A stretch of 64,000 bases of DNA. Origin: a virus (taxonomy: Duplodnaviria; Caudoviricetes). The DNA is taken from the IMG/VR virus record IMGVR_UViG_3300026442_000101; one strand, written 5' to 3'. Made by a program: the position numbers and the translations under genes. Positions 1 to 64,000 of this stretch are shown one piece after another. The notes under the pieces were generated by a model that worked only from the letters and a program-made list of their open reading frames with translations, made no database searches and was not told where the DNA came from. How positions within the stretch are numbered: position 1 is the first letter of the stretch; every line of letters starts with the position of its first letter.

Positions 1-749
1 TACCTCAGAATATCGCGCATCTCTAGAAGGACCTCTCTACCGTGCATGCTCTCGTAATACTCCAGTAGACCCGGAGATCCGTGGACCTGCAACATCTCCG
101 TAGGTCTGGTTTCCATCTTCTTCAGCAGAGAGTCGTAGTCGCCATGAGCACTGGTGACGTCCTTGGCTGCATTCTTCGACATCCCAGGAATCCCTAGTGC
201 ATAGAGATGATCGGAAAACTCGATGGCGTGAGGGTCGTCGAGCATGGTCATCCAGTCCAGTGCATCGCGCATCGACATACCCACCTCGACCAAATGATGA
301 CCGCGCAGGGAATAGAGATCAGGGATGCCGCGCACCAACCCTTTGTCGTAAAGGGCCTTCACGGTTACTTGCTCGAGGGGAGCTTTCATCAGGTCGAGGT
401 ATCGCACGATCCTAGGGATTATCTGGTCACGGCAACTGTGAGACTTGGTGCACTTAAGAGAGGTCTTCCGAGGATAGGTCAGCAGTGCGCTGTTACACGA
501 CGGGCATTTGTCAGGTATGGCGGTTGGATGAGCATCGACTGGACGTTCGCATTTAATGACCGAAGTGATCTCACCGAACTTGTCGACCTCGATAGTGTCG
601 CCTACCAATACCGCGTGATAACTGAGCAGGTGAACGTTACGCAGAACCACCTGACCTTTATCGTCGAGGACGATCACCGGCTTCACGTCACCAGTGCTCG
701 CGGTCATGAACACGATGTCCGTGACCACGGCGCGTTTACCGTTTAGCAT
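1..749 (-). CDS. NAD-dependent DNA ligase C-terminal module (OB fold, C4 Zn finger, HhH) without adenylation domain; runs off window edge
   Basis: Not in the ORF track. Hand translation from ATG 749 is open to base 1: MLNGKRAVVTDIVFMTASTGDVKPVIVLD...VGDTIEVDKFGEIT...CPSCNSALLTYPRKTSLKCTKSHSC...LYDKGLVRGIPDLYSL...LYALGIPGMSKNAAKDV. In-frame TAG lies two codons upstream of the ATG. Confidence 0.75.
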   Translation of the reverse strand, partial: MLNGKRAVVTDIVFMTASTGDVKPVIVLDDKGQVVLRNVHLLSYHAVLVGDTIEVDKFGEITSVIKCERPVDAHPTAIPDKCPSCNSALLTYPRKTSLKCTKSHSCRDQIIPRIVRYLDLMKAPLEQVTVKALYDKGLVRGIPDLYSLRGHHLVEVGMSMRDALDWMTMLDDPHAIEFSDHLYALGIPGMSKNAAKDVTSAHGDYDSLLKKMETRPTEMLQVHGSPGLLEYYESMHGREVLLEMRDILR

Positions 750-1332
750 TGTCTACCGCCCTTTGCATTAGTACCGAGCTGACGAAGTGATCGACTCGGT
801 TAAATACATCTTCGTAATAGAGGTTGTACACCGGGATGAAATGCTCTACGGCAATCCGCACGGCAGTCGCCGTACCGCCTTTCACCCGACCTTGTTTACC
901 GGACGGGATAGCCCAGGTGAGCACAAAGTCCACGTTGCTGCAAAGATCGTCTCCTAGGACCTGGTACGGGTTCCTGGAATGCAGCATGATCCCCTTCTCA
1001 TAGAGGCCGTGCCAACTACCGCGCGCTAGCTCCGCAATGATCTTTGCTATGTCGTAGTTCTCAAACTTAGTAGCGTCGTAAAAACCGTTAGCTGGATCAT
1101 GATGGAGATCAGCCATTCCATCCCATGCGAGATAGATGCGGTTCTTTGACTTATCGGAAGCTTTGTGGCCGTAAGCGCCCTTTAGCGCTGCGTAGTCCAT
1201 CCCTTTAGGACAGCCTCCTGAATAAATGGCATAGCCTAGCTCTACGAGGATGTTTGTGAACCTCTTAGCGAGCAGGCATACATTGTCTGGGGTTTCCCTC
1301 GAGCCGATGACGGCAACTCGTTTGGTAGCCAC
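736..1332 (-). CDS. DprA/Smf-like SLOG-domain protein
   Basis: RVAVIGSRETP, IYSGGCPKGMDYAALKG, GRVKGGTATAVRIA motifs typical of DprA/SLOG; GTG start with GGAGG RBS. Confidence 0.75.
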   Translation of the reverse strand: MATKRVAVIGSRETPDNVCLLAKRFTNILVELGYAIYSGGCPKGMDYAALKGAYGHKASDKSKNRIYLAWDGMADLHHDPANGFYDATKFENYDIAKIIAELARGSWHGLYEKGIMLHSRNPYQVLGDDLCSNVDFVLTWAIPSGKQGRVKGGTATAVRIAVEHFIPVYNLYYEDVFNRVDHFVSSVLMQRAVDNAKR

Positions 1333-1413
1333 ATTGCCTCCAAAAGATCCTATGGGAGTGGGTCTGTTTGCTACGATCCACCGTTTCTATAATAGCTGTG
1401 GCGAGCGTGTAAA

Positions 1414-2580
1414 ATGACAGGTATTTTGAAGCAGCTATCGGCCAGTTGTATCGCTAATGTTGCCACGGATAACTACGAGGCCGAGGCTGCAAAGATCCTC
1501 CATCTGAACGACCAGATCGATCGAGCGACTCAGGCTCTCAACATCGTCAGCGGGTACGATCGTAAACTCGCCGATGGTTGGTTACCAACCACTCAGTTCG
1601 ACCGCAGCAACTACCAGCAAAGCATGGAGAGCGCAAGTGCGCTCACTTATGACTTCATGCAGCTGGACGTCGGTTACAGCACTGAGGCCTCTGAAAAGTC
1701 TCCGGGTATGCTCAAGCGTATCTGGGAATGGATCAAAGCGGCCGTTTCCAACTTGATGAAGATGATTCGCAAGTTCATGGGGCTGCAGAAGACCAAGCTC
1801 ATCCGCGTTGAGGCCGACCTCAAGAAGATGCTGGAAGCCATCGGTCGTATCGCAAAGGATAAAGCCGAGCCATTCTCCGATAGTCGCCGTCCTAACGACC
1901 CGTACGTGATCAACGCCAGTGGCGCGTTTGTTGGTACGGGGAACATTCGTTCAGGTCTGGACGCTTGTGCCAAAGCCACCAATACCATCGTCAGTAACAT
2001 CGAGAAGTTGGTGAACTTCGACGCGACATCGGTAACTCCGGTCAAGAACAAAGTCGAGACCGGCGGTATGATCCGGAGCAAGTTAGGCCTTGAGTACAAA
2101 TTCAATCTAATCGGCGAAATGAAGCTCGACATCGGCATCGCGACCGTTAACGTTGAGGGCCGTTCCGGTATGAAGCACCACACTTATACCGGCGCTGTAC
2201 TCGCAGCCTCTGCCATGAAAGAGGCCTGCCAAACTTCCCTCAAAGCCATCGATGAACTAAGCAGTGGCGAAGCCGCTGCCGTCAAGTCGCTGAATAAGTT
2301 CGATCAGCGGATCGAGGCTATTCGTAAGAAGAATTACGAAGCGCTGGGCAATCGCCACTACGATGCCATGAAGCAGAAGATGGAAGCAAACCGCCGGGGA
2401 CCTCAGGTCGATTACGACAAGCTGGAACAAGACGCCAACGTATTCAACGCCTTGACCACCATGATCGACTCTCACTGCCGTGCGATCAGTCAGACCTACT
2501 TCGCTGGGCTGACTTACCTCGGTTCGATCAAGCATTTCGTGCGCGCGAACCTCGAACAATATCGAGAGCTAGCCGAGTAA
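1414..2580 (+). CDS. Internal head (ejection) protein, phiKZ gp93-like paralogue family
   Basis: Propeptide with QSME and YSTE-ASEK sites followed by family helix GMLKRIWEWIKAAVSNLMKMIRKF. Confidence 0.7.
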   Translation: MTGILKQLSASCIANVATDNYEAEAAKILHLNDQIDRATQALNIVSGYDRKLADGWLPTTQFDRSNYQQSMESASALTYDFMQLDVGYSTEASEKSPGMLKRIWEWIKAAVSNLMKMIRKFMGLQKTKLIRVEADLKKMLEAIGRIAKDKAEPFSDSRRPNDPYVINASGAFVGTGNIRSGLDACAKATNTIVSNIEKLVNFDATSVTPVKNKVETGGMIRSKLGLEYKFNLIGEMKLDIGIATVNVEGRSGMKHHTYTGAVLAASAMKEACQTSLKAIDELSSGEAAAVKSLNKFDQRIEAIRKKNYEALGNRHYDAMKQKMEANRRGPQVDYDKLEQDANVFNALTTMIDSHCRAISQTYFAGLTYLGSIKHFVRANLEQYRELAE

Positions 2581-2623
2581 CCAAATTCTATAGCCATCCA
2601 TTCCCCTGATCAGGAAGTGAAAC

Positions 2624-4039
2624 ATGAGCATCTTCAAGCAACTGGCTGGCGCCTCGATGGAAAGCCTCGCACCGAGCGAGGAAGTCATCGCAGCCCAAGC
2701 CCAAGCCGCAGCAGCCGAAGAAGAGCGTGAAGTAATCACCCTCTCCGACGAAATCGACTCCGACATCGAAGTTATCGGTGCCATCGGTAACGACATCGAA
2801 AAATCCGCCGACGAAGTGTCCAAGGCTTCCGTAGCCTCCGGCGCTATCGAGAATCTGGTTGACCAGACCATCGAAACCTACGGCGAAGACGGCATCACCG
2901 AACAAGGTGCAGCCATCCTGCAATCCTCGATGGAATCGGTGCTCAAGGCTGCTGGCCTCGACATCCCGGTGTCCATGCTCGTCCCATCGTTCGAAAGCGG
3001 TATGACTCGTACCGACTACTCGACCGAAGCCGAAGAGAAGAAGGGCGGCGTCATCAGCCGCATCCTGAAGTGGCTGGCTGACGCCTACCACGCTGTGATC
3101 GACGGCATCAGCAACTTCTTCACCCGCTTCTTCGTTACTGCTGGTCGTGTCCAGAAGTACGTCGACAAGGTCAAAGACAAAGTCAACGCCCAGAAGGGTG
3201 ATGGCGGCGCTGGTGAGATCAGCCTGGGTGGCGAGATCCTCTTCATCGATGGCGGCAACCCTTCGGCCAGCCTGAACAAGAACGTTCAGGTCTTCCAGAA
3301 GTTCGTTCAGCGCTGGACCAGCACCTTCGGCCCTATCGCCGATATCAAGGTCGGTGGTCTGCAGGAAACCTTCAGCTCCGCTACCAACGCGATGAGCGGC
3401 ATGATGGAATCCGGCGTTACCCACCTCAAGGGTCTCGAGATCGTTCCTGGCTATTCGGTCGAGGTGTCGAAAGGCGCCAACAACGAGTTCCCGATGATCG
3501 GCGCCAAGCTGAAAGTCGAAGGTAAGGAAAAGCCGAAGGACACCAAAGTCCGTGGCGTTTCGCTGTCTGATTGCAAGTCCGGTATCGAGGTGTGCGACAA
3601 GGCACTGAAAGTCCTGGATGGCATGAAGACCAAGGTCGATGAATGGCTGAAAGATGCCAAGCGTCTGCAGAAGTGGGCGTCCTCGAATGCCTTCAACCAA
3701 AGCATGCTGGCCAAGGTTGAGGATAACGTTCACATGAAGGCTCAGCAGCTTCGTCACCGCGACATGCTGAAGTCCGTCGTCGGCGCTTCGCAGGTCATGG
3801 CTCAAGGCTGGGCACAGGCAGCTCCTCTGTTCCTGCGCTCCGTCAAGGCGCACGCCGCCTGGGTTGACCGCAGCTGCCGTGGTTCGGCTGGTCAGGACAA
3901 AGATGCTCCTGAGCTGAAGACCATCAAGCCTGATGACAACAAGGCCATCGGCTACGACGCTACCGGCAAGAAGAGCACCTCCTACGGCAACGGTAAGGAG
4001 CCTGAGAAAGAAGGCACCACTTACCAGAAACGAAAGTAA
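2624..4039 (+). CDS. Internal head (ejection) protein, gp93-like paralogue
   Basis: Acidic propeptide with ASME, SSME, PSFE, YSTE-AEEK; helix GVISRILKWLADAYHAVIDGISNFF. Confidence 0.8.
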   Translation: MSIFKQLAGASMESLAPSEEVIAAQAQAAAAEEEREVITLSDEIDSDIEVIGAIGNDIEKSADEVSKASVASGAIENLVDQTIETYGEDGITEQGAAILQSSMESVLKAAGLDIPVSMLVPSFESGMTRTDYSTEAEEKKGGVISRILKWLADAYHAVIDGISNFFTRFFVTAGRVQKYVDKVKDKVNAQKGDGGAGEISLGGEILFIDGGNPSASLNKNVQVFQKFVQRWTSTFGPIADIKVGGLQETFSSATNAMSGMMESGVTHLKGLEIVPGYSVEVSKGANNEFPMIGAKLKVEGKEKPKDTKVRGVSLSDCKSGIEVCDKALKVLDGMKTKVDEWLKDAKRLQKWASSNAFNQSMLAKVEDNVHMKAQQLRHRDMLKSVVGASQVMAQGWAQAAPLFLRSVKAHAAWVDRSCRGSAGQDKDAPELKTIKPDDNKAIGYDATGKKSTSYGNGKEPEKEGTTYQKRK

Positions 4040-4050
4040 GGGGATGGTGA

Positions 4051-5292
4051 ATGGGCGCCTCGCTGCTTAAGCAATTGTCGGCAGTGTCGGCGCCACACAA
4101 ACCTCAAGTTGATCACAGCCTCGAGAGCGCTATCGTCGAGGCTGCTGCCACCGCGGACGGCAATATCGAAAGTTTGTCTGATATTGCCGCTACGGTTAAT
4201 CAACATGTCGGGGAGATCTCGACTGGGATTTGCGTGGCGGACAGTCTGACCGACGTAGTCGACAACACCATCGCTATTTATGGCGAAGGCGGTATCGACG
4301 AACAGGGTGCTGAGCTTCTCAGGATCTCTGTGGAATCCATCCTCAAGGTAGGTGGTATAAACATCCCTGCCGAGATGGTCGCTCCTTCCTTCGAATCTGT
4401 GACCGGTAATTACTCCGCCGAAGTGGCAACCCAGAAGGGTAATGTCATTTCCAGGATCATGACCTGGCTGCACGCTGCTCTGCAATCGATCAGCGAATCG
4501 ATGAAGTCCTTCTGGCTACGCCTCACCAACAGCAGTAAGTCGGTGGAGGAGTACGCTAAGAAGGTCGCCGAGAGAGTCAAGGCCGTGGATGGCGAGTTGA
4601 AGGATCCTGCTGCTACCATCAACGTAGGTGCTGATGCGCTCTGGTTGACTGGTCGTAGCGATCATATCTCCAAGCCAGATCGCCATGTCGTGGAAACAGT
4701 GGCACGCTTCGAAGACTTCGTCGTCGAATGGCGTAACCTGTGGGGTAGCATCATCGACTTCCAGTTCCCGTCGCCGTTGAGCGATCCGAAGAACATGGAG
4801 GTGTTGAACAAGAAGCTGCATGATCTTGCCGTCTCCACCGTGAAGGGTACCAAGCCTGTCAAGATCGACATCACCGTGGGTCATGCTATCGACCTCAAGC
4901 CAGGTGCTGGCGAAGTCCCGATGCTGACTGCGACCACTAAGGTGGTTGTCAACGTGACGGTCAAAGACAAGACCGCTCCTGTGCTCACCAAGGATGAGAT
5001 GAAACACGGTATCGATACCGTGCTCGAAGCCTTCGGTGTGCTGAAGAAGCTGGAGAAGGACATGGACAAAGTGGGTCAGACCACTCTGCGTGTCTCCCGG
5101 CTGACCAAGAGCGTCTCGGTCAAAGACACCGGTGTCGAGATCAAAGAGAGTGAGCTGCGTCAAACGCTGAAGGCTCTCTCCAAGGCTTGCGGCTTCGCCT
5201 CTTGGGGCTGGACCAACGCCGTACCGTATTACCTCAAAACCCTCAAGGCTTGTGTCAAGTACATTGACGCATCGGCCAGCCGTTACTCTTGA
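4051..5292 (+). CDS. Internal head (ejection) protein, gp93-like paralogue
   Basis: HSLE, PSFE, YSAE sites; propeptide visibly similar to previous gene (NTIAIYGEGGIDEQGAELL vs QTIETYGEDGITEQGAAIL). Confidence 0.8.
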   Translation: MGASLLKQLSAVSAPHKPQVDHSLESAIVEAAATADGNIESLSDIAATVNQHVGEISTGICVADSLTDVVDNTIAIYGEGGIDEQGAELLRISVESILKVGGINIPAEMVAPSFESVTGNYSAEVATQKGNVISRIMTWLHAALQSISESMKSFWLRLTNSSKSVEEYAKKVAERVKAVDGELKDPAATINVGADALWLTGRSDHISKPDRHVVETVARFEDFVVEWRNLWGSIIDFQFPSPLSDPKNMEVLNKKLHDLAVSTVKGTKPVKIDITVGHAIDLKPGAGEVPMLTATTKVVVNVTVKDKTAPVLTKDEMKHGIDTVLEAFGVLKKLEKDMDKVGQTTLRVSRLTKSVSVKDTGVEIKESELRQTLKALSKACGFASWGWTNAVPYYLKTLKACVKYIDASASRYS

Positions 5293-5307
5293 TAGAGGAT
5301 TCACCCA

Positions 5308-6594
5308 ATGTTCGTTCATGACGACGCACTGCAACAAGCCGCGGCCCAGGCGCAACTGGAAGAGAACCCGACCGCTCTGGTCGAGTGCATGGTCGAAGAA
5401 GCAGCCGGTGAGCTGAACAACGCCGTGATCGCCGCTGACGCTTCCGGTCAGGAAGTGGTCAAGATCGCTGAAGTGACCGAATCGCTCGAGTCCTTCATCC
5501 ACGGCATCTTCGAGCAGGTTCCTGCTGCCGAGTGGAACGCCAAGGTTGCCCGTCAGTACCAGGTAGGTGTTGGCTCTATCTTCGCTGCCGCTGGCGTTCC
5601 GATGGATTCGCGGATCTACTCCGCCTCCTTCGAAGATGCTGGTAAAGAGCAGACCAACGAAGAGAACCGCGCCGAGTCCGAGACCAAGGGCAAGAACATC
5701 GTCAAGCGCATGTGGGAAGCCTTCCTGAAAGCCCTGGCGTCGCTGGCTAGCAACATCATGCTGTTCGCCGGTAAAGTCGGTAAGAGCGCCCTGGCCTGCC
5801 GTAAGGCCGGCGAGAACCTGTGGGCTCGTGCCAAGAAAGCCAAGGGCACTCCAAAGAAGGATACCTTCGACGGGGCTCCGGCTTGGGGCAAGTACCTGTA
5901 CAAGAACGGCAGTCAGGGCAAGCCGGCCGCTGCTGTTGCTTCGGCGACCTACGAGCTGATGCACGTAGCCGTTCCGACCATCGACGCTTACTCCAAGATG
6001 GCCGAAGTCTTCTCCAAGGCCGTTGCCGAAGGCGATGTGCTCGACGACGACAAGTTCTCGAAAGACCTGAAGGACATCGCCGATGAAGGTGGTGATCTCT
6101 TCGGTGGTCAGAAGCTCGAGATCGAAGTCTCCGAAGACAAGCTGGTCCCTGGTATCAAAGCCAAGATCACCAAGACTGCTCCGGCCGTCAAGGACATCAA
6201 AGTCCTGACCATCACCGAGATCAATGAACTCGGTACCGCTATCACCAACGTGGCGGACAGCATGGAGAAAGTCGAAGGTGGCGTGAAGGCTGCGGTGAAG
6301 GGTCTCGAGAAGATTCGTCGCAACATCCACAGCGCCGCGAATAAAGCGACCCCGACCCGTCTTCGTTCTTCGCAGCTGTCGGACATGATCAGCAACATCA
6401 CCTCGATGGCCAAGGTTATCCTGCCTTACTCGGCTAACCTGGTGCAGGACGCCTACAGCCACGGCTCCGCTTCGCTGAAGATGTACAAAGGCGACTCGCC
6501 GGCTGTTGAAGACAGCAAGGGCGGTGACGAGAAGGAAGTGAAGAAGGAAGAACCGAAGGCTGGCGACAAAGAGGATGGGAAGAAGGATGACTGA
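5308..6594 (+). CDS. Internal head (ejection) protein, gp93-like paralogue
   Basis: ESLE, ASFE sites; helix NIVKRMWEAFLKALASL; K/D/E-rich C-tail. Confidence 0.8.
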   Translation: MFVHDDALQQAAAQAQLEENPTALVECMVEEAAGELNNAVIAADASGQEVVKIAEVTESLESFIHGIFEQVPAAEWNAKVARQYQVGVGSIFAAAGVPMDSRIYSASFEDAGKEQTNEENRAESETKGKNIVKRMWEAFLKALASLASNIMLFAGKVGKSALACRKAGENLWARAKKAKGTPKKDTFDGAPAWGKYLYKNGSQGKPAAAVASATYELMHVAVPTIDAYSKMAEVFSKAVAEGDVLDDDKFSKDLKDIADEGGDLFGGQKLEIEVSEDKLVPGIKAKITKTAPAVKDIKVLTITEINELGTAITNVADSMEKVEGGVKAAVKGLEKIRRNIHSAANKATPTRLRSSQLSDMISNITSMAKVILPYSANLVQDAYSHGSASLKMYKGDSPAVEDSKGGDEKEVKKEEPKAGDKEDGKKDD

Positions 6595-7726
6595 TACTAG
6601 CCTGTTTCCCGAAACCCCTGCTGAGGACCTTGGTCCTCTGACCGAAGCCGAAGTAGACGGACCGATCTTCGATCCAGTTGACGACGTGCAGTTAGGCGAA
6701 AGCGTGGGCAACCTCGAGAAACTCGCTAGCATTACCGAGAGCCTGGAGTCGTACACTGCCAGGTTCTTGGATACCGTTCCTGCCGACAAGTGGACTGACA
6801 AGACCTCGGTGCAGTTTTATACCGGGGCTGGCCAGATCCTCTCGGCAGGGGGTATTGTCCTCGACACCCCACTCTTCGATCTATCCACCGAAGCGTCCGA
6901 TAAGGCCGGTATCGGCGGGGCAATGAAATCGTTCTTGGCCCGCTTGTGGGAATCCTTCCGTGGGTTGCTGGCTATGGTGGTTGACAAAGTCACCCAGCTG
7001 GTCGTCAACTACGGGAAGACTTCCAAGGCGGTCAGAAAGATGATCATGGCGATGAATAACTTGCAAGACAAGTTTCCAGACGCCAACCCGCCTAACGGCA
7101 TGTCGTTCGACATGGTTCCTTCGTGGTCTGACTACCTGATGTACAAGGGTAACCAAGTATCGGCGCGTGCTTCTCTTGAGGCCGCGATCGGTATCTTGCA
7201 GACCGAGGCTCTGAAGTGGATGGATGCCTTCATCGATCCGGCTGATGCTTGCATCAAGATGGCGTTGGGCGGTAAGCCAGTTACCATGGAGTACCTGAAC
7301 ACCATCGCAGCACCTCCTTCGAAGACCATCGAATGGCCTGGTGGTACGTCCATTGAATTTACAGTGGACCTCACCAAGCCTGGTGGTTCGATCCTGAACA
7401 CCTCAGTGAGTGTCGTGAAGAATCCTAAGCGACCTCACCGCGTAGATGTCCTGAGCGATGTCGAGATCAAACATGTGGCTGAACGCATGGAAGATCTGGC
7501 TCGCGCCATGAACCTTGTTGAGAAAGGCCTCAAGGCCCGTATCAGCACCATGCAGAGCATCCAACGCAGGATCGGGAAGGAAGCGCTGCCGGTAAGTCCT
7601 GCTGCGATCGCTTCGATGATCAAAAGCATGATTGCCGTGCCTCGCATCGTACTACCAACGTCTGGCGCACTTGCTCAGAAAGTCTTTGCGCATGCCAACA
7701 ACAGCATTCGCAGAAACGCTCGATAG
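6587..7726 (+). CDS. Internal head (ejection) protein, gp93-like paralogue
   Basis: Start set at ATG 6587 (AGAAGG RBS); TESLE shared with previous gene, LSTE-ASDK site; helix AMKSFLARLWESFRGLL. Confidence 0.75.
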   Translation: MTDTSLFPETPAEDLGPLTEAEVDGPIFDPVDDVQLGESVGNLEKLASITESLESYTARFLDTVPADKWTDKTSVQFYTGAGQILSAGGIVLDTPLFDLSTEASDKAGIGGAMKSFLARLWESFRGLLAMVVDKVTQLVVNYGKTSKAVRKMIMAMNNLQDKFPDANPPNGMSFDMVPSWSDYLMYKGNQVSARASLEAAIGILQTEALKWMDAFIDPADACIKMALGGKPVTMEYLNTIAAPPSKTIEWPGGTSIEFTVDLTKPGGSILNTSVSVVKNPKRPHRVDVLSDVEIKHVAERMEDLARAMNLVEKGLKARISTMQSIQRRIGKEALPVSPAAIASMIKSMIAVPRIVLPTSGALAQKVFAHANNSIRRNAR

Positions 7727-7727
7727 C

Positions 7728-7787
7728 AAAAAAAAAGACAGCATAGAGCAGGTGGGTTTCCCCACCTGCTCTATGTCGTTTATGCCG
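7728..7787. terminator. Intrinsic terminator between convergent genes
   Basis: 15-bp stem CATAGAGCAGGTGGG/CCCACCTGCTCTATG (7742-7775), A9 run at 7728-7736 (U-tract on minus strand), TATGCCG at 7781. Confidence 0.85.
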
Positions 7788-8256
7788 CATCCTGCTCCAC
7801 CGCACTATATCGAGCGTAATCTGGAAGGAATGCGCTCGTGTCGTAATTACGACGGATGAACGGATGAGTGAAGCTCATGTAGACACGTCCCTCAATGATG
7901 CCGCGCTTGACAAACTCAGCAGCTACCAAGCTCACGACCTCGTGGTAATCGAAGTCGATGAACTCGCGCCACTTCAGGACGATGTCGTACTCGTAGCCTT
8001 CACGTCTTGCAGTACCGATGGTGAGGATCTCTTCTGGGAAGACCACCTCATCCATTACGATATCGTAAGCGTGGAGGCTGTCGGCCATTGGGTAGAGTGT
8101 GTTCTTAGCCAGCGCTCGTGGGGCGCGTTTGATCAAACGTTTAGCGCAGTTCTGCACGGCTCTGTTATCGTCCAGATTGAGCAGTGCGGCGATTGCGAGG
8201 GTTGTGAAGATATCTTGCTTGAGTGCAGAGAGATCAGGAGTCTTCCCTTTCATCAC
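7780..8256 (-). CDS. Hypothetical protein (accessory cassette)
   Basis: 158-aa ORF, last of three overlapping minus-strand ORFs ending at the terminator. Confidence 0.6.
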   Translation of the reverse strand: MMKGKTPDLSALKQDIFTTLAIAALLNLDDNRAVQNCAKRLIKRAPRALAKNTLYPMADSLHAYDIVMDEVVFPEEILTIGTARREGYEYDIVLKWREFIDFDYHEVVSLVAAEFVKRGIIEGRVYMSFTHPFIRRNYDTSAFLPDYARYSAVEQDAA

Positions 8257-8482
8257 GGCTCCTAAGGGGTATTCGTAAGTGGGTGTTGTCGACGGTAAGG
8301 ATCAGAAGGTCTCTACCGACGGCGTAGGTGTAATCGCTAATATCTAAAGCTCGAGTGAGTTCGCTTACGGTGTGGTCCTTTAGCCAGTATTGGACTGCTA
8401 GAGAGATCACCATTGGCGCTTCATTGAAGTTTGACTTGGAAATGTTGCCGATGTCTTCGATCAGCTGGTCAGCACTGTTCAA
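8234..8482 (-). CDS. Hypothetical protein (accessory cassette)
   Basis: 82-aa ORF overlapping both neighbours. Confidence 0.5.
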   Translation of the reverse strand: MNSADQLIEDIGNISKSNFNEAPMVISLAVQYWLKDHTVSELTRALDISDYTYAVGRDLLILTVDNTHLRIPLRSRDEREDS

Positions 8483-9122
8483 GGAGCGTACTCGTAGCTA
8501 TTGCTAGCTCCGACCTCTGCACGCGCACTGTCATGGTACTGTTGATATCGGGATGATTCATTACGATGTGGTGTTTCAGGGCGTATTCGATATCCTGCCT
8601 GAAATCCCAAGGGAAGTCTGCATCCCCAGGCCCTACCACGTCTAGCACCATCTTTCTTAAGATGCCGGACTCGGTATCGAACATGACAGTTACTTGGCCT
8701 AATGTCTCCCCAGTGTCGGCCTTGAGCACATGGAGAGTCCCTTCCGGTCCATTGAAACTGAACAGTTGTTTCTCAAGATCCTTGATGAGGTTCTTGATCT
8801 TGCAGGTGTCGTTATTGAGCGAATACTCACGACACTCTTTAAGGGCGCTAGAAGCTCGTCCTTGCATTCCTATATCGAGGATGTACGATTCAACGGGTTC
8901 GACGTAATCTCCTTTAATAAGCAGGTCTGAGAGCCTTAGAAAGACCTCGTCCGTCTTGATCAATCCTTCACGGATGATCTGGTCCAAGAAATCACTGTAA
9001 TCGAATGGTTTCTTTACGGTGAACTGCTTGTGAATGATGTTCGTTCCTTCAGTTCGAACGACTAAGCTTAACATTACTCCTTGATCGACTTGCGGTCGAT
9101 CCGGTGATAGGACAACACTCAT
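8469..9122 (-). CDS. Hypothetical protein (accessory cassette)
   Basis: 217-aa ORF with GAGG RBS, downstream of promoter-like motif at 9214-9237. Confidence 0.65.
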   Translation of the reverse strand: MSVVLSPDRPQVDQGVMLSLVVRTEGTNIIHKQFTVKKPFDYSDFLDQIIREGLIKTDEVFLRLSDLLIKGDYVEPVESYILDIGMQGRASSALKECREYSLNNDTCKIKNLIKDLEKQLFSFNGPEGTLHVLKADTGETLGQVTVMFDTESGILRKMVLDVVGPGDADFPWDFRQDIEYALKHHIVMNHPDINSTMTVRVQRSELAIATSTLLEQC

Positions 9123-9170
9123 TGATTGCCACCTCGATTCTTAAAACCATCTGGGATCCCTTTCACCCAA

Positions 9171-9201
9171 CTAAAAAGAAACTGGGGCAAGATGCCCCAG
9201 T
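9171..9201 (-). terminator. Probable intrinsic terminator after structural block
   Basis: Stem ACTGGGGCA/TGCCCCAGT (9181-9201) followed on minus strand by TTCTTTTT. Confidence 0.65.
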
Positions 9202-9213
9202 GAATTCATGCAG

Positions 9214-9237
9214 GTAATGTATCACCTCAGAATTATA
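9214..9237 (-). promoter_or_regulatory. Putative phage promoter (TATAA-N12-ACATTAC)
   Basis: Minus-strand ATACATTAC resembles phiKZ early consensus TATATTAC and the recurrent ACATTAY motif in this window. Confidence 0.5.
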
Positions 9238-10645
9238 GACTACCGATCTCAGGCGTTGGGCTAACCTGACCACCGTTCTTCATGTAGTCGATGTAATCAG
9301 GGTCGTTACGATCAACAAAGATCGACAACACCGATGCGCAAGTGTAGCGGAATGCGTTCATGCCCTGACCTTCCAACTCGTAAGAGCTGGTGCAGTTGAG
9401 CAGAGTGCCTTCGATGGTCCTGATGATGCCATTGAAGTCGTACATGATTTCAACAGCCATGCCGGGAGTGATCAGCTCAGGGTTGCTGCGTCGCCACGGT
9501 ACCAGCATGAGAGCACCTGCCCGCTTAGCCATTTGACTGGCCTCGTGGTACATGTTCCCTGTGATGCGCCGATCAGACGTATTCGCTACGTTCTGACCGT
9601 TACCAACCACTGCGGTAGAGAACTCACTGTTCGTCTTGCCGCGATGGGCGATCATGGTGTTGTTGGCGATATCTAGCTCTCCGTCGACGAGCTGATTAGC
9701 CATCGTGAATCGTACGGCGTTACCACCGGTGTTCAGTTGACCGAAGGAGTCGTCGAGGACTTTCGACACACCTGCCGAATAGATGATCGTTGCCCGGCCT
9801 GCCTGGCGCCACGTCTTATCGACCATGACCGAATGGCGGTTAGGGGCAAGGAGCACTTGCAGCAGACGTTTAGCGGACGCTTGGCGATAGCAGTCGTACA
9901 GAGGCCACGAGTAGATGTAGGCGCCCTGTAGATAGATGCCCAGCCCTGTCGAGTAGATGCCGCCTTGATCGTTTTGTAAGATGTCTGGGACTTCGAACAG
10001 ATCGGTGTTATCTTCGATGATGACGTGGTCACGCGGCGTCTGGTTGTTTGGCGTAGCCATGTCAAAGCCTGTAACCGCTTCATCAGCGGCTAGCTTCAAC
10101 GCACCGCATGCTCGCACCATCAACGTCTGCATGACGGCATACGGAGGACAACCTCGGCCGATATAGCCCACCCTCATTTTGCGCAGCTGCGCTGCAGCTA
10201 CTTCTTCCAAGATGAAGGTCACGTACTTGATGCTCGACCGGTCAGCTGTCTCGGTATCCGTCAATGACGGGTTATAGCCCGAGTCGCTAGGTCTTGCGAT
10301 CTCATCGCCCAGATAGGCGCAGTACGTTCTTGCCAATACCGGCTTGTCGGTGAACTCAGTGCCGTTCTCATCAGCATCGACGATCGTCAGCGTGATCTTG
10401 AGATCGTCTTGGAAGGGACCGATCCCGTTCATCAGAGTACCAGCGCCGATAGCCACCACGATAGCGGTGTTGTCAGCGATGGCCTCACGATAGTTACGCT
10501 CTGTATCTTTGCGCAGGATCTGGAGAGGAGTGATCTCCTTTCCGCCAGCATGGATAACAGCCCGCATTTGAAAGTACGGGCTGCCCGCAGCAGCGGAGAT
10601 TAGAGCTACCTCTTGCATCAGCGCAGAGGTCTCTAACTCAGCCAT
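9233..10645 (-). CDS. Conserved virion structural protein (phiKZ gp101-like, probable baseplate hub)
   Basis: 470-aa ORF; position at end of gp98-gp101-like block and matching size; hub assignment is inference. Confidence 0.55.
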   Translation of the reverse strand: MAELETSALMQEVALISAAAGSPYFQMRAVIHAGGKEITPLQILRKDTERNYREAIADNTAIVVAIGAGTLMNGIGPFQDDLKITLTIVDADENGTEFTDKPVLARTYCAYLGDEIARPSDSGYNPSLTDTETADRSSIKYVTFILEEVAAAQLRKMRVGYIGRGCPPYAVMQTLMVRACGALKLAADEAVTGFDMATPNNQTPRDHVIIEDNTDLFEVPDILQNDQGGIYSTGLGIYLQGAYIYSWPLYDCYRQASAKRLLQVLLAPNRHSVMVDKTWRQAGRATIIYSAGVSKVLDDSFGQLNTGGNAVRFTMANQLVDGELDIANNTMIAHRGKTNSEFSTAVVGNGQNVANTSDRRITGNMYHEASQMAKRAGALMLVPWRRSNPELITPGMAVEIMYDFNGIIRTIEGTLLNCTSSYELEGQGMNAFRYTCASVLSIFVDRNDPDYIDYMKNGGQVSPTPEIGSL

Positions 10646-11249
10646 TACGTTCCTCCAGGAATCGTTCGATGATATCCATACGCTGGACAGACTTAGGCAC
10701 CAGACGCTCTTTCTTCACGTCCGGCAGGTCAGCACGACTGAACTGTGCGCGGACTGGCAGGAAGCCCTGCATCTGGTTCTTGACGATGCGCTGGTCGATA
10801 TCAGGGTCAGCATCCACACCAACCGACCGGCACATCAGCGCAAACTCTGCCAGCTGACGGAAGTCATCGGCGTTAGGCGCTTCGTACATCTTGTCGGTAC
10901 GCATGGCAGCCAAGTGGGCGTCCATGTGGTTGAGGATACGCTGATAGATCTTGACCGCGGTTTCTTTACGAGGGAACCGGATGGTAGCGCCGTCGATGAA
11001 CTGGTCGCAGATGGTGATGATGTTATCGGCAGTCGCAACCATCTGGTTAGCGATCCACCGCATCTCGTTCTCACCACCTTGCTGTACCACGACCGGCATC
11101 CGCCCAAGACCGTTCTTCATCTTGAAGTGGGCGTTGTCGATCTCGTATTCGTGTAGCTCGAAACGGGCGAAGATGTAATCCGACGTGTCGTGTGCGACCT
11201 TCTTCGGACTGATCTTGAAGCCCCGAGCTTGGAGAGTTGTTGATCGCAT
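10638..11249 (-). CDS. Conserved chimallivirus protein (gp100-like)
   Basis: 203-aa ORF overlapping both neighbours; synteny. Confidence 0.55.
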   Translation of the reverse strand: MRSTTLQARGFKISPKKVAHDTSDYIFARFELHEYEIDNAHFKMKNGLGRMPVVVQQGGENEMRWIANQMVATADNIITICDQFIDGATIRFPRKETAVKIYQRILNHMDAHLAAMRTDKMYEAPNADDFRQLAEFALMCRSVGVDADPDIDQRIVKNQMQGFLPVRAQFSRADLPDVKKERLVPKSVQRMDIIERFLEERNG

Positions 11250-12604
11250 CAGAATACTCCAGGCGCCAACTTGATCAGCGTCAGAATGATTGGGATGTAG
11301 TAGAAGCGCTCGAGGTTATCGAACTTCACTGCGTAGTCGGCAATGTCTGCCAACATACCCAGATCAATTGCTTGCCCCGAGATGCGTTGACGCGTCAGAC
11401 GTTCGAGATGACTCTGGCCAGGCAGGTCCTCGTAGAAATCTTTACTGAACACGTAGTAATCATCCACCACGATTCGTTTGATGTACTGGCCGTATTCGGG
11501 CGCTGGTTCATCACCGACCAGGTCCAGCTGTGGCAGCAGAGACCGGATGTCGTCTTGGCGAACATCGGCCTTGACGAACGAATCGATTGCGTGAGGAGGC
11601 TCGTAGTTGTTATTCGCACTCCACGTCGGATCGACGGCCGACACTACCAGCTGGACACCGCTGTAGTAGATCGAGGCGAAGTGAGCTCTGGCTTTGTAAG
11701 CACCAATGGGACTGAACCCAAACTTCTGAGAACAGCTATAAAGCAGGTCGATGTCCTTACGAGCAAGTACATCGAATAGCGACCATTGGTTAGAATATAC
11801 ATCGCCTCCTACGCCCAATTCCGTGATCCACGGAACGTGAGGATGGTCGATGGTTTCGAGGGTCGCCTTCATGTACTTGGTGACGTTAGGGTCGTACACC
11901 AGCCTGGTCGGGTGCGGTACAACGAACGTCTGACGAGCGTCGTCGAAGTGATCCTTGAAGTACATCGCGATCAAACGCTTACGGGCCTTGTTAAGGCGCC
12001 GCAGTACCGAGACTTCTTCTTCACGCAGCAGCGCCTTCACGCCATTGCGGAAGTTCTCGCGCAGGAATACGTAGGTATAGCTGACGCGCTTGGTGTTGAT
12101 CTTTTCAGCGAATGCCGCGTCGACCCAATGCAAACCGCGGAACGAGATCGTGGTGTTGGCTTCAGGGTAGATCGAACCACGCTTGGGTTCGTTCACCTGG
12201 AACATTACGCGACGACCGTTACCTACGTCGGCAATGAACATGTCGCCGTTCTCAGGCGTGACGATGCTGTAAACCGCCGCACCGCCGGTCAGGGCGAAGC
12301 CGCCAGTATCGCTGGTGTTCTGATCCTGACTCATGTCGTCAGTGATGATCAGCTCAAAGCCTTTGATCAGCTCGTACTGACCGTAAGCAGCTGGCAGGTC
12401 ATCTTGATACGAAGCAGGCGCCGAATCGCGGCGTTGGATCTGCTTGTAATAGTCGACCGTCATCTTCTTACCGGCTGCGAAGCCTGCAAGCGATTCGTGA
12501 CCTTGGTTCCTGGTCTCGGCGACTGGGGTTACGTATGGAACTTCACTGATGATGAGGTTAGGCTTCTCGGCCGGTACTTCATCCTCTTCTTCTACGAATG
12601 GCAT
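11249..12604 (-). CDS. Conserved virion structural protein (gp99-like)
   Basis: 451-aa ORF, GGAG RBS; synteny and size. Confidence 0.6.
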   Translation of the reverse strand: MPFVEEEDEVPAEKPNLIISEVPYVTPVAETRNQGHESLAGFAAGKKMTVDYYKQIQRRDSAPASYQDDLPAAYGQYELIKGFELIITDDMSQDQNTSDTGGFALTGGAAVYSIVTPENGDMFIADVGNGRRVMFQVNEPKRGSIYPEANTTISFRGLHWVDAAFAEKINTKRVSYTYVFLRENFRNGVKALLREEEVSVLRRLNKARKRLIAMYFKDHFDDARQTFVVPHPTRLVYDPNVTKYMKATLETIDHPHVPWITELGVGGDVYSNQWSLFDVLARKDIDLLYSCSQKFGFSPIGAYKARAHFASIYYSGVQLVVSAVDPTWSANNNYEPPHAIDSFVKADVRQDDIRSLLPQLDLVGDEPAPEYGQYIKRIVVDDYYVFSKDFYEDLPGQSHLERLTRQRISGQAIDLGMLADIADYAVKFDNLERFYYIPIILTLIKLAPGVF

Positions 12605-12644
12605 CGAATCTCTCCTGAGCCAGGTTCATGTTCATACCAAAGTC

Positions 12645-12685
12645 AAAAAAAAGACGGCATAGGGGAGAGGCATTTGCCTCTCCCC
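12645..12685 (-). terminator. Intrinsic terminator
   Basis: Stem GGGGAGAGGCA/TGCCTCTCCCC (12662-12685), then TATGCCG and T8 on minus strand. Confidence 0.8.
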
Positions 12686-12691
12686 ATTATA

Positions 12692-12970
12692 TCACTTCAG
12701 CTGACGAGTACGGCGATAGTCAATCGCCAGAGCGAGCAGGGTGATCAGACCCACAAGCCACACGTACCCTTTCGGGAACAACAATGAAATCAGGCTGACT
12801 ATGGTGATGAATCCCATGGCGACCAGCATGCCGATCGCATATCGCTCATCCCACTCCGCCTGCTCTTTATCCATCCTGATACCGATTAGGTATAGATAGA
12901 TCCCGCCGAATACGACTATTGCAATGATAGTGATCGCAACGTCGAGGTACGTGAATATCTCACGAGTCAT
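12692..12970 (-). CDS. Small membrane protein (three hydrophobic segments)
   Basis: 92 aa: VAITIIAIVVFGGIYLYLIGI, YAIGMLVAMGFITIVSLISLLF, YVWLVGLITLLALAI; basic C-end; GGAG RBS. Confidence 0.7.
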   Translation of the reverse strand: MTREIFTYLDVAITIIAIVVFGGIYLYLIGIRMDKEQAEWDERYAIGMLVAMGFITIVSLISLLFPKGYVWLVGLITLLALAIDYRRTRQLK

Positions 12971-13005
12971 GGTCCGCTCCTTTTCGGTATGTTCATGACG
13001 CGTGG

Positions 13006-13031
13006 ATTATGTATGGCTTTAAATACTTTAC
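13006..13031 (-). promoter_or_regulatory. Putative promoter (GTAAA-N14-ACATAAT) for membrane-protein gene
   Basis: Variant of the bipartite motif at 43107, 48095 and 58736. Confidence 0.4.
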
Positions 13032-14746
13032 TTCCTCAGGGCGATGATGCCGAGGTACTGCACGTATTTATTGCCATTCATTCCTTCACGCGACCAGTGG
13101 TCACCAGGACCCCAGTTACCACCTCCAGAACCTCCAGAACCGTCCCCGCCGCCGACGCTCCCTCCAGGCCCACCTGAACCACCATCGCCTTTATTCCCTC
13201 CCCCTGGCAGAGCCCCTGCCTCACCGCCTCCGGTGTTGATAGGACCGCCTGGTCCAGAATCACCACCGTTATCGAAACCAATTCCCTTATCCTGTAAATA
13301 CTTGTAGAACCACTTGATGTACGACTTTGGCAGATACTTGCCATCAAGCAGAATTCCCATCGCGTATTCAACGTCAAGCGCTGGTACGATCGTCTGGAAT
13401 ACTGACAAGGTGGACTTCGGGTCTACCTGCATACTACGAATGGCAGCATCGGAGAACAAAGAGTAATAGGTAGGGAAGGATAGCCGCAGATGGTACTGTC
13501 TGCGTAGGTCCAACGGTCTGGTCGCTCTGACGTTCAGATGCTCATCGATCGTCAGCATTTCCTCACTCATCGGCGTATCGTCAGCGAACAACGTGAAGAG
13601 CATGGTCGAGCCGCCCTTACGGTGCAGATGTGCGTGCATCTTACGCATGTACGCATCTACTTCAACCGTGAACCTTACCTTGGGGATCTGCGTCAGGTTG
13701 ATCAGTTCCTGAGAATCCTTAGGGTCCAGTTGCAGCATCCACGTCATCGCAGGCACCGTGTACATCGGCTGACGCCGCTTACCCGGGATCCATTCGTCGT
13801 ACGACGGGAAACGCACACCGTCTGCTGGCGGTGGACTGAAGTTGTAGTTACCGCGAATGATGTCGAGCGCAGTGATACCGATCGGACCATTCTTGGAAAG
13901 CTCATCGAGACTGTAGCGCTCACGCTTGTCGAGGAGTTTGGCAGAGATCATCTTCTGGTGAACCTGCATCGGGAATACGAAGTACAGGTGAGTCGCCCTG
14001 TGGTACATGACCTTGTAGGTAAACTCGATACGCCAGACGCTGTTCCCGTCGACCTTCTCTTCAACCGGGATGTCGCTGAAGTCAAACCACCCCTGCACGT
14101 TGACTTGTTTCTCAGGGATGACGATGGTGCTCTTCTCGATTACGTGATCGAGAGTACCTACCGTGCCGAACGGACGGCGCTGCATCCCTTTGAAGTAAGT
14201 CAGGAAGTCTTCACCGTAACCGGCAGTCCTCTCACGCAGCTCATGTAGATGCGCAAGGATACGCACCACGCCATCTTGCATCGGGATGTCGTAGTTGACC
14301 TCATGCTCAAGCGACGTACGGTTCTCGGCCCGACGTGCTGCAAACTCATCCCGCCACTGAGTAACCTCAACACGAGAGGGCGCAGTGTAGGTGAAGTTCA
14401 TGGTGATATCAGACGGGATGTAAACTGGGCGAATGGAAATACCCAATTTAGGATCCACCAGCATGGGCGGCATCTCGTTCTGACGGATGATGGCATTGAT
14501 CACCGATTCGTTACGGATACGGTCGGTGACTGTCACCTTAACCTTACGGTAACTCTCGAGCTGAACGTCATCACCTTGATCGGTTCTGTTGGCGGCTTGT
14601 CCGATCTGCTCGAACTCACCAGGCATGAACACGTCAGTGGTTTCAGGAATATCCACCACCTTCATCACATCCCGAGCAATCTTCATCGCTACAGGGCGGC
14701 TGATGTTCTCGTAGTTCGATGCCAGTTTCACAGTGATTCTTGGCAT
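13028..14746 (-). CDS. Conserved virion structural protein (gp98-like) with Gly-rich C-terminal insert
   Basis: 572-aa ORF right after gp93-97-like paralogues; GGDSGPGG...GGSGGSGGGNW segment. Confidence 0.6.
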   Translation of the reverse strand: MPRITVKLASNYENISRPVAMKIARDVMKVVDIPETTDVFMPGEFEQIGQAANRTDQGDDVQLESYRKVKVTVTDRIRNESVINAIIRQNEMPPMLVDPKLGISIRPVYIPSDITMNFTYTAPSRVEVTQWRDEFAARRAENRTSLEHEVNYDIPMQDGVVRILAHLHELRERTAGYGEDFLTYFKGMQRRPFGTVGTLDHVIEKSTIVIPEKQVNVQGWFDFSDIPVEEKVDGNSVWRIEFTYKVMYHRATHLYFVFPMQVHQKMISAKLLDKRERYSLDELSKNGPIGITALDIIRGNYNFSPPPADGVRFPSYDEWIPGKRRQPMYTVPAMTWMLQLDPKDSQELINLTQIPKVRFTVEVDAYMRKMHAHLHRKGGSTMLFTLFADDTPMSEEMLTIDEHLNVRATRPLDLRRQYHLRLSFPTYYSLFSDAAIRSMQVDPKSTLSVFQTIVPALDVEYAMGILLDGKYLPKSYIKWFYKYLQDKGIGFDNGGDSGPGGPINTGGGEAGALPGGGNKGDGGSGGPGGSVGGGDGSGGSGGGNWGPGDHWSREGMNGNKYVQYLGIIALRK

Positions 14747-14765
14747 GCTGGTTCCTACCTAATGG

Positions 14766-14799
14766 CGGCATACACGGAGAGGGGAAACACCCCTCTCCG
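14766..14799 (-). promoter_or_regulatory. Hairpin followed by TATGCCG (terminator and/or late promoter)
   Basis: Stem CGGAGAGGGG/CCCCTCTCCG (14775-14799); TATGCCG on minus strand 20 nt before the next ATG; phiKZ late promoters are marked by TATG. Confidence 0.55.
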
Positions 14800-14813
14800 C
14801 GCACCCGAGGTTA

Positions 14814-16109
14814 TCAGTCCTGGAAGACCGACTCTTCGACGTAGGTCAGCACCGAGTCGATACGGTCGACCAGGTCGCTCTGGTAGCGATTGAGGCGATC
14901 GCACACGCGGCCGAGTTCAGCCACCATGTCGTTCTCGATACGCAGCAAGTCGAGGTAGTTGACGTTGTGCGGCAGATCCACACCGTCGTCCTTGTCGTCT
15001 TCAGCAGACTTGTTCAGCTGCTGGATGACGCTACGCACCGACTTGAAGGTGGAGGTGGTCGAATCGGTGATGCGCTCCAAGGCCTTGACCTGGTCGGTAA
15101 CGATACCTTCCAGTTGAGCCAGGATCACACCGATCTGATCATTGGTCAGCGATGCTGGCGCATCGAGATGCTTGATGAGCATACCGGCGTCAGTAGCCGT
15201 GGACGACAACACCGCTTGCAGGATCACGTTGTAACGGTTTTCCTGAATAGCGTAGACCTGGTTACCCAGCCAGTTCTTCGGCTGGCCATCGAGGATCTTC
15301 TTGAGATCCCGCAGCAGGTCTTCGGTTGGGATGTTGATCAACACGTTCTGAGTGGTGTTGCTGCTCAAGGCGTCGAAGATTCGAGTCTTGATGATCTCAG
15401 CCAACCGGTGGTGATATTGCTCAACCACCTTGGTGATCGCAAGGTTGGTCTCGGCGAACTCCTTCAAGTCCGCACCCGGGTTCTTGCTGTAGCCGTCACC
15501 CAGGATCAGGTGCTTGAGCACACCGGAGTTCAGCTTGAGCGGTTTACCACCGGTACCCTTACGCTTGGCGATGATGCCGCGCACACGCATGCTGCGCTTG
15601 ACCAGGCCCTTGGAGCTGTCGTTCAGACGAGAGAAGGACAGAGCCATACGCTCGACGAACGAACCCATGGCAGAACCAAAGGACTTGACTGCACCTTTGA
15701 ACCAGTCGCCAAAGGATTCCATCGACGCTTCGGTTACCGATCCATCAGGACCAGTCTCCAGACGCGGCAGATCGGTCTCCAGGATCTTCTCGGCGTCAGC
15801 AATGGTAACGTTGGCGATTTCAGCGAAAGCTTCAGCAGCGTGAGCTGGGACGTCCTCAGCGGCATTCACGGCTGCGGCCACGTTGTGTACCACCGCAGTG
15901 GCTGTATCGAGGTCGCGTTGGTCTTCACCCAACTCATGAACTTCGTCCAGAGCATCGGAGAGCTCAGCACGTTCTTCTTGGGTCTGGATGATCAGTTCGT
16001 CGGTGACTTCGTCGGCCCGGACTTCTGGTTCGGGAGTTTCGACGATAGCCGATTCAAAGCTTGGGGCGCCTCGGAAGGCGTTCCGCAGGGAATTGGAAAA
16101 GATGGACAT
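14814..16109 (-). CDS. Internal head protein, gp93-97-like paralogue
   Basis: PSFE and ASME sites; helix SFGDWFKGAVKSFGSAMGSF. Confidence 0.75.
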   Translation of the reverse strand: MSIFSNSLRNAFRGAPSFESAIVETPEPEVRADEVTDELIIQTQEERAELSDALDEVHELGEDQRDLDTATAVVHNVAAAVNAAEDVPAHAAEAFAEIANVTIADAEKILETDLPRLETGPDGSVTEASMESFGDWFKGAVKSFGSAMGSFVERMALSFSRLNDSSKGLVKRSMRVRGIIAKRKGTGGKPLKLNSGVLKHLILGDGYSKNPGADLKEFAETNLAITKVVEQYHHRLAEIIKTRIFDALSSNTTQNVLINIPTEDLLRDLKKILDGQPKNWLGNQVYAIQENRYNVILQAVLSSTATDAGMLIKHLDAPASLTNDQIGVILAQLEGIVTDQVKALERITDSTTSTFKSVRSVIQQLNKSAEDDKDDGVDLPHNVNYLDLLRIENDMVAELGRVCDRLNRYQSDLVDRIDSVLTYVEESVFQD

Positions 16110-16158
16110 GGAAGTACCTTTAGTCGAGGCGGCTTGGTAGGCTAAGCTATATTATCAA

Positions 16159-16191
16159 CGGCATATAGCGGGGGATCGCTCCCCCGCTATA
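16159..16191 (-). promoter_or_regulatory. Hairpin followed by TATGCCG (terminator and/or late promoter)
   Basis: 12-bp stem TATAGCGGGGGA/TCCCCCGCTATA (16164-16191) abutting CGGCATA at 16159. Confidence 0.55.
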
Positions 16192-16211
16192 CTTACGGCG
16201 CTACAGATCGA

Positions 16212-17609
16212 TTACTCGGTCTTGGCGGCGTCGTCTTCTTTCTTCGCAGCTGCGTCATCTTTCTTGTCAGCAGCGCCGGCGTCAGCAGCCGGAGCCTTGC
16301 CGCCGTACTTGCCGGCCGAAGCGGCAGCAGCGCGGTAGGCTTCTTTGGACAGCTTGCCCAGGTACGACACGTAGGTCGGGATGATGCCTTTGTTGGCGCT
16401 GATGGCGGACTTGGCCATTTTCAGCAGCTGACGAGCGGCAGCATCGTCGTCCTTGGTCTCGGACTTGTTCAGGCCGACTTTGTCCTTGATGGCACGACCA
16501 GCACCGCCGACAACTTTCGAAGCGGCGTTGATCAGCGCTTCGTTGGCAGCGATGACAGCGTCACCGTCCTTACGAGCGGTTTCCATCAGGGTGCCGACTT
16601 TGACCAGCGAGTCGCCAACGGCGCCAATTTCGGCAGGCGAGAGGATCGGGCTCTTTTCAGGAGCTTCTTTCTTCTCGGGGTTCTTGATGCCGAAGGTAGC
16701 ACCGGACAGCTTGTCGAAGTTCTCGCCTTGACCAGGCTTGAACACGGCGCTGTAGCCGCCTGGCAGGGCGATGGTCTGCTCGGCCAGGGCCGAGGTATTG
16801 ACGGCTGCACCAGCAGCTTTCAGCGAAGCGCCGGAGACGCTGCCTTTGCTCAGCTCGGAGATCAGAGGACGCAGGGAATCACGGATACCCTTGGTCACTT
16901 TCAGCACGCCGCTGGTGTAGACGCCGTGAGCGTCGTCCAGGGCTTTCTTCGGATCGACCTTGCCGCCAACGACGACCATGCCGAAACCGCCGGAGCTGAT
17001 TTCTTTGACCTTGGCTTCACCTTTCAGGCCCGAAGCTACGCGCTTCAGTTTGACGCCCGACGCCTTGATGGCGCTGGCCGATTTGCCCATGGTGGTGAAG
17101 AACTCTTTGATCGCAGTGGCGACTGCCGAGGCAGCGGCGCGCAGCATGGCGACCAGACGAGCCAGAACGCCCTGGCCTTTCTCTTCAGCTTCGGTGGTGT
17201 AGTCTTCGAGCTGGTTGCTCTCGAAGGACTCGTGCATGGAGACCACGTCGCCTTGGAAGATGGCGGTAGGGATACCACGAGCTTCCAGCGAGCCAGCGAT
17301 GCCCTGGGCCAGGAACTTGGCAGCCAGGCTGTTCAGCGGGATGCCGGCGGCAGCCAGCGCGTCGATCTGGCCGCAGTAGGCTTCCAGGGATTCAACGGCT
17401 TCGACGACTTTCTCGGCGGCGTTGTCCTGGTTCTCCAGCTTCTCGACGTCGTCAGCCAGTTCGGCGACCGCTTCTTCGAGGTCAGACTGGGTCTCGTCGG
17501 TGATGACGGTGATTTCTTCTTCACCGGCCGGCAGGATCACTTCCTCCGGATCGATCTGGCCAGATTCCACGCCGTATTGACGCAGCGCATCATTGAGGGA
17601 AAAATTCAT
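16212..17609 (-). CDS. Major internal head protein (phiKZ gp93-like)
   Basis: Start reset to ATG 17609 (AGGAG RBS); ESLE, GSLE, ESFE, YTTE-AEEK sites; follows gp89/90/92-like genes. Confidence 0.8.
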   Translation of the reverse strand: MNFSLNDALRQYGVESGQIDPEEVILPAGEEEITVITDETQSDLEEAVAELADDVEKLENQDNAAEKVVEAVESLEAYCGQIDALAAAGIPLNSLAAKFLAQGIAGSLEARGIPTAIFQGDVVSMHESFESNQLEDYTTEAEEKGQGVLARLVAMLRAAASAVATAIKEFFTTMGKSASAIKASGVKLKRVASGLKGEAKVKEISSGGFGMVVVGGKVDPKKALDDAHGVYTSGVLKVTKGIRDSLRPLISELSKGSVSGASLKAAGAAVNTSALAEQTIALPGGYSAVFKPGQGENFDKLSGATFGIKNPEKKEAPEKSPILSPAEIGAVGDSLVKVGTLMETARKDGDAVIAANEALINAASKVVGGAGRAIKDKVGLNKSETKDDDAAARQLLKMAKSAISANKGIIPTYVSYLGKLSKEAYRAAAASAGKYGGKAPAADAGAADKKDDAAAKKEDDAAKTE

Positions 17610-17670
17610 GTGTAAAGCTCCTGAGGAGATTGATTGCGTCGGTGCGCACCGACGGCGTATACGCACATCA

Positions 17671-18183
17671 TTACATCACGGCAGCAATGGTGCGGTCGCC
17701 TACATATAACTGGAGGGTAGAGGACAAATCGTCCACTCCAAGGCGGGTCACCCAAAGCTGAATGAGGTGTTCTGGAACCATGGCGGCCAGGAATTCCACT
17801 GCCTCACGCTCCTCGGGAGAGAACGTCGGCAGGCGGGTGGCTACCACAGTATCATGTTTCAAGAGCAGCGCCCGGTCCTGGAAGCACACACGACGACGCG
17901 TGATACGCTTGGTCAGAAAGAGCGCAGTCTCGGCGATGAACGCCTGGACGGAAGTGCCCAGACGTACAGTGGGGCTAAGCGCAGCCGCGAAGAAGCCGCT
18001 GGTAGCGGCCCATTCACGCTGCATGATTGCAAGCTGATCGAGCTCGACTTTGAAGTCGGGTCGGTTCTGCTCACAACGGCGACGATAGATCTCGCTGATC
18101 TCAGGCGCCTCATAGACAGCTTCGGCTGAGACCGCAATAGCCATCAGCGCCGGAAAGCCGCGATGGGTATATACGATGTTCAT
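17671..18183 (-). CDS. Virion protein (gp92-like)
   Basis: 170-aa ORF coupled (ATGA overlap) to the gp90-like gene; synteny. Confidence 0.55.
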   Translation of the reverse strand: MNIVYTHRGFPALMAIAVSAEAVYEAPEISEIYRRRCEQNRPDFKVELDQLAIMQREWAATSGFFAAALSPTVRLGTSVQAFIAETALFLTKRITRRRVCFQDRALLLKHDTVVATRLPTFSPEEREAVEFLAAMVPEHLIQLWVTRLGVDDLSSTLQLYVGDRTIAAVM

Positions 18184-19085
18184 TTCACCCTTGCCTCCAT
18201 CTCGGTGATCGAAGCACGGAGCAGGGTGAGCTCACGGGTGTAGCCATCGATGATGGCCTCAGCCTGAGCGTCCTGCATGCCATTACGCTTATTGCGCAGG
18301 CACTCCAGACGCATCTCGACATCCTGCCGCTCTTTCTTGGCGCATTCGTAGCGATCGACTTCCCAGTCGACCCTACGGATACCGACCCAGTGGAAGATGC
18401 CGGAGACGATCGGGATAGCGTTCAGGTGCAGCGGGTCAGCTGCCGCACCGCCGGCCAGTGCCGGCACTTCGCTAAGCGCCGCTTCGCTCATGGTCACTTC
18501 AGGGATTTTCTCGATATCACTGAGGATCTTCTTTGGATCCGCATTGAGTAGGTCGAGCACCCGGATGTAGGAGCCGCGGTTCTGAGTCAGGTAGCGCAAG
18601 ACAGCAGGGGTGTAGGGATTGCCGTCAGGTCGCGAGAACGCTTCGATGTTCGTCTCAGACGCTACCAGGTAGGACAAGTGCCGGCTGGTGTAGTCAGCGA
18701 AGAAATCGAGGATCTCGATCAAACGAATGACCGACGCTTTCTGATACGTCAGGCCTTCGATATGGATCTGATCGCCCACGTTCTTGCCGATGTACTGCTC
18801 GATCAAGTCGAGCAACTTACCAGCGTTGGTGATGGCGATCATCGACACCTTGCTGTAACCCAAGGGATCGTTGCGCAGACGGCCAGGCAGCAGTGGCAGG
18901 AGCTCCTTCATGAACTCTTTGCCGTAAGCCGACTTGTAGGTCCGCTCGCCGATGGTTTCAGCAACCAGCTCGAGAGCGGGACGGATGATGTCGTTCAGCT
19001 TCTTGCTGATGGTTCGGATCTTGCTCACGACGTCTTTCTTCCCGAAGGTCGGGAGGAGGTCGCGCAGGAAAGTTGCGATGCTCAT
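18180..19085 (-). CDS. Head/inner-body protein (phiKZ gp90-like)
   Basis: 301 aa with C-terminal coiled coil; synteny and size. Confidence 0.65.
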   Translation of the reverse strand: MSIATFLRDLLPTFGKKDVVSKIRTISKKLNDIIRPALELVAETIGERTYKSAYGKEFMKELLPLLPGRLRNDPLGYSKVSMIAITNAGKLLDLIEQYIGKNVGDQIHIEGLTYQKASVIRLIEILDFFADYTSRHLSYLVASETNIEAFSRPDGNPYTPAVLRYLTQNRGSYIRVLDLLNADPKKILSDIEKIPEVTMSEAALSEVPALAGGAAADPLHLNAIPIVSGIFHWVGIRRVDWEVDRYECAKKERQDVEMRLECLRNKRNGMQDAQAEAIIDGYTRELTLLRASITEMEARVK

Positions 19086-19111
19086 GGGGTGTCCACTCTC
19101 GTGACTGGTGA

Positions 19112-20359
19112 TTACAGACGGCCTGGTACGCGGCCTTCCAGGTACGACTTCATGATCTCCGACAGATCACCGTTCTGGGACTGAGGACCTGCGCCCTTGA
19201 TGTCCTTGAGGGTGTACACGCCGTAGTCTTCGATGTCGCGGGTGTAGACGGTGACGGTTTCGAGATCAGGATCGATCACGAACAGCAGCATCATCAAACC
19301 ACCTTCGAACATATCCTGACGGACTGCGAAGTCGTTGAAGCGGCCATTCATCTTCTCTTCCACTTCACGCTGCGTGTCTTTGGTGATAACGCAGATAGAG
19401 GTGGCGTCGCCGATGGACGGCTGGCCAGTCAGCATGGTAGCGATCAGGCCCTTGTTGGCGCGCTGGTGAGCCTTGCGGAAGTAGCCGGATTTGTCAGACA
19501 TGACGGCACGACGGTAAGCGTCGATACGATCCAGGCCAAGCACCAGGTCACGCAGCAGCTCTTTCTCACCGACACGCCATGCACGCCAGCGAGCAGGGGC
19601 GCGGTTGTTCTCACCGACCAGGCTCAGCAGCTCAACCAGAGAGACGGGCTCCATGGCGAGAGTGCGCAGACGGATAGCAACCGGGACAGTGGCTTTGTTA
19701 GCGCCGTCCTGGATGGATACGTCAACGATCTGACCCACGGCGAGGTTACCCACGTCCTGAGCGATCTTGGCGGTGGTGGAGCCGAAGGTGGCGCCGCCGG
19801 AGGTGCCTTTATCGGAGCCGAGCGGATCGCCAGAAGGCAGATCCTTCTCGTTACGAGAACCGCGCGGGTCGTTGGCTTCGGTGGTGTAGTCCGAGTAACG
19901 CTCCAGACCAGCGGCCTCGCCTACGAACGGCAAGCCCAATTGATATGATTCGTTGGAAAGGAAGGACAACGATGCCGCAGTCAGATCACGATCCGGCGCG
20001 AACTTGTCGAGGTACTTCGCAACACGCACCCCGCCGATGGTGTTGTCGGAGGCCACGGTCAGCAAGTAGTACGAGGTGAACAGTCGCTGAGCGACGTTCA
20101 TTACGTCCTTGGTGTACGGCAGGCGCACAGCGCGGGAGTCGATCAAAGCGAACGGCTCGATGCGCACGGACTTGGTTTTGGAAACGTAGTTCTGCCCGGC
20201 GCCGGAGGCCCAAGCGACTTTCAGTGCATCGACGACCTTGTTCAGCGAAGTGTTGACTACGGCATCAGCCGTTCTGTCCACGACCGCTTTAGCGAAGGCT
20301 CCGCCTACAGCTGCACCTGCCGCAACACCTGCGGCTTTGAAGATGGCACCAATGCTCAT
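19112..20359 (-). CDS. Head/inner-body protein (phiKZ gp89-like)
   Basis: 415 aa; LSNE and YTTE sites; divergent from gp88-like gene. Confidence 0.65.
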   Translation of the reverse strand: MSIGAIFKAAGVAAGAAVGGAFAKAVVDRTADAVVNTSLNKVVDALKVAWASGAGQNYVSKTKSVRIEPFALIDSRAVRLPYTKDVMNVAQRLFTSYYLLTVASDNTIGGVRVAKYLDKFAPDRDLTAASLSFLSNESYQLGLPFVGEAAGLERYSDYTTEANDPRGSRNEKDLPSGDPLGSDKGTSGGATFGSTTAKIAQDVGNLAVGQIVDVSIQDGANKATVPVAIRLRTLAMEPVSLVELLSLVGENNRAPARWRAWRVGEKELLRDLVLGLDRIDAYRRAVMSDKSGYFRKAHQRANKGLIATMLTGQPSIGDATSICVITKDTQREVEEKMNGRFNDFAVRQDMFEGGLMMLLFVIDPDLETVTVYTRDIEDYGVYTLKDIKGAGPQSQNGDLSEIMKSYLEGRVPGRL

Positions 20360-20432
20360 CGCGTTACTCCCGAGGTGACATTACCAGAGCTGTTTAATTG
20401 AATACATTGAATAAAGGAAGGTAGGGCTGGGT

Positions 20433-21503
20433 ATGGCCGCAGAAACCGATTTCATTTACTCGCAAATCATGCAACACGTTGCTGAGACAGGAGGACTGGA
20501 TGACCAGTACTCTTTGATGGACAACGTCTCCAGGACGATGGGTGCTGGCGCGGAATACAGTCGCTACAACGACGTCTTCTACGGCATCAACCGGAACCCT
20601 GGGTTGGCTCCTTTGCCATTGCACAGAGAATTGCAAGGCCTTGTGCTGTTCACAAGACCGAATCTCAATTTGTCATACGATAACATCGCGCCTGTACGGC
20701 AGTTGGCGGCACTGATGACTCAGGACCCCGATACCTATCAGTACGCGGTGCGTATGGCACTCGATCCGACCACCTATAAGACAGCTAAGAAGTCTCCGCT
20801 GGTTGACTCGTTCCAACCTTATCTCACCTTGCTGACGAACACGATCGCCACGGCGAGTGCTCCGCCAGACATCGGCCTCAACGCATATTCTTCTCCGGAA
20901 GGTGCTGCGAAGGAGGTGTGGATCATGAACGACTCGATCGCTGAGTACAACGGTCGTTACGACATCACCTGCACCTTCAACAACATTAAGGGCAACGCTG
21001 TGCTGGCCATGCTCCACGCATGGATCATCTATATCGGTGCGTTGAGGGTTGGTCCGATCGTCCCTCACCCGATCCAGCGTAAGCGTAACGAGATGGATTA
21101 CTTCACTCGTATCGAACGCATCAAGCTCGAAGAGAACGGTCGTAAGATCGCGTCGTGGTTCCACTGCGGTGCTGCGTTCCCAACCAACCTTTCTATCGGT
21201 GCAGGCTTTGGCTTTAACCGTGAAGAGGCTACCGAGTTTGAGAACAAGCAGATCTCCGTTCAGTTCGCTTGTGTCGGCGCTGTCTATAATGACCCGATCC
21301 AGTTGATCGAATTCAACTATCGCGTCATGCGCTGGAACCCGAACATGGTCGATGGCGTACGCAATCAGAAGTACACCAAGATCCCACGTCAGTACCTGCT
21401 GGCCACTAACTACAATGGTTACCCATGGATCAACCTTGCGACCCAAGAGCTTGAGTGGTACCTGGATAACGAAACTTACGCGCAGCTCATCAAGGGCCTG
21501 TAA
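20433..21503 (+). CDS. Virion structural protein (gp88-like, possible tube-initiator fold)
   Basis: 356-aa ORF, GLVLFTRPNLNL segment; synteny. Confidence 0.6.
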   Translation: MAAETDFIYSQIMQHVAETGGLDDQYSLMDNVSRTMGAGAEYSRYNDVFYGINRNPGLAPLPLHRELQGLVLFTRPNLNLSYDNIAPVRQLAALMTQDPDTYQYAVRMALDPTTYKTAKKSPLVDSFQPYLTLLTNTIATASAPPDIGLNAYSSPEGAAKEVWIMNDSIAEYNGRYDITCTFNNIKGNAVLAMLHAWIIYIGALRVGPIVPHPIQRKRNEMDYFTRIERIKLEENGRKIASWFHCGAAFPTNLSIGAGFGFNREEATEFENKQISVQFACVGAVYNDPIQLIEFNYRVMRWNPNMVDGVRNQKYTKIPRQYLLATNYNGYPWINLATQELEWYLDNETYAQLIKGL

Positions 21504-21511
21504 CGGAGTGA

Positions 21512-24457
21512 ATGATGGCAACTGAATCCTCGAAGATCATCGAACAGATGTCGATGATCCGCTACGAGCCTACCCGGCTGCTACCTCTGACGATGGGTCT
21601 CGTGGAAGATGCGTTTGATGGGAAAGACATCTTGGTCGACCCGTCAATGCCGTTCCCTTACCTCATCGAGATCAGCGCGACCCTGACCGCTGGTGCGATC
21701 GAAGAAGATCAACTGCTGAACATGCAGCAGTATCCGGTCATGGCTGAAGACGAAGACTCGCTGTTCCGTCACCTGTCTGACAAGAACTTCGTCAACATGT
21801 TTGGTACTCCGGCTGGCTGCTGGTTTGACATCCTCCTCTCTAAGGAAGAGGTTATCGCCAACGCAGTGCAGGTTGGTACCACCGGCACTAAGAAGCTGAC
21901 CCTACCTCGTCACTCACAGATCGTGGTCAACAACCTGGCCTTCACCATGCAGTATCCGATCACGTTCATCGTGAAGAAGCATGGTGGTATCGACGTGGTC
22001 TATGATGGTAGTCAGACCTCGCCGATCCAGGCGCTGGCTGGTAACAAACCTGAATGGGGCACTTACTGGCTGGACACCAAGTCGGCTGGTCGTGTCGAGA
22101 TGATCAGGGTCCGTACGTACGTCAAGCAGATGCAACTGACCTCGTACACCTACAGCCTGACCGGCGCGAAAGCGTTGAAGAAGGCGCTGAACCTCGTCGA
22201 CCAGTTCTACTACGTCCGTGCCTTCAGCCGTAACGCCGGCAAGACTGGGTGGACTGAGATCAAGACCACCAACTCTCAACAGGTGTTCGACCCACTCGAT
22301 CCGACACTGCTCTACAAAGTGATCGACGGTGTGATTACCGTGGAGCTGCCGTACGTCTACTTCGCCACAGCGTTGGCGACTGCTGACATCCGTGTTGACG
22401 TCTATACCTTCAAAGGTCCAGTCAATATGTCGATGTCCGACCTCACCCCTGACGCTTACGTCGTGACGTGGAAGGACTTGGACGAATCGGATAACCGGAT
22501 GTATTCGGCTCCATTGTCGCTGATGACCACCATCAGTATCTTCTCGACCGACATGATCTCTGGCGGCACTAACGCGCCAACGTTTGAAGTCCGTCGTCAA
22601 CGGGTGCTGGATAACGCGGTGGGTGATAACGTCATCCCGATCAGCGACGCTCAGATGGGTACGCAGCTTGAAGAGCTTGGTTTCGACTCCATGGTCAACC
22701 AGGACCTCGTGACCTTCCGCACCTACCTCGCCACTCGGGCTATGCCTGATAGCGAAGGCAGTCTGGCCAGTACCGGTATCGACGCAGCTGTGGTAACGGC
22801 CAAGAAGTCTTTGACCGACATCATTCCGCTGGAAACGGTGATCAACAACCATCCACGGTACACCATCCAACCGGAGACGCTGTATCGCAACATCGACGGG
22901 ACCCTGCGGTTCTGCACCGATGCTGAACGTAAGGCTATCGACGCCTTACGTGGCGATGCGCTGGTTAACACCATCTCCGACGGGACCTATCTGTGGACGC
23001 CTCTGCATTACGTGCTCGACATCTCGGAAGAGGAGTTTGAAGTACGGCCGTATTACCTGAGCGCTCCAAGCTTCGACGTTACCTCGTACGAGGCCAGTAA
23101 CGACACGCTGGGCCTTACGGTAAGCTCTTCGGCAGATCGGACCGTTACTCGGGACAAGGACGGCTACGTCATCCGGGTCAAGTCCAGCTCCAACGCTGCA
23201 TGGAAGGCGCTGCGTGACGATCAGGTGCATGTGCAGCTGGCGTTCATTCCGAAAGGTGAGAGCGACTACGCGTACATCAACGGCGTGCAAATCGCCAAGT
23301 CCGGTGAGCGCTGGTACGAGTTCCGTGTTGCGTCGAACTGGGATCTTGATGAAGAGCACTTCTTGACCACCACCAACTTCAGCATGTACGAGCCGGTCGA
23401 GCGGAACTACCCGGTTCCTCTGAATATCGGCTTCTCGCTGATCTGGTCGGTGTCGGACTATTCGGTAGATGGTGCCGAGAGTACCGAGGTCGATCTGGTA
23501 CTGGGCGATTACCTGCTGCCTGACGATGCTATCGGCGTGTACCACGAACTGCTGTACGTGAACTTCGGTTCCGAGCTGACTGGTCTGTGGGCGCGTTCGC
23601 GTTCGATGATTGGTCTGCGTAAGTACGTGACCTACCCTGCCGATGTGCTGGCCATCTACAAGACCAACGTTATCGACACCGATCCGATGACGCAGCGTCC
23701 GATCATTGAAGATGATCCAGACAATCCTGGCGAGAAGCGTCTAAAGATCAAGCACAAGAAAGGCGATCCTAAGTTCAACGCCGATGGCGTGCGTGAGATC
23801 GAACACCATGCAGGCGATGCGGTTCTTGACGAACATGGTCAGCCTGTAATGGAAGATGAGCGTAACATCATTCGCTGGTGGGACGTCTGTCTGTTTGATG
23901 CGGTCTATCGTTACGCCACCTACGCCAAGGACGTGGAATACACGGCCTCCGTACCGGCTGTATTGGTCGAGTGGATCAACGACACGTTGGGCGCTATTCG
24001 AGCGGACCTGCTCGAGAACACCGACTTGCTGTTCCAACCACGCAACACGATCAAGTACGTCGAGTGTACCGTAGACGACAGCGAGCTCGAAACGCTGCTC
24101 ACTTCGCAGCACCTGACGATCGACCTGTACGTCACGAAGGAAGTCTACAACAACACCGAACTGCGCGCTGCTCTGAAAGCGGCTTCCATTGCGCAGGCTG
24201 TGGCTGGGATGGATAACAATATCGTGGCAGCAGCGAAGATCGAGCGGGCCATTACCGATAACCTCGGCACTGACATCGTCACTGTCGAACTGTCGGGTCT
24301 GGGCGGGCAAGATAAGAACTTCAATGTCGTGCAGCTTAACGACGACTCTTCGCGTCTGGTTATCGCCAAGGCGCTGGAGGAGCAAGCCGATGGCACCTTC
24401 GCCATTGTCGATGCTATTGAAGTCAACTTCAAGCTCCACAGCAAGCGTACGGCATAA
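21512..24457 (+). CDS. Large virion/baseplate protein (gp87-like)
   Basis: 981-aa ORF, GGAG RBS, strong codon bias; synteny. Confidence 0.65.
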   Translation: MMATESSKIIEQMSMIRYEPTRLLPLTMGLVEDAFDGKDILVDPSMPFPYLIEISATLTAGAIEEDQLLNMQQYPVMAEDEDSLFRHLSDKNFVNMFGTPAGCWFDILLSKEEVIANAVQVGTTGTKKLTLPRHSQIVVNNLAFTMQYPITFIVKKHGGIDVVYDGSQTSPIQALAGNKPEWGTYWLDTKSAGRVEMIRVRTYVKQMQLTSYTYSLTGAKALKKALNLVDQFYYVRAFSRNAGKTGWTEIKTTNSQQVFDPLDPTLLYKVIDGVITVELPYVYFATALATADIRVDVYTFKGPVNMSMSDLTPDAYVVTWKDLDESDNRMYSAPLSLMTTISIFSTDMISGGTNAPTFEVRRQRVLDNAVGDNVIPISDAQMGTQLEELGFDSMVNQDLVTFRTYLATRAMPDSEGSLASTGIDAAVVTAKKSLTDIIPLETVINNHPRYTIQPETLYRNIDGTLRFCTDAERKAIDALRGDALVNTISDGTYLWTPLHYVLDISEEEFEVRPYYLSAPSFDVTSYEASNDTLGLTVSSSADRTVTRDKDGYVIRVKSSSNAAWKALRDDQVHVQLAFIPKGESDYAYINGVQIAKSGERWYEFRVASNWDLDEEHFLTTTNFSMYEPVERNYPVPLNIGFSLIWSVSDYSVDGAESTEVDLVLGDYLLPDDAIGVYHELLYVNFGSELTGLWARSRSMIGLRKYVTYPADVLAIYKTNVIDTDPMTQRPIIEDDPDNPGEKRLKIKHKKGDPKFNADGVREIEHHAGDAVLDEHGQPVMEDERNIIRWWDVCLFDAVYRYATYAKDVEYTASVPAVLVEWINDTLGAIRADLLENTDLLFQPRNTIKYVECTVDDSELETLLTSQHLTIDLYVTKEVYNNTELRAALKAASIAQAVAGMDNNIVAAAKIERAITDNLGTDIVTVELSGLGGQDKNFNVVQLNDDSSRLVIAKALEEQADGTFAIVDAIEVNFKLHSKRTA

Positions 24458-24496
24458 AGCCCACACACCTGCCGGGCGACCGGCAGGTGTGTGCTT
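24450..24496. terminator. Bidirectional hairpin terminator
   Basis: 14-bp stem CACACACCTGCCGG/CCGGCAGGTGTGTG (24462-24493) between convergent genes; CGGCATA overlaps the stop codon. Confidence 0.8.
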
Positions 24497-24498
24497 TA

Positions 24499-26322
24499 CT
24501 ATGCTGCGTTCTCGAAATCCTTCTTCGCTTCTTCAAGCCATTCGTCGAACTTCGGCCAGCCGCAGACAGTCTCGATGATCTCGACTGCGTTGACCCTGCC
24601 GCCTGTGAGGTTGATACTTGCCAACCGCTGTTTCTCACGACCAACCCCCTGAATGGAACAGGGTTCGTTCATCGTGGTTTCCTTGGAGAGGTTCTGAATG
24701 ATCTCCGCGGTGGGGTACGTCGTCTCAACGTCGGCGTCGGCGTTGAACATGTGGACTAGGGATTGGACCTCAGGCATGTCGCTGAAGAGGAACAGTCCAG
24801 AGTCGACCACGTTGTGGCTTGGGAACGTAACGATCCAGCCATCCTTGCCCATCAGGAGCTCATCGTTCTCATCCCGCATTTCATCGGAAGTCGAGCAGAT
24901 GATCTTGTTACGCTTCTTCATCACGCTGAACAGCATGTCGATAGCGTTGATGGTAGGCTGGGAGTTGAAGCGGGAGAAGTCGCAAGGGCCTGCCAGAGAG
25001 CTGATCTGGCTGGAAAGGTCGCTGTTCTTCTTATCAAGCACGTACACACCGAGGGAGTCAATGATGTTGTACACGCCGTAACGTACTTTGTACGCCCGTT
25101 GCATGTCCATGTGCCAGTGGATCGTACCGCTCGGGATGGAAGTATCCTCGGTAGGGTATTCGAGCTTACCTACATCGAGCTGACGGTCTAGCACGGCACC
25201 TAAGCCGTATCCGCCAGATTCCTTACCCTTAGCCTTACGCAGCTGCCAATACACCTGCATGGCGTCCTGCATGCGCCATGTGGCGCAGTTCATGATGACG
25301 TTCCAACGTTCCTGAGGATCGAGGCGCATCTCACGACCAGACGACATCTTCTTGGTAGCACTGCCCTCTTTGAGCAGCACCCCGCGATACTCGTAAGGAA
25401 CTCGAGGATCGGACAGAATGTCGGCAGGATCATAGCCGGCGTGCAGGATCGACGCTTCGACTACTTTCGCATCGAAGAATACGTTCCAACCAGTAACGAT
25501 GTCAGGCTGAGTAAAGTGCAGGCGATCGATCATGGCTTTGGTAATGCCGAAGTGATCATCTGCAAATTCTACACGCACTGGGATCTTTTCGATATCATCG
25601 ATCCACGATGCGTATTCGCCCTTCTTGTTACTGAGCTTCTTCCTGATGATCCCAACCCAGTTGCCGATGACTGCCTTGTATTCGTCAAGGACTTGCTCAG
25701 CGTAGTTGGTGATATCGAACGTCCAGTCTTTGTTGACGTAGAGTACGATCTCATCATCAGATACCAGAGACCACAGGATGGGCAGCTGTTGCTTCTTGTC
25801 GAGCAGGCAGTTTACATCGGTCTCGGCGTCGATTACAGCGACGCGGTTTGGACGGAACGCAGTTGGCCAGCGCTGCATGTAGGCGTTCTTCATGAACACC
25901 TCAGGACCTACGTCAAGACCGTAGACGTAAGGACTGCGCGCAATGGTCTTTAACGGGTTGCTTGCTGAGCAGGGAGCCTGACGACCTAAGCGGAAGCAGA
26001 TATCCTGACGCAGACCAATCTGCGGGATCTTGAACATGTCCACCCGACTGATGTCTTCGAACTGAATCTTGTCAGGGTGGGTGCGCAAGTGTTCTTTGGT
26101 GACCCAGTAAGGACGCTTGTAGTCCTCAACGAACCGCATGGTTGGCCAACGTGTGCCATCATCAAGGGTCCAATACTCTTTAATGGATAGCATGTCGTGG
26201 TGCTCGCCACCACGGTGGCGGGTGTAAGTGGCGTGCTTACACTCTTTTGCCACTACACGTTCCTTAGGCAGAGCTCGTAAGAACGCGTCAATCGCGGCTG
26301 GTGAAGTCAAACTTTCCATCAT
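24499..26322 (-). CDS. Split family-B DNA polymerase, exonuclease + motif A subunit (phiKZ gp82-like)
   Basis: ExoI VAVIDAETD, ExoII TGWNVFFD, ExoIII YNIIDS, palm motif A variant DADVETTYPT...NLSKET. Confidence 0.85.
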   Translation of the reverse strand: MMESLTSPAAIDAFLRALPKERVVAKECKHATYTRHRGGEHHDMLSIKEYWTLDDGTRWPTMRFVEDYKRPYWVTKEHLRTHPDKIQFEDISRVDMFKIPQIGLRQDICFRLGRQAPCSASNPLKTIARSPYVYGLDVGPEVFMKNAYMQRWPTAFRPNRVAVIDAETDVNCLLDKKQQLPILWSLVSDDEIVLYVNKDWTFDITNYAEQVLDEYKAVIGNWVGIIRKKLSNKKGEYASWIDDIEKIPVRVEFADDHFGITKAMIDRLHFTQPDIVTGWNVFFDAKVVEASILHAGYDPADILSDPRVPYEYRGVLLKEGSATKKMSSGREMRLDPQERWNVIMNCATWRMQDAMQVYWQLRKAKGKESGGYGLGAVLDRQLDVGKLEYPTEDTSIPSGTIHWHMDMQRAYKVRYGVYNIIDSLGVYVLDKKNSDLSSQISSLAGPCDFSRFNSQPTINAIDMLFSVMKKRNKIICSTSDEMRDENDELLMGKDGWIVTFPSHNVVDSGLFLFSDMPEVQSLVHMFNADADVETTYPTAEIIQNLSKETTMNEPCSIQGVGREKQRLASINLTGGRVNAVEIIETVCGWPKFDEWLEEAKKDFENAA

Positions 26323-26418
26323 GTGCCTCGAATGGTTTTCCTCTAGAGCATATGTTAATCGGGTAACTCTCTACAGCGGCTGGTATGAGTCCTCCGCACG
26401 GTCTATGGAGCCGTAATT

Positions 26419-27711
26419 ATGATCAATCTACAAGAGTCGATGGAAGCGATCGCCTTCCAGAAGAACTCGACATTCTTCAAAGATATCACGTCACTGTTCG
26501 GCCAAGCCATGCGTGCTGAGACCGAGAACGAACTCAACGCCGTGCTGAGCAAGATCACCGCCGATACTCTCGAGATCACCGGGATCTGGATGGAACCTCG
26601 GCAAGTGAATTCGCAAGGCTTCCTCGCGCCGTACGTCGTCAACATCCGCTTGCCGGATCTCAACGTAGTCAGTCCTCTCAATGAGGGTGCTGTAAAGCGG
26701 CTGCGCAAGTTCGACGTTGAAGGCATGCAGATCCAGCAGGTCATCTCCGGCACCATCGACATGAAGACAGGTAAGGTGTCGGGCTTCTTCTCGAAGATCC
26801 GCCACGACTTTGACTTCAGCCGCTCGCTGTTCGATGGACACTTCGAACCTGATGAAGTGGCCGGTCTGTATTTCCATGAAGTAGCCCACGCATGGGTTAA
26901 CTTCAAATACCTTGGCGAGATGATGGCTACCAACGTCGTCCTCGCTGAAGTGGTCGGGCAGATGGACACTCAGGCTACCATCGAGAAGAAGTACGCGGTT
27001 GGTCTTGCTGCGCTTAAACTCGCTGGCGTCGACAAGCGACCACCTCTTGATGTTGACTCTTCCGAGATCACTGCGCTGGTGCTCCAAGGTCAGGTCAGCC
27101 GGATGCAGAAAGAAGCCGACACTCGCTGGTACGACCGTCGCCTGGCCGAGTACCTGTCCGATCAGTGGGCTGCTCGCTGGATGATCGGTTCGGCACTTGC
27201 ACGCGCTCTGGCAAAGCTTGAGCGTAAGAAGGGTATATTTGCCCAGGCAGGCTACGACCCGAAATGGCTGGGGTTGAGCTACAACCTCCTGAACTTGTCG
27301 GGCTTCCCGTTCAAGGCTATCAGTGGTGGTGTTGCCAACCTCGTGACTCAGGGCCTGGCTACCATTGCCAAGGACTTCGCTTGGAGCTTTGGCTTCAACG
27401 TGATCGCTGAGCTGCTCGGTAGCGATACTCACCTTGACGTCACTCAGCGTATCCAGCAGCAGCGTCGTGAGATCGTGACCTTACTCAAAGACCGTGAACT
27501 GCCGAAGGACATCGTCGATACGGCTCTGGCTGAGATCAAGGTCATTGACGAAGAACTCGCCCAGGTTCACCCTTTCTCCGACGTGCTTGGTAAAGTGAGT
27601 CGTTACGTCATTGATCTATTCAATGGCAATAAAAAGATGTCAGACGAACTGGCGAAAGAGGAACTCGCCAATAATCGTTTGTACGAACTCTCCGCAATGC
27701 TCAAAAGGTAG
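26419..27711 (+). CDS. Virion protein with HExxH zincin (M48-like) motif
   Basis: LYFHEVAHAW plus EYLSDQWAAR...ALARALAKL; N-terminal ESME site. Confidence 0.6.
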   Translation: MINLQESMEAIAFQKNSTFFKDITSLFGQAMRAETENELNAVLSKITADTLEITGIWMEPRQVNSQGFLAPYVVNIRLPDLNVVSPLNEGAVKRLRKFDVEGMQIQQVISGTIDMKTGKVSGFFSKIRHDFDFSRSLFDGHFEPDEVAGLYFHEVAHAWVNFKYLGEMMATNVVLAEVVGQMDTQATIEKKYAVGLAALKLAGVDKRPPLDVDSSEITALVLQGQVSRMQKEADTRWYDRRLAEYLSDQWAARWMIGSALARALAKLERKKGIFAQAGYDPKWLGLSYNLLNLSGFPFKAISGGVANLVTQGLATIAKDFAWSFGFNVIAELLGSDTHLDVTQRIQQQRREIVTLLKDRELPKDIVDTALAEIKVIDEELAQVHPFSDVLGKVSRYVIDLFNGNKKMSDELAKEELANNRLYELSAMLKR

Positions 27712-27716
27712 CACTC

Positions 27717-28151
27717 ATGAATCCGATGAAAGTCAGCGAACAGTTTGCCATGCCCGAAGGTACGGGTCTGGAGAAACAGCGCCAATACGTCACCGCCTGC
27801 ATCGGCATGGCTCTGGCCATCCTGGTCCCAGTGCCGACCCAAGAAATCGAGGGGCAGTCCGGCCGCGACTACTTCTTCGCCAACGCCCAGGGTCTGCGCG
27901 ACACCATGTTCAAGGTGAACGAAGTCGTTCCCTTCGACGTGGACCGTGCGCTGGAAAGCGGTTACGCTCTGTGGTCGCGTCGTTACGAGATCGCGCTGAA
28001 GCCTACGCCGAGCGATCTGTTCACCAGCTACGACTTCCGGGTCGTGGTCAGCCAGCACATTCCTGAGCTGAGCGACCTGCCTGTTGACGTAGCTCGCGTT
28101 GGCAGCACGGTAGCCTTCCTGAAGGAATGCACCGAAGTCCCGGCTCAATAA
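27717..28151 (+). CDS. Hypothetical (probable virion) protein
   Basis: 144-aa ORF in operon with head-type genes. Confidence 0.6.
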   Translation: MNPMKVSEQFAMPEGTGLEKQRQYVTACIGMALAILVPVPTQEIEGQSGRDYFFANAQGLRDTMFKVNEVVPFDVDRALESGYALWSRRYEIALKPTPSDLFTSYDFRVVVSQHIPELSDLPVDVARVGSTVAFLKECTEVPAQ

Positions 28152-28179
28152 GCCACCACCTCTGAAGGACGAGAACCAC

Positions 28180-29526
28180 ATGGGCGCCAATTTCGATCTG
28201 GGGTTGCTGTCGTTCGAATCTGCCGAAGTGCCAGGTAACGAAGAGATTCGTGCCGACGCTGCGGTGGGTGACGAAGTCGCTAACCCGATTCACTCGAAAG
28301 AGTTCGATGACATGCAAACTGTCTTCGACACTTACGAGACCATTACCACCCGTCGTTACATCTGCCGTGACGACATGCTGAAGATCAAGGAACTGGCCGG
28401 TAGCTATCCTTCGCTGGAAAAGCTGCTGAAGAAGTTCCCGGTCAACAGCTTCTCTCAGGAGCCGAGTCGCATCAACTATGATGTCTCGACTGAGAGCTTC
28501 ATCAAGTCGGCTTATACAGCGGTTGTGAAGGCCCTGAAGGACATCCTGACTTTCATCGGTGAGAGCCTTCGCAAGTTCTGGGACTTCCTGACCAAGACCG
28601 GTCAGCAGACCGCAGCTGTCGACGGGATGGAAGGTAAGCTGCGCGCCATCCAGACTTATCTGAAGGAAGTCGATGCGATCATGGTAAACACCAAGGTTGC
28701 TGAAGACTACCGGAAGACTCGCGACGCTGCGATGACCAACCAGTACCACAACCTGACCAAGCGTTGGACCAAGTTCCGTCAACTGCACCTGGAGACTCCG
28801 GGTAAGTTCCTGGAAGATCTGAACGCACTGGCCGGTGTCATCACTACCAAGCTGCCGCCCTACATCGATGCGGTCGATACCTTCCTCACCGAAGCCTCCA
28901 AGGCTGAGACTGAGCAGGACATCGAGAACGCGATCGCTAAGATCGAGCTGTTCGACATGGGTAGTCAGCAGCTGCTGCTTCTGGCCACTCGCATGGGCTA
29001 CAGCGCTCGCGACAAGCTGGGCAATGGGGTTACTCCATTCCAGGCTCAAGCCGGTGCTATTCGCGGCACTTACCGCGGCCTGATCAACGAGCGCTGTGCG
29101 ATTGACCGTGAGAAGTACAACACGGCTCTCACTGCCTACGAGATCTCCGCATGGCGCGAAGGTATCGAGAACACCATGTCCTACGTGAAGGGGCGTGTCG
29201 AGCCTACTCTGAAGAAGATCGATGGCTTCAATGCCGACAATCTGAAGCAGGGTCTGGAAGATGCCTACATGAACCGTCTGGTTCCGTCCTTCAAGGCACT
29301 GACCTCGATCCTGGCTGGCTTCACCGCCGTCGAACAGAGCATGGGCCTGCTGACCCACAACCGCAACAACGTATCCCTCGGCATTGCCAAGGCTGCGCTT
29401 GAAGTGGCCAAGAAGATTGACCAGATGGTCGTAGCGAATAAGTCCTCGTTGACTATCGCTGAGCAGAACATCATCTGGCGTCAGCGTTCTGCGCTGTCTG
29501 CATCGTTTGGTGCTGAGCAGGACTAA
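28180..29526 (+). CDS. Processed head protein
   Basis: LSFE and VSTE sites followed by amphipathic helix AVVKALKDILTFIGESLRKFWDFL. Confidence 0.65.
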   Translation: MGANFDLGLLSFESAEVPGNEEIRADAAVGDEVANPIHSKEFDDMQTVFDTYETITTRRYICRDDMLKIKELAGSYPSLEKLLKKFPVNSFSQEPSRINYDVSTESFIKSAYTAVVKALKDILTFIGESLRKFWDFLTKTGQQTAAVDGMEGKLRAIQTYLKEVDAIMVNTKVAEDYRKTRDAAMTNQYHNLTKRWTKFRQLHLETPGKFLEDLNALAGVITTKLPPYIDAVDTFLTEASKAETEQDIENAIAKIELFDMGSQQLLLLATRMGYSARDKLGNGVTPFQAQAGAIRGTYRGLINERCAIDREKYNTALTAYEISAWREGIENTMSYVKGRVEPTLKKIDGFNADNLKQGLEDAYMNRLVPSFKALTSILAGFTAVEQSMGLLTHNRNNVSLGIAKAALEVAKKIDQMVVANKSSLTIAEQNIIWRQRSALSASFGAEQD

Positions 29527-29536
29527 GCGACATAAG

Positions 29537-29565
29537 GGCCGGGGAACTCCCCGGCCTCTATGCTG
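29537..29565. terminator. Hairpin terminator between convergent genes
   Basis: Stem GGCCGGGGA/TCCCCGGCC (29537-29556), TATGCTG variant downstream. Confidence 0.7.
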
Positions 29566-29571
29566 TCTCCG

Positions 29572-30072
29572 TCACTGTGGCTTGGTACCGGCGTCTCGCG
29601 TCGCCCTTGTTTCTGCCGTGATCTGGTCAACGACTTCGTCTTCCTTCTTCCGCGCCTTACGACCTTCCTTGAGAAGACCATCCAGATAATGCCTCGGATA
29701 GTTCATCAACTCGATCAAAGGCGTGTTGGTGATTTCAGGAATACGGCAAGCCATCAACTCGTTCATCAGCAATTGGATCCTACCACCAGTGATTACATCT
29801 TCTGCTGGATGCATCCCAATGATGGCAAGTGGATCGTTATCGCCGTTCAGATCGTGATCGAAGATTCCGTACGTCTGATCGTATTCTTCCATGAATGCGA
29901 GTTGTGAGGTCCAGTCGTCTGCGACCTTCCTTCGCATGATCAGATCGTACAGCGGCGAACCTGGAGCGTAGGGATTGATCCCTTTGCCGAAGTTCACGGT
30001 GGCGACGTGATGGTAGACCTCGCCTTCTGCCGTTAGGCGGACAGCCGCTGGATTCTGTGGCGGAGAAGGGTA
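29572..30072 (-). CDS. Conserved ORF, probable -1 frameshift extension of upstream gene (tail-chaperone GT-like)
   Basis: Open in -1 frame across the T8 run; no SD-supported start (GTG 29997, ATG 29937); C-part PLAIIGMHPAED...LIELMNYPRHYLDGLL resembles chaperone extension domains. Confidence 0.55.
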   Translation of the reverse strand, partial: YPSPPQNPAAVRLTAEGEVYHHVATVNFGKGINPYAPGSPLYDLIMRRKVADDWTSQLAFMEEYDQTYGIFDHDLNGDNDPLAIIGMHPAEDVITGGRIQLLMNELMACRIPEITNTPLIELMNYPRHYLDGLLKEGRKARKKEDEVVDQITAETRATRDAGTKPQ

Positions 30073-31877
30073 AAAAAAAGTTCTACCGCATTCACATTGA
30101 CGAGGTGCGGGTGACTCGATACTTCTTCGCCGGACAGAGGCATGCCGCAATTACGGCACTTGACCTTCGGCACGCATGGAGTGGCGATGGTCATGTCAGC
30201 GATGAACTTCTCGAGCGCTACGAACACAGCGTCGGTCATGTCGACATCGAGCGCGATCGATTCCAGGATCTCGTCGATCTCGTTGTCAGCTTTAAGCTGA
30301 GCTTCAGGATCGGAGTTGTCGAGCCGCTGGTGCAGGATCTGCGGCTCAGGGTCGTTGTCGATATCGAGTTCCAGGATCGCATCGATCCAGTGACCGTAAG
30401 CCATGATCAGGGCGATACGAGACGCCATGGTCATGTAAGCTTCACGTTCCTGCTCGGTAGCGTTGGACGCCGATACTTCACGGGCCTTGCGGTCCATCTT
30501 CGAAAGCCAAGCTTCGGCAATACGCTCGTACTGGGCGAACGTAGGCAGGCGCAGGCGCAGGAAGAGGTTGTCCTTCAGCGGAACCAGTCGAGTGACTTCA
30601 GGACGCATCTGCTCTTGGTAGAGCCTGATCTGACTGGAGTCGACAACGCCGGTGCGGCGAACCATGACGTTGAAGTGCGCATCGGTCAAACGACTACGGC
30701 GTACGAACTGCATGCGGCGCAGGTTGATCTTGCGTTCTTCTACGTGACCGCAGCCACCGTGGGAAGTCAGGCAAGGACGTTCGAGCAGATAACCGTTTGG
30801 ATGCATGGCAGCAGCGACAGCCAGAGCCAGCGGCTCCACGTCGGTGATCACCAGCAGTTCCTTGAGCTGCTGAATGTCGGTAGTGCCCGGAGTACCCTCA
30901 ACCACCTGGTTGAATGCGAACTCTACGACAGAGCGGTTCAAATACAGCGCAGGAGCGCCGTAGACATAACCGCTGGACTCACGCCCATACTCGACCTTTT
31001 CGGACGCGATACGTTGATCCAGGGCCAGCTGAGCCAATGCCCCAGGACCTTCGATGACCAAGTGGAAGCCAGAACCCCAGAACGGCCAGGAGACTCGAGT
31101 GGCAAGGCCGAGACGAGACTTGACGCGAGCGACTGGGTCCTTGGTCTTACCGGCAGCATTACCTGGAGCGATGGCGATGTCGCCGCGCTTAGGTACGTTG
31201 GTCCATTCATCACCATCCTCGAGCAGCTGGTCATTACCAGCGGTGCGCAGCGAGGCACGGTATTCGGCAACGGTGGTCAGAGCGATACGCTCCTGACTGG
31301 TAACGAACAGAGTACCACCTTCCATTTCCATGGCGTAGTAGTTCTGAGCCTTACCTTTGGAAGCGAGTTCTCGGCGCTCTTTCTGCTTGGACAGCACTGC
31401 GAACTGTACAGCCTGAGTGATCGTGTCGAGTTCGGCGTTGTCGAAGTTCGAGAGGACTACAGAACCTTCACGAGCCAACTGCTTGATCGTCTCTTCACCG
31501 ACTTCTTCGAGGACGGGGACTGCTTCCTCGACGTTTGGGTTTGGACGAAAGGTACCGGCGAACGGAGGCTCCGGGGCAGGTTCTGGAGCTTCTTGCTCTT
31601 CAGCGCCGATCGGCTGTTCGAGGGTGCTTTCCAGAGTCGACTCTGGAGCAGCGCCGAACGCTTCTGGCGAATGCACTGGTACTTCGAGCGGATGCTCGTT
31701 ACCGGTAGGTTCCATTGGCGTAGGAACGTCCGGTAGGTTCTCGAAGTCAACGTTCTCTGCGACTTCAGGAACATCGTGCACCAGAGCCTGGGTTGCATCA
31801 GCGCTGTCGAGATCGGCAGGCCGAACGCTTGGATCGAGTGGTGCTGGGGATTCGCCCGGCAGATCGTTATCTTGCAC
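30033..31877 (-). CDS. Conserved chimallivirus protein, possible tail/baseplate assembly chaperone with CxxC motifs
   Basis: Start reset to GTG 31877 (GAGG RBS after upstream stop); P/E-rich N-tail; CLTSHGGCGH and KCRNCG; ends VELFFTLL over a T8 run. Confidence 0.6.
   Translation of the reverse strand: MQDNDLPGESPAPLDPSVRPADLDSADATQALVHDVPEVAENVDFENLPDVPTPMEPTGNEHPLEVPVHSPEAFGAAPESTLESTLEQPIGAEEQEAPEPAPEPPFAGTFRPNPNVEEAVPVLEEVGEETIKQLAREGSVVLSNFDNAELDTITQAVQFAVLSKQKERRELASKGKAQNYYAMEMEGGTLFVTSQERIALTTVAEYRASLRTAGNDQLLEDGDEWTNVPKRGDIAIAPGNAAGKTKDPVARVKSRLGLATRVSWPFWGSGFHLVIEGPGALAQLALDQRIASEKVEYGRESSGYVYGAPALYLNRSVVEFAFNQVVEGTPGTTDIQQLKELLVITDVEPLALAVAAAMHPNGYLLERPCLTSHGGCGHVEERKINLRRMQFVRRSRLTDAHFNVMVRRTGVVDSSQIRLYQEQMRPEVTRLVPLKDNLFLRLRLPTFAQYERIAEAWLSKMDRKAREVSASNATEQEREAYMTMASRIALIMAYGHWIDAILELDIDNDPEPQILHQRLDNSDPEAQLKADNEIDEILESIALDVDMTDAVFVALEKFIADMTIATPCVPKVKCRNCGMPLSGEEVSSHPHLVNVNAVELFFTLLRHRIQRLSA
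30072..30080 (-). other. Candidate -1 slippery site C-TTT-TTT-TT (T_TTT_TTT)
   Basis: A8 at 30072-30079 on plus strand; 0-frame codons GAA CTT TTT TTT ACC. Confidence 0.55.
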
Positions 31878-31878
31878 G

Positions 31879-32334
31879 TTAGGCCTCGACTTCTTTGGAT
31901 TCTGGGGACACCAAGTCAGCGTAGTCGTCAATCGACTTCACCACGGTGTCGGTTGCGCGCTGACTCAGTGCCAGATACTGGCTACCGGTCAGCATGACCT
32001 GGGTATAATGGTCGGCGAGATGTTTCTTCTTCGCTGGCCGACTCTGGAGTAGACGATCGCATTTCTGATCGAGTTTCGCTTTCTCTTTGATCAGTTCGTC
32101 TACATCACGGGCGATGCCTTTGGTAAGTACGCCAATCTTCTTCGCGTCATCAAGACGCCCCTCGCCAATAATCTTGGCGAGCGAGTTGGGGAGTTCGAGC
32201 ACCGGCCCAGATGCCGCTGCGATCGACTTGCCCAGAGTTTCACGATAACCTCGAACTTCTTTTTCCAGGTCATCACAATTTCGAGACACCGTAGTGCCGT
32301 TTTCTTTGAACCGCACCGTATCCTGAGACGACAT
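31879..32334 (-). CDS. Hypothetical helical protein
   Basis: Start reset to ATG 32334 (GAGG RBS); 151 aa. Confidence 0.6.
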   Translation of the reverse strand: MSSQDTVRFKENGTTVSRNCDDLEKEVRGYRETLGKSIAAASGPVLELPNSLAKIIGEGRLDDAKKIGVLTKGIARDVDELIKEKAKLDQKCDRLLQSRPAKKKHLADHYTQVMLTGSQYLALSQRATDTVVKSIDDYADLVSPESKEVEA

Positions 32335-32431
32335 GATGATGAGACCTCTTCTAGTATGACGCCATAGCTGACCCATATATAGGGTCAATTACTTAATTAA
32401 TTACTTACTGTTCCACCGGGAGTAAATTCCG

Positions 32432-33322
32432 ATGAACCCGAATCTCCAGGTCAACGAAGACAACATCGTCGAATGGACCATCCGGACGCTCTGCCGTGAT
32501 CGCTGTGCTCCCGAGTTGGAAGAACTGTACGTTCGGATGAACACCGCGCTGCACGTCGCGAACATGAAGGCTCACTACGATGAGCTGGACTTGCTCTGGG
32601 CGCAGCTTAACGACCAGAACATCGATCCACTCGAAATCGTTCCAGCGGTCGATCAGGTACTGCGTGTCTCTGCCGAACGAGCTTTGAACTTCTGCGGCGT
32701 GGAGCTTGACGAGAATATTCCGTTCGAACGTCTGTGTGAAGTGGTCGAAGTGATTGTCAACTTCGATCCTACCGATACCCCGACCATTATCATCGATCAG
32801 CTCGACAGCGCTGAGGACGTTGATGAGGCTTTCTGTAAGGTCATGGAGCACCTTGGCACTTACGAGGAAGACGAGTGGTATCAGTACATCAAGGAGATCA
32901 CTCCTCACTTCACGTCCAACACTCGCAAGGTCTGTAAAAACGCAGCCGACTCTATCGAAGCTCCTCAGTTCGATACGGCGGCCAGCGCTGACCTGCTCAA
33001 GCGCTTGTCTCGCTTGGTGAAGAGCAGCAAGGAATCTCTTGGTGCTGAGGTTGGTTCTGAGAACAAAGGTCTCGGACTTTCCACCGAATCGCTGTACAAC
33101 ACCTACATCGCTCGCATCATCGATTCCCCGGTTGAGAAAGCTGTCGAAGACATCTTCTCCTTGGCCGTCATCTCCAATGAAGCCTACGACGTGGCGATGG
33201 AGTCGGTATCGGTTTGCATCGACGATCTCTTCTACGACATCGATCAGCGCCGCCAGGCCGAACAAGTACGCCTGCGCCTGAAAGACACCTACAAACCGAT
33301 CTTTGGTGACCGCAATGCGTAG
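32432..33322 (+). CDS. Conserved chimallivirus protein (gp79-like)
   Basis: 296-aa acidic ORF overlapping the virion RNAP gene start. Confidence 0.55.
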   Translation: MNPNLQVNEDNIVEWTIRTLCRDRCAPELEELYVRMNTALHVANMKAHYDELDLLWAQLNDQNIDPLEIVPAVDQVLRVSAERALNFCGVELDENIPFERLCEVVEVIVNFDPTDTPTIIIDQLDSAEDVDEAFCKVMEHLGTYEEDEWYQYIKEITPHFTSNTRKVCKNAADSIEAPQFDTAASADLLKRLSRLVKSSKESLGAEVGSENKGLGLSTESLYNTYIARIIDSPVEKAVEDIFSLAVISNEAYDVAMESVSVCIDDLFYDIDQRRQAEQVRLRLKDTYKPIFGDRNA

Positions 33323-34640
33323 GTACGACTACTTCATCAAATCCCTGCAGGCAAAAGCCCACTACTCCAGAGAGTGGGTTCTTCGAGCCATGTCGGTGGT
33401 ACTCGGAGACGTAAAGAATGGCAACTACCAATGGGCGCTTCGCCACACTCAAGACCGCGTTGAGGTCTATGTTAGGACCGATGACGGCTGGGCATGGGAA
33501 GAGCTCGAGGACGTCAAGCCTTACGAGATTCCTTTCATCTATCACGATAGCTGCGGCCCCATCAAAGCCGGGGACGTTGAAAACCTGGCTGAGGATCTAC
33601 CTGATGGTACTTGGGGTGACCTACTCTACAACAGTCGGGTGCTTGTCTACGCAGCTGGTCGGCTGATCCCGTACCGGGTAGGTCCTATCGACTTAGGCAC
33701 CGATGAGAAGTACATCCTCAACAAGATGCAGGACGATCCTGCTGAAGGCGCGGATGATCCGAACACCCTGTACGTCAAGCACTACATGCGCTTTGGTAAA
33801 GCCGTGGGCGACTTGGCAGGTTTCGAGGTGTTTGTTCCATCGGTTACCGAGCGAGCCCTTCAGCCGCCTCCAGATCGCGACGAGCTGCGTAATAAGCTTC
33901 TTGAGGAATACAAGGAGCGGCTAGACGATCCCGTTGCGCAAGCGCGCATTCAGGACGCTCTGGTGGAGTCGTACAAGAACTACATCAAGGGCGATCCATC
34001 GGAAGGCTTCCTCTACAAGAAGAAGTCTCTGAACACGGCGCTGAAGCGGATGTTCCTGATTCACGGTCCTGAGGCAGGTTTCGATGAAGGTGGTCGCGCT
34101 AAGCTGATCGTCAACTCCCTGCAAGAAGGTATCGACATCAAGAACTACCCTCACATGGTGAACTCCCTGCGGGCGGGTTCCTTCTATCGCGGTGCCTTGA
34201 CTGCACTGGCGGGTGAGGACGTGGACTTGATGGGTCGTATCTTCCAGAACGCCAGGATCGAACCAGGCTTCTGCGGTACTCACGATACTTTCGAAGTCAA
34301 GATCGACAAGCGTCGGATTGGCAGGACTATCGTGGTGCCGACCGTTACTTCGGCTGTTGAAAAAGGTGGTATCACCAATTTCACGGCCGTGAAGCTCACC
34401 GAGGAAAACATCGGCGAGTATACGGGTAAGGTCTACGGGATGTTCTCCCCGATGTTCTGCATCACCCCACGAAGCGACTGCTGTGAGGTATGCATGGGCG
34501 ATAAACTCTCCCAATATCCCGACTCTGTGGGTTCGATGGTAGCTGAGATTCCGTCCACGATGATGGCGCGGATGATGGGCTCGGCTCACGCAAAAGAACT
34601 CAAAACTACCCCTCTCGATATCGAGAACTTCCTGAGGTAA
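33315..34640 (+). CDS. Virion RNA polymerase beta'-like subunit (phiKZ gp80-like)
   Basis: RAGSFYRGALTALAGE, SPMFC...CCEVCMG Zn site, MMARMMGSAH trigger-loop-like motif; start reset to ATG 33315. Confidence 0.8.
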   Translation: MRRYDYFIKSLQAKAHYSREWVLRAMSVVLGDVKNGNYQWALRHTQDRVEVYVRTDDGWAWEELEDVKPYEIPFIYHDSCGPIKAGDVENLAEDLPDGTWGDLLYNSRVLVYAAGRLIPYRVGPIDLGTDEKYILNKMQDDPAEGADDPNTLYVKHYMRFGKAVGDLAGFEVFVPSVTERALQPPPDRDELRNKLLEEYKERLDDPVAQARIQDALVESYKNYIKGDPSEGFLYKKKSLNTALKRMFLIHGPEAGFDEGGRAKLIVNSLQEGIDIKNYPHMVNSLRAGSFYRGALTALAGEDVDLMGRIFQNARIEPGFCGTHDTFEVKIDKRRIGRTIVVPTVTSAVEKGGITNFTAVKLTEENIGEYTGKVYGMFSPMFCITPRSDCCEVCMGDKLSQYPDSVGSMVAEIPSTMMARMMGSAHAKELKTTPLDIENFLR

Positions 34641-34646
34641 GACACC

Positions 34647-36014
34647 ATGGGTAAGAAGAATCGCAACAACAATACTCCTGAGGCTCCTGCTGAGGAAGTG
34701 TTGCAAGAAAGCACTGAAGGCGAACAGACCCTTCAGGAAAACGATGTTGCCGATAGCCAGGATGGCGCAGATAACGAAGCGCCGGTGCCCGGTGACGGTG
34801 ACAGCAATGAAGAAGCACCAGCCGATACCATTGCCCCTGATGAGACTGCTCCTGAGCCTGAGCCAGACGTTCTTGAGCCCGGGACAGAAGATGTGCCTGA
34901 TGATTCTCCTACTGAGGGTGAGGAAGTTGCATCTGAAGATCCTCTTGATGAAAGCGAGGATCCGAGCGAGCCTGAGCCGATCGTAGAACCGGAGCCTGAA
35001 GTAGAGCCAGTCGCTCCAAAAGCTGCTAGCGGTAAGACCGCTCTGGAAACTATCCGCGAAGAGCTGTCCGGCAAGCTGCCTCTCGATGCGCTGCAAGCCT
35101 GGGACCTCAAGCAGCTGACCGAATACAAAGAAACCGGTCTGCAGCCAGCGGTGACCAAGCGCGGTAACTGGCCTACCGACCTGCGCCGTGGGCGTGACCT
35201 GCGTGCCTGGGAACCTTCGGTGTTCCTGGACTTCATCGAAGGGACCATCAACGTTCCGAACAGTATGGACGAGGAAGAGATCTACGACGAGATCTATCGT
35301 CGTTACAACATCCCGTCCAACTGGACCATCGAAGCAGCCACGACCTACATCAGCGGCGGCGGTAAGCCTGCGTACACCGCAAACAACGTCCTGGTGCAGG
35401 ATCGCATGCGCGATTCGAAGACGCTCTCCCAGTGGACCTTCCTCGAGATCCGCACCGCCCTCTTGGGTGAGATCGAGTCGAAGTTCAGCAAGGAAGAGCT
35501 CGTCGGCGCCCTGCGTGTCCGCCTGGGTCTGCAAGAAACCTACAGCGCCAAACGGCTGCTGGAAAATCTGAACGAGACGCCTACGGAGGCATCTGTGAAC
35601 AACATCATGTTGAAGTCCAAGCTGGACGAATTCTTGGTAGTGATGACCAAGAACCCGAAACACCTGACCGACCAGACCGCTGGCGTCGCTCAGACCATGC
35701 TGTACCGCGCCATCCGCAGCGTGATGCAGCGTGACTCGCAATCGTTCCATGAAGGCTGGACCATCATCCTGGACTTCATCAACGAGAACTACACCAAGGT
35801 CTTCACCGAAGAGAAGGTGCGTAAGGGCTACAGCCAGATGGGTATCTCCGGCGGCGCTGCTGCGACCTTCGAAGACCTGATGACCCTGCTGGTTCATACC
35901 CGCAAACCTGCCAGCCGCGTGCGCGATGCCAAGCTGTACAACCTGCCGAACATCCTGCGCCACGTCACCAGCGAACAAGAGCGGACCAACGTGATCCACT
36001 TCTACGCTGAGTAA
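34647..36014 (+). CDS. Conserved chimallivirus protein with long acidic N-terminal region
   Basis: 455 aa; ~130-aa E/P/D-rich N-tail; two loosely repeated W..L..Y..G..P units. Confidence 0.65.
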   Translation: MGKKNRNNNTPEAPAEEVLQESTEGEQTLQENDVADSQDGADNEAPVPGDGDSNEEAPADTIAPDETAPEPEPDVLEPGTEDVPDDSPTEGEEVASEDPLDESEDPSEPEPIVEPEPEVEPVAPKAASGKTALETIREELSGKLPLDALQAWDLKQLTEYKETGLQPAVTKRGNWPTDLRRGRDLRAWEPSVFLDFIEGTINVPNSMDEEEIYDEIYRRYNIPSNWTIEAATTYISGGGKPAYTANNVLVQDRMRDSKTLSQWTFLEIRTALLGEIESKFSKEELVGALRVRLGLQETYSAKRLLENLNETPTEASVNNIMLKSKLDEFLVVMTKNPKHLTDQTAGVAQTMLYRAIRSVMQRDSQSFHEGWTIILDFINENYTKVFTEEKVRKGYSQMGISGGAAATFEDLMTLLVHTRKPASRVRDAKLYNLPNILRHVTSEQERTNVIHFYAE

Positions 36015-36017
36015 GGC

Positions 36018-36067
36018 AAAAAAAAGAAGTAGTGGAGACCCGGGCAAACGCCCGGGTCTCTATGCCG
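36018..36067. terminator. Bidirectional terminator
   Basis: Stem GAGACCCGGGC/GCCCGGGTCTC (36035-36060), A8 run at 36018, TATGCCG at 36061. Confidence 0.85.
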
Positions 36068-36430
36068 TCAACGATACTGACGGACGATGATGCCTTCACG
36101 CTTTCTATATTCAGCGTGGACGTGCTCCACAGCAGCGGCGATATCGAAATCGCTGCATGGGTTACGCAGCCCGAAACGGGCGATGGTGTTCTTACGTACT
36201 TCGACCCAGAAGTCTGGTTCGCGCATGGTATCGCGATTGTCCAAGCGCAGGATAGTCTGCTCGAGGTAGTTGTAGATGAACTGCTTCTCTGTACCTGCGG
36301 CAACCGGCCGTGGTCTCAGCCGAGCCTTAGCGGTCTCCGGAGTAATGCTGATATCAGGGGCTCCTTCTTTATATTCGCCCGGAAGTTTTTGATTGTCGAT
36401 GGGCACAGCTGTACTCCTGTTAGTAAACAT
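36068..36430 (-). CDS. Hypothetical protein
   Basis: 120 aa from ATG 36430 (the listed 165-aa version overlaps the helicase). Confidence 0.55.
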   Translation of the reverse strand: MFTNRSTAVPIDNQKLPGEYKEGAPDISITPETAKARLRPRPVAAGTEKQFIYNYLEQTILRLDNRDTMREPDFWVEVRKNTIARFGLRNPCSDFDIAAAVEHVHAEYRKREGIIVRQYR

Positions 36431-36455
36431 AAGGCGGGGATTTCTCCCCGCGCTA

Positions 36456-37973
36456 TTAAAGGCAGAATGGTGCGAACTCACTGAGGTGAGCAAGTACCTT
36501 GCCGCGGAAGAACTCTTCCTTATTCTCATGGTAGCGCACATGCTTGTCGATGTCGATACAGACAAAGTACTGGAAGAGCGGCGTGATTTCAGGCCAGTCC
36601 TTCAGTCGGCGGGTACGTCCAAGAGTCTGTTCATTTGACTGCTGCGAGTCAACCGCAGTGGTCATGAGGTTGTAGCGCAGGTTCTTGATGTCTACTGCCG
36701 TACCTGCGGACAAGACGGTACTGACAATAATGTCAGCGTCGTTCATTACCGACATCTTGTCTTTAGAGACGTAGCGGACCACATTAAGCTGCGGGAACAT
36801 CTTACCCAGCATCTTGGTCAGGAGCGTACACATGTTCACAGTACCGCAGAACACGATAGCTTTCTGACCCTTCTCCATCACGTCAGCAAAGTTGACCTTC
36901 AGGTAGTGGCCGATCATGTTGATGTAAGTCTCAAGCAGGTGCTTGTTCTTACGAGTCATGAGCGACGCTTCGAACGTGTTGTGGTTATACGCACCACCGA
37001 ACCCTTTGTACCTGATCGCCCGAGGGTTCTTCAGGTTGTACTTGATCGCGATGACTCGAATGAATGCGTCGTAGTAGCCCGCATTGAAACGGTCAGCTCG
37101 AGGGTACATCGTCTCGTACATCTTGTTCAGGAACGAGTTCTTCGTGTCCAGCGTTGCCGACAGACTGAGGAACTTGTGAATGTTCATGTGCGAGAACAGC
37201 TTCATGATCTGATGGGGGTACTGGTGACCCTCATCGAGTACGCCGAAGCCGATACCGAGTCGCTCGAAGAAATCGATTGGGGCGATCGGGAAGCCGGAGC
37301 CGTACCCATCCTTCTCGAAGTCTTTGAGATAATCGGAGAACGTGTTGGTCGAGATCAGGTTGATGTTGCCGATGGGATCGCCATCCAACGCCATCTCCAT
37401 GATTGCTCGAAGGGACTTACCGCCGCGGATCTCAAGGATCTCGCCGCGTCTGAACTTGAACGACTCTTCAAGGTCAGGAGTCCACCGGTCGATGAACCCG
37501 CCTTTCATGAAGCAAGCCGTCCTCAAGCCCTGAATGTTGATACAGTGCTTGGTGAGCTCGGTCTTACCCTTACCCGTTTGTAGCGTGACGATCTTGTTGC
37601 TGCCCGGAGATAAGACGTGTTCGATAATAGCCGGCTGCGGGTCGCGCGGCGGCCACAACGAGATCACCTCAAACTTCACACGGTAACGATCATCGATCTC
37701 GATAGGATGCTTTTTGATATCCATCTCATCGACACGAATGCCGTGATAGGACATCATCCTGAAGAAGTCGACTTTCATGTTGATGTGAAAGTGATACTTC
37801 TTTCGGTGGTCGGACGCGGATGCAAACACCCGAGCCTTCACCATCTCCCGGCGACCATCTTCAATCTTGAGCTCGTACTGGACTAAGCCACCACAGAACT
37901 GCTCGATGGCCTTCTTCTGCTTGTCAGACACTTCACTTACAGCGAATGAATGACTATAAACATCAATCCTCAA
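36456..37973 (-). CDS. Superfamily 2 helicase (UvsW-like; phiKZ gp75-like)
   Basis: Walker A LQTGKGKT, LDEGH, SAT, SAGTAVDIKNL, QTLGRTRR; TTG start with GGAGG. Confidence 0.9.
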   Translation of the reverse strand: MRIDVYSHSFAVSEVSDKQKKAIEQFCGGLVQYELKIEDGRREMVKARVFASASDHRKKYHFHINMKVDFFRMMSYHGIRVDEMDIKKHPIEIDDRYRVKFEVISLWPPRDPQPAIIEHVLSPGSNKIVTLQTGKGKTELTKHCINIQGLRTACFMKGGFIDRWTPDLEESFKFRRGEILEIRGGKSLRAIMEMALDGDPIGNINLISTNTFSDYLKDFEKDGYGSGFPIAPIDFFERLGIGFGVLDEGHQYPHQIMKLFSHMNIHKFLSLSATLDTKNSFLNKMYETMYPRADRFNAGYYDAFIRVIAIKYNLKNPRAIRYKGFGGAYNHNTFEASLMTRKNKHLLETYINMIGHYLKVNFADVMEKGQKAIVFCGTVNMCTLLTKMLGKMFPQLNVVRYVSKDKMSVMNDADIIVSTVLSAGTAVDIKNLRYNLMTTAVDSQQSNEQTLGRTRRLKDWPEITPLFQYFVCIDIDKHVRYHENKEEFFRGKVLAHLSEFAPFCL

Positions 37974-37976
37974 GAC

Positions 37977-38801
37977 CTATCCTCCATGCCGACGTGTCGC
38001 ATCCAGCTGCCTGTTGTTCAGATTAATCAGCGCGCTAGTTTTAGTAGGCGCAGACGGTCTGGACGGCTTGCTGGGTTTGAATCGTGGCTTTGGTCTACCT
38101 TCAGGTCCATCTTTAAGCATCCGGCCGCTACGGTACCGATGACGCCATTCGATGGGAACCTCTTTGAAGTTACTGTAAGCCGAGTTCGAGGAATTGAGGC
38201 ACTTCTTCGTGCCGTGGAACTTATCCAGCATCAGCTGCTCCAGACGACGTGCCTGAGCGACTGTACCTGCTGGGAATATTCCGAACTCGATGGAAGAGAG
38301 TCCCGAGTAGTCCTCTTGAAGCTTAACACAGTGATGGATACCGTCGCGTAATTCCCGGAGGTGTGTCTTGGTCCGGTCATAGATGCAAGCGGTACTGCCA
38401 ATGTAGAAGTAACCATTGGTCAGGTTCTTGAGCACGTAGACGCATGACGTGCCATCGAACTTCCTCATGTGCTGAGAGAACAACGGGTGGGATGCGGGAA
38501 TAGACCCACTCTTGAAATCCTGAGCGTTGTTTAGACACTTAGGATCTTCCTTACAGGATAAGAGGATATTGTCTTTTTCTACGTTAACTTCTTTCTCAGT
38601 CCCCTCAAATGTTAACCCGAACTCCAGCTCCTCCGGCGCCTTGTAGGCTTGCTGGAGGCGTAGGTCCGAGTATGTTCCTTTTGCCAAGTTGGACTTAATC
38701 GAGCCAAACTGCACACCTGGGTTAGCAGACGTACCTACGAGAAAGAGTCCAGTTGGTAGGTGTGTTAAGGTATAAACCCAGTGTTTCTTATCGGCAGACA
38801 T
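37977..38801 (-). mobile_element. Free-standing GIY-YIG homing endonuclease with two tandem GIY-YIG domains
   Basis: WVYTLTHLPTGLFLVGTS (degenerate) and CVYVLKNLTNGYFYIGST...DRTKTH...LEQ...CLNS (intact); start reset to ATG 38801. Confidence 0.8.
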
Positions 38802-38864
38802 AAAACAACCCTGTAGACAGCACACTCTCACACTATCGTGAAAGGGCTGTCTACAGGGAGTTTT
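38802..38864 (-). promoter_or_regulatory. Hairpin sequestering endonuclease ribosome-binding site
   Basis: 13-bp perfect stem CCCTGTAGACAGC (38809-38821)/GCTGTCTACAGGG (38846-38858), extended by AAAAC/GTTTT up to the ATG. Confidence 0.65.
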
Positions 38865-38865
38865 G

Positions 38866-40857
38866 TCAGCAGGTCACTTCAGGTGACAGCAGCGGGTCAA
38901 GCAAGTGCTGCGGTCTATCCACCACCAGATACGACTCGATAGTCTCGAGCAGCTTCCGGCCACCTTGGTAGGCGAAGAACGGACCCATGGAACGACCACT
39001 GATTACGTGGTCGTATTTCGCAAAGCGAGTGGGTTCGCCCAGTGGTGGGATTCGATAATCGCCGAAGCGATCTTTCGATACCATCATCGAAGTCATCACG
39101 ACCGCAACGTGAGTCATGTGGACAGGCACTTTGACTGCGATAGTCTCGTACAGGTCCAGCAATGCTTCGGTTGGATCGTCGTACGCTGCCAGTTGCTTCA
39201 GACGACCGAGGTGTCGATTGGAACTGTCGCGAGTCGAGCGGATCATCCCCTCAACTTCTGCCGCGAAGTCCTTCATGCTGCCGTGGCGGTTCGGCAACTC
39301 GAACACTGGGTTATCGAAGTTCCAGTTCTCAAGGCTGATGTGATAGAAACCATCATCATGAATCTTGAAGTTCCCGTTAACGAAGAACCTGAGGAACTGT
39401 TCGGTCAGGTACGCAGTACGTGCACCACGCGATACAGAAACGTGATACCGCACTGGCTGCTTGCTTTCGCTTGGGATTTCGAAAGTAACGTCACGGAACT
39501 GACTGAACCGTGCAGCACTCATTCCATCCTTCACATCGGCACGACGGAGGATCGGCAGCTTGGAGCCGTTGATCACACCGTCACGCGCGCCGGAACGCAG
39601 CAACAACTTGATGCCTTTCTTTTCCACACGCGGGTTCAGTCGAATCACGTTAGGCTCAGCACCCGGCAGAATGTACGGCCGTTCCTCTTCACTGATGTTG
39701 ATCGGATCAGAGGCGGCAGATGCTTCAGAGTGCTTAACCTTCAGTACCTGCTGGGAGATCTCGGACTGAGTCATCGTGGAAGCGATGTGGCCGATGTTCG
39801 CACCGTACGGCACGTTATAGGCCAACAGACCGTAGCAGGTTCGACAAACACAGTTGTGGTGGCGCCACGCACAGTTGAACGGAGTCCGGAAACTCTGGAC
39901 CGTATCGATCAGGTGCGTATCGCTGTCACGCAGCGGGATGAACTTGCCGGTCGCCTTATCCAGATAGTTCAGCCCGTCTAGACCTTTGAACCTGCCTTTG
40001 GTGATCAGGATATCCGACATGACCCGAGAGCCACAGTCGTTCATGATCAGCAGGTCCACCTGAGCCGACGTAAACTGCATCTTGCGGTTACCGTATTCGG
40101 TTTGCTCAAGAGGCGCACCGGTAAAGATAATCGCTTTAGCAGCCAGCGTCGATTCCATGATGGCTTCGGCAGGATCGTGGATACCTGCGAAGTAGTTGCC
40201 CAGGATTGGCTTGTTGTACACATGGCTGTCGATGTCGGTGTTGAAACCGCGCACCACCAGGATCTGCAATAGCTGCTCCATCTTAAGCAACCCTGCCCGG
40301 ATGTCAGAGATGATGACGTTCCGGCCCAACTTCGGATCACGCTCCAGGATCAGCTTGACCGTGTCATAAGCTTTCTCGATAGCGATCTTCGTCGCCTCTC
40401 GGATTGCCGTGTCGCGCGCTTCCTTGATCGGCGGATATTCGTACAGATCGCTGAAGTCGAACGAGCTACTTCCGCGGATGTATTCCGAATACTCGACGAT
40501 CGAGTCGTTGTACAGCCGGTTAGTGGAGTAATACCCAGCACGCCACAGTTCTTCACGGTTGTAGCCGCGTTCCCCGTATTCGTTATGGACATCCTCCACG
40601 ATGGCCGACTGCACATCCTGGATCTTGTTATTCGACAATGGACCATTGCCGATGTGGTGGCGCTTATAGATCCCTAGCCGATTGTACTCCTCGTGTGGGA
40701 GCCACAGCTTGCGAGAGACCTGCGTGCGGTAGGTGTTGGTGATCAGCTCATCGCCGTCATCGAACACCAGGATGAATTCCTCATGGTCGTGGCATGGCCA
40801 TCGATTCTGAGGAGTTTCAAACAGCTCACGCGCCGAATACCGATTGTGACTTGGCAT
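38866..40857 (-). CDS. Non-virion RNA polymerase beta' C-part (phiKZ gp74-like)
   Basis: FRTPFNC...VCRTCYG Zn site; GANIGHIA...SQQVLKVKH trigger-loop equivalent. Confidence 0.9.
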   Translation of the reverse strand: MPSHNRYSARELFETPQNRWPCHDHEEFILVFDDGDELITNTYRTQVSRKLWLPHEEYNRLGIYKRHHIGNGPLSNNKIQDVQSAIVEDVHNEYGERGYNREELWRAGYYSTNRLYNDSIVEYSEYIRGSSSFDFSDLYEYPPIKEARDTAIREATKIAIEKAYDTVKLILERDPKLGRNVIISDIRAGLLKMEQLLQILVVRGFNTDIDSHVYNKPILGNYFAGIHDPAEAIMESTLAAKAIIFTGAPLEQTEYGNRKMQFTSAQVDLLIMNDCGSRVMSDILITKGRFKGLDGLNYLDKATGKFIPLRDSDTHLIDTVQSFRTPFNCAWRHHNCVCRTCYGLLAYNVPYGANIGHIASTMTQSEISQQVLKVKHSEASAASDPINISEEERPYILPGAEPNVIRLNPRVEKKGIKLLLRSGARDGVINGSKLPILRRADVKDGMSAARFSQFRDVTFEIPSESKQPVRYHVSVSRGARTAYLTEQFLRFFVNGNFKIHDDGFYHISLENWNFDNPVFELPNRHGSMKDFAAEVEGMIRSTRDSSNRHLGRLKQLAAYDDPTEALLDLYETIAVKVPVHMTHVAVVMTSMMVSKDRFGDYRIPPLGEPTRFAKYDHVISGRSMGPFFAYQGGRKLLETIESYLVVDRPQHLLDPLLSPEVTC

Positions 40858-40871
40858 GTAACATCACCTCC

Positions 40872-43064
40872 TTAAATCGGGACTCGCAGGTCTCGTTCGC
40901 GTTGTTCTGGATCTGCACGGGAGATGTTCTTCCCAGATACCACCAGGTTGTGGATGACGTACTGAAGTGGACGGTGTCCACCCAGCGGGAACTTCTTCCG
41001 ATCGATCAACTGCGGGATGTTGGTCGGAGTCGGGTGAGTCAGGATCACGTCGCAAGCTTCACGGTGAACGACAGGGTTGTTATTCATGTCGTTCATTTCA
41101 GCGATCCAGTCACCGCCCATGGCTGCAGCCATGTTCCGCTCTTCCGATTCGCCAGCGGTCTTAGTGACGGTTTCACGGCCAGGACTCGAGTACTTGTCGG
41201 CGTTAGTCAGACGGGCAGGAGTGCCGAATGGACCAAGCTTCGAGGAACTCTGACCTGACCAGTCAGTAGCCGTCTTCTCCAGCGCCATGTAGTAGTTCGG
41301 TCCAATCAAGCATGGCTGCTTGGTGGTCACCATTTCACCAGCCAAGTTACGGTACGTCACGACGCTCATCTCTGGGCAATACGGACCGTTCTTGATTTCG
41401 TTGATCACGGTATCCATGCGGACGCCGCTGTTTGCTGGGATGTGGAGATACAGACCGTACGGCTGAGCACCGTCTTCGATGACCTTGATCAGGTGCGCCA
41501 GGTGGCGACCTTGTGGGATCGTTTCAGGGCGAGACAGAATGCCGTGCATCTTTGGCGAAACCATCTTGTAGAAGCCCATCAGGTACGCGAAGTTCTTCAT
41601 CGACAGCACCTGGTTATCTTGCATGCAGACCGCATGCTTAATAACGTTGGTTGGGATCTCCCCAGTATCTGGCAGACCGTAGGTCCGGCGGATACGCTTG
41701 ATGATGTCGCGGCCGGCAGCGCCAACTACCAGCTCGTGCTGACGACCGTTGTTCAGACGGTTAACAGTCGAGTTGGAGAAGATCACCACGTCAGCCCGAT
41801 TGCCGAACTGATCGACAGGCATGTCCTCGTCTTCTACTACAGCCGAGCCTACGCCTTTACCGCCTGCGGTATCGGTAACCTTTGGACCTTCACCGATCGC
41901 GGTCTTGTACTGGTAGATGACGTCTACACGCCATTCATCCAACACTTCACCGCGGTAGTTCTTCATGATTCGCAGCAGCTCGCTACGACTCTTCGGCCAG
42001 ATACCTTCGTCGATGAGTGATTCACCAGCCCGAGCGATTGCTTCGTAGAGCATCTCCCACAGACGCGGGGAGAGTTCCACGTCATCCGACATCTGACCGC
42101 CTTTACGGCAGAGGCAGGTGCGGATCAGGTTGATGTAGAAACGCTTGTCGGCTTCGTAATACTTACGGAACTGACGACTCATCTCTTCAGGCATACGTGG
42201 ATTCGACAGCCGGTCGTTGTGCATCACCCGGATATCTACCACTGTTGCTTCAGGGATACCGAACACTGTGGTATCCAACCCATAGACCGGCTTGAGCAAT
42301 TGCTTGCGGGTCATGTACATCGCGTCGTACTTCTCGGAATACGGACGTTGGGCACAAATCAAACCGTTGCTGTGGATCTTCTGACCGATCTCCGGCAGAG
42401 GCTGATAGACATTCTCCGTGCCGTAGATGTTAGCCGGGTAGTGAGTACGGCCGCAAGAGATCGTACGCATTTCGAAACCGTCGGAACGGATACGGTTTGC
42501 GTAGGTCTTGGAATACTTCACGCCGTCTTCAGTACCTGCCGGATCAGAGATCATGCAGACGTTGGTTTCCAGGCCGTACATGTAATCGCCATGCTCCGTT
42601 ACAGCTGGGGAGCGGGCAATCGTCACGTCTTTATCAAACCTGGCGCCTGGGACCAGCTTGTCGTAGACGTCGGTGTCGAACTCGAACTGGAACCCGTAGT
42701 GCTGGTGCATTACGTGGAACTTGGTCAGCTCAATAACGTCCAGACGCTTTGTATCGTAATCCTCGAAGATAACGAGGTCCAGCGGGTTGATGTCGAACGA
42801 ATCTCCGAACTTTGTGGAGGTCAGTCTCGGGATGACTGCCTTGACCACGGCTTTGGAAGGAAACTTATGACTAAAAGTACCACGAGCCAGTTCACGTTCA
42901 AGGCCAGATTGCTGACGCTTGATAGTCCGACCGTCAACCACCACGAACTGTGATAGGTTACCGGTATACATGACCTGACGAGCACCGGCTACGTAAGGCC
43001 AATACGGGTTGGCCCCACTGATCGGTACCATTTCTGGCGGCGTTTCAAAAACAGTTGAGGACAT
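40872..43064 (-). CDS. Non-virion RNA polymerase beta C-part (phiKZ gp71-73-like), uninterrupted
   Basis: GPKVTDTAGGKGV, NRLNNGRQHE, IGPNYYMALEK, KTAGESEER. Confidence 0.9.
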   Translation of the reverse strand: MSSTVFETPPEMVPISGANPYWPYVAGARQVMYTGNLSQFVVVDGRTIKRQQSGLERELARGTFSHKFPSKAVVKAVIPRLTSTKFGDSFDINPLDLVIFEDYDTKRLDVIELTKFHVMHQHYGFQFEFDTDVYDKLVPGARFDKDVTIARSPAVTEHGDYMYGLETNVCMISDPAGTEDGVKYSKTYANRIRSDGFEMRTISCGRTHYPANIYGTENVYQPLPEIGQKIHSNGLICAQRPYSEKYDAMYMTRKQLLKPVYGLDTTVFGIPEATVVDIRVMHNDRLSNPRMPEEMSRQFRKYYEADKRFYINLIRTCLCRKGGQMSDDVELSPRLWEMLYEAIARAGESLIDEGIWPKSRSELLRIMKNYRGEVLDEWRVDVIYQYKTAIGEGPKVTDTAGGKGVGSAVVEDEDMPVDQFGNRADVVIFSNSTVNRLNNGRQHELVVGAAGRDIIKRIRRTYGLPDTGEIPTNVIKHAVCMQDNQVLSMKNFAYLMGFYKMVSPKMHGILSRPETIPQGRHLAHLIKVIEDGAQPYGLYLHIPANSGVRMDTVINEIKNGPYCPEMSVVTYRNLAGEMVTTKQPCLIGPNYYMALEKTATDWSGQSSSKLGPFGTPARLTNADKYSSPGRETVTKTAGESEERNMAAAMGGDWIAEMNDMNNNPVVHREACDVILTHPTPTNIPQLIDRKKFPLGGHRPLQYVIHNLVVSGKNISRADPEQRERDLRVPI

Positions 43065-43106
43065 TCAACGACTCTCCGTTGATGGGGCGATGGTGTTACT
43101 AAACTG

Positions 43107-43130
43107 ATAATGTATAACCAAAGACTTTAC
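43107..43130 (-). promoter_or_regulatory. Putative promoter GTAAA-N12-ACATTAT for RNAP beta gene
   Basis: Same bipartite motif as 48095 and 58736, 42 nt before the ATG. Confidence 0.55.
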
Positions 43131-43141
43131 GGGACAGTTCG

Positions 43142-43486
43142 ATGGCTACTAAGCTCGATTCACTACAAGTTGCAACTCCAGATGAGTACACCTTGAGCGA
43201 GGGATACAACACTTTCCTTCAATCTATGGTAGGGTATATTCGAAACGATCCGAACACTCGGGCGATTACTATTGATCCTGAGGTCGGCTATCTTTACAAA
43301 TTCGACTTGACGGCGTTCCTCCTGTCCCAGAGTGTGGAGCTGGAGGATCATCGACTTATCATGATGGTCAACGGTATCAGTTCACGGCATCAAATCGATG
43401 AGACCATGACTTCTCTGCTTATTCCTAACCAGGCATTGGTCGCCAGACTGAAGCAAATCTACCGGACATCGATGACTGTCGGTTAA
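43142..43486 (+). CDS. Small conserved protein on opposite strand (possible LysM/T4 gp53-like)
   Basis: 114 aa; Y..DL..FL...IMMVNGI...SLLIP pattern; fold is inference. Confidence 0.55.
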   Translation: MATKLDSLQVATPDEYTLSEGYNTFLQSMVGYIRNDPNTRAITIDPEVGYLYKFDLTAFLLSQSVELEDHRLIMMVNGISSRHQIDETMTSLLIPNQALVARLKQIYRTSMTVG

Positions 43487-43489
43487 ACG

Positions 43490-43535
43490 AAAAAAGAAAA
43501 GCAAAGCGGGGAGTCACCTCCCCGCCTTTATGCCG
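43490..43535. terminator. Bidirectional terminator
   Basis: Stem GCGGGGAG/CTCCCCGC (43506-43525), A-tract 43490-43500, TATGCCG at 43529. Confidence 0.8.
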
Positions 43536-44786
43536 TTACCAGCGGCGACCGCCACGGCCACCACGTTCACGGTCACGATCGCGGTCATCGCGACGGTAAT
43601 CCCGATCACGATCCCGATCGTCACGACGAGAGTCGCGGTCACGGTCACGTCCACGATCGTCACGCTCGTCGCGACGACCACCCAGCAGGTCCTTCAGAGA
43701 ACCCTTGCCACTACGGCCTTGATCACGGCTAGGCTCGCGAGAATCGCGACGATCCTCACGAACGTCCCGGCGATCGCTACGCCCAAGTCGACGATCACGC
43801 TCGTCGTCCGTTTCTTCCCAAGGCAGGTCATCAACGACCCCCACCGCTTCACCACTTGCATCGTAAACAGATTCCTCTTCCTCATCTTCACGGCCGGTGT
43901 TGCCTGGCAGTGCCGGAACAGAAACGCCGTATTTCTTTGCAAATTCGCCGAAGCCGTCGAGAGCTGCGACCCAACCCATGCCGAACTTGAAACCTTCCAA
44001 ATGAGCGCAGGCTGGAGCGTGGAGTTCCAGCAGGCCATTCAGACGTTCGGTCAGCTTACGGAACGACAGCAGCAGGGAGTGGTAGTACGGAGCACTGCCA
44101 TCTTTCGAACCGCTGCTGTATGCCTTACGCTCTTCTTCATCACCCAGGATGTATTCGAGCACTGCGACCAAGAGCGCTTTGTCCTTGGTCTTACGCGGCA
44201 TCTTCACCCCGAAGAACTCGGAGGTATCGTCGGTATGCGCATCGTCCATGATCGGGAAGGATACATGGCAGGCACGCAGCGAGCCGTCGTCGGTCTTGTT
44301 CTTGAGGAACATGGTGAGCAGGTGTTTCTCAGGCGCCGAACCAACGGCATCCTTTACCACCTTGCGCATGGTGTCGACCGTTTTCTGGTCGGCATCAATC
44401 ACCTTCTTCAGGAACGCCGAGGCTTTGGCGGTCAGCGCTTTGTGGCGCTTAGGCTCAGCCGCCAGTTCGATCAACGCCATGGCCAATTCCTGAATGGTAA
44501 CCTTCAGGCGCTCGGTCATGTAGTTCTTGTTGGCATTCAGCACAGGCGATGGGCCTTCGCTGATTTGCTCTGCCAGTGGGTGGAATGCAGTGCGATCCGT
44601 CCAGTTACCTTCGCGGATGAACTTCTCGGTCGGGAAGACCAGGCGACTGCCGTTCAGACGTACCGGCTTGACTGCACCGTTGGCCATGTAGGAACAGGTG
44701 CCGCCACCGTCTGCGTCAAAGACACCGACATCAGCCAGCTGTGGGATATACAGCTCATTATTGAGCGTGTCAATTTTGCTCGACAT
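43536..44786 (-). CDS. Conserved nucleus-block protein (phiKZ gp70-like) with Arg/Asp-rich C-tail
   Basis: 416 aa; synteny; last ~90 aa RDRDRDSRRDDRDRDRDYRRDD... Confidence 0.65.
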   Translation of the reverse strand: MSSKIDTLNNELYIPQLADVGVFDADGGGTCSYMANGAVKPVRLNGSRLVFPTEKFIREGNWTDRTAFHPLAEQISEGPSPVLNANKNYMTERLKVTIQELAMALIELAAEPKRHKALTAKASAFLKKVIDADQKTVDTMRKVVKDAVGSAPEKHLLTMFLKNKTDDGSLRACHVSFPIMDDAHTDDTSEFFGVKMPRKTKDKALLVAVLEYILGDEEERKAYSSGSKDGSAPYYHSLLLSFRKLTERLNGLLELHAPACAHLEGFKFGMGWVAALDGFGEFAKKYGVSVPALPGNTGREDEEEESVYDASGEAVGVVDDLPWEETDDERDRRLGRSDRRDVREDRRDSREPSRDQGRSGKGSLKDLLGGRRDERDDRGRDRDRDSRRDDRDRDRDYRRDDRDRDRERGGRGGRRW

Positions 44787-44815
44787 CTTTGGACCTTCTA
44801 TTTAAAGAAGCCCTG

Positions 44816-46438
44816 TTACCAGGACTTCGGCTTATCGGAGGGGCGACCACGACCACCGCGATCGCGGTCATCACGATCGTCACGACGGGTGTCGCGATCG
44901 TCACGGCGACGGTCATCGCCACGACCTTCTTGACGACGCGCTTCACCACCTAGGATGATGCGTGGTTCGTCTACATGGCTCTTGTTCTGACCCGAGCGGA
45001 CGTTGGCCAGACCGGCCGACAGATCAATGATGCCCTTGGCGAGCTGATCTACCGAACGGAGACTATTGTCCATGGTCATTGCACAGCAGCCGCTGGCGAA
45101 GGCCGGGAAGCGGAAGCTCTGCTCGCGACCACCGTCCAGCTTGATACGGATACGGATCTCGGTATCGATGTTCGCATCAATTGTAGCTTCTATATCGAAC
45201 ATGCCGCCTTTGGATACTTCTTCAAGCAGTACGTGCTCGCACTGATCTTCGAAGTACGCGAAGTTGGCCTTTACCGACAACCCTTCGACGAACGGAGCGA
45301 TCGGGCCGGTAAGCACCTTGTACTCGCCTTGACGGGCAAGGTTGGTGATTCGCAGGCTCTTCACTTCCGAATACATCGAATTGATCATGATGCCCGGCAG
45401 AGTGTTCGCAATGATGGTAGCTGCGATACATTCGTTGGTATCTTCGTTCCAGCTGTTGAGCTGGTTGAAGTCTTCACGGGACGACTTGTACGGCTTGAAG
45501 CCGAGCTGTTCGTCTTCGTTGAAGTCCGGGTTCATGTCCATCAGTTCGCCGAACGTGATGTAGCCGGAGGCCAGGATGTTCGAATCGCGCTTGATCGACT
45601 CGATGAACGGATCCTGTTCGATCTGGTTCTCTTGAACCTTATCGAGTGCCGAGGCGATGGTTTCTTCACGATCGTCATCACCCAGATACGCGGACGACGG
45701 CGCACCACTTGCTGCGACGTAAGCATTCAAGCTACGCTGCATGAAGTTGGTCGGACTGTTGTTCGACAGGTTCGACGCGCGCAGGGCGGTACTGAAAGCA
45801 CCCGACAGGTTGACAACATCGCTGTTGTTCTGGCGGATATGTGCACCGAACGAAGACTCAGAACCACCGCGACGGAAGATGTCGGTTGGGCGCAGAGTCA
45901 CTGGACGATCGTCACCCTTACCGGCACGGGCACCAGCTTGGCCGGTTAGACCAGAGCGGCGCAGGATCTGGTCATGCTGCTGAATACGCGGCTGCCAGAC
46001 CTGCTTGTTCCGCCCATCTTCACGGAAGTTCGACAGGGTCATGTGAACCCTGGTGATCTGGTTGAAGTACATCCTCATGTTCCGGTCGAACCGAATGGTG
46101 CGGTTCGAGATCTTCGACAGCTCAGCATGGTCGGTGTAACCTACGATGTACTCGTAAGTCTTACCGCCGGAACGGTCCAGGGTGGCAACTACCATCCCGA
46201 ACATGATGCGCTTCTGATCCCAGCCGTTGTCGATGAACGACTTATGTTTCCGGCGGGACGATGGACCGATAAGTGGAGACGCCACCTTCGCCAGACGGCT
46301 GGAGGTAAGACGTGTGCCGCCCTCGGTAGCCTCGGCGAACAGGTCGATGTGGTGACTCTTGAGCGAGTGGTCGATCGGGCGGATAAGTGGAGCATCCGTA
46401 CCCGCTTGCTCAATGAACACCAGTTTAATCAGTTCCAT
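44816..46438 (-). CDS. Probable phage-nucleus import protein PicA/Imp1 (phiKZ gp69-like)
   Basis: 540 aa directly after the gp68-like gene; N-terminal LVFIEQAGTDAPLIRP; Arg/Asp C-tail; assignment mainly by synteny and size. Confidence 0.65.
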   Translation of the reverse strand: MELIKLVFIEQAGTDAPLIRPIDHSLKSHHIDLFAEATEGGTRLTSSRLAKVASPLIGPSSRRKHKSFIDNGWDQKRIMFGMVVATLDRSGGKTYEYIVGYTDHAELSKISNRTIRFDRNMRMYFNQITRVHMTLSNFREDGRNKQVWQPRIQQHDQILRRSGLTGQAGARAGKGDDRPVTLRPTDIFRRGGSESSFGAHIRQNNSDVVNLSGAFSTALRASNLSNNSPTNFMQRSLNAYVAASGAPSSAYLGDDDREETIASALDKVQENQIEQDPFIESIKRDSNILASGYITFGELMDMNPDFNEDEQLGFKPYKSSREDFNQLNSWNEDTNECIAATIIANTLPGIMINSMYSEVKSLRITNLARQGEYKVLTGPIAPFVEGLSVKANFAYFEDQCEHVLLEEVSKGGMFDIEATIDANIDTEIRIRIKLDGGREQSFRFPAFASGCCAMTMDNSLRSVDQLAKGIIDLSAGLANVRSGQNKSHVDEPRIILGGEARRQEGRGDDRRRDDRDTRRDDRDDRDRGGRGRPSDKPKSW

Positions 46439-46468
46439 CTTCTACTCCTTAAATCGCAGCAATTTGAC

Positions 46469-48061
46469 TCAGCGTTGGAATTCGTCGATCTTGATAAGCA
46501 ATTCGGCGAGTTCATCACGCAGGTCGGTGGATGGTTCGAGACGACGCGTTACGTCCACTCGGTTGTAATCGCGGCCTAGCTCTTTACAGCAGTGTGGTTC
46601 CCAGTCATATTTGAAGAACGCCACTGCGACCTCCTCGACATCACGTACCCCTACGTTGGTCGAAGTGGTAAGCTCGCTACGTTTACCTTCTGGAATCTTG
46701 TACGGATAGATGATATCCAACATCTCCAGGTTCTTTGCGTTGATCTTCAAACGAGAGATCGGTGTCGGTAACTCACCTTCCTCGAGATAGATCGGTGTTG
46801 CGGTCAGCAGCACAGCCAGCTGTTTGAATCCCCAATTCCACAGCACTGACTGAGCGATACCCATCGTGGTCAGCAGCGTCTTCCGGTCAAACATCTCCGG
46901 GACACAACCTGCGATTACGGTGGACATTACCCAGATGCAGAGCGTGATCTGCTCATCGCGAGGATCGAAACGATCCAGGTTCTGAGTTTGGCTCACGCAT
47001 TTCTCGATCCGTTCCGGTGTAAGGTTCGGGTCGATGTCGGCAGCTGCCTTCAGATACTTCATGACGTACAGTCGGAAGATCGCCAAGTCGCCGGTACTGA
47101 TCGACTCTTTCATCTTGAAGACACACCAGACTGATCCATTCGAATCGTCCATCATGCCTTCATTGTCGGTTTTCTTCCGGATGTTGTTTCCGAAAGCGGC
47201 CGGCATGCGGTTGTTCTTACCGCAGACGTAGTTGTACACGATCTTCATCAGGTGGTCTTTATCGGTCAGGGCCGACAGAGGCGCCACCGACAGTTTCCTG
47301 ATCGTTGCCAGAGAAACCAGGTACTTCGGAATCTCTTCGCTGGAAAGGTGCTGGAACACGATTGGAAGCTCGAAGTCATCCTCATCAATGTTCGCCCGAA
47401 CGTAAGTTTCCAAACGCGCGAATGCCGGGCAGTCGAACAGCCGGGAACGCTCCAGCAATTGGAACGCCTCGTACTCTTTCCACTTAGCTCCTTTCTCTTT
47501 ACCGACGATCGGCAGGTACGCGCCCCAGACCGGAACCATGCACCGAGTACCCAGAGCCGCTGCGGTAAGATCGATGTACTCGCTCTTACGGTAGGTACGC
47601 TCCATGTAGATCGGCGTGATCTTATCGGTCGTTTCGTACTTGTCCGACAGTTCTGGCGGCAGCTTGATCTTCGGGTTGTTGACCACGTATTCACGCAGGT
47701 CTTCGAACAGCACGATATCAAAGATGCCGGTCACTACCTCGGCCAGCAAGCTGTCCAAGGTATCAGATTCCGTTTCGGATGGTGCGAATTCCCCGTAGGT
47801 ATCGAGAATGGTTTCCAGACGAGCGTAGCACTCGTACAGAGCCAACTGTTTATCTTTGGGGAGTCTTGCGATGAATTCGTTGATCTCCTCGAACAGTTCT
47901 GTTCTATGCCCGAGCTCGAACGAATCGTCTTGCCTGATGGCACCAGGTTTAGCATTGGCGTAGCCACCGGCGTTTACGACGATCTCGTTCTCCCCTTCGT
48001 GACTGATCGTCACCATGGAGAAACTTCGTTTCGTATACCCCGAGATTGTAAATTCCATCAA
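46469..48061 (-). CDS. Probable nvRNAP sigma-like subunit (phiKZ gp68-like)
   Basis: 530 aa; position between gp67- and gp69-like genes; ERTYRKSEYIDL segment; synteny. Confidence 0.7.
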   Translation of the reverse strand: MMEFTISGYTKRSFSMVTISHEGENEIVVNAGGYANAKPGAIRQDDSFELGHRTELFEEINEFIARLPKDKQLALYECYARLETILDTYGEFAPSETESDTLDSLLAEVVTGIFDIVLFEDLREYVVNNPKIKLPPELSDKYETTDKITPIYMERTYRKSEYIDLTAAALGTRCMVPVWGAYLPIVGKEKGAKWKEYEAFQLLERSRLFDCPAFARLETYVRANIDEDDFELPIVFQHLSSEEIPKYLVSLATIRKLSVAPLSALTDKDHLMKIVYNYVCGKNNRMPAAFGNNIRKKTDNEGMMDDSNGSVWCVFKMKESISTGDLAIFRLYVMKYLKAAADIDPNLTPERIEKCVSQTQNLDRFDPRDEQITLCIWVMSTVIAGCVPEMFDRKTLLTTMGIAQSVLWNWGFKQLAVLLTATPIYLEEGELPTPISRLKINAKNLEMLDIIYPYKIPEGKRSELTTSTNVGVRDVEEVAVAFFKYDWEPHCCKELGRDYNRVDVTRRLEPSTDLRDELAELLIKIDEFQR

Positions 48062-48094
48062 CCCGCTCCGGTTTGTTTACTGCGCTTCTATTAC

Positions 48095-48123
48095 ATAATG
48101 TGGCATTGTAGTAATTTACACTG
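48095..48123 (-). promoter_or_regulatory. Putative promoter CAGTGTAAATTACTACAATGCCACATTAT
   Basis: Near-identical 29-bp element at 58736-58764; lies 33 nt before the ATG. Confidence 0.7.
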
Positions 48124-48140
48124 CCGCGGCACAAAGCCCC

Positions 48141-48168
48141 GCTACATGCGCCTTTCAGCGCATGTAGC
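48141..48168 (-). terminator. Hairpin after ChmC-like gene
   Basis: 11-bp stem GCTACATGCGC/GCGCATGTAGC; weak U-tract. Confidence 0.55.
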
Positions 48169-48183
48169 TTGGCCGGATTGCCA

Positions 48184-48975
48184 CTAGAACGGAATGTCGT
48201 CGTCGAAGCCGTTGTCATCCATCGCTGGTACTGGGACCGATGGTGCTTGGCGCTGCTGTTGCTGGTTGTTCTGGTAGTTGCTACCGCCACCGCCGTTATT
48301 GCGCTGCTGGTAACCACCCTGACCACCCTGACCACCGCCTTGGGCGCGCTGCATGTTTTCCAGGCGGCGACGCTTCTGGAACTCAGGCTCTTGCCAGTTC
48401 ACGGTGTAGTGGGTGAAGTAAACTTCGGTCAGAGCTTCGGCCCAGGCGATTGCCGCGATCGAGGAACTGATCTTGACATCAACCGGCTGACCATTCTGCA
48501 TGATCGGGTGGAACTCGTCGCTCGCGAACTCGAAGATCACGTCGTCTTTGCCCTTGGCGGTAACGCCGAAGGTAATCACGCCGTCTTCGCGCTTGGCGAC
48601 TTGGAAACGGGAGATGATCATGCGCTCTTTCGAACGGACGTTCTTACCGGCGTCTTTGTCCCACATGAATGGGTGACCCCAGTTGTCCATTTCGAATTCG
48701 CACGGCACCTTAGACTTGGCGACGTTGATGATCAGGTTCATCAGCGATTTGAATGGACGTGGCGCCATCGGCGTCTCGATCTTGATCGGATAACCTTCTT
48801 TGCCGTTGCGGCCTTCGGTTTTGATACCGAGGTCAGCTTCCAGCACCGGGTTGTTTTCCGACTTCTTCAGTCGCAGCATCGACTGACGACCGTCAGGACG
48901 CAGGGCCGGGCCATACAGGCGCAGCTTGGTGTCGTCTACCGCGGTAGGGTCTTTGCGTGGTTTTTGCTCAGCCAT
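48184..48975 (-). CDS. Probable ChmC/Imp6-like nucleic-acid-binding protein (phiKZ gp67-like) with G/Q/N linker and SSB-type DDDIPF tip
   Basis: Start reset to ATG 48975 (GAGG); C-terminus GGGQGGQGGYQQRNNGGGGSNYQNNQQQQ...GFDDDIPF; synteny before gp68-like gene. Confidence 0.65.
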   Translation of the reverse strand: MAEQKPRKDPTAVDDTKLRLYGPALRPDGRQSMLRLKKSENNPVLEADLGIKTEGRNGKEGYPIKIETPMAPRPFKSLMNLIINVAKSKVPCEFEMDNWGHPFMWDKDAGKNVRSKERMIISRFQVAKREDGVITFGVTAKGKDDVIFEFASDEFHPIMQNGQPVDVKISSSIAAIAWAEALTEVYFTHYTVNWQEPEFQKRRRLENMQRAQGGGQGGQGGYQQRNNGGGGSNYQNNQQQQRQAPSVPVPAMDDNGFDDDIPF

Positions 48976-49029
48976 TGTAGCGCCTCGTTGGGGGATATTG
49001 GACATTCCATTGTCCGGGTCAATAACAAA

Positions 49030-49887
49030 TTACGACCGATACAGGTCTTTCACCAACATCTCAAGAGCAGGGTCGCGACGTTCCACAATAGTGGCGATCA
49101 CGAAGTCCTTGGTTGATGCAGGAGACCAGTTGTTCTTCTGGGCTACTTCGAGGACCCGTTTACGGATCTTGATCGGCATAGGCGAGAAGACCACCCCATC
49201 TCCAAACATCTGCAAGGTCATCCTATCAAATGGGATGTTAGGAGTCTCCTTACCGTTCTGGAGTTTGGTGTTCCACATAAGAGGTGTCTTCACAGAGCCC
49301 GTATGCGACTCTAGGAGCGCGAGAGAACTGAACCGGTACCTTTGTAGCAGGTCGATCGGATAGTGCGTCAGGATGAGCCCGTCGCCCTGTATATCGGGGA
49401 AATCGGTGACGTACTGGCTGATAGGCGTGGTCGCCTTGAAATCTTCGCGCAGATACTTAATCACCGCCGTCTCCAACTGCCAGTAGAACTTCTGAGCTGG
49501 CGTCTGGATAGGTTTGATGAGAGCCTTGCTGAACTTACGCCCCACGTCGATATGGGTGCAGTAATAAGTAGCAACGGCACAACGACCGTCACTGTGTTCA
49601 GCAACCACTGACTCGATAGTGCGGATCTCAGAAGCGATAGCCTCAGCGATCGTGTACTCTTCCAGCAGGGGGCGCTGTGAGGCCTCCAGCGTGTTGTACA
49701 GGTTGCGCAGCAATGTCCTGACGTTGAGCATCAGGATATCACGACGGCCGATCTCAGGAGCGTCTGTGGGCGCCTCAGGTAGGATACCAATTGCCGACTC
49801 GATCGCCAAGCTGGTCGGGATCGAAATGGGAAACTGACCCATCGTCCGGTCAGCAAGTAGTTCTCTCGAATAATCATCGGCAGCCAC
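49030..49887 (-). CDS. Conserved core protein (gp66-like; possible PIN/5'-nuclease fold)
   Basis: 285 aa; DILMLNVRTL and LTHYPIDLL segments; fold is inference. Confidence 0.55.
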   Translation of the reverse strand: MAADDYSRELLADRTMGQFPISIPTSLAIESAIGILPEAPTDAPEIGRRDILMLNVRTLLRNLYNTLEASQRPLLEEYTIAEAIASEIRTIESVVAEHSDGRCAVATYYCTHIDVGRKFSKALIKPIQTPAQKFYWQLETAVIKYLREDFKATTPISQYVTDFPDIQGDGLILTHYPIDLLQRYRFSSLALLESHTGSVKTPLMWNTKLQNGKETPNIPFDRMTLQMFGDGVVFSPMPIKIRKRVLEVAQKNNWSPASTKDFVIATIVERRDPALEMLVKDLYRS

Positions 49888-49905
49888 GGGTGACGCTCCT
49901 TATAA

Positions 49906-51078
49906 TCAGGCAGCCAACTCCATCTCGATGATCTTCATGACTTCTTCGTCAGTCACGTCAGAGAACCTTGGGAGCATCAGCTCTTTAAGGTTGTCTTCAC
50001 GGATGGACGTCATCACTGGAGTGTCGATCAGGTTGTCAGTCGTCTCGGCTCGTTCTTCGACCTCGATGACTTTGGTGCTGATGTTGAAATGGGGGAATAG
50101 GTTCTTGACGCGACTCAAGGCAGCATAAGCTTCGTCTTCTCGACTGAGCTTCAGACGGAAGTGGCTACCGTCAGGATGTTTGGCTACCTTATTAATCGCA
50201 CCCACGGTTTCGGCGTACGACTTACCTACCACATCTAGAGTCATCCATGTGGTGGCTGCGGTGTTAACCACAAAGGTTTCTTCAAGCACACTCTCGGTCG
50301 GCGACCAGGTGAAGAAGTAGAAGCCTTTGTCGTGTTCTTCGTTATGCCGCAAACGCTCGACTGAGCCGGGCACACGGATCTTTCCATTAGCCTCAGGATG
50401 GTGATGGTGGCCAATGATGATTCGATCGCGCACGATACCTTCGTACCGTTCTTCCAGGTGAGTGGCGATGCTGCGCACAGGTTCCTGGAATGTGAACATG
50501 CCGTGCATAACGGCGAAGTCCACCTTATCTAGCCCCTTCTCCTTCATCAAGCTGACGACTTGTTTCCACGTCTTGTTAGCATCGTGGTTAACTTCGTCTT
50601 GGATAAAGAGGAAGGTTGGGCCGCCCGGGAAGAGTTCATCAATGACGATGTTCTCGTAGTACCGGATATCTGCATTGGACTGCGTACTCTTGTTAGAGTG
50701 CAGGAACCAACGGGACTGGCGGTTGTCATGACTTGGCGTACCTTCGAGGATCAGCCATATCACGCTCTTACGTTTAGCCTGTCTGGACTTTCGGTCCATC
50801 CAGTCGCTGATGAGCAGAGCATCATCGCTATCGTGAGCTAGGCGCTTATCGAATAAGTCACCCGATACGATAACGACGTCGACTACCTCCATCACTTCAT
50901 CGGTCATGATGGCATCGCACGTCTCGATGACCTTACGGGTAGGCACCCGCCCATGACCCATGTGCACGTCACTGATGCAGAGGAAGTTCAGGCAGCCGCT
51001 AGGTGCGGCTACCGGAGTCCACTTGTTCAGATTGGCGAACTTAAGTTTGTGCTCAGAGTTCGTACTCTTCATCTTCAT
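49906..51078 (-). CDS. Mre11/SbcD-like metallophosphoesterase nuclease
   Basis: SDVHMGH, SGDLFD, GTPSHD, HG, GHHH, PGSVERL; start reset to ATG 51078. Confidence 0.85.
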   Translation of the reverse strand: MKMKSTNSEHKLKFANLNKWTPVAAPSGCLNFLCISDVHMGHGRVPTRKVIETCDAIMTDEVMEVVDVVIVSGDLFDKRLAHDSDDALLISDWMDRKSRQAKRKSVIWLILEGTPSHDNRQSRWFLHSNKSTQSNADIRYYENIVIDELFPGGPTFLFIQDEVNHDANKTWKQVVSLMKEKGLDKVDFAVMHGMFTFQEPVRSIATHLEERYEGIVRDRIIIGHHHHPEANGKIRVPGSVERLRHNEEHDKGFYFFTWSPTESVLEETFVVNTAATTWMTLDVVGKSYAETVGAINKVAKHPDGSHFRLKLSREDEAYAALSRVKNLFPHFNISTKVIEVEERAETTDNLIDTPVMTSIREDNLKELMLPRFSDVTDEEVMKIIEMELAA

Positions 51079-51730
51079 CGATTCCAGCATCGGGCTTCGG
51101 CAAGGCAGCTGGAGTGGCCTTAGCGTCACGTCGGTTGAGTTCGGCTTCCACATCAGCCGCCATCTCACCGAGAAGCTCGCTCAATGGTAGATTGTAGCGA
51201 TGGTAGATGTGGACCAGCGTCACCAAGTGACGGGTACGCTCTACGTGTTCGGTCTTCGGTTCGAGAATCTCTACCAGCTCGTTCTCTACCTCGAAGGCTT
51301 TACGTTGATCGCCGTTATCGAACATGTGGCCTTGCATATCCACCAGCTGGTGGATAGAGACCATGCCTTCCGCGCCTTTCTTGTTTCGAGGCGGGATGTC
51401 CATAAATAAAGGCGGGGCGGTAAAGAGTAACTGACCCCTGGCGTCGGCTACGCTCAGCGAGTTGTTCAACCCACCGGCGAGGTTAAACCAGATGCCCGGT
51501 TCTGCTGGATCTTTGGGATCGTTCTTCACCCACTTGCGCAGGATCGGCAGCAGTACGTTGACGAAGTAAGGCTCGGGGACATAACGCTGACGCCTTGCGC
51601 TTTCTTCGTTGATCTCGGATACGGCACCATCCATGGACTGGAGGCCGGCCATGATCATTTCCTGATAGATCTTCGAGCCCTTGTCTACTGGCTGCTTCTT
51701 ATCTTCAGGCTTTTTCGTGGGTTCGGACAT
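51053..51730 (-). CDS. Conserved hypothetical protein
   Basis: 225 aa from ATG 51730 (AGGAG RBS). Confidence 0.65.
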   Translation of the reverse strand: MSEPTKKPEDKKQPVDKGSKIYQEMIMAGLQSMDGAVSEINEESARRQRYVPEPYFVNVLLPILRKWVKNDPKDPAEPGIWFNLAGGLNNSLSVADARGQLLFTAPPLFMDIPPRNKKGAEGMVSIHQLVDMQGHMFDNGDQRKAFEVENELVEILEPKTEHVERTRHLVTLVHIYHRYNLPLSELLGEMAADVEAELNRRDAKATPAALPKPDAGIDEDEEYEL

Positions 51731-51772
51731 AAAGACTCCTAATGCCCGGCCGGAGCCGGGCACCGCAGATGG

Positions 51773-52285
51773 TTACTTCTGCTCGACGCCGTTGGCGATG
51801 GCCAGCAGGTCGGCACCTTCTTGCGCGGCCGCGTCAACGGCTTTGCTGGTGGTGATGTACCAGGTTTCGTTGACGACGGTGGCTTTGGCCAGGACGAAGC
51901 TGCTCAGGGCTTCCAGCTTCTGCGCAGGGTTGCGTTCGTCGGCAACGATCTCGGTCCAGGCTGGAGCGTCAGCATCGGTCTGCTGCAGCTGGTAGAAGCG
52001 GACGCCCAGCTCTTCTTCGGTCTTCTGGAAGACCTGAGCTTTGATGCAGCCAGGGAACGGCGCCTTGACCAGGATCAGGCGGTTCATGTCCTTCTCCAGA
52101 CGCTCACGGTCATTGGTCAGGGCACGGGCCAGGCCGGAGACGACGACCTGGGCAAGCAGGGTCTGGTTTTCAGTGATGTTCAGGAACTTCGACACCGCAC
52201 CGGCGATGTAGTGATCCAGCTGTTCCGGGGTTTCCGGGAAGAGGATGATTTTCGGTTCTTCGATGTGGGCTTGAGCTTCGGACAT
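51773..52285 (-). CDS. Hypothetical protein
   Basis: 170 aa with strong phage codon bias and AAGG RBS. Confidence 0.65.
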   Translation of the reverse strand: MSEAQAHIEEPKIILFPETPEQLDHYIAGAVSKFLNITENQTLLAQVVVSGLARALTNDRERLEKDMNRLILVKAPFPGCIKAQVFQKTEEELGVRFYQLQQTDADAPAWTEIVADERNPAQKLEALSSFVLAKATVVNETWYITTSKAVDAAAQEGADLLAIANGVEQK

Positions 52286-52294
52286 GATCTTACC

Positions 52295-52717
52295 TTAGGC
52301 GGCGTTGTAAACGGTCACTTCGTTCGTCATGTTGACGATCGACTTGAGTTTGGAATTATTGATCGACAGGGAGTACCCAACGCTGGTCGGGTTAGTGTTG
52401 ATGCTCTCTCCGTCGCTTACTATTGCGTCAATTTGTAAAGAAATACCTGGATCAGTATCGTCGGCTTTGATCTCGACCTGAACGCTGGTAAAGAACTTCT
52501 GGAGATATTCCTGAAGATCGAGCTGTAGTTCACGGGTGACGTCAATAGCGTCGTCCCCGTACATCTGGATGATCTTGGTCAGTGATGAGATCTGACCGAC
52601 GTAGAACGTGGTTTGACTGTGTTTAGAAAAGAAGTAGCAGCACATCAGGTAATCGACCTTACGGTCAACGTCTGCAATAAGGCCTTCTTTTCCGAGGGTG
52701 ATCACATCGACAGACAT
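52295..52717 (-). CDS. Conserved chimallivirus core protein
   Basis: 140 aa; YFFSKHSQT..GQISSL motif; position in nucleus block. Confidence 0.6.
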   Translation of the reverse strand: MSVDVITLGKEGLIADVDRKVDYLMCCYFFSKHSQTTFYVGQISSLTKIIQMYGDDAIDVTRELQLDLQEYLQKFFTSVQVEIKADDTDPGISLQIDAIVSDGESINTNPTSVGYSLSINNSKLKSIVNMTNEVTVYNAA

Positions 52718-52755
52718 GGCTATTACCCGGCAGTGGTGGACATCCTATTGGGAAC

Positions 52756-52797
52756 AAAAAAAAAGAAGTGAGGGGATGGTGGCTTTCGCCACCATCC
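52756..52797 (-). terminator. Intrinsic terminator
   Basis: Stem GGATGGTGGC/GCCACCATCC (52774-52797) and T9 tract on minus strand. Confidence 0.85.
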
Positions 52798-52803
52798 TTT
52801 CGG

Positions 52804-53268
52804 TCAGTACACTGGATAGTGAACTGCAACCATACCACCATCTTTAGACATACGAATGGTTGTAAGCTTTCCGTTTCGCATGGTGTAATTGAGGACGACA
52901 CGGTTGTCGGCTGAGTGCAGCAATTCGATCAGGTTGCGATAGAGCTTATTCGGCTCCAGCTGTTCGATGAGTCCGGCACGCCAGAGTTCTACCACCTTAT
53001 CATAAGCTGCGTCGCCTGTCTCACGATAGTACTTCGAGGCATCGTACCAGAAGGTCCGCTTGAACGGCACACCCTTCTTGATGTAGCCGTAGTGGATGCA
53101 GAGCTCGCCGACTTTCTTAGGCTGGCCGTAATCGGTAGTCCAACGGAAGTTCTCGATACCTTCTGCGGTAAAGAGGTCCTCGATATCTCGCCTATCCTTG
53201 ACCTTGATGTGGGATTCGATCTCACGGTAGGCTGCCTGGAATCTTTCCATTGATTTTTCCACAACCAC
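52804..53268 (-). CDS. Hypothetical protein, member 3 of tandem paralogue trio
   Basis: ~154 aa; shares DR..I, F....Y/F...G and Y.+R..KL....S..G+...P patterns with the two upstream ORFs. Confidence 0.65.
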   Translation of the reverse strand: MVVEKSMERFQAAYREIESHIKVKDRRDIEDLFTAEGIENFRWTTDYGQPKKVGELCIHYGYIKKGVPFKRTFWYDASKYYRETGDAAYDKVVELWRAGLIEQLEPNKLYRNLIELLHSADNRVVLNYTMRNGKLTTIRMSKDGGMVAVHYPVY

Positions 53269-53272
53269 TTCC

Positions 53273-53743
53273 TTATTTAGGCCAGCGGACCTTTACCAGG
53301 CCTTTATAACGAGACAGAGTGGACTGCACCAACTTGTCGTCCCTGAGCTGATAGTTGAATACCGCGTCATCAACGTTATCATCGCCCATGTGCATAACAC
53401 CGAACAGAACTTCAAGCAACTGGGGGTTGTCAACATCAGCAAACTTGCCGGTGGCGTCTAGGTTGCCGATGGTTTCGAATACATTCCGACCGGTATCACG
53501 CCAGAACGTGGTGTCGTCGATATAGAAGCATCGTTCGGTTTCGCGCCGTTTGGTCTTGAAGAATACCGAAACTTCGATCGCGTTATACCGATTTCCGAAA
53601 GCACTGCTGCGGAAAGTTACCGACGTGATGTCAGGTTTCTTCAACTCTTTAAGTAGTTCTCTGATGATGGTGCGGTCATGGATAGTGAAGTGGTTGAACT
53701 TGGTATTGAAGTAAGCTTCGAATGCTTCTACGTGCTTATTCAC
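53273..53743 (-). CDS. Hypothetical protein, member 2 of tandem paralogue trio
   Basis: 156 aa; VEAFEAYFNTKFNHFTIHDRTIIRELLKELKKP. Confidence 0.7.
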   Translation of the reverse strand: MNKHVEAFEAYFNTKFNHFTIHDRTIIRELLKELKKPDITSVTFRSSAFGNRYNAIEVSVFFKTKRRETERCFYIDDTTFWRDTGRNVFETIGNLDATGKFADVDNPQLLEVLFGVMHMGDDNVDDAVFNYQLRDDKLVQSTLSRYKGLVKVRWPK

Positions 53744-53756
53744 GCGGGTAGTCCTT

Positions 53757-54239
53757 TTAGTCCAGTGGATACATGGTGCGAATCATGCCGTTGCGGCTAT
53801 GAAGGTAAATATAGATCAGTCTATCGCCAATCAAATGCCATTGCAGGTAGCAATCGTTGGTCATGAATAAATCCTTGCGCGCACCCATGGTAGCTCGCAG
53901 GGCGTGCGTCAAACCTTTACAGAGGTTCTCAACAAGGTTGGGTGTCTTCAGCAGATCTTCTAGGGCGTTGGTAACGTCCTGACCTTCTGCCTTGAAGTAC
54001 TTCTCGCTGGAGAATTGGAAATGTCTTCCACGACCTTCCAGCGGTGTCTCGTACTGGATGTGGAGACTCTTGAGGTCAGAATTTATCGCCAACCCTCCGT
54101 GAGTCCACCACTTTACAAACTTGTATTCAGGCTTCTTGACGTTAGAGATCATTGCTTCGATCTCTGGCCGGTCATTCAGCTTGAAGTGATCACGATTCTC
54201 GTTGTAGTAAGCTTCCAGTGTCTCTATGCAGGTACCCAC
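53757..54239 (-). CDS. Hypothetical protein, member 1 of tandem paralogue trio
   Basis: 160 aa; IETLEAYYNENRDHFKLNDRPEIEAMISNVKKP; AGGAG RBS. Confidence 0.7.
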   Translation of the reverse strand: MGTCIETLEAYYNENRDHFKLNDRPEIEAMISNVKKPEYKFVKWWTHGGLAINSDLKSLHIQYETPLEGRGRHFQFSSEKYFKAEGQDVTNALEDLLKTPNLVENLCKGLTHALRATMGARKDLFMTNDCYLQWHLIGDRLIYIYLHSRNGMIRTMYPLD

Positions 54240-54258
54240 ACCGTTCTCCTAAGGTCAA

Positions 54259-54285
54259 GGGCATAAAGGCGGGATTACTCCCGCC
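54259..54285 (-). terminator. Short hairpin with TATGCCC variant
   Basis: Stem GGCGGGA/TCCCGCC (54268-54285). Confidence 0.5.
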
Positions 54286-54292
54286 GATATGT

Positions 54293-54913
54293 TTACAGGG
54301 TCTTTCTAAGTGGGCTGGTTGGATCTTGTTTACCTTGATCCAGAAGGTCATACAGCACCTTCCACGAATCCCTGACAGTGTGCTTCTCGACAACGCTCAG
54401 TGGAGCATCGCCGTGTTCGTCACAAACCCCCATGAATGTAGTGAACCGGTCTTCACCATCCACCACTTCATGCGCGCCGTTCATTACTTCACGATACGGC
54501 GTATGGTCTCTGCCAAGTGCTCCAGGCTCCTCGTCTTCGTACAACCGTCCATAGCCGTCCAGGCGCCCCAGTTGGTAGAGGCGGCGGATCCGGGTATCAG
54601 CCATGATGTATTTCCGGTTGACAGACTTGGCATTCTGAGCAGCGCTGAGAGACATGATCGGACCAATCCGATCTTCTTCCCAACGTTTGTGGAAGCGATC
54701 CCGCATCCCTTCGACTTTGTCGCGCAGCCGACCTAGATCGAAGCTCGCCAATTTCTCACTTGCGCTACGCAGGAAGTCGGAAGCATAGCTACCGGCCGAT
54801 CGCATTGCGCTGTCCATTCGTTCGCGAAGAAAGCTCAAGTCATCGCGACTCATGATACCGTGAGTACTGGCGTGGATGACATCATCGTCATCCGTGTCCA
54901 TCAGGTACGCCAT
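54293..54913 (-). CDS. Conserved core protein downstream of RNAP beta' (possibly phiKZ gp59/Imp3-like)
   Basis: 206 aa from ATG 54913 (GGGAG RBS); KYIMADTRIRRLY...LDGY motif; numbering by synteny only. Confidence 0.6.
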   Translation of the reverse strand: MAYLMDTDDDDVIHASTHGIMSRDDLSFLRERMDSAMRSAGSYASDFLRSASEKLASFDLGRLRDKVEGMRDRFHKRWEEDRIGPIMSLSAAQNAKSVNRKYIMADTRIRRLYQLGRLDGYGRLYEDEEPGALGRDHTPYREVMNGAHEVVDGEDRFTTFMGVCDEHGDAPLSVVEKHTVRDSWKVLYDLLDQGKQDPTSPLRKTL

Positions 54914-54914
54914 G

Positions 54915-56423
54915 TTATCTCCCCATTGGTACAGACAGATCGTCACCTTCCTCAAGACGCGCGTTGATTGTCGAGAGAACCGGCGAAGGAATCGCCGCGT
55001 GACCACCCACCCTGAACGACTTCTTGAAGTCCATGAAACCGGTCGAAGGTTTCATACGCGCCATAGCCTCAGCCATTGCGTTGTCCAGAGCCAGCTGACC
55101 GGACATGTAGTCACCGTCAAAGTCAGCGTTAGGTGCTACCAGGCACAGAACCGAAATGCTGGTACTAAGCTGGGTAGGGTCTCGTTTAATTCGGTCGATG
55201 TAGAAGAACTGAGTAGATCCTCGCTTCAACGACGGGAACCGGGTGAACGTGCACGGAATGCCGCGACCACCAGGCGATTCTGCAATCAGCTCATCGAAGA
55301 TCCTTTCCAGGGTAGGATGAGTGCGCAGGGTATTATCGTAGATCAGCGTGAGCATTTCGTTCGGAGTATACTCGTTACTCCGGCTCAGCTTATTCGCGAT
55401 ATGTAGTTTGAAGGTCAGCACGGACGCACCCCATGGAGTTTCCAGGGATTCGTGGTCGTGCGGTTTGTGGTTCGATGTGATTACGGTCCGGAAGGTGAAG
55501 TGTGGACTCACCCCAAAGACCAGCTTACGCAGAATACCCTTCTTATCGAAGATCTTCAGATGTTCGTTTCCGGAGTAGTACAGCGTGAGCTTATTGGTGG
55601 CTCTCGCTACACGGCTTTCCAGATCCGTGAGGCTGGTGCGTCTGGCCGATGTTACGTTAGCCAGGTTGATCAGCGCATTGAGCGCTGGTGCCATCTTAGG
55701 GTCTACGTAGGTGCGCTCACCCACATCCTCGATGATGAAGCCGATCTTGGATGGGAACGGGATATGCTTACACCAGACCAGGCGGCGGTGAATGTCCAGG
55801 AACCGATTGGTCGACGCACCCTTGGCAGCTGTGACGTAATGACGGCTGGCGGTTAGGCCATCCATGATCTTGTCAAAGTTGTTGTAGAAGTGAGTCAGGC
55901 CACGCTTACCGCCTGAGATGTTCAGGAGGATCTGCTCTTCCTTGCTGTTCAGCTTTGGCGGCCGATACTTGGGGTCGAGTAGATAGTCGATCGCACTGAA
56001 GCCGCTCTTGGTAAAGCGTACTTTCAGCAAGCGATAGATCGTCAGGTTCATGAAGGCCGGAAGACCATCAGGTGCTCTTACCCAGACGATTGGTTCGATG
56101 GATTGTTCGGTGATCGGTAGAACCTCGAAGCCGCAATGACGACATTTGTCATTCATGCGACTCCCGCCTTTAGTCTTACGACACGGGCAGGACGGTACGT
56201 TGGAGAACACGTCACCATCGTAGCGAGAATACACCAGATCGTTGAAACGGGCTTTGCCGGCGTCGGTGCTCAGATCCAGGTCATTAGCCAGGATAGGCGA
56301 AACATCCAGCTTGGTGAAGATCGCGTCAAGATCCTCGATGATCGGATAGATACCCCGACGTCCCTGATATCGTGGTCTGGGTTCGTAGATATCGTAAGTG
56401 ATCAGTTCATGCATGGTGCCCAT
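54915..56423 (-). CDS. Non-virion RNA polymerase beta' N-part with catalytic site (phiKZ gp55-56.1-like), uninterrupted
   Basis: CPC...CRHC Zn finger, RFPSL, catalytic NADFDGD. Confidence 0.92.
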   Translation of the reverse strand: MGTMHELITYDIYEPRPRYQGRRGIYPIIEDLDAIFTKLDVSPILANDLDLSTDAGKARFNDLVYSRYDGDVFSNVPSCPCRKTKGGSRMNDKCRHCGFEVLPITEQSIEPIVWVRAPDGLPAFMNLTIYRLLKVRFTKSGFSAIDYLLDPKYRPPKLNSKEEQILLNISGGKRGLTHFYNNFDKIMDGLTASRHYVTAAKGASTNRFLDIHRRLVWCKHIPFPSKIGFIIEDVGERTYVDPKMAPALNALINLANVTSARRTSLTDLESRVARATNKLTLYYSGNEHLKIFDKKGILRKLVFGVSPHFTFRTVITSNHKPHDHESLETPWGASVLTFKLHIANKLSRSNEYTPNEMLTLIYDNTLRTHPTLERIFDELIAESPGGRGIPCTFTRFPSLKRGSTQFFYIDRIKRDPTQLSTSISVLCLVAPNADFDGDYMSGQLALDNAMAEAMARMKPSTGFMDFKKSFRVGGHAAIPSPVLSTINARLEEGDDLSVPMGR

Positions 56424-56432
56424 CTCCGAAGT

Positions 56433-56470
56433 AAAAGAAAAAGAAAGAGGAGGTGGGAATCCCCACCTCC
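56433..56470 (-). terminator. Intrinsic terminator after chimallin
   Basis: Stem GGAGGTGGG/CCCACCTCC (56449-56470), long T/C tract downstream on minus strand. Confidence 0.85.
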
Positions 56471-56494
56471 CTTCTCACTTCAGCAGATCACGAC

Positions 56495-58561
56495 TTAGTA
56501 GTCGCGGCCACCGAACAGACCACTGCCACCGCGGCGATCGTTGCGGTCGCGGCTGTCGCGGTCGGAACCACGGCGGCGTACGACACCAACGTCCGAAGCG
56601 GACAGGCTGGAGTAGCGGCTGTTGCCTGCGTGGCGACGTGCGTTCAGACCGTCGGACGAGGTTTGGTAGCTGGACATGTTGGCTGCATCGATTGCGAGCG
56701 ACAGCGCCTCGATGTAGTCAGGGTCGAAGGCCAGCATTTCGGCGGTGTCAACCACGCGGATGCCAGGTACGACTTGCTGCTGCATGCGGTAGCGCTCGGA
56801 CAGGTTGTAGCCCAGGCCGTGGTAGGTGTCCTCGAAGGTGTACTGGAAGTCAGCGGCACGATCCGCGTTCTTCTCACCGTACGAGGTCAGCATCGACTGA
56901 ACGTTCCACTCGCGCAGGTCGCGGGTGTTGCCCTTGTCGTCAACCCAGGTGCCGATCAGCACGCGAGTACCCATGGATTCAACCGGCACGCGATCGGAGT
57001 CGCTGCCAACCAGTTTCTTCCATTCGCGGCGGAAGTGGCCGTCGGTCAGAACGTCGGCGCTGTCGAACAGCACGCCAACCAGGGCTTTGACTTCGTCGCG
57101 GTCTTTCGAGGTAGCGATACGCTCGAAGATGCTCAGAACCCAGGACTTCTCGCCGGAGGACGGGATGGTCAGACCGAATGCCAGGTCAGGCAGAACGGTG
57201 ATGTCCAGGTAGTCCAGCAGCTCGTCGTCGGTCATGTTCTGACTGACGTCGTCGTAGACCTTGGCCAGGTCCTTGTCCGGGTGCAGCAACATCAGGTTCT
57301 CGATGTGGCTGGTCGGAGCCATGGTGCCACCGCCTGGCGCAGCGATTGCGGCGCGTGGGCGCAGCAGGTTGGCCGAGCGGTTGTCGTTCGACTGAACGGC
57401 GATCTGAGCCAGCAGCAATTGTGCCAGTTCCAGACTGAACGGGAAGTTCCCCGCCGGAGCGATGGAGTTCACGTTCATGACGCCCTGCCAGAACGGCTCG
57501 AGCTGGTCACGGTTGTTGCGACCACGGCCACGGCCACGGCGGCGACCACGATCTTCACCACCCGAGCTATCCACCAGCACCAGGTCGAGACCGGCACGGA
57601 TTTCGCCCATCGGGGTACGATCGTAACGCTCGTCGTCGTCACGGCTTGCTTCGCTGTAGTACAGCGTCGCGGTCACGTCGGAACGGATCTGCAGACCGCT
57701 GGAGTCTTCGCCCGGTTTGCCCGAGTTGTCCCAGCTGGTTTCCAGACGCGCGCCTTTGCCGATCATGTTCGGGTTCAGGCGGATCTGGCTGTTACGCTTG
57801 CCACTGATGCGATCGACGATGTTCTCGCGAACGCCGCACAGCGCGTCCAGAACGTTGTCGAAGATGCGGTCGATGACCGGCGATGGGGTCTTGCTGTCGA
57901 CGTCGCCCAGCTTGCCGACGACGCTGGTGAGCAGAACCTGCTTGCCCACGACCTGGATCTTCGAGTTGACCAGCAGGCCACGCACTTGATCTTCGATCGC
58001 TTCGCGATACGCCTTGGTGCCCAGCTGATCTTCCGGCAGAACCAGAGCGTCGTAGCTGTCGCCGCGGTCGGTCGACTGGCGGGTTTGCACGCCGTTGGCG
58101 TTCTCGATGGTCAGCACGTACACCAGGGTGTAGTTGCTGGAACCGATGGTGGTTGGCAGAACGACCAGAACCGAGCTCAGGCTGGAGCGAGCAAGCGCAC
58201 CGTCCAGAGGCAGGATCTTGAAGCGATCACGGCGGATGGCTTCCGGCACGTTCGGCTTGTCGAAGGTTTTGTTCGCATCGAATGCCTGGATCAGGCGCTG
58301 GAGGGCTACGTCGCCCAGACCGCCGGAGGTTGGACGCACGTTGAACGCACGGCCCATGTCGGCGATGGTGAAACCACGTTGCTTGCCATCATCTTCATCA
58401 TCGCGGCGGTCACGGCCACGACGCTCTTCACGATCGCCGGAGCGGGTATCGCGATCGCTGCTGCGGCGCTCTTCGCGCGGCTGTTCACGACGATCATCAC
58501 CGGAGCCGGACTTGCTGCCGCCTTCACCCAGTTCGAAATCGTTGTCTTGGTTGTCGCTCAT
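56495..58561 (-). CDS. chmA: Chimallin, phage nuclear shell protein
   Basis: 688 aa immediately upstream of RNAP beta' (canonical block); RVLIGTWVDDKGNTRDLRE and LAFGLTIPSSG segments; own promoter and terminator; highly-expressed codon bias. Confidence 0.85.
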   Translation of the reverse strand: MSDNQDNDFELGEGGSKSGSGDDRREQPREERRSSDRDTRSGDREERRGRDRRDDEDDGKQRGFTIADMGRAFNVRPTSGGLGDVALQRLIQAFDANKTFDKPNVPEAIRRDRFKILPLDGALARSSLSSVLVVLPTTIGSSNYTLVYVLTIENANGVQTRQSTDRGDSYDALVLPEDQLGTKAYREAIEDQVRGLLVNSKIQVVGKQVLLTSVVGKLGDVDSKTPSPVIDRIFDNVLDALCGVRENIVDRISGKRNSQIRLNPNMIGKGARLETSWDNSGKPGEDSSGLQIRSDVTATLYYSEASRDDDERYDRTPMGEIRAGLDLVLVDSSGGEDRGRRRGRGRGRNNRDQLEPFWQGVMNVNSIAPAGNFPFSLELAQLLLAQIAVQSNDNRSANLLRPRAAIAAPGGGTMAPTSHIENLMLLHPDKDLAKVYDDVSQNMTDDELLDYLDITVLPDLAFGLTIPSSGEKSWVLSIFERIATSKDRDEVKALVGVLFDSADVLTDGHFRREWKKLVGSDSDRVPVESMGTRVLIGTWVDDKGNTRDLREWNVQSMLTSYGEKNADRAADFQYTFEDTYHGLGYNLSERYRMQQQVVPGIRVVDTAEMLAFDPDYIEALSLAIDAANMSSYQTSSDGLNARRHAGNSRYSSLSASDVGVVRRRGSDRDSRDRNDRRGGSGLFGGRDY

Positions 58562-58735
58562 ACTTCACTCCTAAATGTGCACATGTGCGAAATGATTAAT
58601 GTACAGCTTCCCCTATCGCATCGGGGATTCCCGTTAGCTAACCCACCGTCGTGAGCCATACAGGCTTTTGACTTCCCGGCGTACCACCGGGTATCGTTGG
58701 GCGAATGTTCAACATCATGCTGCTCACTCATCAGG

Positions 58736-58764
58736 ATAATGTGCTACTGTAGTATTTTACAATG
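58736..58764 (-). promoter_or_regulatory. Putative chimallin promoter CATTGTAAAATACTACAGTAGCACATTAT
   Basis: Near-identical to 48095-48123. Confidence 0.7.
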
Positions 58765-58910
58765 CACTTTTCCAAATAAGATGAGCAGAAACGCATACAC
58801 GGATTATAGGGGTCTAGTCGAGACCTGCGGGTTACGCAGGTCTTCGAGTATTTCTACATATAGTAGTGTTCTTGCGTAATTATTTACGAATTACGATCGG
58901 GACGACTCAA

Positions 58911-59999
58911 ATGGATCAGCTTCTAAACGCCACTGGTAGATTCGACCGGTCGCCGTTCCATTATGCAAGGATGGCGTATCTGAAGGCAAAGGCCGACGAG
59001 AACATGGGCCGCTATATAGAGACAAGGCGGGCAACTCCGGGCCGGGTGGACAGTAGCCACCTGCTTTCCAAGATCCTCCTCAACATCAACAGCAAGTTCG
59101 ATGGCGACTTGGTCCGCTACATGGTTAGTGTTGACCAGGAAGCTAAGCGAATGGTTTCATCTTTAGGCATGACGTCCAGTACCAGCAAGGGCGGCATCTT
59201 CAAAGAGAGCGTCTTCTATAGCTGCCCTGAGATCATCCTCTATTCGCGCAGTGAGAAGTACTCAGCGATGGATCTGTGGCGTGATTGGCGTTCGGTCACT
59301 CCCATTGAGGTGATCAGCCATCCTGTCACGGACATGACCATCTTCGAACTGGGCGCTAAGAACTCGGCTAGCCTGAGTGCGATGGATTTGTGTGTCATCA
59401 ACATCGACATCCCTCTGCTGGCAGCCCAATGGAAGATGTGGCAAGCTGCCAACCCAGGTCAGTTGGTCGAGCAGTTCCTCAGCACTGTCCCTCTGGTAGG
59501 GATGATGCGCAGCCATCTCAACGTCTGCATGTTCAACAAGCTACAGGTTAAGTTGGGTATCCGCAAGGCCGTACACGTCAAGACCAACACTACATTCATG
59601 CAAACTCCTCTGGACCGTCATGCCGATGAGGTCATTGAAGAGGTCTTCGATAAGGTCTCCAAGAAGAAGATGTCTGGCACCGAGATCATGGACAGTATCC
59701 CTGTGATCTACGGCGACACCTATCTGAAGGACGTGGCACTTCCTTCCATGACACCTACCAACCAAGTCCTTTGGGCGCTCTACGCTCAGAAGATGGAACC
59801 GGTGGCGGTCATGCTGGAGTTCGGTAAGCTGGCGGGTGACGATCAGATGGTCCATGAGATCACCCAAGTGAGGCGCAGCATCATCGAAGCTAAGTCCGAT
59901 AATATTCTCACCAACGGCTTGTCCAGCAGTGAGGCTACCTATCTGACCGAACGGTTCGATAACCTGGTGGTATCGCGTCTACCTGAACCGACAGCATAA
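58911..59999 (+). CDS. Conserved core protein between DNA polymerase and chimallin (gp52-like)
   Basis: 362 aa from ATG 58911; divergent from chimallin as in the conserved block. Confidence 0.65.
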   Translation: MDQLLNATGRFDRSPFHYARMAYLKAKADENMGRYIETRRATPGRVDSSHLLSKILLNINSKFDGDLVRYMVSVDQEAKRMVSSLGMTSSTSKGGIFKESVFYSCPEIILYSRSEKYSAMDLWRDWRSVTPIEVISHPVTDMTIFELGAKNSASLSAMDLCVINIDIPLLAAQWKMWQAANPGQLVEQFLSTVPLVGMMRSHLNVCMFNKLQVKLGIRKAVHVKTNTTFMQTPLDRHADEVIEEVFDKVSKKKMSGTEIMDSIPVIYGDTYLKDVALPSMTPTNQVLWALYAQKMEPVAVMLEFGKLAGDDQMVHEITQVRRSIIEAKSDNILTNGLSSSEATYLTERFDNLVVSRLPEPTA

Positions 60000-60002
60000 A
60001 CC

Positions 60003-60039
60003 TACAGCGCAGTGGCTCTCACCACTGCGCTGTATGCCG
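60003..60039. terminator. Bidirectional hairpin terminator
   Basis: 13-bp stem TACAGCGCAGTGG/CCACTGCGCTGTA (60003-60034); TATGCCG at 60033. Confidence 0.8.
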
Positions 60040-60044
60040 TACGA

Positions 60045-60386
60045 TTACGGAAGGATGTCTGCCATGACGTAGTGTTTGCAACGTTGGATGATCTGCTCGC
60101 GGGTGTCTTTCAGGACGTCCGCATCAACCAGAGCGTTCTCGATGTTCTCGATCGTCTGGAAGTCGTACCACCCGTTTTTGCGGGCTTCGTCAATGAACCC
60201 TTCCCAATCGATGACGATCTTCGCCCGATTGAGGATGGTGTCTACCGCGTTCTCGAGCGGTAAGCCGTGGGTAGCCTTCAGCTGGAACAGCTTGGCGCCG
60301 GGGTAGGCTACGGTGGTGGCTACGTATTCGCCATTGACGTAGACCTTGCCCTCGTTACGGTTGAATGTCTGATCGTCTTGCGTCAT
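60045..60386 (-). CDS. Small protein resembling a fragment of the alanyl-tRNA synthetase helical domain
   Basis: GAKLFQLKATHGLPLE...IDWEGFIDEARK parallels AlaRS G..AF.LYDTYGFPLD...VD.EGF. Confidence 0.6.
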   Translation of the reverse strand: MTQDDQTFNRNEGKVYVNGEYVATTVAYPGAKLFQLKATHGLPLENAVDTILNRAKIVIDWEGFIDEARKNGWYDFQTIENIENALVDADVLKDTREQIIQRCKHYVMADILP

Positions 60387-60589
60387 GACAAGTTCACCTC
60401 GAACGGAGTGAATTCGATGCTGATGATCTTGACATCAGGACCGATGATGTCGTCCAGTAGGGTAGCTACCCGCTCCTTGACGCAGAAGCCGAATGGGATC
60501 GGATAGCGGTGCTCGCGGCCCATCATCACACCCGTGTCCGGATGAGGTGATTGGAACTTACACGATACAGCGGAGTATTGAGGAATCAT
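60383..60589 (-). CDS. Hypothetical protein
   Basis: 68 aa, ATGA-coupled to both neighbours. Confidence 0.55.
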   Translation of the reverse strand: MIPQYSAVSCKFQSPHPDTGVMMGREHRYPIPFGFCVKERVATLLDDIIGPDVKIISIEFTPFEVNLS

Positions 60590-61980
60590 ACTTCGTACCC
60601 AAGGAAGTCGTAAATCAACCGATGGTTGTTACGATCGACGATGTTAAGCCCAGTCGATTCAAGGATCCGGTAGAAGCCGGTGTTGATCTGGTAGGCCAGT
60701 TTGCGGACGTTTGCAGCATCCTGAATCTCAGGCGGCAACCCATTACCCTTAATAGCCAGGGTGGGGAGGTACATGGTCTTCAGGTCTTTACGGTTGTACT
60801 TCGTCAGCCAGATTGCCATACGGCTAGCCAGCTCTTTATCTTCGATACCTTCCAGCCACTCGTTCAGCGCTGTCTTGTTGTTCAGCTCCGTAGTGACCTT
60901 CACGCATGGGTAAGGAGGTGCGATCGATTCGCCGTACTTCGGCCCGAACACTTCCTGCCACAGTTCGTGGTGAGGCATCTTGTTACTGTCAGGCTTGATC
61001 TGAGCTGAGCGCAGGTAGGTATACTCGCCCTTCTTGATCGACGTGATGGTACCCATCTCGTATTTAGCCACTTCTTCCAACAGGTCGCGAGCAAGCAACT
61101 TCTCGCCGCGGTCTACCGTGTGGAGGATGTTCTTCATCATGTCCGACTGGGCTTTCAGAACAGCCTTAGTCGAAGTAGAACCGCGCAGTTCAACACCCTT
61201 GATCTCCATGTCCAACTCTTCGTATACGTTACCTTCACGCATCGACATGGTGGAGAAGTAGTGCTTGGCAAGGTTAGTGAGTGCAAACTCAGGGAATGCG
61301 TACTCGTTCTTCATTGCCAGACGGAAGATCTGATCAGGTTCCACACCCACGTTAGCCGACAGCATCGCCAGAGAGTGCGCGATACATTGGCAGACCATGT
61401 AAGTGGCCAGATACCAGATGTTGTCTTCGGTCTTACCGCGTTTCAGGTTACCGGTGTACCACTTGACCCAGTACGCCGTGGTGAAGATCGAGGAGTCGGT
61501 GTCAGCTGCCAGACATACCCGGCGTTGGATAGACTTCAACGATGCCACGGTAGGCGGTAGGTGCTTAGGTGCAAACAGCGCGTTGATCAGCGTGTAGTAC
61601 TTCTTACGATTGGCGATGAACTTTGTCGCCATCTTGCCGATCTTCTGCCAACCTGCTGGGTCTTTCTCTTCAACCTCGTTAAGGGTCGTACCCATCAGAA
61701 CGTCAGCACACAGAGCACTCACGTAAGCCTTCTCTGTCGAGTCAAGGGTTTTGAGCAGAGCTTTGGTATCGACATCCGGCATGTCGGACAGGTCGCTATC
61801 AATGAACGAGCCCATCATCCCTTTGACCACATCAGGGTTCAGCTTGGCAACGTGGAACAAGTCGCCAGAGTAGCAGACAGTCGCACGCTCCAGTGGAGTC
61901 ATGCCTTGAATCATCGACAGGATCATGGTCGACTCTTCAGGGATCTGCCAGTACAGGTCAGACGACCGGTTCACCATCTT
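60586..61980 (-). CDS. Split family-B DNA polymerase, catalytic subunit (phiKZ gp50-like), 5'-truncated by chimeric join
   Basis: Motif C AADTDSSIF, MKNEY, KHY, IKGVEL; the listed N-terminus MKGSSKSIFGRTR is read from rRNA sequence. Confidence 0.85.
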   Translation of the reverse strand, partial: KMVNRSSDLYWQIPEESTMILSMIQGMTPLERATVCYSGDLFHVAKLNPDVVKGMMGSFIDSDLSDMPDVDTKALLKTLDSTEKAYVSALCADVLMGTTLNEVEEKDPAGWQKIGKMATKFIANRKKYYTLINALFAPKHLPPTVASLKSIQRRVCLAADTDSSIFTTAYWVKWYTGNLKRGKTEDNIWYLATYMVCQCIAHSLAMLSANVGVEPDQIFRLAMKNEYAFPEFALTNLAKHYFSTMSMREGNVYEELDMEIKGVELRGSTSTKAVLKAQSDMMKNILHTVDRGEKLLARDLLEEVAKYEMGTITSIKKGEYTYLRSAQIKPDSNKMPHHELWQEVFGPKYGESIAPPYPCVKVTTELNNKTALNEWLEGIEDKELASRMAIWLTKYNRKDLKTMYLPTLAIKGNGLPPEIQDAANVRKLAYQINTGFYRILESTGLNIVDRNNHRLIYDFLGYEV

Positions 61981-62290
61981 TCGGGTCCTACCAAATATGC
62001 TCTTACTCGAACCTTTCACAAAAGATCACGGTCGGTCGATGCTGCGGAGGATCGGCGTACCTCACCTCTTGGCACCTTATACTTCTTTTCATTAAGCCTA
62101 TGAGTTTTTTCACTCGCAAACTCGCCTATGTGATAGACTCCTTGGTCCGTGTTTCAAGACGGGTCAGTACAAGCCGTTGTGTCAGGACCTTTTTCCTCAG
62201 GCCAGTTAACTGTTTTGAAAGGAGATTCTACCGTAAGGCAGGGCTTTCTCCCAACTGACTCCAGCTAAATGAGACCTGGTCCTGACCTTT
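61969..62290 (-). rRNA. Eukaryotic 28S (LSU) rRNA fragment, D2-D3 region
   Basis: Contains LR3/NL4 primer sequence GGTCCGTGTTTCAAGACGG (62144-62162) and conserved GTTCACCATCTTTCGGGTCC (61969-61988); GTCAGGACC/GGTCCTGAC could close a short D2 helix. Confidence 0.88.
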
Positions 62291-62292
62291 AA

Positions 62293-63126
62293 AGCAGGGC
62301 CGCCATCAAAACGTTCTAATAACATCGATAAATAACGACGGTCTAAAGTATCTAAACCATCTTTATCAACATTTAACATATCCAATGCACGTTGTGACAT
62401 GTGTTGAGTGACTTCACCAGTACCTTTAACTTGTGCATAGTCACGGACACGACGTAACAAACGGTTAGCAATACGGGGAGTACCACGTGCACGACGAGCT
62501 ATTTCTTTTGCCCCATCTGCTGTTGTGGGAACATTCATTAATGTTGCTGAACGCGCCACAATATGAGTTAAATCTTCTACTGAATAAAACTCTAAACGTT
62601 GCACAATTCCAAAGCGATCACGCAAAGGTGAGGTGAGTAGACCTGCACGCGTTGTCGCAGCAACCAAGGTAAATGGTGGTAAGTCTAATTTTATCGAACG
62701 TGCACCAGGGCCTTCACCAATCATGATGTCGAGTTGGTAATCTTCCATCGCGGGATAAAGAATTTCTTCAATTACTGGAGAGAGGCGATGAATTTCATCG
62801 ATAAATAACACATCCCCTTCTTCAAGATTGGTCAGCATTGCAGCTAAATCACCTGCGCGTTCTAGGACAGGACCAGAGGTAGATTTAAGATTCCCCCCCA
62901 TTTCACGGGCAATAATATTGGCCAATGTGGTTTTACCTAAACCGGGTGGGCCAAAGATCAAGGTATGATCAAGTGCTTCACCACGACCACGAGCAGCACC
63001 AATGAAGATTTCCATTTGCTCTCGTACAACAGGTTGGCCTATATAATCATCCAAAGAGGTTGGACGAATGGCACGATCAAAATGATCTTCGGGTTTTTCA
63101 GCCCCACTGATTAAACGGTCTTGCAT
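62293..63126 (-). pseudogene. ruvB: Holliday junction helicase RuvB, 3'-truncated at join (Acinetobacter-like)
   Basis: [39 protein letters not shown]; homology stops at FDGGPA and the winged-helix end is missing. Truncation is probably artefactual. Confidence 0.9.
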
Positions 63127-63143
63127 GAGTGTCTTAATCTATC

Positions 63144-63746
63144 TTATTTATTCATGGATTTAAGTGCAGCACGGATAATGTCGCTTGCTTCAGTATAGTC
63201 TGCTTTCACGGCATTAATCAGTTTTTGTGCTTCCAAAGGTTTATAACCTAAAGATTGCAATGCCGCTTCAGCTTCAGCAACAGCAGAATTGCCCGTAAAT
63301 TGTATTTGAGTTGAAGTCGAATTACTCGGTGTGGTACCTGTAGCAAAGGCTTTAAAGCGATCACGCAGCTCGATCATTAAACGTTCGGCTGTTTTTGCAC
63401 CAACGCCAGGGACTTTAACTAAAGTTTTCACATCACCATTCTCAACAGTATGTACCAACATTTCCACACTCAGTGTAGAGAGAATGCCTAAAGCCATTTT
63501 AGGACCGACACCATTCACTTTTAGCAGGGTGCGAAAGATGGTTTTTTCTTGAGCGTTAGAGAAGCCATATAGCAATTGAGCATCTTCACGTACGGCTAAA
63601 TGTGTCCATAAGGTAACTTTTTGACCTTTTTGTAATTGGCAAAATGTTGAGAGTGGCGTGTCGATCTCATAACCTACGCCATTTACATTTAAAAGTACGG
63701 TAGGTGCTTCTAAAGCTAAGACTTCACCAATAAGACATCCGATCAT
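63144..63746 (-). CDS. ruvA: Holliday junction binding protein RuvA (Acinetobacter-like)
   Basis: MIGCLIGEV...VNGVGYEI...VREDAQLLYGF...VNGVGPKMAL...VPGVGAKTAER; AT-rich codon usage. Confidence 0.95.
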   Translation of the reverse strand: MIGCLIGEVLALEAPTVLLNVNGVGYEIDTPLSTFCQLQKGQKVTLWTHLAVREDAQLLYGFSNAQEKTIFRTLLKVNGVGPKMALGILSTLSVEMLVHTVENGDVKTLVKVPGVGAKTAERLMIELRDRFKAFATGTTPSNSTSTQIQFTGNSAVAEAEAALQSLGYKPLEAQKLINAVKADYTEASDIIRAALKSMNK

Positions 63747-63755
63747 TGAGTTTGT

Positions 63756-64000
63756 TCACTTATTTGTTAATGGTTGAATAGTAGATGCCATTTGCTCTAA
63801 ACGCAAAATTGCTTTAAGAATTTCTTTGCGATTTCGGGCAGATTTTATCCAAGCAGGTAAACGATTAAAATAGGTTTTATTGGTATTTAAATAAGTTCTT
63901 TGTCTAAGGTTTGCAGAAATATAATCTTTTAAACAGTTAATATGTTCTTGATTATAGGCAAAAACAAGTCCATTTCTTGTTGCTACACATAGTGTTAGGC
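63756..64000 (-). CDS. Conserved bacterial hypothetical protein, C-terminal part
   Basis: Hand translation: ...GLVFAYNQEHINCLKDYISANLRQRT...FNRLPAWIKSARNRKEILKAILRLEQ...NK*, TGA at 63756-63758. Confidence 0.6.
   Translation of the reverse strand, partial: LTLCVATRNGLVFAYNQEHINCLKDYISANLRQRTYLNTNKTYFNRLPAWIKSARNRKEILKAILRLEQMASTIQPLTNK

Follow-up and report, generated by a model that had tools for sequence, protein, structure and literature searches.

Matched Arg/Asp-rich disordered segments on chimallin, PicA and a gp70-like protein of a divergent chimallivirus

Why should a phage-nucleus shell protein and two of its partners carry the same unusual stretches of Arg and Asp? The window analysed here, a 64-kb stretch of viral DNA (IMGVR_UViG_3300026442_000101) within which gene order was read, is a divergent chimallivirus block that encodes chimallin (ChmA), a PicA-like importer and a gp70-like protein, each with disordered segments of mixed charge. 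We found no published description of matched Arg/Asp tail chemistry on phage-nucleus proteins. The likeliest reading is that phage-nucleus shell proteins carry a set of disordered segments throughout the family, and that the RD stretches are the form it takes in this lineage. The set would comprise the N tail and hairpin loop of ChmA, the linker ahead of the ChmA C-terminal tip, and the gp70 and PicA C tails.

The locus and its mixed-charge segments

Four genes of the window are discussed:

43536-44786, minus strand: gp70-like gene, 416 aa, homologue of phiKZ gp70 and phiPA3 gp64 (phrog_3520, E 1e-58)
44816-46438, minus strand: PicA (Imp1), 540 aa (phrog_3141, E 1.2e-63 over aa 1-486)
48184-49005, minus strand: Imp6/ChmC-like protein, the fourth shell protein of the block, used as a contrast (phrog_3284)
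56495-58561, minus strand: chimallin (ChmA), the major nuclear shell protein, 688 aa (phrog_4795, E 1.7e-24, aa 106-665)

The gene identities originally proposed for the three RD-bearing proteins held up, that of ChmA by PHROG 4795 and its fold, those of PicA and gp70 by BLASTP to phiKZ gp69 and gp70 together with synteny. The AlphaFold2 model of ChmA (pTM 0.75) found chimallin/PhuN in all of its best nine Foldseek PDB matches (E 5e-27 to 1e-21, TM 0.75-0.82), 7SQT, 7SQQ and 8FNE being among the fold matches, and phmmer matched 7SQT_A at E 6e-5. PicA matched phiKZ gp69 at 7e-23 over aa 4-447, with tblastn matches in 141 chimallivirus records, and the gp70-like protein matched phiKZ gp70 at 1e-34; its core (aa 1-295) is modelled at pLDDT ~90, and a clear match of that model to PDB folds was not found. 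The order gp66-like, Imp6-like, gp68-like (phrog_3209), PicA, gp70-like is identical to that of phiKZ, with PicA between the gp68-like nvRNAP subunit and gp70. The gp70-like gene lies directly downstream of PicA, an adjacency kept in all 35 loci that have both genes, and ChmA, on the DNA polymerase side, is followed by an nvRNAP beta subunit gene (54915-56423, phrog_2987), as in phiKZ and 36 related loci. In phiPA3 the homologues of ChmA, PicA and gp70 localise to the shell, gp63 and gp64 among them (PMC10643120). PicA is needed for selective protein import and forms puncta on the shell, as is known for phiKZ, phiPA3 and Goslar only (PMC11087766).

The segments themselves are as follows:

43539-43889, minus strand: disordered C tail of gp70, aa 300-416 (AlphaFold2 pLDDT below 50 at 300-365 and 369-416)
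44819-44956, minus strand: disordered C tail of PicA, aa 495-540, an RD spacer, RGGRGR (aa 527-532) and a tip ending in KPKSW
56498-56581, minus strand: C-terminal RD linker of ChmA, aa 661-679, and tip SGLFGGRDY, aa 680-688 (pLDDT below 50 at 664-688)
57503-57565, minus strand: beta-hairpin loop of ChmA, aa 333-353, an Arg/Gly core with acidic flanks (pLDDT 33-40)
58376-58561, minus strand: N tail of ChmA, aa 1-62, R/D/E mixed-charge (pLDDT below 40)

The original prediction that gp70, PicA and ChmA bear one low-complexity signature was confirmed by translation and AlphaFold2: all have Arg/Asp-rich, Lys-poor, near-neutral disordered segments. The gp70 tail runs from an acidic stretch through LPW (43818-43826), an RD spacer, SLKDLL (43683-43700) and a second RD spacer to a tip of RGG-RGG-R-R-W at 43539-43565 (RGGRGGRR being aa 408-415). 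Its RD-dense part (aa 322-416) holds 33 Arg, 24 Asp, 7 Glu and 2 Lys for a net charge of +4, and the tail has FCR 0.65, NCPR -0.05 and kappa 0.13. The PicA tail (14 Arg, 11 Asp, NCPR +0.04, net +3) is mixed to a kappa of 0.05, a value that 1% of charge-position shuffles equal or undercut. In ChmA, the N tail has 13 Arg, 13 Asp, 8 Glu and 2 Lys (NCPR -0.10, net -6), and the C linker with its tip has 9 Arg, 5 Asp and no Lys (NCPR +0.14, net +4). FCR in the mixed-charge segments spans 0.43-0.65, and kappa lies at 0.05-0.15 in the C linker and the three tails; the exception is the ChmA loop, which lies between modelled strands 313-329 and 358-369, contains RGRGRGR, carries net +3 and is blocky in charge (kappa 0.52 vs 0.23 for shuffles). 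ChmA falls below pLDDT 50 at 1-82, 333-353, 636-648 and 664-688. RGG/RG repeats cluster within the disordered regions of gp70, PicA and the ChmA loop, and Q+N+M+P is at most 0.13 in the three RD tails, unlike the N/G-rich tail of ChmC type.

In chimallins, NTS, CTS1 and CTS2 are segments that dock on neighbouring protomers, and the protein self-assembles into a lattice. Window ChmA has the same two-domain fold as the chimallins of 201phi2-1 and Goslar, with their N tail, NTS, CTS1, linker and CTS2 (PMC9365700), and its RD segments sit where the solved proteins are disordered. Its N tail corresponds by position to the 201phi2-1 N tail (residues 1-47), and its loop aligns with residues 307-319, left unresolved there (PMC9365700). 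An NTS-like motif, GFTIADMG (aa 63-70, 58352-58375), directly follows the N tail; its equivalence to the NTS is positional, and both it and the aromatic C-terminal tip are conserved between window ChmA and the solved chimallins. By position only, aa 661-679 would be the CTS1-CTS2 linker and aa 680-688 CTS2. The chemistry is what differs, for the equivalent segments of solved chimallins are uncharged and rich in Q, A, P and N, whereas those of window ChmA are polyampholytes of Arg with Asp/Glu, with a longer N tail and an Arg cluster in the loop.

It had also been claimed that no other protein in the window has such tails, and both searches agreed. A six-frame scan of the 64 kb at a threshold of at least 12 R+D per 20 aa gave matches only in the ChmA, PicA and gp70 ORFs. 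The 51 self-trained gene calls contain 19 disorder-like segments 25 aa or longer. The six in ChmA, PicA and gp70 have R+D fractions of 0.29-0.60, as against no more than 0.20 for the remaining 13 (Mann-Whitney p = 4e-5), and the R:K count was 83:7 vs 25:51 (Fisher p = 2e-16); elsewhere in this genome, disordered regions draw on Lys, Gly, Ala or Pro. The chance that three random genes of the 51 all fall among the four with shell-localised phiPA3 homologues is 2e-4. Of 12 matches to a DNA pattern for DRDRD across five records, at least 10 fall within ChmA or gp70. The Imp6/ChmC-like protein, which alone fits the description of a ChmC-type tail, with about 40 N/G-rich residues leading into an end rich in S, D and E, has a tail (48187-48378) that is G/Q/N-rich, with R+D of 0.12, and ends in DDDIPF. 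In a complete 243-kb relative (G004) the strongest mixed-charge windows are those of gp70, PicA, ChmA and one further protein. In this fourth protein an internal linker of ~130 aa is rich in RD/RG, and the gene lies outside the part of the genome covered by the window.

Segment chemistry across related phages

Whether the tails vary together among orthologues was the original prediction's own check, and they do so, discretely across the family and by degrees within the clade. Across about 33 related phages the segments take two discrete chemistries, R/D/E-rich in this clade, DT01, PCH45, ParM-25, Xoo-sp14, pVa-21 and RsoM3USA, and Q/N/M/P-rich in phiKZ-like and other phages. The R+D+E fraction of the gp70 tail is bimodal in 33 lineages: 0.39 or more, or else 0.12 or less. 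In almost every lineage where they are seen, the N tail, loop and C linker of ChmA track gp70, with the ParM-25 N tail and the DT01 C linker as weak exceptions, and PicA tracks gp70 in most lineages with a tail of at least 24 aa, though less closely in the clade's own RD-poor branches. In RD-type PCH45, RsoM3USA and DT01 the PicA tail is very short or missing, and because several RD-type phages are nearly without one it is not obligatory. The Imp6/ChmC tail does not switch, being G/N/Q with an acidic-aromatic tip in all 32 lineages of either chemistry (R+D+E 0.07-0.20). A signature peculiar to this phage can be set aside, as cultured PCH45, Xoo-sp14, RsoM3USA and pVa-21 have it too.

Within the clade, independent contrasts gave r = 0.82 (p = 6e-4) for gp70 against PicA and r ~0.6 (p ~0.03) for either of them against the ChmA loop or C linker; correlations with Imp6 were non-significant, and the ChmA N tail correlated poorly. 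All gp70 tails of the clade have an NCPR of -0.01 to -0.06. Set against a relative that is 92-95% identical, the tails are 87% identical and hold all indels of gp70, PicA and ChmA, with composition kept. In RD-type lineages the ChmA core is roughly twice as acidic (NCPR -0.049 vs -0.024, p = 0.004, uncorrected for phylogeny). Because the deep phylogeny is star-like, independent switches are few and their count is uncertain.

Base composition is part of this picture, as RD content within the clade also follows local GC (r 0.5-0.7). GC overlaps between the two chemistries (RD 0.45-0.58 vs Q 0.39-0.58, p = 0.37), folded-core R/(R+K) does not differ between them, and the gp70 core favours Lys (0.36). 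In the tail DNA, 11 different hexamers encode 28 RD/DR dipeptides. Neither GC content nor Arg usage in the cores nor simple slippage of hexamers accounts for the co-switching. Judged from the sequences, the co-variation supports a function or constraint at the shell that the three proteins have in common.

Possible roles of the segments

Our favoured explanation, held tentatively and at a little under an even chance, is that the segments are chemistry-matched, weakly cohesive tethers that keep gp70 and PicA in the disordered layer of ChmA. The tails and loops of the ChmA lattice would form a dense, disordered layer on it. The gp70 tail (~115 aa) and the PicA tail (~45 aa), which share the chemistry of this layer, would bind both to it and to the acidic surface of the lattice by numerous weak Arg-Asp/Glu contacts. 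These contacts would retain gp70, PicA and their short docking motifs at the shell, candidates being LPW and SLKDLL in gp70 and the C-terminal Trp of both proteins. As we propose it, the partners change together because contacts are like with like, such that a change in one would select the same change in the others.

In bacterial SSB a folded core leads into a low-complexity linker and then a short C-terminal tip that is conserved, and PicA and gp70 have a similar layout. Their terminal residue is shared in this clade, Trp in 12 of 13 loci and altered in both proteins in the remaining one (L013). The match is clear only here, in the phiKZ-like clade (Leu/Leu) and in one further locus (L026, Ile/Ile), and was absent in several other lineages compared.

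Polymer theory holds that well-mixed, near-neutral polyampholytes, here with kappa of 0.05-0.17, self-associate only weakly, which counts against tethers. So do three published results: the 201phi2-1 N tail is dispensable for lattice assembly and incorporation (PMC9365700), Imp1 pulled down no gp70 in E. coli, and Imp1 tagged at its C terminus kept its localisation while being inactive (bioRxiv 10.1101/2024.03.27.586873). The within-clade trend with local GC, the poor correlation of the ChmA N tail, the star-like deep phylogeny and the PicA proteins with hardly any tail weigh on the same side. Precedents for the tethers are the disordered tail of ChmC, which drives condensates (PMC11077065), and RD repeats, which condense in an Arg-dependent, charge-tunable manner (bioRxiv 10.1101/771592).

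A bolder form of the tether idea, which we regard as doubtful, is that the phage nucleus has a two-dimensional, condensate-like disordered coat of chimallin tails and loops whose chemistry is an address code for accessory-protein recruitment. The code would bring in gp70, PicA and others, for instance the fourth protein of the 243-kb relative with its RD linker, and a switching code would need all partners to switch.

The tails could instead be inert, being soluble, extended, protease-tolerant spacers between functional elements (the ChmA NTS/CTS segments, LPW and SLKDLL in gp70, and the C-terminal tips) with no tail-to-tail contact, an account that is unlikely on balance yet well worth weighing. 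Shared chemistry would then come from a shared shell environment and shared constraints, such as high expression and no sticking to DNA or RNA, along with repeat slippage. Short conserved motifs do sit inside composition-only tails of both chemistries, the S-[LIVM]-x-[DE]-[LIF]-[LM] motif of the gp70 tail recurring in each; the ChmA RD segments occupy known linker sites (PMC9365700); and low kappa with near-zero net charge is typical of non-sticky extended chains. The dispensable 201phi2-1 N tail fits as well, as do the 95% CGT/CGC usage among tail Arg codons, expected from selection on highly expressed genes, and weak tandem periodicities of 6, 12, 21 and 33 nt in the tail DNA (TRF). However, inert spacers leave unexplained why the chemistry is bimodal rather than drifting, why the shell-located Imp6/ChmC tail keeps a constant one, why the genome's other disordered regions use Lys, Gly, Ala or Pro, and why gp70 and PicA are graded in parallel within the clade.

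RNA capture had been offered as a further role. On this view the Arg-rich RGG tails and the ChmA loop would work with ChmC at the shell to capture or guide mRNA of the phage. The RGG/RG motifs (two RGG in the gp70 tip, RGGRGR in PicA, RGRGRGR in the loop) and the net positive ChmA loop and C linker would suit it, and ChmC of the same shell binds mRNA (PMC11077065). It is nevertheless disfavoured and, to our minds, improbable: the gp70 and PicA tails are close to net neutral and the ChmA N tail is acidic, no RNA-binding domain was found in PicA or gp70, and the orthologous segments of phiKZ-like, Eowyn, SA002 and other lineages are almost uncharged Q/N/M/P stretches (R at most 0.05). Because those segments are nearly uncharged in many lineages, a conserved role cannot rest on Arg-RNA contacts.

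We give a similarly small chance to the PicA and gp70 tails forming a cohesive, FG-nucleoporin-like mesh that fills a lattice gap at the import site and into which cargo partitions. PicA occurs as one or two puncta at import sites, and what marks cargo for recognition is patches on its surface, not a signal peptide (PMC11087766); matched cohesive tail chemistry would fit, as would the finding that C-terminally tagged Imp1 is inactive though localised (bioRxiv 10.1101/2024.03.27.586873). Yet PicA tails are short (30-50 aa) and nearly missing in several phages, ChmA itself carries the bulk of the RD residues, which are thus distributed across the lattice and not gathered at a punctum, and these data do not link cargo surfaces to tail chemistry.

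That the pattern is a mutational or compositional by-product (hexamer slippage, GC drift) on unconstrained tails with no selected role is very improbable, since weak short-period repeats, a tail GC of 0.62-0.71 vs 0.54 for the window and the within-clade trend with GC are outweighed by a charge balance held in a narrow band across lineages, a composition far from the neutral codon-usage expectation, full overlap in GC between the chemistries, other disordered regions that are not RD-rich, and the many synonymous hexamers in use, because of which the tails are not one expanded unit.

Related systems and significance

A precedent of a disordered tail with demonstrated collective behaviour is that of ChmC/Imp6, which forms RNA-protein condensates and is likewise a low-complexity tail of a shell protein from the same conserved gene block (PMC11077065). 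Its N/G/Q composition with an acidic tip is invariant across the family, whereas the ChmA, gp70 and PicA segments are R/D and switch. Eukaryotic Arg-rich mixed-charge domains, or R-MCDs, of the U1-70K type are also disordered, with intermixed Arg and Asp/Glu and Arg over Lys, and their condensation is tuned by length, Arg and net charge (bioRxiv 10.1101/771592; PMC9324279). Like the window tails, they belong to proteins of a nucleus-like compartment. Their net charge is near-neutral to slightly positive, and net negative charge abolished condensation in the study of Greig et al. (bioRxiv 10.1101/771592); in the window, the RD-dense part of gp70, the PicA tail, the ChmA loop and the C linker are net positive, the ChmA N tail is net negative and the gp70 tail as a whole has an NCPR of -0.05. 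The window tails differ in that they are not homologous, are shorter (20-115 aa) and belong to a bacterial virus, and we know of no speckle-like body in phage nuclei.

The finding bears on how accessory proteins reach and stay on the chimallin lattice and on how import and export sites form. To our knowledge, no targeting determinant has been described for PicA or gp64/gp70 at the shell. Segments that switch together in ChmA, gp70 and PicA but not in Imp6/ChmC offer a concrete and cheaply testable hypothesis, and the cultured RD-type phages PCH45, Xoo-sp14, pVa-21 and RsoM3USA can be compared with Q-type phiKZ, phiPA3 and 201phi2-1. If the tails do interact, a bacterial virus would have its own equivalent of the low-complexity domains, mixed-charge or polar, by which nuclear bodies and pores are organised in eukaryotes, and the tails would provide a sequence signature with which to predict new shell-associated proteins. 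Should the address code prove true, shell components of different chimalliviruses could be incompatible in co-infection.

Arg/Asp-rich segments in the nuclear shell block

The window (54% GC) derives from an uncultured chimallivirus, a nucleus-forming jumbo phage, and its minus-strand block running from 58561 to 43536 has its genes in the same order as phiKZ:

56495-58561, minus strand: chimallin (ChmA), the major nuclear shell protein; PHROG 4795 'nuclear shell protein', AlphaFold2 model and PDB matches
54915-56423, minus strand: nvRNAP beta subunit, with small genes next, before the SbcD-like gene
49906-51168, minus strand: SbcD-like gene
49030-49887, minus strand: gp66-like gene
48184-49005, minus strand: Imp6/ChmC-like gene
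46469-48061, minus strand: gp68-like gene
44816-46438, minus strand: protein importer PicA/Imp1; PHROG 3141, BLASTP to phiKZ gp69 at 7e-23
43536-44786, minus strand: gp70-like gene; PHROG 3520, BLASTP to phiKZ gp70 at 1e-34

The nine best PDB matches of the AlphaFold2 ChmA model are all chimallin structures, a Pfam search returned no family for ChmA, PicA or the gp70-like protein, and identity to Pseudomonas phage DT01, the nearest relative in culture, is just 28%. The N terminus of ChmA was placed at the first start codon of its ORF. A 733-aa ORF antisense to chmA (56453-58654, plus strand) is longer than chmA itself; codon statistics (chmA score 301) and homology identify the minus-strand gene as the real one, and the antisense frame is a trap for gene calling by length. 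Just past the end of gp70, a 114-aa ORF on the opposite strand (43142-43486, plus) occupies the site of a small opposite-strand gene annotated in phiKZ-like and other chimalliviruses, and is 53% identical in G004, the complete genome of a relative.

The original prediction ascribed an unusual Arg/Asp mixed-charge signature to disordered parts of ChmA, PicA and the gp70-like protein, and the sequences it quoted are indeed present in the translations. In the AlphaFold2 models the gp70-like core (aa 1-295) folds with a pLDDT of about 90 and the tail (aa 300-416) falls below 50, as do ChmA residues 1-82, 333-353, 636-648 and 664-688. The core, made of mixed helices and small sheets, found no convincing fold match among solved structures (best Foldseek E 0.18; best VIA-align Z 6.7, to a designed helical protein and within that tool's stated noise).

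That no other protein in the window carries such tails was borne out by a six-frame scan, in which stretches with at least 12 R+D in 20 aa were confined to these three ORFs. The 51 genes called with a self-trained codon-usage model contain 19 segments of 25 aa or more that look disordered; the R+D fraction is 0.29-0.60 in the six segments of ChmA, PicA and gp70 versus at most 0.20 in the other 13 (Mann-Whitney p = 4e-5), which are Lys/Glu-, Gly-, Ala/Lys- or Pro/Glu-rich, and R:K is 83:7 in the segments of the three proteins versus 25:51 in the rest (Fisher p = 2e-16). Four members of this block, ChmA, PicA, gp70 and ChmC, are those whose phiPA3 homologues have been localised to the shell (PMC10643120), and the chance that three genes drawn at random from the 51 would all fall among the four is 2e-4.

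In ChmA the RD chemistry has been acquired by the N tail, the hairpin loop and the stretch ahead of the C-terminal tip. The chimallin of 201phi2-1 has a disordered N tail (1-47) that is dispensable for assembly and is followed by the NTS (48-61), an unresolved loop (307-319), and an unresolved linker (612-621) between CTS1 (590-611) and CTS2 (622-631) (PMC9365700). By alignment and model, the window's N tail, which precedes a conserved NTS-like motif at aa 63-70, matches that N tail, and its RD loop, which tips the hairpin joining strands 313-329 and 358-369, lines up with the loop missing from the 201phi2-1 structure. The third stretch sits just before the aromatic C-terminal tip, and its correspondence to the CTS region is by position only.

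Genome-wide specificity was read on G004 (243 kb). Across five whole records a DNA pattern encoding DRDRD gave 12 matches, at least 10 of them in ChmA or gp70 and one further match in genome G003. A single match, in Serratia phage PCH45 (MN334766.1, 34150-34164), was shown to lie outside ChmA and gp70. The strongest Arg-plus-acid windows of G004 belong to gp70 (20 of 20 residues), PicA (17), ChmA (16) and one further protein (17):

L058:14639-16600 (= G004:34639-36600), minus strand: 654-aa protein whose two folded parts are joined by an internal mixed-charge linker (RD/RG/Ser, ~130 aa)

Its sole cultured homologue is in DT01, and four more complete genomes (G005-G008) encode orthologues that are either RD-rich or RG/Gly-rich, in rough agreement with lineage; the 654-aa protein is a candidate for a further shell-associated protein. 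The gene would fall outside the window, because the window is collinear with 125-185 kb of G004. We discarded a 430-aa ORF of G004 (145161-146450), which contains a moderately RD-rich window, as a likely non-coding frame.

Composition, charge and codons

The tails are strong polyampholytes (charged fraction 0.43-0.65) in which the charges are well mixed (kappa 0.05-0.15, near or under shuffled controls) and the net charge is near zero (gp70 -0.05, PicA +0.04, ChmA N tail -0.10, C linker +0.14). The ChmA loop is an exception, its acidic residues flanking an Arg/Gly core (kappa 0.52 versus 0.23 for shuffles). CGT and CGC make up 95% of tail Arg codons versus a background of 66%. For its 28 RD/DR dipeptides the gp70 tail draws on 11 different hexamers, which rules out recent expansion of a single hexamer, and for the same reason the weak 6-33 nt periodicities detected by TRF in the tail DNA do not reflect one recently expanded unit. 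Compared with a 92-95% identical relative (IMG/VR 3300042136_000006), identity in the tails is 87% and their composition is kept, and all indels of gp70, PicA and ChmA fall within them. Divergence with kept composition is typical of disordered regions in which composition, not sequence, is under constraint.

Two chemistries across relatives

The 17-kb block had no Megablast match in the phage collection, and a tblastn query with ChmA retrieved just 14 records, at less than 30% identity; orthologues were therefore located by synteny. An alignment search with the central gp66-like gene yielded 36 IMG/VR loci (L numbers) carrying ChmA, Imp6, PicA and gp70 together, and GenBank records supplied nine cultured phages besides. 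Columns in alignments to the window's proteins set where each tail was cut, so that boundaries in distant lineages rest on alignments of very divergent proteins.

Two types emerged. In the R/D/E type the gp70 tail has R+D+E of 0.39-0.63 and Q+N+M+P of at most 0.11; its members are the window's clade (13 loci), DT01, ParM-25, PCH45, Xoo-sp14, pVa-21 and RsoM3USA. In the Q/N/M/P type R+D+E is at most 0.12 and Q+N+M+P at least 0.30, and the members are the phiKZ-like clade including PA7, L026, L043-47, SA002, Eowyn and pEa54; phiKZ itself is of this type, its gp70 and gp69 tails being Gln/Met/Asn/Pro-rich. The original prediction could have failed on co-variation among orthologues, and the tails do co-vary: the ChmA N tail, loop and C linker share the chemistry of the gp70 tail in almost every readable lineage, the ParM-25 N tail and the DT01 C linker being weak exceptions. 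The PicA tail is almost absent in several phages; where it reaches at least 24 aa its chemistry agrees in most lineages, with weaker agreement in those branches of the window's clade that are poor in RD. Imp6/ChmC, the contrasting fourth shell protein, never switches: in all 32 lineages its tail is G/N/Q-rich with an acidic-aromatic tip (R+D+E 0.07-0.20).

In the window the Imp6/ChmC-like tail (48187-48378, minus) is a G/Q/N-rich linker followed by an SSB-like acidic-aromatic tip, DDDIPF; tips elsewhere read DDIPF, DVMAF or EDIPDF, and this tail type persists irrespective of which chemistry the other shell proteins have. The centre of the ChmA hairpin loop (57503-57565), aligned across L012-L056, is a conserved aromatic-Gly pair (YG, WG, FG) in Q-type relatives and F-G/S-x-R-R-R-R in the window's clade; in the window and its closest relative the aromatic residue is gone and RGRGRGR stands there instead.

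GC content was rejected as the cause of tail chemistry at family level (0.45-0.58 in RD versus 0.39-0.58 in Q types, p = 0.37), as was a proteome-wide shift from Lys to Arg, core R/(R+K) being equal between the two chemistries; the gp70 core has a ratio of 0.36 and its tail 33 Arg to 2 Lys. Among 22 lineages (alignment of L012-L056), compared without phylogenetic correction, the folded cores of ChmA are about twice as acidic in RD types (NCPR -0.049 versus -0.024, p = 0.004); PicA cores do not differ, and gp70 (p = 0.07) and Imp6 (p = 0.04) are marginal only. Because the deep tree is star-like, independent switches are few, with at least one inside the supported group of L026, Xoo-sp14 and pEa54.

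Within the window's clade the change is graded. The core-protein tree has three subclades with RD-rich members in each, and one well-supported subclade unites L022 (the lineage of G004; rich) and L019-21 (poor), which differ in all five segments: 0.57 versus 0.39 in gp70, 0.56 versus 0.22 in PicA, and 0.56-0.64 versus 0.16-0.30 in the three of ChmA. Over 12 independent contrasts, some on very short branches, gp70 correlates with PicA (r = 0.82, p = 6e-4), the ChmA loop with the C linker (r = 0.88), and gp70 or PicA with either of these two ChmA segments (r about 0.6, p about 0.03); correlations of the ChmA N tail are poor, and none of the contrasts against Imp6 is significant. Local GC also correlates within the clade (r 0.5-0.7) and is a partial confounder there.

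The gp70 tail is not pure spacer, as conserved short motifs are embedded in it: LPW and S-[LIVM]-x-[DE]-[LIF]-[LM] (SLKDLL, aa 363-368, in the window) recur in the clade as well as in DT01 and the phiKZ-like clade, which is of the Q type. Of the 13 clade loci, 12 have Trp as the last residue of gp70 and of PicA alike, and the exception, L013, has changed in both proteins; both end in Leu (or Ile) in the phiKZ-like clade and in Ile in L026, with unmatched end residues in several other lineages. Such gp70-PicA tip matching is suggestive only.

A proposed shared disordered layer at the shell

Our tentative reading, which we hold at a little under even confidence, is that chemistry-matched gp70 and PicA tails associate with a disordered layer of ChmA. 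The ChmA lattice would display its own tails and loops as this layer; the tails of gp70 and PicA, being alike in chemistry, would bind the layer and the lattice surface, which is acidic in 201phi2-1, by many weak contacts, and these contacts would retain gp70 and PicA at the shell together with the docking motifs they carry. The reading is weakened because well-mixed neutral polyampholytes are expected to be only weakly cohesive, because the N tail of 201phi2-1 is dispensable for assembly, and because several RD-type phages have no PicA tail. Also counting against it, Imp1 failed to pull down gp70, and C-terminally tagged Imp1 was inactive yet still localised (bioRxiv 10.1101/2024.03.27.586873). 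Two precedents favour the reading: the disordered tail of ChmC is needed for condensates (PMC11077065), and RD repeats condense in an Arg-dependent manner tunable by net charge (bioRxiv 10.1101/771592).

The main rival, which we consider rather unlikely, treats the RD stretches as inert, serving to space the real docking elements and having their chemistry in common only through a common environment; it leaves both the unchanged Imp6 tail and the bimodality unexplained. The original prediction also raised capture of RNA, which is improbable as a conserved role given that Q-type orthologues are uncharged and RD tails net neutral, and a selective pore-like phase, possible at a similarly low probability. 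A pure mutational by-product is very improbable, clashing with the codon diversity, the charge balance and the GC overlap.

The architecture of the chimallin tails and the ChmC tail were already known. Literature searches, and the reviews and research articles consulted on chimallin, PicA/Imp1, ChmB and ChmC, turned up no account of the PicA and gp70 tails, of the chemistry of chimallin's disordered segments or of the matching between them. If the gp70 and PicA tails do associate with the disordered layer of ChmA, like-with-like cohesion would explain both the joint switching of all partners and the bimodal chemistry.

Follow-up and report, generated by a model that had tools for sequence, protein, structure and literature searches.

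ChmC/Imp6 proteins of the Chimalliviridae include PhiPA3 gp61, phiKZ gp67, Goslar gp176, and 201phi2-1 gp123 (PMC11077065; bioRxiv 10.1101/2024.03.27.586873). PhiPA3 ChmC, identified when nuclear UvsX was used for proximity labelling, is an early and abundant protein whose knock-down results in small nuclei (PMC11077065). It forms a homotetramer, and its Whirly-type domain binds both single-stranded RNA (ssRNA) and single-stranded DNA (ssDNA), the latter with a Kd of 184 nM; RNA is preferred ~threefold, and phage mRNAs were found bound to the protein by eCLIP (PMC11077065). Proteins that co-purify with ChmC include ChmB, subunits of RNA polymerase (PMC11077065), and Rhc, which has been described as a DNA polymerase subunit (PMC13648698). 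Imp6 also binds Imp1 directly in a 2:1 ratio, in pull-downs that used FLAG-tagged Imp6, such that a free tip is not needed for this interaction if the tag was C-terminal; the same Imp system imports host TopA (bioRxiv 10.1101/2024.03.27.586873). ChmC is located at the shell, and PhiPA3 ChmC lacking residues 204 to 251 loses this localization (PMC11077065). Without its tail, ChmC no longer formed condensates but still bound RNA and assembled into tetramers (Enustun et al., PMC11077065), and a tail deletion in Goslar ChmC failed to rescue the titre although it still supported growth of the nucleus (PMC11077065). The deletion phenotypes were ascribed to the loss of condensate formation, and Enustun et al. 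interpreted an S/D/E stretch as an electronegative cluster by which non-specific binding to RNA is kept in check (PMC11077065). Since these deletions took the linker and the tip together, the phenotypes do not single out the tip.

Bacterial SSB (E. coli, PDB 1eqq/4mz9) is an OB-fold tetramer with a disordered linker that ends in the SSB-Ct tip DDDIPF. Even without the rest of the protein, short SSB-Ct peptides can bind ExoI, RecQ, PriA, chi, and RNase HI, and in both E. coli SSB and T7 gp2.5 the tip also binds the DNA-binding fold of the same protein. T7 gp2.5, with an acidic tail ending in Phe, and T4 gp32, with an acidic C-domain, are OB-fold proteins that have neither a long G/Q/N linker nor a Pro-Phe end; their tails recruit the phage's own polymerase or helicase and compete with DNA for the binding cleft. 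DDDIPF is described as a known interaction hexapeptide (PMC5872125), and condensate formation is reported for both ChmC and SSB.

The window, a 64,000-nucleotide stretch of DNA, encodes a protein that combines features of both systems. Its gene lies on the minus strand within a block whose members are as follows.

44816..46438, minus strand: Imp1/PicA homologue (phiKZ gp69; phrog_3141, E 1.2e-63; BLASTP against phiKZ gp69, E 7e-23)
46469..48061, minus strand: non-virion RNA polymerase subunit, homologue of phiKZ gp68 and PhiPA3 gp62, adjacent downstream (phrog_3209, E 1.9e-92)
48184..48975, minus strand: coding sequence of the ChmC/Imp6 orthologue, 263 amino acids (273 in the longest open reading frame [ORF], from 49005)
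49030..49887, minus strand: phiKZ gp66 homologue, adjacent upstream (phrog_3229, E 4.9e-79; BLASTP against phiKZ gp66, E 4e-42, 35% identity)
49906..51168, minus strand: SbcD-like nuclease subunit, at the phiKZ gp65 position (phrog_100, E 2.2e-42)
56495..58561, minus strand: chimallin, the nuclear shell protein ChmA (phrog_4795 "nuclear shell protein," E 1.7e-24)

The window protein is a ChmC/Imp6 orthologue of an uncultured chimallin-encoding jumbo phage, an assignment on which gene order, family membership, a profile-profile match, and a confidently modeled Whirly/PUR-type fold concur. The order SbcD-like gene, gp66, ChmC-like gene, gp68, and Imp1 (the gp65-to-gp69 block) matches that of phiKZ, PhiPA3, DT01, and Goslar, and the ChmC/Imp6 identity that the sequence-only reading had proposed from synteny was thus upheld. 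The protein matched phrog_3284 (E 4.7e-31), the same family that is matched by PhiPA3 gp61 (E 6e-81) and phiKZ gp67 (E 6e-80), and hhalign aligned it with PhiPA3 gp61 over 211 columns (probability 96.7%, E 3.7e-10). Of the six basic residues that were mutated in PhiPA3 ChmC, three (K30, R35, and K59) line up, by our reading of the hhalign alignment, with R40, R45, and K69 of the window protein. The nearest cultured homologue, from DT01, is only ~26 to 28% identical, and the phiKZ and PhiPA3 homologues were not detectable by a simple search with the window protein. At the nucleotide level, megablast against phages gave no match. Among the neighbors, the gp68-like subunit had tblastn matches in 165 chimallivirus-type phage records, PHIKZ068 among them, and the SbcD-like protein scored 21.1 bits against Pfam Metallophos (E 4.8e-4), slightly below the 21.5-bit curated cutoff. 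The chimallin gene marks the phage as nucleus forming.

The longest ORF spans 48184 to 49005 on the minus strand (273 amino acids, with the stop codon at 48184 to 48186), and the true start is probably the ATG at 48975, since a GAGG lies 7 nucleotides (nt) upstream of it and the orthologues begin with MAxxKPRK. Residues are numbered here according to the 273-amino-acid ORF, in which the range 48184 to 48420 singled out by the sequence-only reading corresponds to residues 196 to 273. The ORF closes with a G/Q/N-rich stretch followed by ...PAMDDNGFDDDIPF, and the gene and its downstream flank can be divided as follows.

48337..48921, minus strand: Whirly/PUR-like nucleic-acid-binding domain, residues ~29 to 223 (AF2, Foldseek, and VIA-align)
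48208..48336, minus strand: disordered G/Q/N-rich linker, residues ~224 to 266 (pLDDT <60)
48187..48207, minus strand: SSB-Ct-like tip FDDDIPF, residues 267 to 273, directly before the stop codon
48141..48168, minus strand: hairpin of 12 pairs with a 4-nt loop, 16 nt past the stop codon, within the 122-nt gap to the next gene

The region surrounding the hairpin (48062 to 48190, minus strand) has a predicted folding energy of -53.3 kcal/mol (z = -3.97), and none of 200 shuffles folded as well. Serratia phage Moabite carries an annotated terminator at the equivalent position.

AF2 models of the protein had a pLDDT of 78.5 when built from 22 sequences and 87.4 when built from 150 sequences, with the blocks of the domain scoring 95 to 99. 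The best Foldseek matches were Trypanosoma brucei MRP1/MRP2 (E 3e-4 to 5e-4), followed by plant Whirly proteins and Pur-alpha, while VIA-align ranked StWhy2 first (Z 9.2, root mean square deviation 4.2, 133 residues aligned), ahead of MRP (Z 8.4), PBF-2 (Z 8.1), and Pur-alpha (Z 7.4). The plant Whirly proteins (StWHY1/PBF-2, 1l3a; StWhy2, 3n1h) and MRP1/MRP2 (2gia and 2gje) are tetrameric binders of ssDNA or RNA, and their likeness to the window protein is structural: identity to the Whirly-type structural matches was 8 to 14%, and no sequence similarity to plant Whirly or MRP was detectable. No SSB or OB-fold chain was among the structural matches listed by either program, and no Pfam family matched the window protein at an E value of 0.1 or better, neither SSB (PF00436) nor Whirly included. 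Absence from such a list is no proof, but the lead that Whirly/PUR folds hold across the whole modeled domain makes an OB fold unlikely, and with it the notion, raised by the sequence-only reading against itself, that the protein is simply an OB-fold phage SSB.

In addition to its family, fold, and place in the gene block, the window protein shares with ChmC/Imp6 a disordered N/G/Q-rich region and an acidic end. Its tip, in contrast, is the exact SSB heptapeptide, whereas the three studied ChmC/Imp6 proteins have derived tips (IPNF, MPSF, and GLAF). The near identity to the E. coli SSB tip that had been noted from the sequence turned out to be complete over the last seven residues (FDDDIPF, compared with ...PPMDFDDDIPF in E. 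coli). The proposed fold-linker-tip parallel with SSB likewise held: a single-strand nucleic-acid-binding domain is followed by a disordered linker of the G/Q/P type and the identical end. The domain itself differs, being Whirly/PUR-like and having no PF00436 match, and the PhiPA3 homologue prefers RNA.

Tip conservation among orthologues, which the sequence-only reading had named as a check, was evident in all 22 close orthologues; each keeps F-D-x-[DE]-[DE]-[ILV]-P-F, with F267, P272, and F273 invariant, while the linker varies in both sequence and length. The tail (residues ~224 to 273) had a pLDDT of <60 in both AF2 models, consistent with disorder. When a profile of the 22 closest orthologues was compared with 177,635 PDB sequences, the top two matches were SSBs (1eqq_A, E 0.044; 7f2n_A, E 0.1), and these matches span the linker and tip only (profile positions 214 to 263). 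The window tail aligned with the SSB tail at z = 7.5 against composition-preserving shuffles, and among all stop-to-stop frames of the window (≥60 amino acids, six frames), only the ORF at 48184 to 49005 ends in [DE][DE]x0-1[ILVMF]Px0-1[FWYML]. On the basis of these three results, we rejected chance or composition as the source of the tip. Either descent from an SSB tail or convergence upon one would account for the resemblance of the tail as a whole.

To place the tip in the context of the family, we used 148 representatives that had been clustered at 50% identity and whose membership was verified by a profile built from only the globular domain. The consensus of these tips is F-D-D-D-I-P-F. 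The last position is hydrophobic in 93% of the representatives (F in 59%), position -2 is P in 76%, -3 is I, L, V, F, or M in 90%, -4 is D in 77%, -5 is D or E in 84%, and -6 is D or E in 69%. Positions -1 to -6 carry 1.8 to 2.7 bits of information each, whereas no position closer to the domain exceeds 0.9 bit; right-justified linker positions carry 0.4 to 0.8 bit each, which reflects composition only. The 6 to 7 terminal positions are thus sharply conserved even though the domains are only 20 to 30% identical, and by these alignments the tip is a short motif of the family as a whole. An "electronegative cluster" defined by charge alone would need neither a conserved proline nor a hydrophobic end.

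The tip nevertheless varies among phages, far more than do SSB tips. Phages of Pseudomonas aeruginosa differ from one another (phiKZ, MPSF; PhiPA3, IPNF; DT01, VPL), as do those of Erwinia (DEMF, DDLPF, and DIPF) and Klebsiella (DIPF, DVPW, and DVWG), and the canonical tip is absent from some members, including Vibrio phage C-ZP2022, KpGz_1, Goslar (FDGLAF), and 201phi2-1 (SFDW). On a 150-leaf tree, the minimum number of changes was 45 for the terminal residue (51.7 ± 1.5 in shuffles) and 37 for loss or regain of the Pro-Phe end (49.5 ± 3.4 in shuffles); these counts are rough, as the FastTree tree of sequences 20 to 30% identical is poorly resolved. By these counts, there is only modest structure of the kind expected if tip types followed lineages, as they would with a co-evolving partner. 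The tip of SSB itself hardly changes, and the proteobacterial hosts represented here would all be expected to carry DDDIPF as the SSB tip. Given that different tips occur within one host and that the end residue changes frequently, host SSB partners are disfavored as the general target, and a phage-encoded partner or docking of the tip onto ChmC itself fits better.

We infer that the SSB-like tail docks onto a phage-encoded partner located in the nucleus or at its shell, a reading that by our estimate has an even chance of being right. By analogy with SSB, the Whirly-fold domain would bind single-stranded RNA and DNA, the G/Q/N linker would provide reach and the weak self-association that underlies condensates, and the last 6 to 7 residues would serve as a docking peptide that inserts its hydrophobic end and free carboxylate into a basic-rimmed pocket of the partner. 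Imp1/PicA, whose gene lies two genes away, is one candidate partner; others are the gp68 RNA polymerase subunit, ChmB, and Rhc, an RNase H-clamp protein. In this way, ChmC tetramers loaded with RNA could be held by the tip at the machinery for transcription, export, or import. Several observations make a phage partner plausible, namely that upon tail deletion shell localization is lost (PhiPA3) and the titre is not rescued (Goslar), that Imp6 binds Imp1, that ChmC co-purifies with ChmB, RNA polymerase, and Rhc, and that tips vary within one host. On the other hand, the exact FDDDIPF of the window's clade fits host SSB partners equally well, some members have no canonical tip, and AF2, with either 22 or 150 sequences, docked the tail nowhere confidently (tip pLDDT ~50), which is only a weak negative.

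The tip might instead act as a sticker that binds the basic nucleic-acid-binding face of ChmC itself, on the same or a neighboring tetramer, where it would compete with RNA or ssDNA (auto-inhibition) and drive condensates multivalently without any external partner. We regard this alternative as less likely. Plant Whirly proteins offer a precedent, in that they too carry, at the C-terminal side, a conserved acidic-aromatic pair whose contact with the domain dampens the binding of ssDNA: the Glu-Trp motif contacts a domain Lys, and mutation of the Trp raises ssDNA binding (PMC9070903), although this motif lies near the domain and is not carried on a long linker ending in D-D-I-P-F. The electronegative-cluster reading and the loss of condensates, but not of RNA binding or tetramers, from tail-less ChmC point in the same direction (PMC11077065). 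So does the tolerance of the end for F, M, W, or L, which suits a shallow hydrophobic site. The self-binding of the E. coli SSB and T7 gp2.5 tips, outlined above, is a further parallel. Yet AF2 left the tip off the domain even with the 150-sequence alignment, and a proline at -2 in a strictly C-terminal motif is typical of docking into a partner pocket through an anchored carboxylate. Moreover, the loss of shell localization along with the tail requires at least an indirect link to a shell protein (PMC11077065).

ChmC may also be a single-strand binder of the phage nucleus that acts on ssDNA, R-loop strands, and mRNA, with a tip that recruits phage replication, recombination, and RNase H enzymes in the manner of SSB, T4 gp32, and T7 gp2.5. 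Six-frame searches for SSBs of the PF00436, PF08804 (gp32-type), and PF10991 (Enc34/T7-type) families gave no match in phiKZ, PhiPA3, DT01, or Goslar, although the latter two families were searched without a positive control and a divergent SSB could be missed. A classic OB-fold SSB is listed as a trait of group 2 jumbo phages and not of the phiKZ group (PMC7824862). The tetrameric state, ssDNA affinity, UvsX proximity, early and abundant expression, and small-nucleus knock-down phenotype of PhiPA3 ChmC, as well as co-purification with Rhc, would all suit such a role (PMC11077065; PMC13648698). The preference for RNA and the eCLIP recovery of phage mRNAs argue against it, as does the ability of tail-less Goslar ChmC to support nucleus growth, which implies that bulk DNA replication can proceed without the tail (PMC11077065); we therefore consider this role doubtful. 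We are similarly hesitant about the broader proposal, taken as a whole, in which ChmC fills the vacant SSB role of nucleus-forming phages as a Whirly tetramer that gained an SSB linker and tip by convergence or capture and that, in addition to chaperoning mRNA, uses them inside the phage nucleus to organize on ssDNA and R-loops the phage's own replication, recombination, and RNase H enzymes (Rhc, UvsX, and DNA polymerase). Under that proposal, clades with an exact FDDDIPF, including that of the window, could engage host SSB partners as well.

The sequence-only reading had favored mimicry of the host SSB-Ct, by which ChmC would recruit or import host SSB-interacting enzymes into the phage nucleus or hold host nucleases outside it. 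The identity over seven residues, the retention of [DE][DE][ILV]PF plus a Phe at about -7 in 22 of 22 close orthologues, and the ability of SSB-Ct peptides to bind host enzymes unaided are all consistent with this idea, as are the abundance of ChmC, its position at the shell (PMC11077065), and the import of TopA. The differing tips within one host, however, argue against mimicry as the general function of the family: phages of Proteobacteria carry IPNF, MPSF, VPL, GLAF, DEMF, DISF, DIPW, and DVPW where their hosts would present DDDIPF, and the repeated turnover of the Pro-Phe end and terminal residue contrasts with the near-frozen SSB tip. In addition, no host SSB partner is reported among ChmC interactors in the searchable ChmC, Imp (preprint form), and Rhc literature or reviews. 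We consequently judge host mimicry unlikely, while cross-binding to host SSB partners by the window's own FDDDIPF clade is plausible from its sequence. Finally, that the resemblance is a by-product of low complexity devoid of specific function is scarcely credible, because even though the linker is compositionally biased and linker-only Smith-Waterman scores against the SSB linker are inconsistent (z against composition-preserving shuffles of 2.9 for the window, 0.2 to 4.3 for clade members, and ~0 for phiKZ, PhiPA3, and DT01), the terminal 6 to 7 positions stay sharply conserved between divergent domains and the motif ends just one of the window's long frames.

ChmC/Imp6 is essential for chimalliviruses, and it may act in mRNA export, protein import, or both. 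The family is known, while the searchable ChmC, Imp (preprint form), and Rhc literature and reviews draw no link between ChmC and SSB. What the window itself adds is modest, namely, a divergent clade of 22 sequences whose tip matches the bacterial heptapeptide. The analogy bears on an old gap, the missing recognized SSB of phiKZ-like phages, and if the tip is an SSB-type docking peptide, then the "condensate" and "docking" functions of the tail would become separable and the partner that links ChmC to the shell, RNA polymerase, or replication could be identified.

The window carries genes for chimallin (phrog_4795) and a phiKZ-type DNA polymerase, together with split genes for a multisubunit RNA polymerase; it derives from a jumbo phage that forms a nucleus. 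The features discussed here are as follows.

Features of the window
48184-49005, minus strand: ChmC/Imp6-like open frame, 273 codons
56495-58561, minus strand: chimallin homolog (phrog_4795, E 1.7e-24), rather divergent from cultured chimallins
48141-48168, minus-strand transcript: hairpin of 12 pairs whose loop reads GAAA in the RNA, 16 nt past the ChmC stop

Because its chimallin is divergent and the neighboring proteins are only ~30% identical to those of the nearest phage (DT01), the window phage (G+C 54%) appears to represent a deep, uncultured chimallivirus lineage. The ChmC gene lies within the order SbcD-like, gp66-like, ChmC, gp68-like non-virion RNA polymerase subunit, and Imp1(PicA)-like, which is identical in phiKZ (gp65-69), PhiPA3 (gp59-63), pPa_SNUABM_DT01, and Goslar. 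In Erwinia phage Simmy50 (locus L007, 1-1500), two small inserted genes, gp246 and gp247, part ChmC (gp245) from the gp68 homolog, breaking an otherwise fixed adjacency.

The window protein matched phrog_3284 (E 4.7e-31), as did PhiPA3 gp61 (ChmC) and phiKZ gp67 (Imp6; both E ~1e-80), and profile-profile comparison with PhiPA3 gp61 gave a probability of 96.7% over 211 columns. AlphaFold2 models (150 sequences) were confident over residues ~12-226 (mean pLDDT 87.4, domain blocks 95-99), with a disordered C-terminal tail, and the top-ranked structural matches from Foldseek and an independent aligner were Trypanosoma brucei MRP1/MRP2, plant Whirly proteins, and Pur-alpha; a Whirly-type fold is that published for ChmC (PMC11077065). 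Family match, gene order, profile-profile match, and fold all confirm the ChmC/Imp6 assignment made in the sequence-only reading and add a new, divergent sequence to this known family. The possibility raised there that the protein is simply an OB-fold phage SSB unrelated to ChmC is unlikely, since a Pfam search found no SSB match and the listed structural matches were led by the Whirly/PUR type, with no OB-fold protein among them.

The longest open frame begins at ATG 49005, but the true start is probably ATG 48975, giving 263 rather than 273 amino acids, because GAGG lies 7 nt upstream and all close orthologs begin at the equivalent Met (MAxxKPRK). Downstream, the intergenic region 3' of the gene has an RNA fold z of -3.97; the hairpin is followed by only a weak U-run, and an annotated terminator occupies the matching position in Serratia phage Moabite. 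Placed after the early ChmC gene, whose product is abundant, and before the gene for the RNA polymerase subunit, the hairpin may be an attenuator, terminator, or processing site.

The last third of the protein consists of a G/Q/N-rich run, a short Pro/Ala/Val stretch, and ...MDDNGFDDDIPF before the stop; 48184-48420 encodes residues 196-273. An SSB-type linker and tip had been proposed here, and the comparisons bear this out. The last seven residues are identical to the end of E. coli SSB (HMMER alignment), the best two matches of a profile of the 22 closest orthologs against all PDB sequences were SSBs (E 0.044 and 0.1), aligned over linker and tip only, and the window tail scored z = 7.5 against the SSB tail relative to composition-keeping shuffles. 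No other window frame of ≥60 amino acids ends in an SSB-tip-like motif. Taken alone, the linker was significantly similar to the E. coli SSB linker in some clade members (z = 2.9 for the window, up to 4.3 in others), and such linker-only similarity was absent in other clade members and in phiKZ, PhiPA3, and DT01. These alignments do not discriminate between convergence and acquisition of the tail from an SSB. The sole other long frame with an acidic-hydrophobic end encodes a 236-amino-acid protein of phrog_5171 (unknown function) at 51053-51763 (minus strand), just upstream of the SbcD-like gene, with the acidic tail ...GIDEDEEYEL.

Conservation of the tip among orthologs was likewise confirmed. 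All 21 metagenomic orthologs (40 to 83% BLASTP identity with the window protein) retain F-D-x-[DE]-[DE]-[ILV]-P-F; F267, P272, and F273 are invariant in close orthologs, and the linker varies in sequence and length. When 1.84 billion representatives were searched exhaustively with a profile, 504 relatives scored E 1e-3 or better. Tips were examined in 152 sequences, made up of three cultured homologs and the best 149 new representatives. Since a profile built on the globular domain alone also found 148 of the 152, the tip was not the basis of selection.

Residues in 148 representatives, C-terminal alignment
-1: F 59%, M 14%, W 9%, L 7%, Y 4%
-2: P 76%
-3: I, L, V, F, or M 90%
-4: D 77%
-5: D or E 84%
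-6: D or E 69%
-7: F 32%

The consensus is FDDDIPF. Positions -1 to -6 carry 1.8 to 2.7 bits of information each, against 0.9 bit at -7; the 0.4 to 0.8 bit found further in reflects composition only. Such a pattern marks a short linear motif ending a disordered linker. Most cultured phages carry the tip, with variations.

C-terminal tips of cultured phages
PhiPA3: FDDEIPNF
phiKZ: FDEDMPSF
DT01: FDDDVPL
Goslar: AFDGLAF
201phi2-1: SFDW
Derbicus: FDEMF
Simmy50: ADDLPF
RSL2: FDDISF
Moabite: FDNDIPW
FLC4-3B: SDDIPW
Bacillus phage AgentSmith: FDTDVPM
phiKp_32: AEDIPF
PhiEaH1: FDSDIPF
LPKP23: FDNDVPW
Vibrio phage C-ZP2022 (locus L010, 514-1212): no canonical tip or G-rich linker, ends ...NEDDGWE
KpGz_1 (locus L016): no canonical tip, ends ...DDDVWG

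In ChmC, Enustun et al. (PMC11077065) described a region rich in N and G plus an "electronegative cluster" rich in S, D, and E, and they ascribed condensate formation to the tail. PhiPA3 ChmC lacking residues 204-251 loses condensates and shell localization and keeps tetramers and RNA binding, and tail-deleted Goslar ChmC supports nucleus growth without rescuing titer; these deletions take out linker and tip together (PMC11077065). Imp6 binds Imp1 directly at 2:1 (bioRxiv 10.1101/2024.03.27.586873), ChmB and RNA polymerase subunits copurify with ChmC (PMC11077065), as does the RNase H-clamp protein Rhc (PMC13648698), and ChmC binds ssDNA (Kd 184 nM) and is labeled from nuclear UvsX (PMC11077065).

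Charge alone does not account for a conserved proline and hydrophobic last residue behind the acidic run, and we therefore propose that the ChmC C-terminus docks in a pocket, by analogy with SSB-Ct complexes. The target would be a phage-encoded partner located in the nucleus or at its shell, a reading we favor, at roughly even chances, because tail deletion abolishes shell localization, the Imp1 complex is known, and the tip is variable. A real alternative, though a rather unlikely one, is that the tip binds ChmC's own basic surface, as plant Whirlies do via a C-terminal Glu-Trp (PMC9070903); this would account for condensates too, but AlphaFold2 showed no tip-domain contact. It is also unlikely, if slightly more so, that ChmC doubles as the SSB that these phages seem to lack, which overlaps with binding of a phage partner: no PF00436, gp32-type, or Enc34-type SSB was found in phiKZ, PhiPA3, DT01, or Goslar, a classic OB-fold SSB is a listed trait of other jumbo-phage groups (PMC7824862), and the ssDNA affinity and UvsX labeling fit, whereas tailless Goslar ChmC still supports nucleus growth. 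Recruitment or sequestration of host SSB partners, suggested in the sequence-only reading, is unsupported, somewhat disfavored, and in our view improbable: the exact FDDDIPF of the window protein makes cross-binding plausible, but many fixed host pockets should freeze the tip like SSB's own, whereas cultured phages of the same host bear differing tips, and a tree of 150 leaves requires at least 45 changes of the terminal residue and no fewer than 37 of the Pro-Phe end. The three proposed targets (phage partner, ChmC's own surface, host SSB partners) are not mutually exclusive.

The window homolog of Imp1/PicA, the known ChmC binder, ends in a mixed-charge Arg/Asp tail of ~40 residues (44816-44945, minus strand), unlike phiKZ gp69 (BLASTP alignment); this basic-acidic tail merits testing against the acidic ChmC tip. 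The ChmC-position proteins of C-ZP2022 and KpGz_1 are natural tip variants and possible comparison controls. An SSB-type reading of the ChmC tail is absent from the literature searched (Enustun et al. [PMC11077065], reviews, and the Rhc preprint, which do not mention SSB), and it offers a clean experiment.
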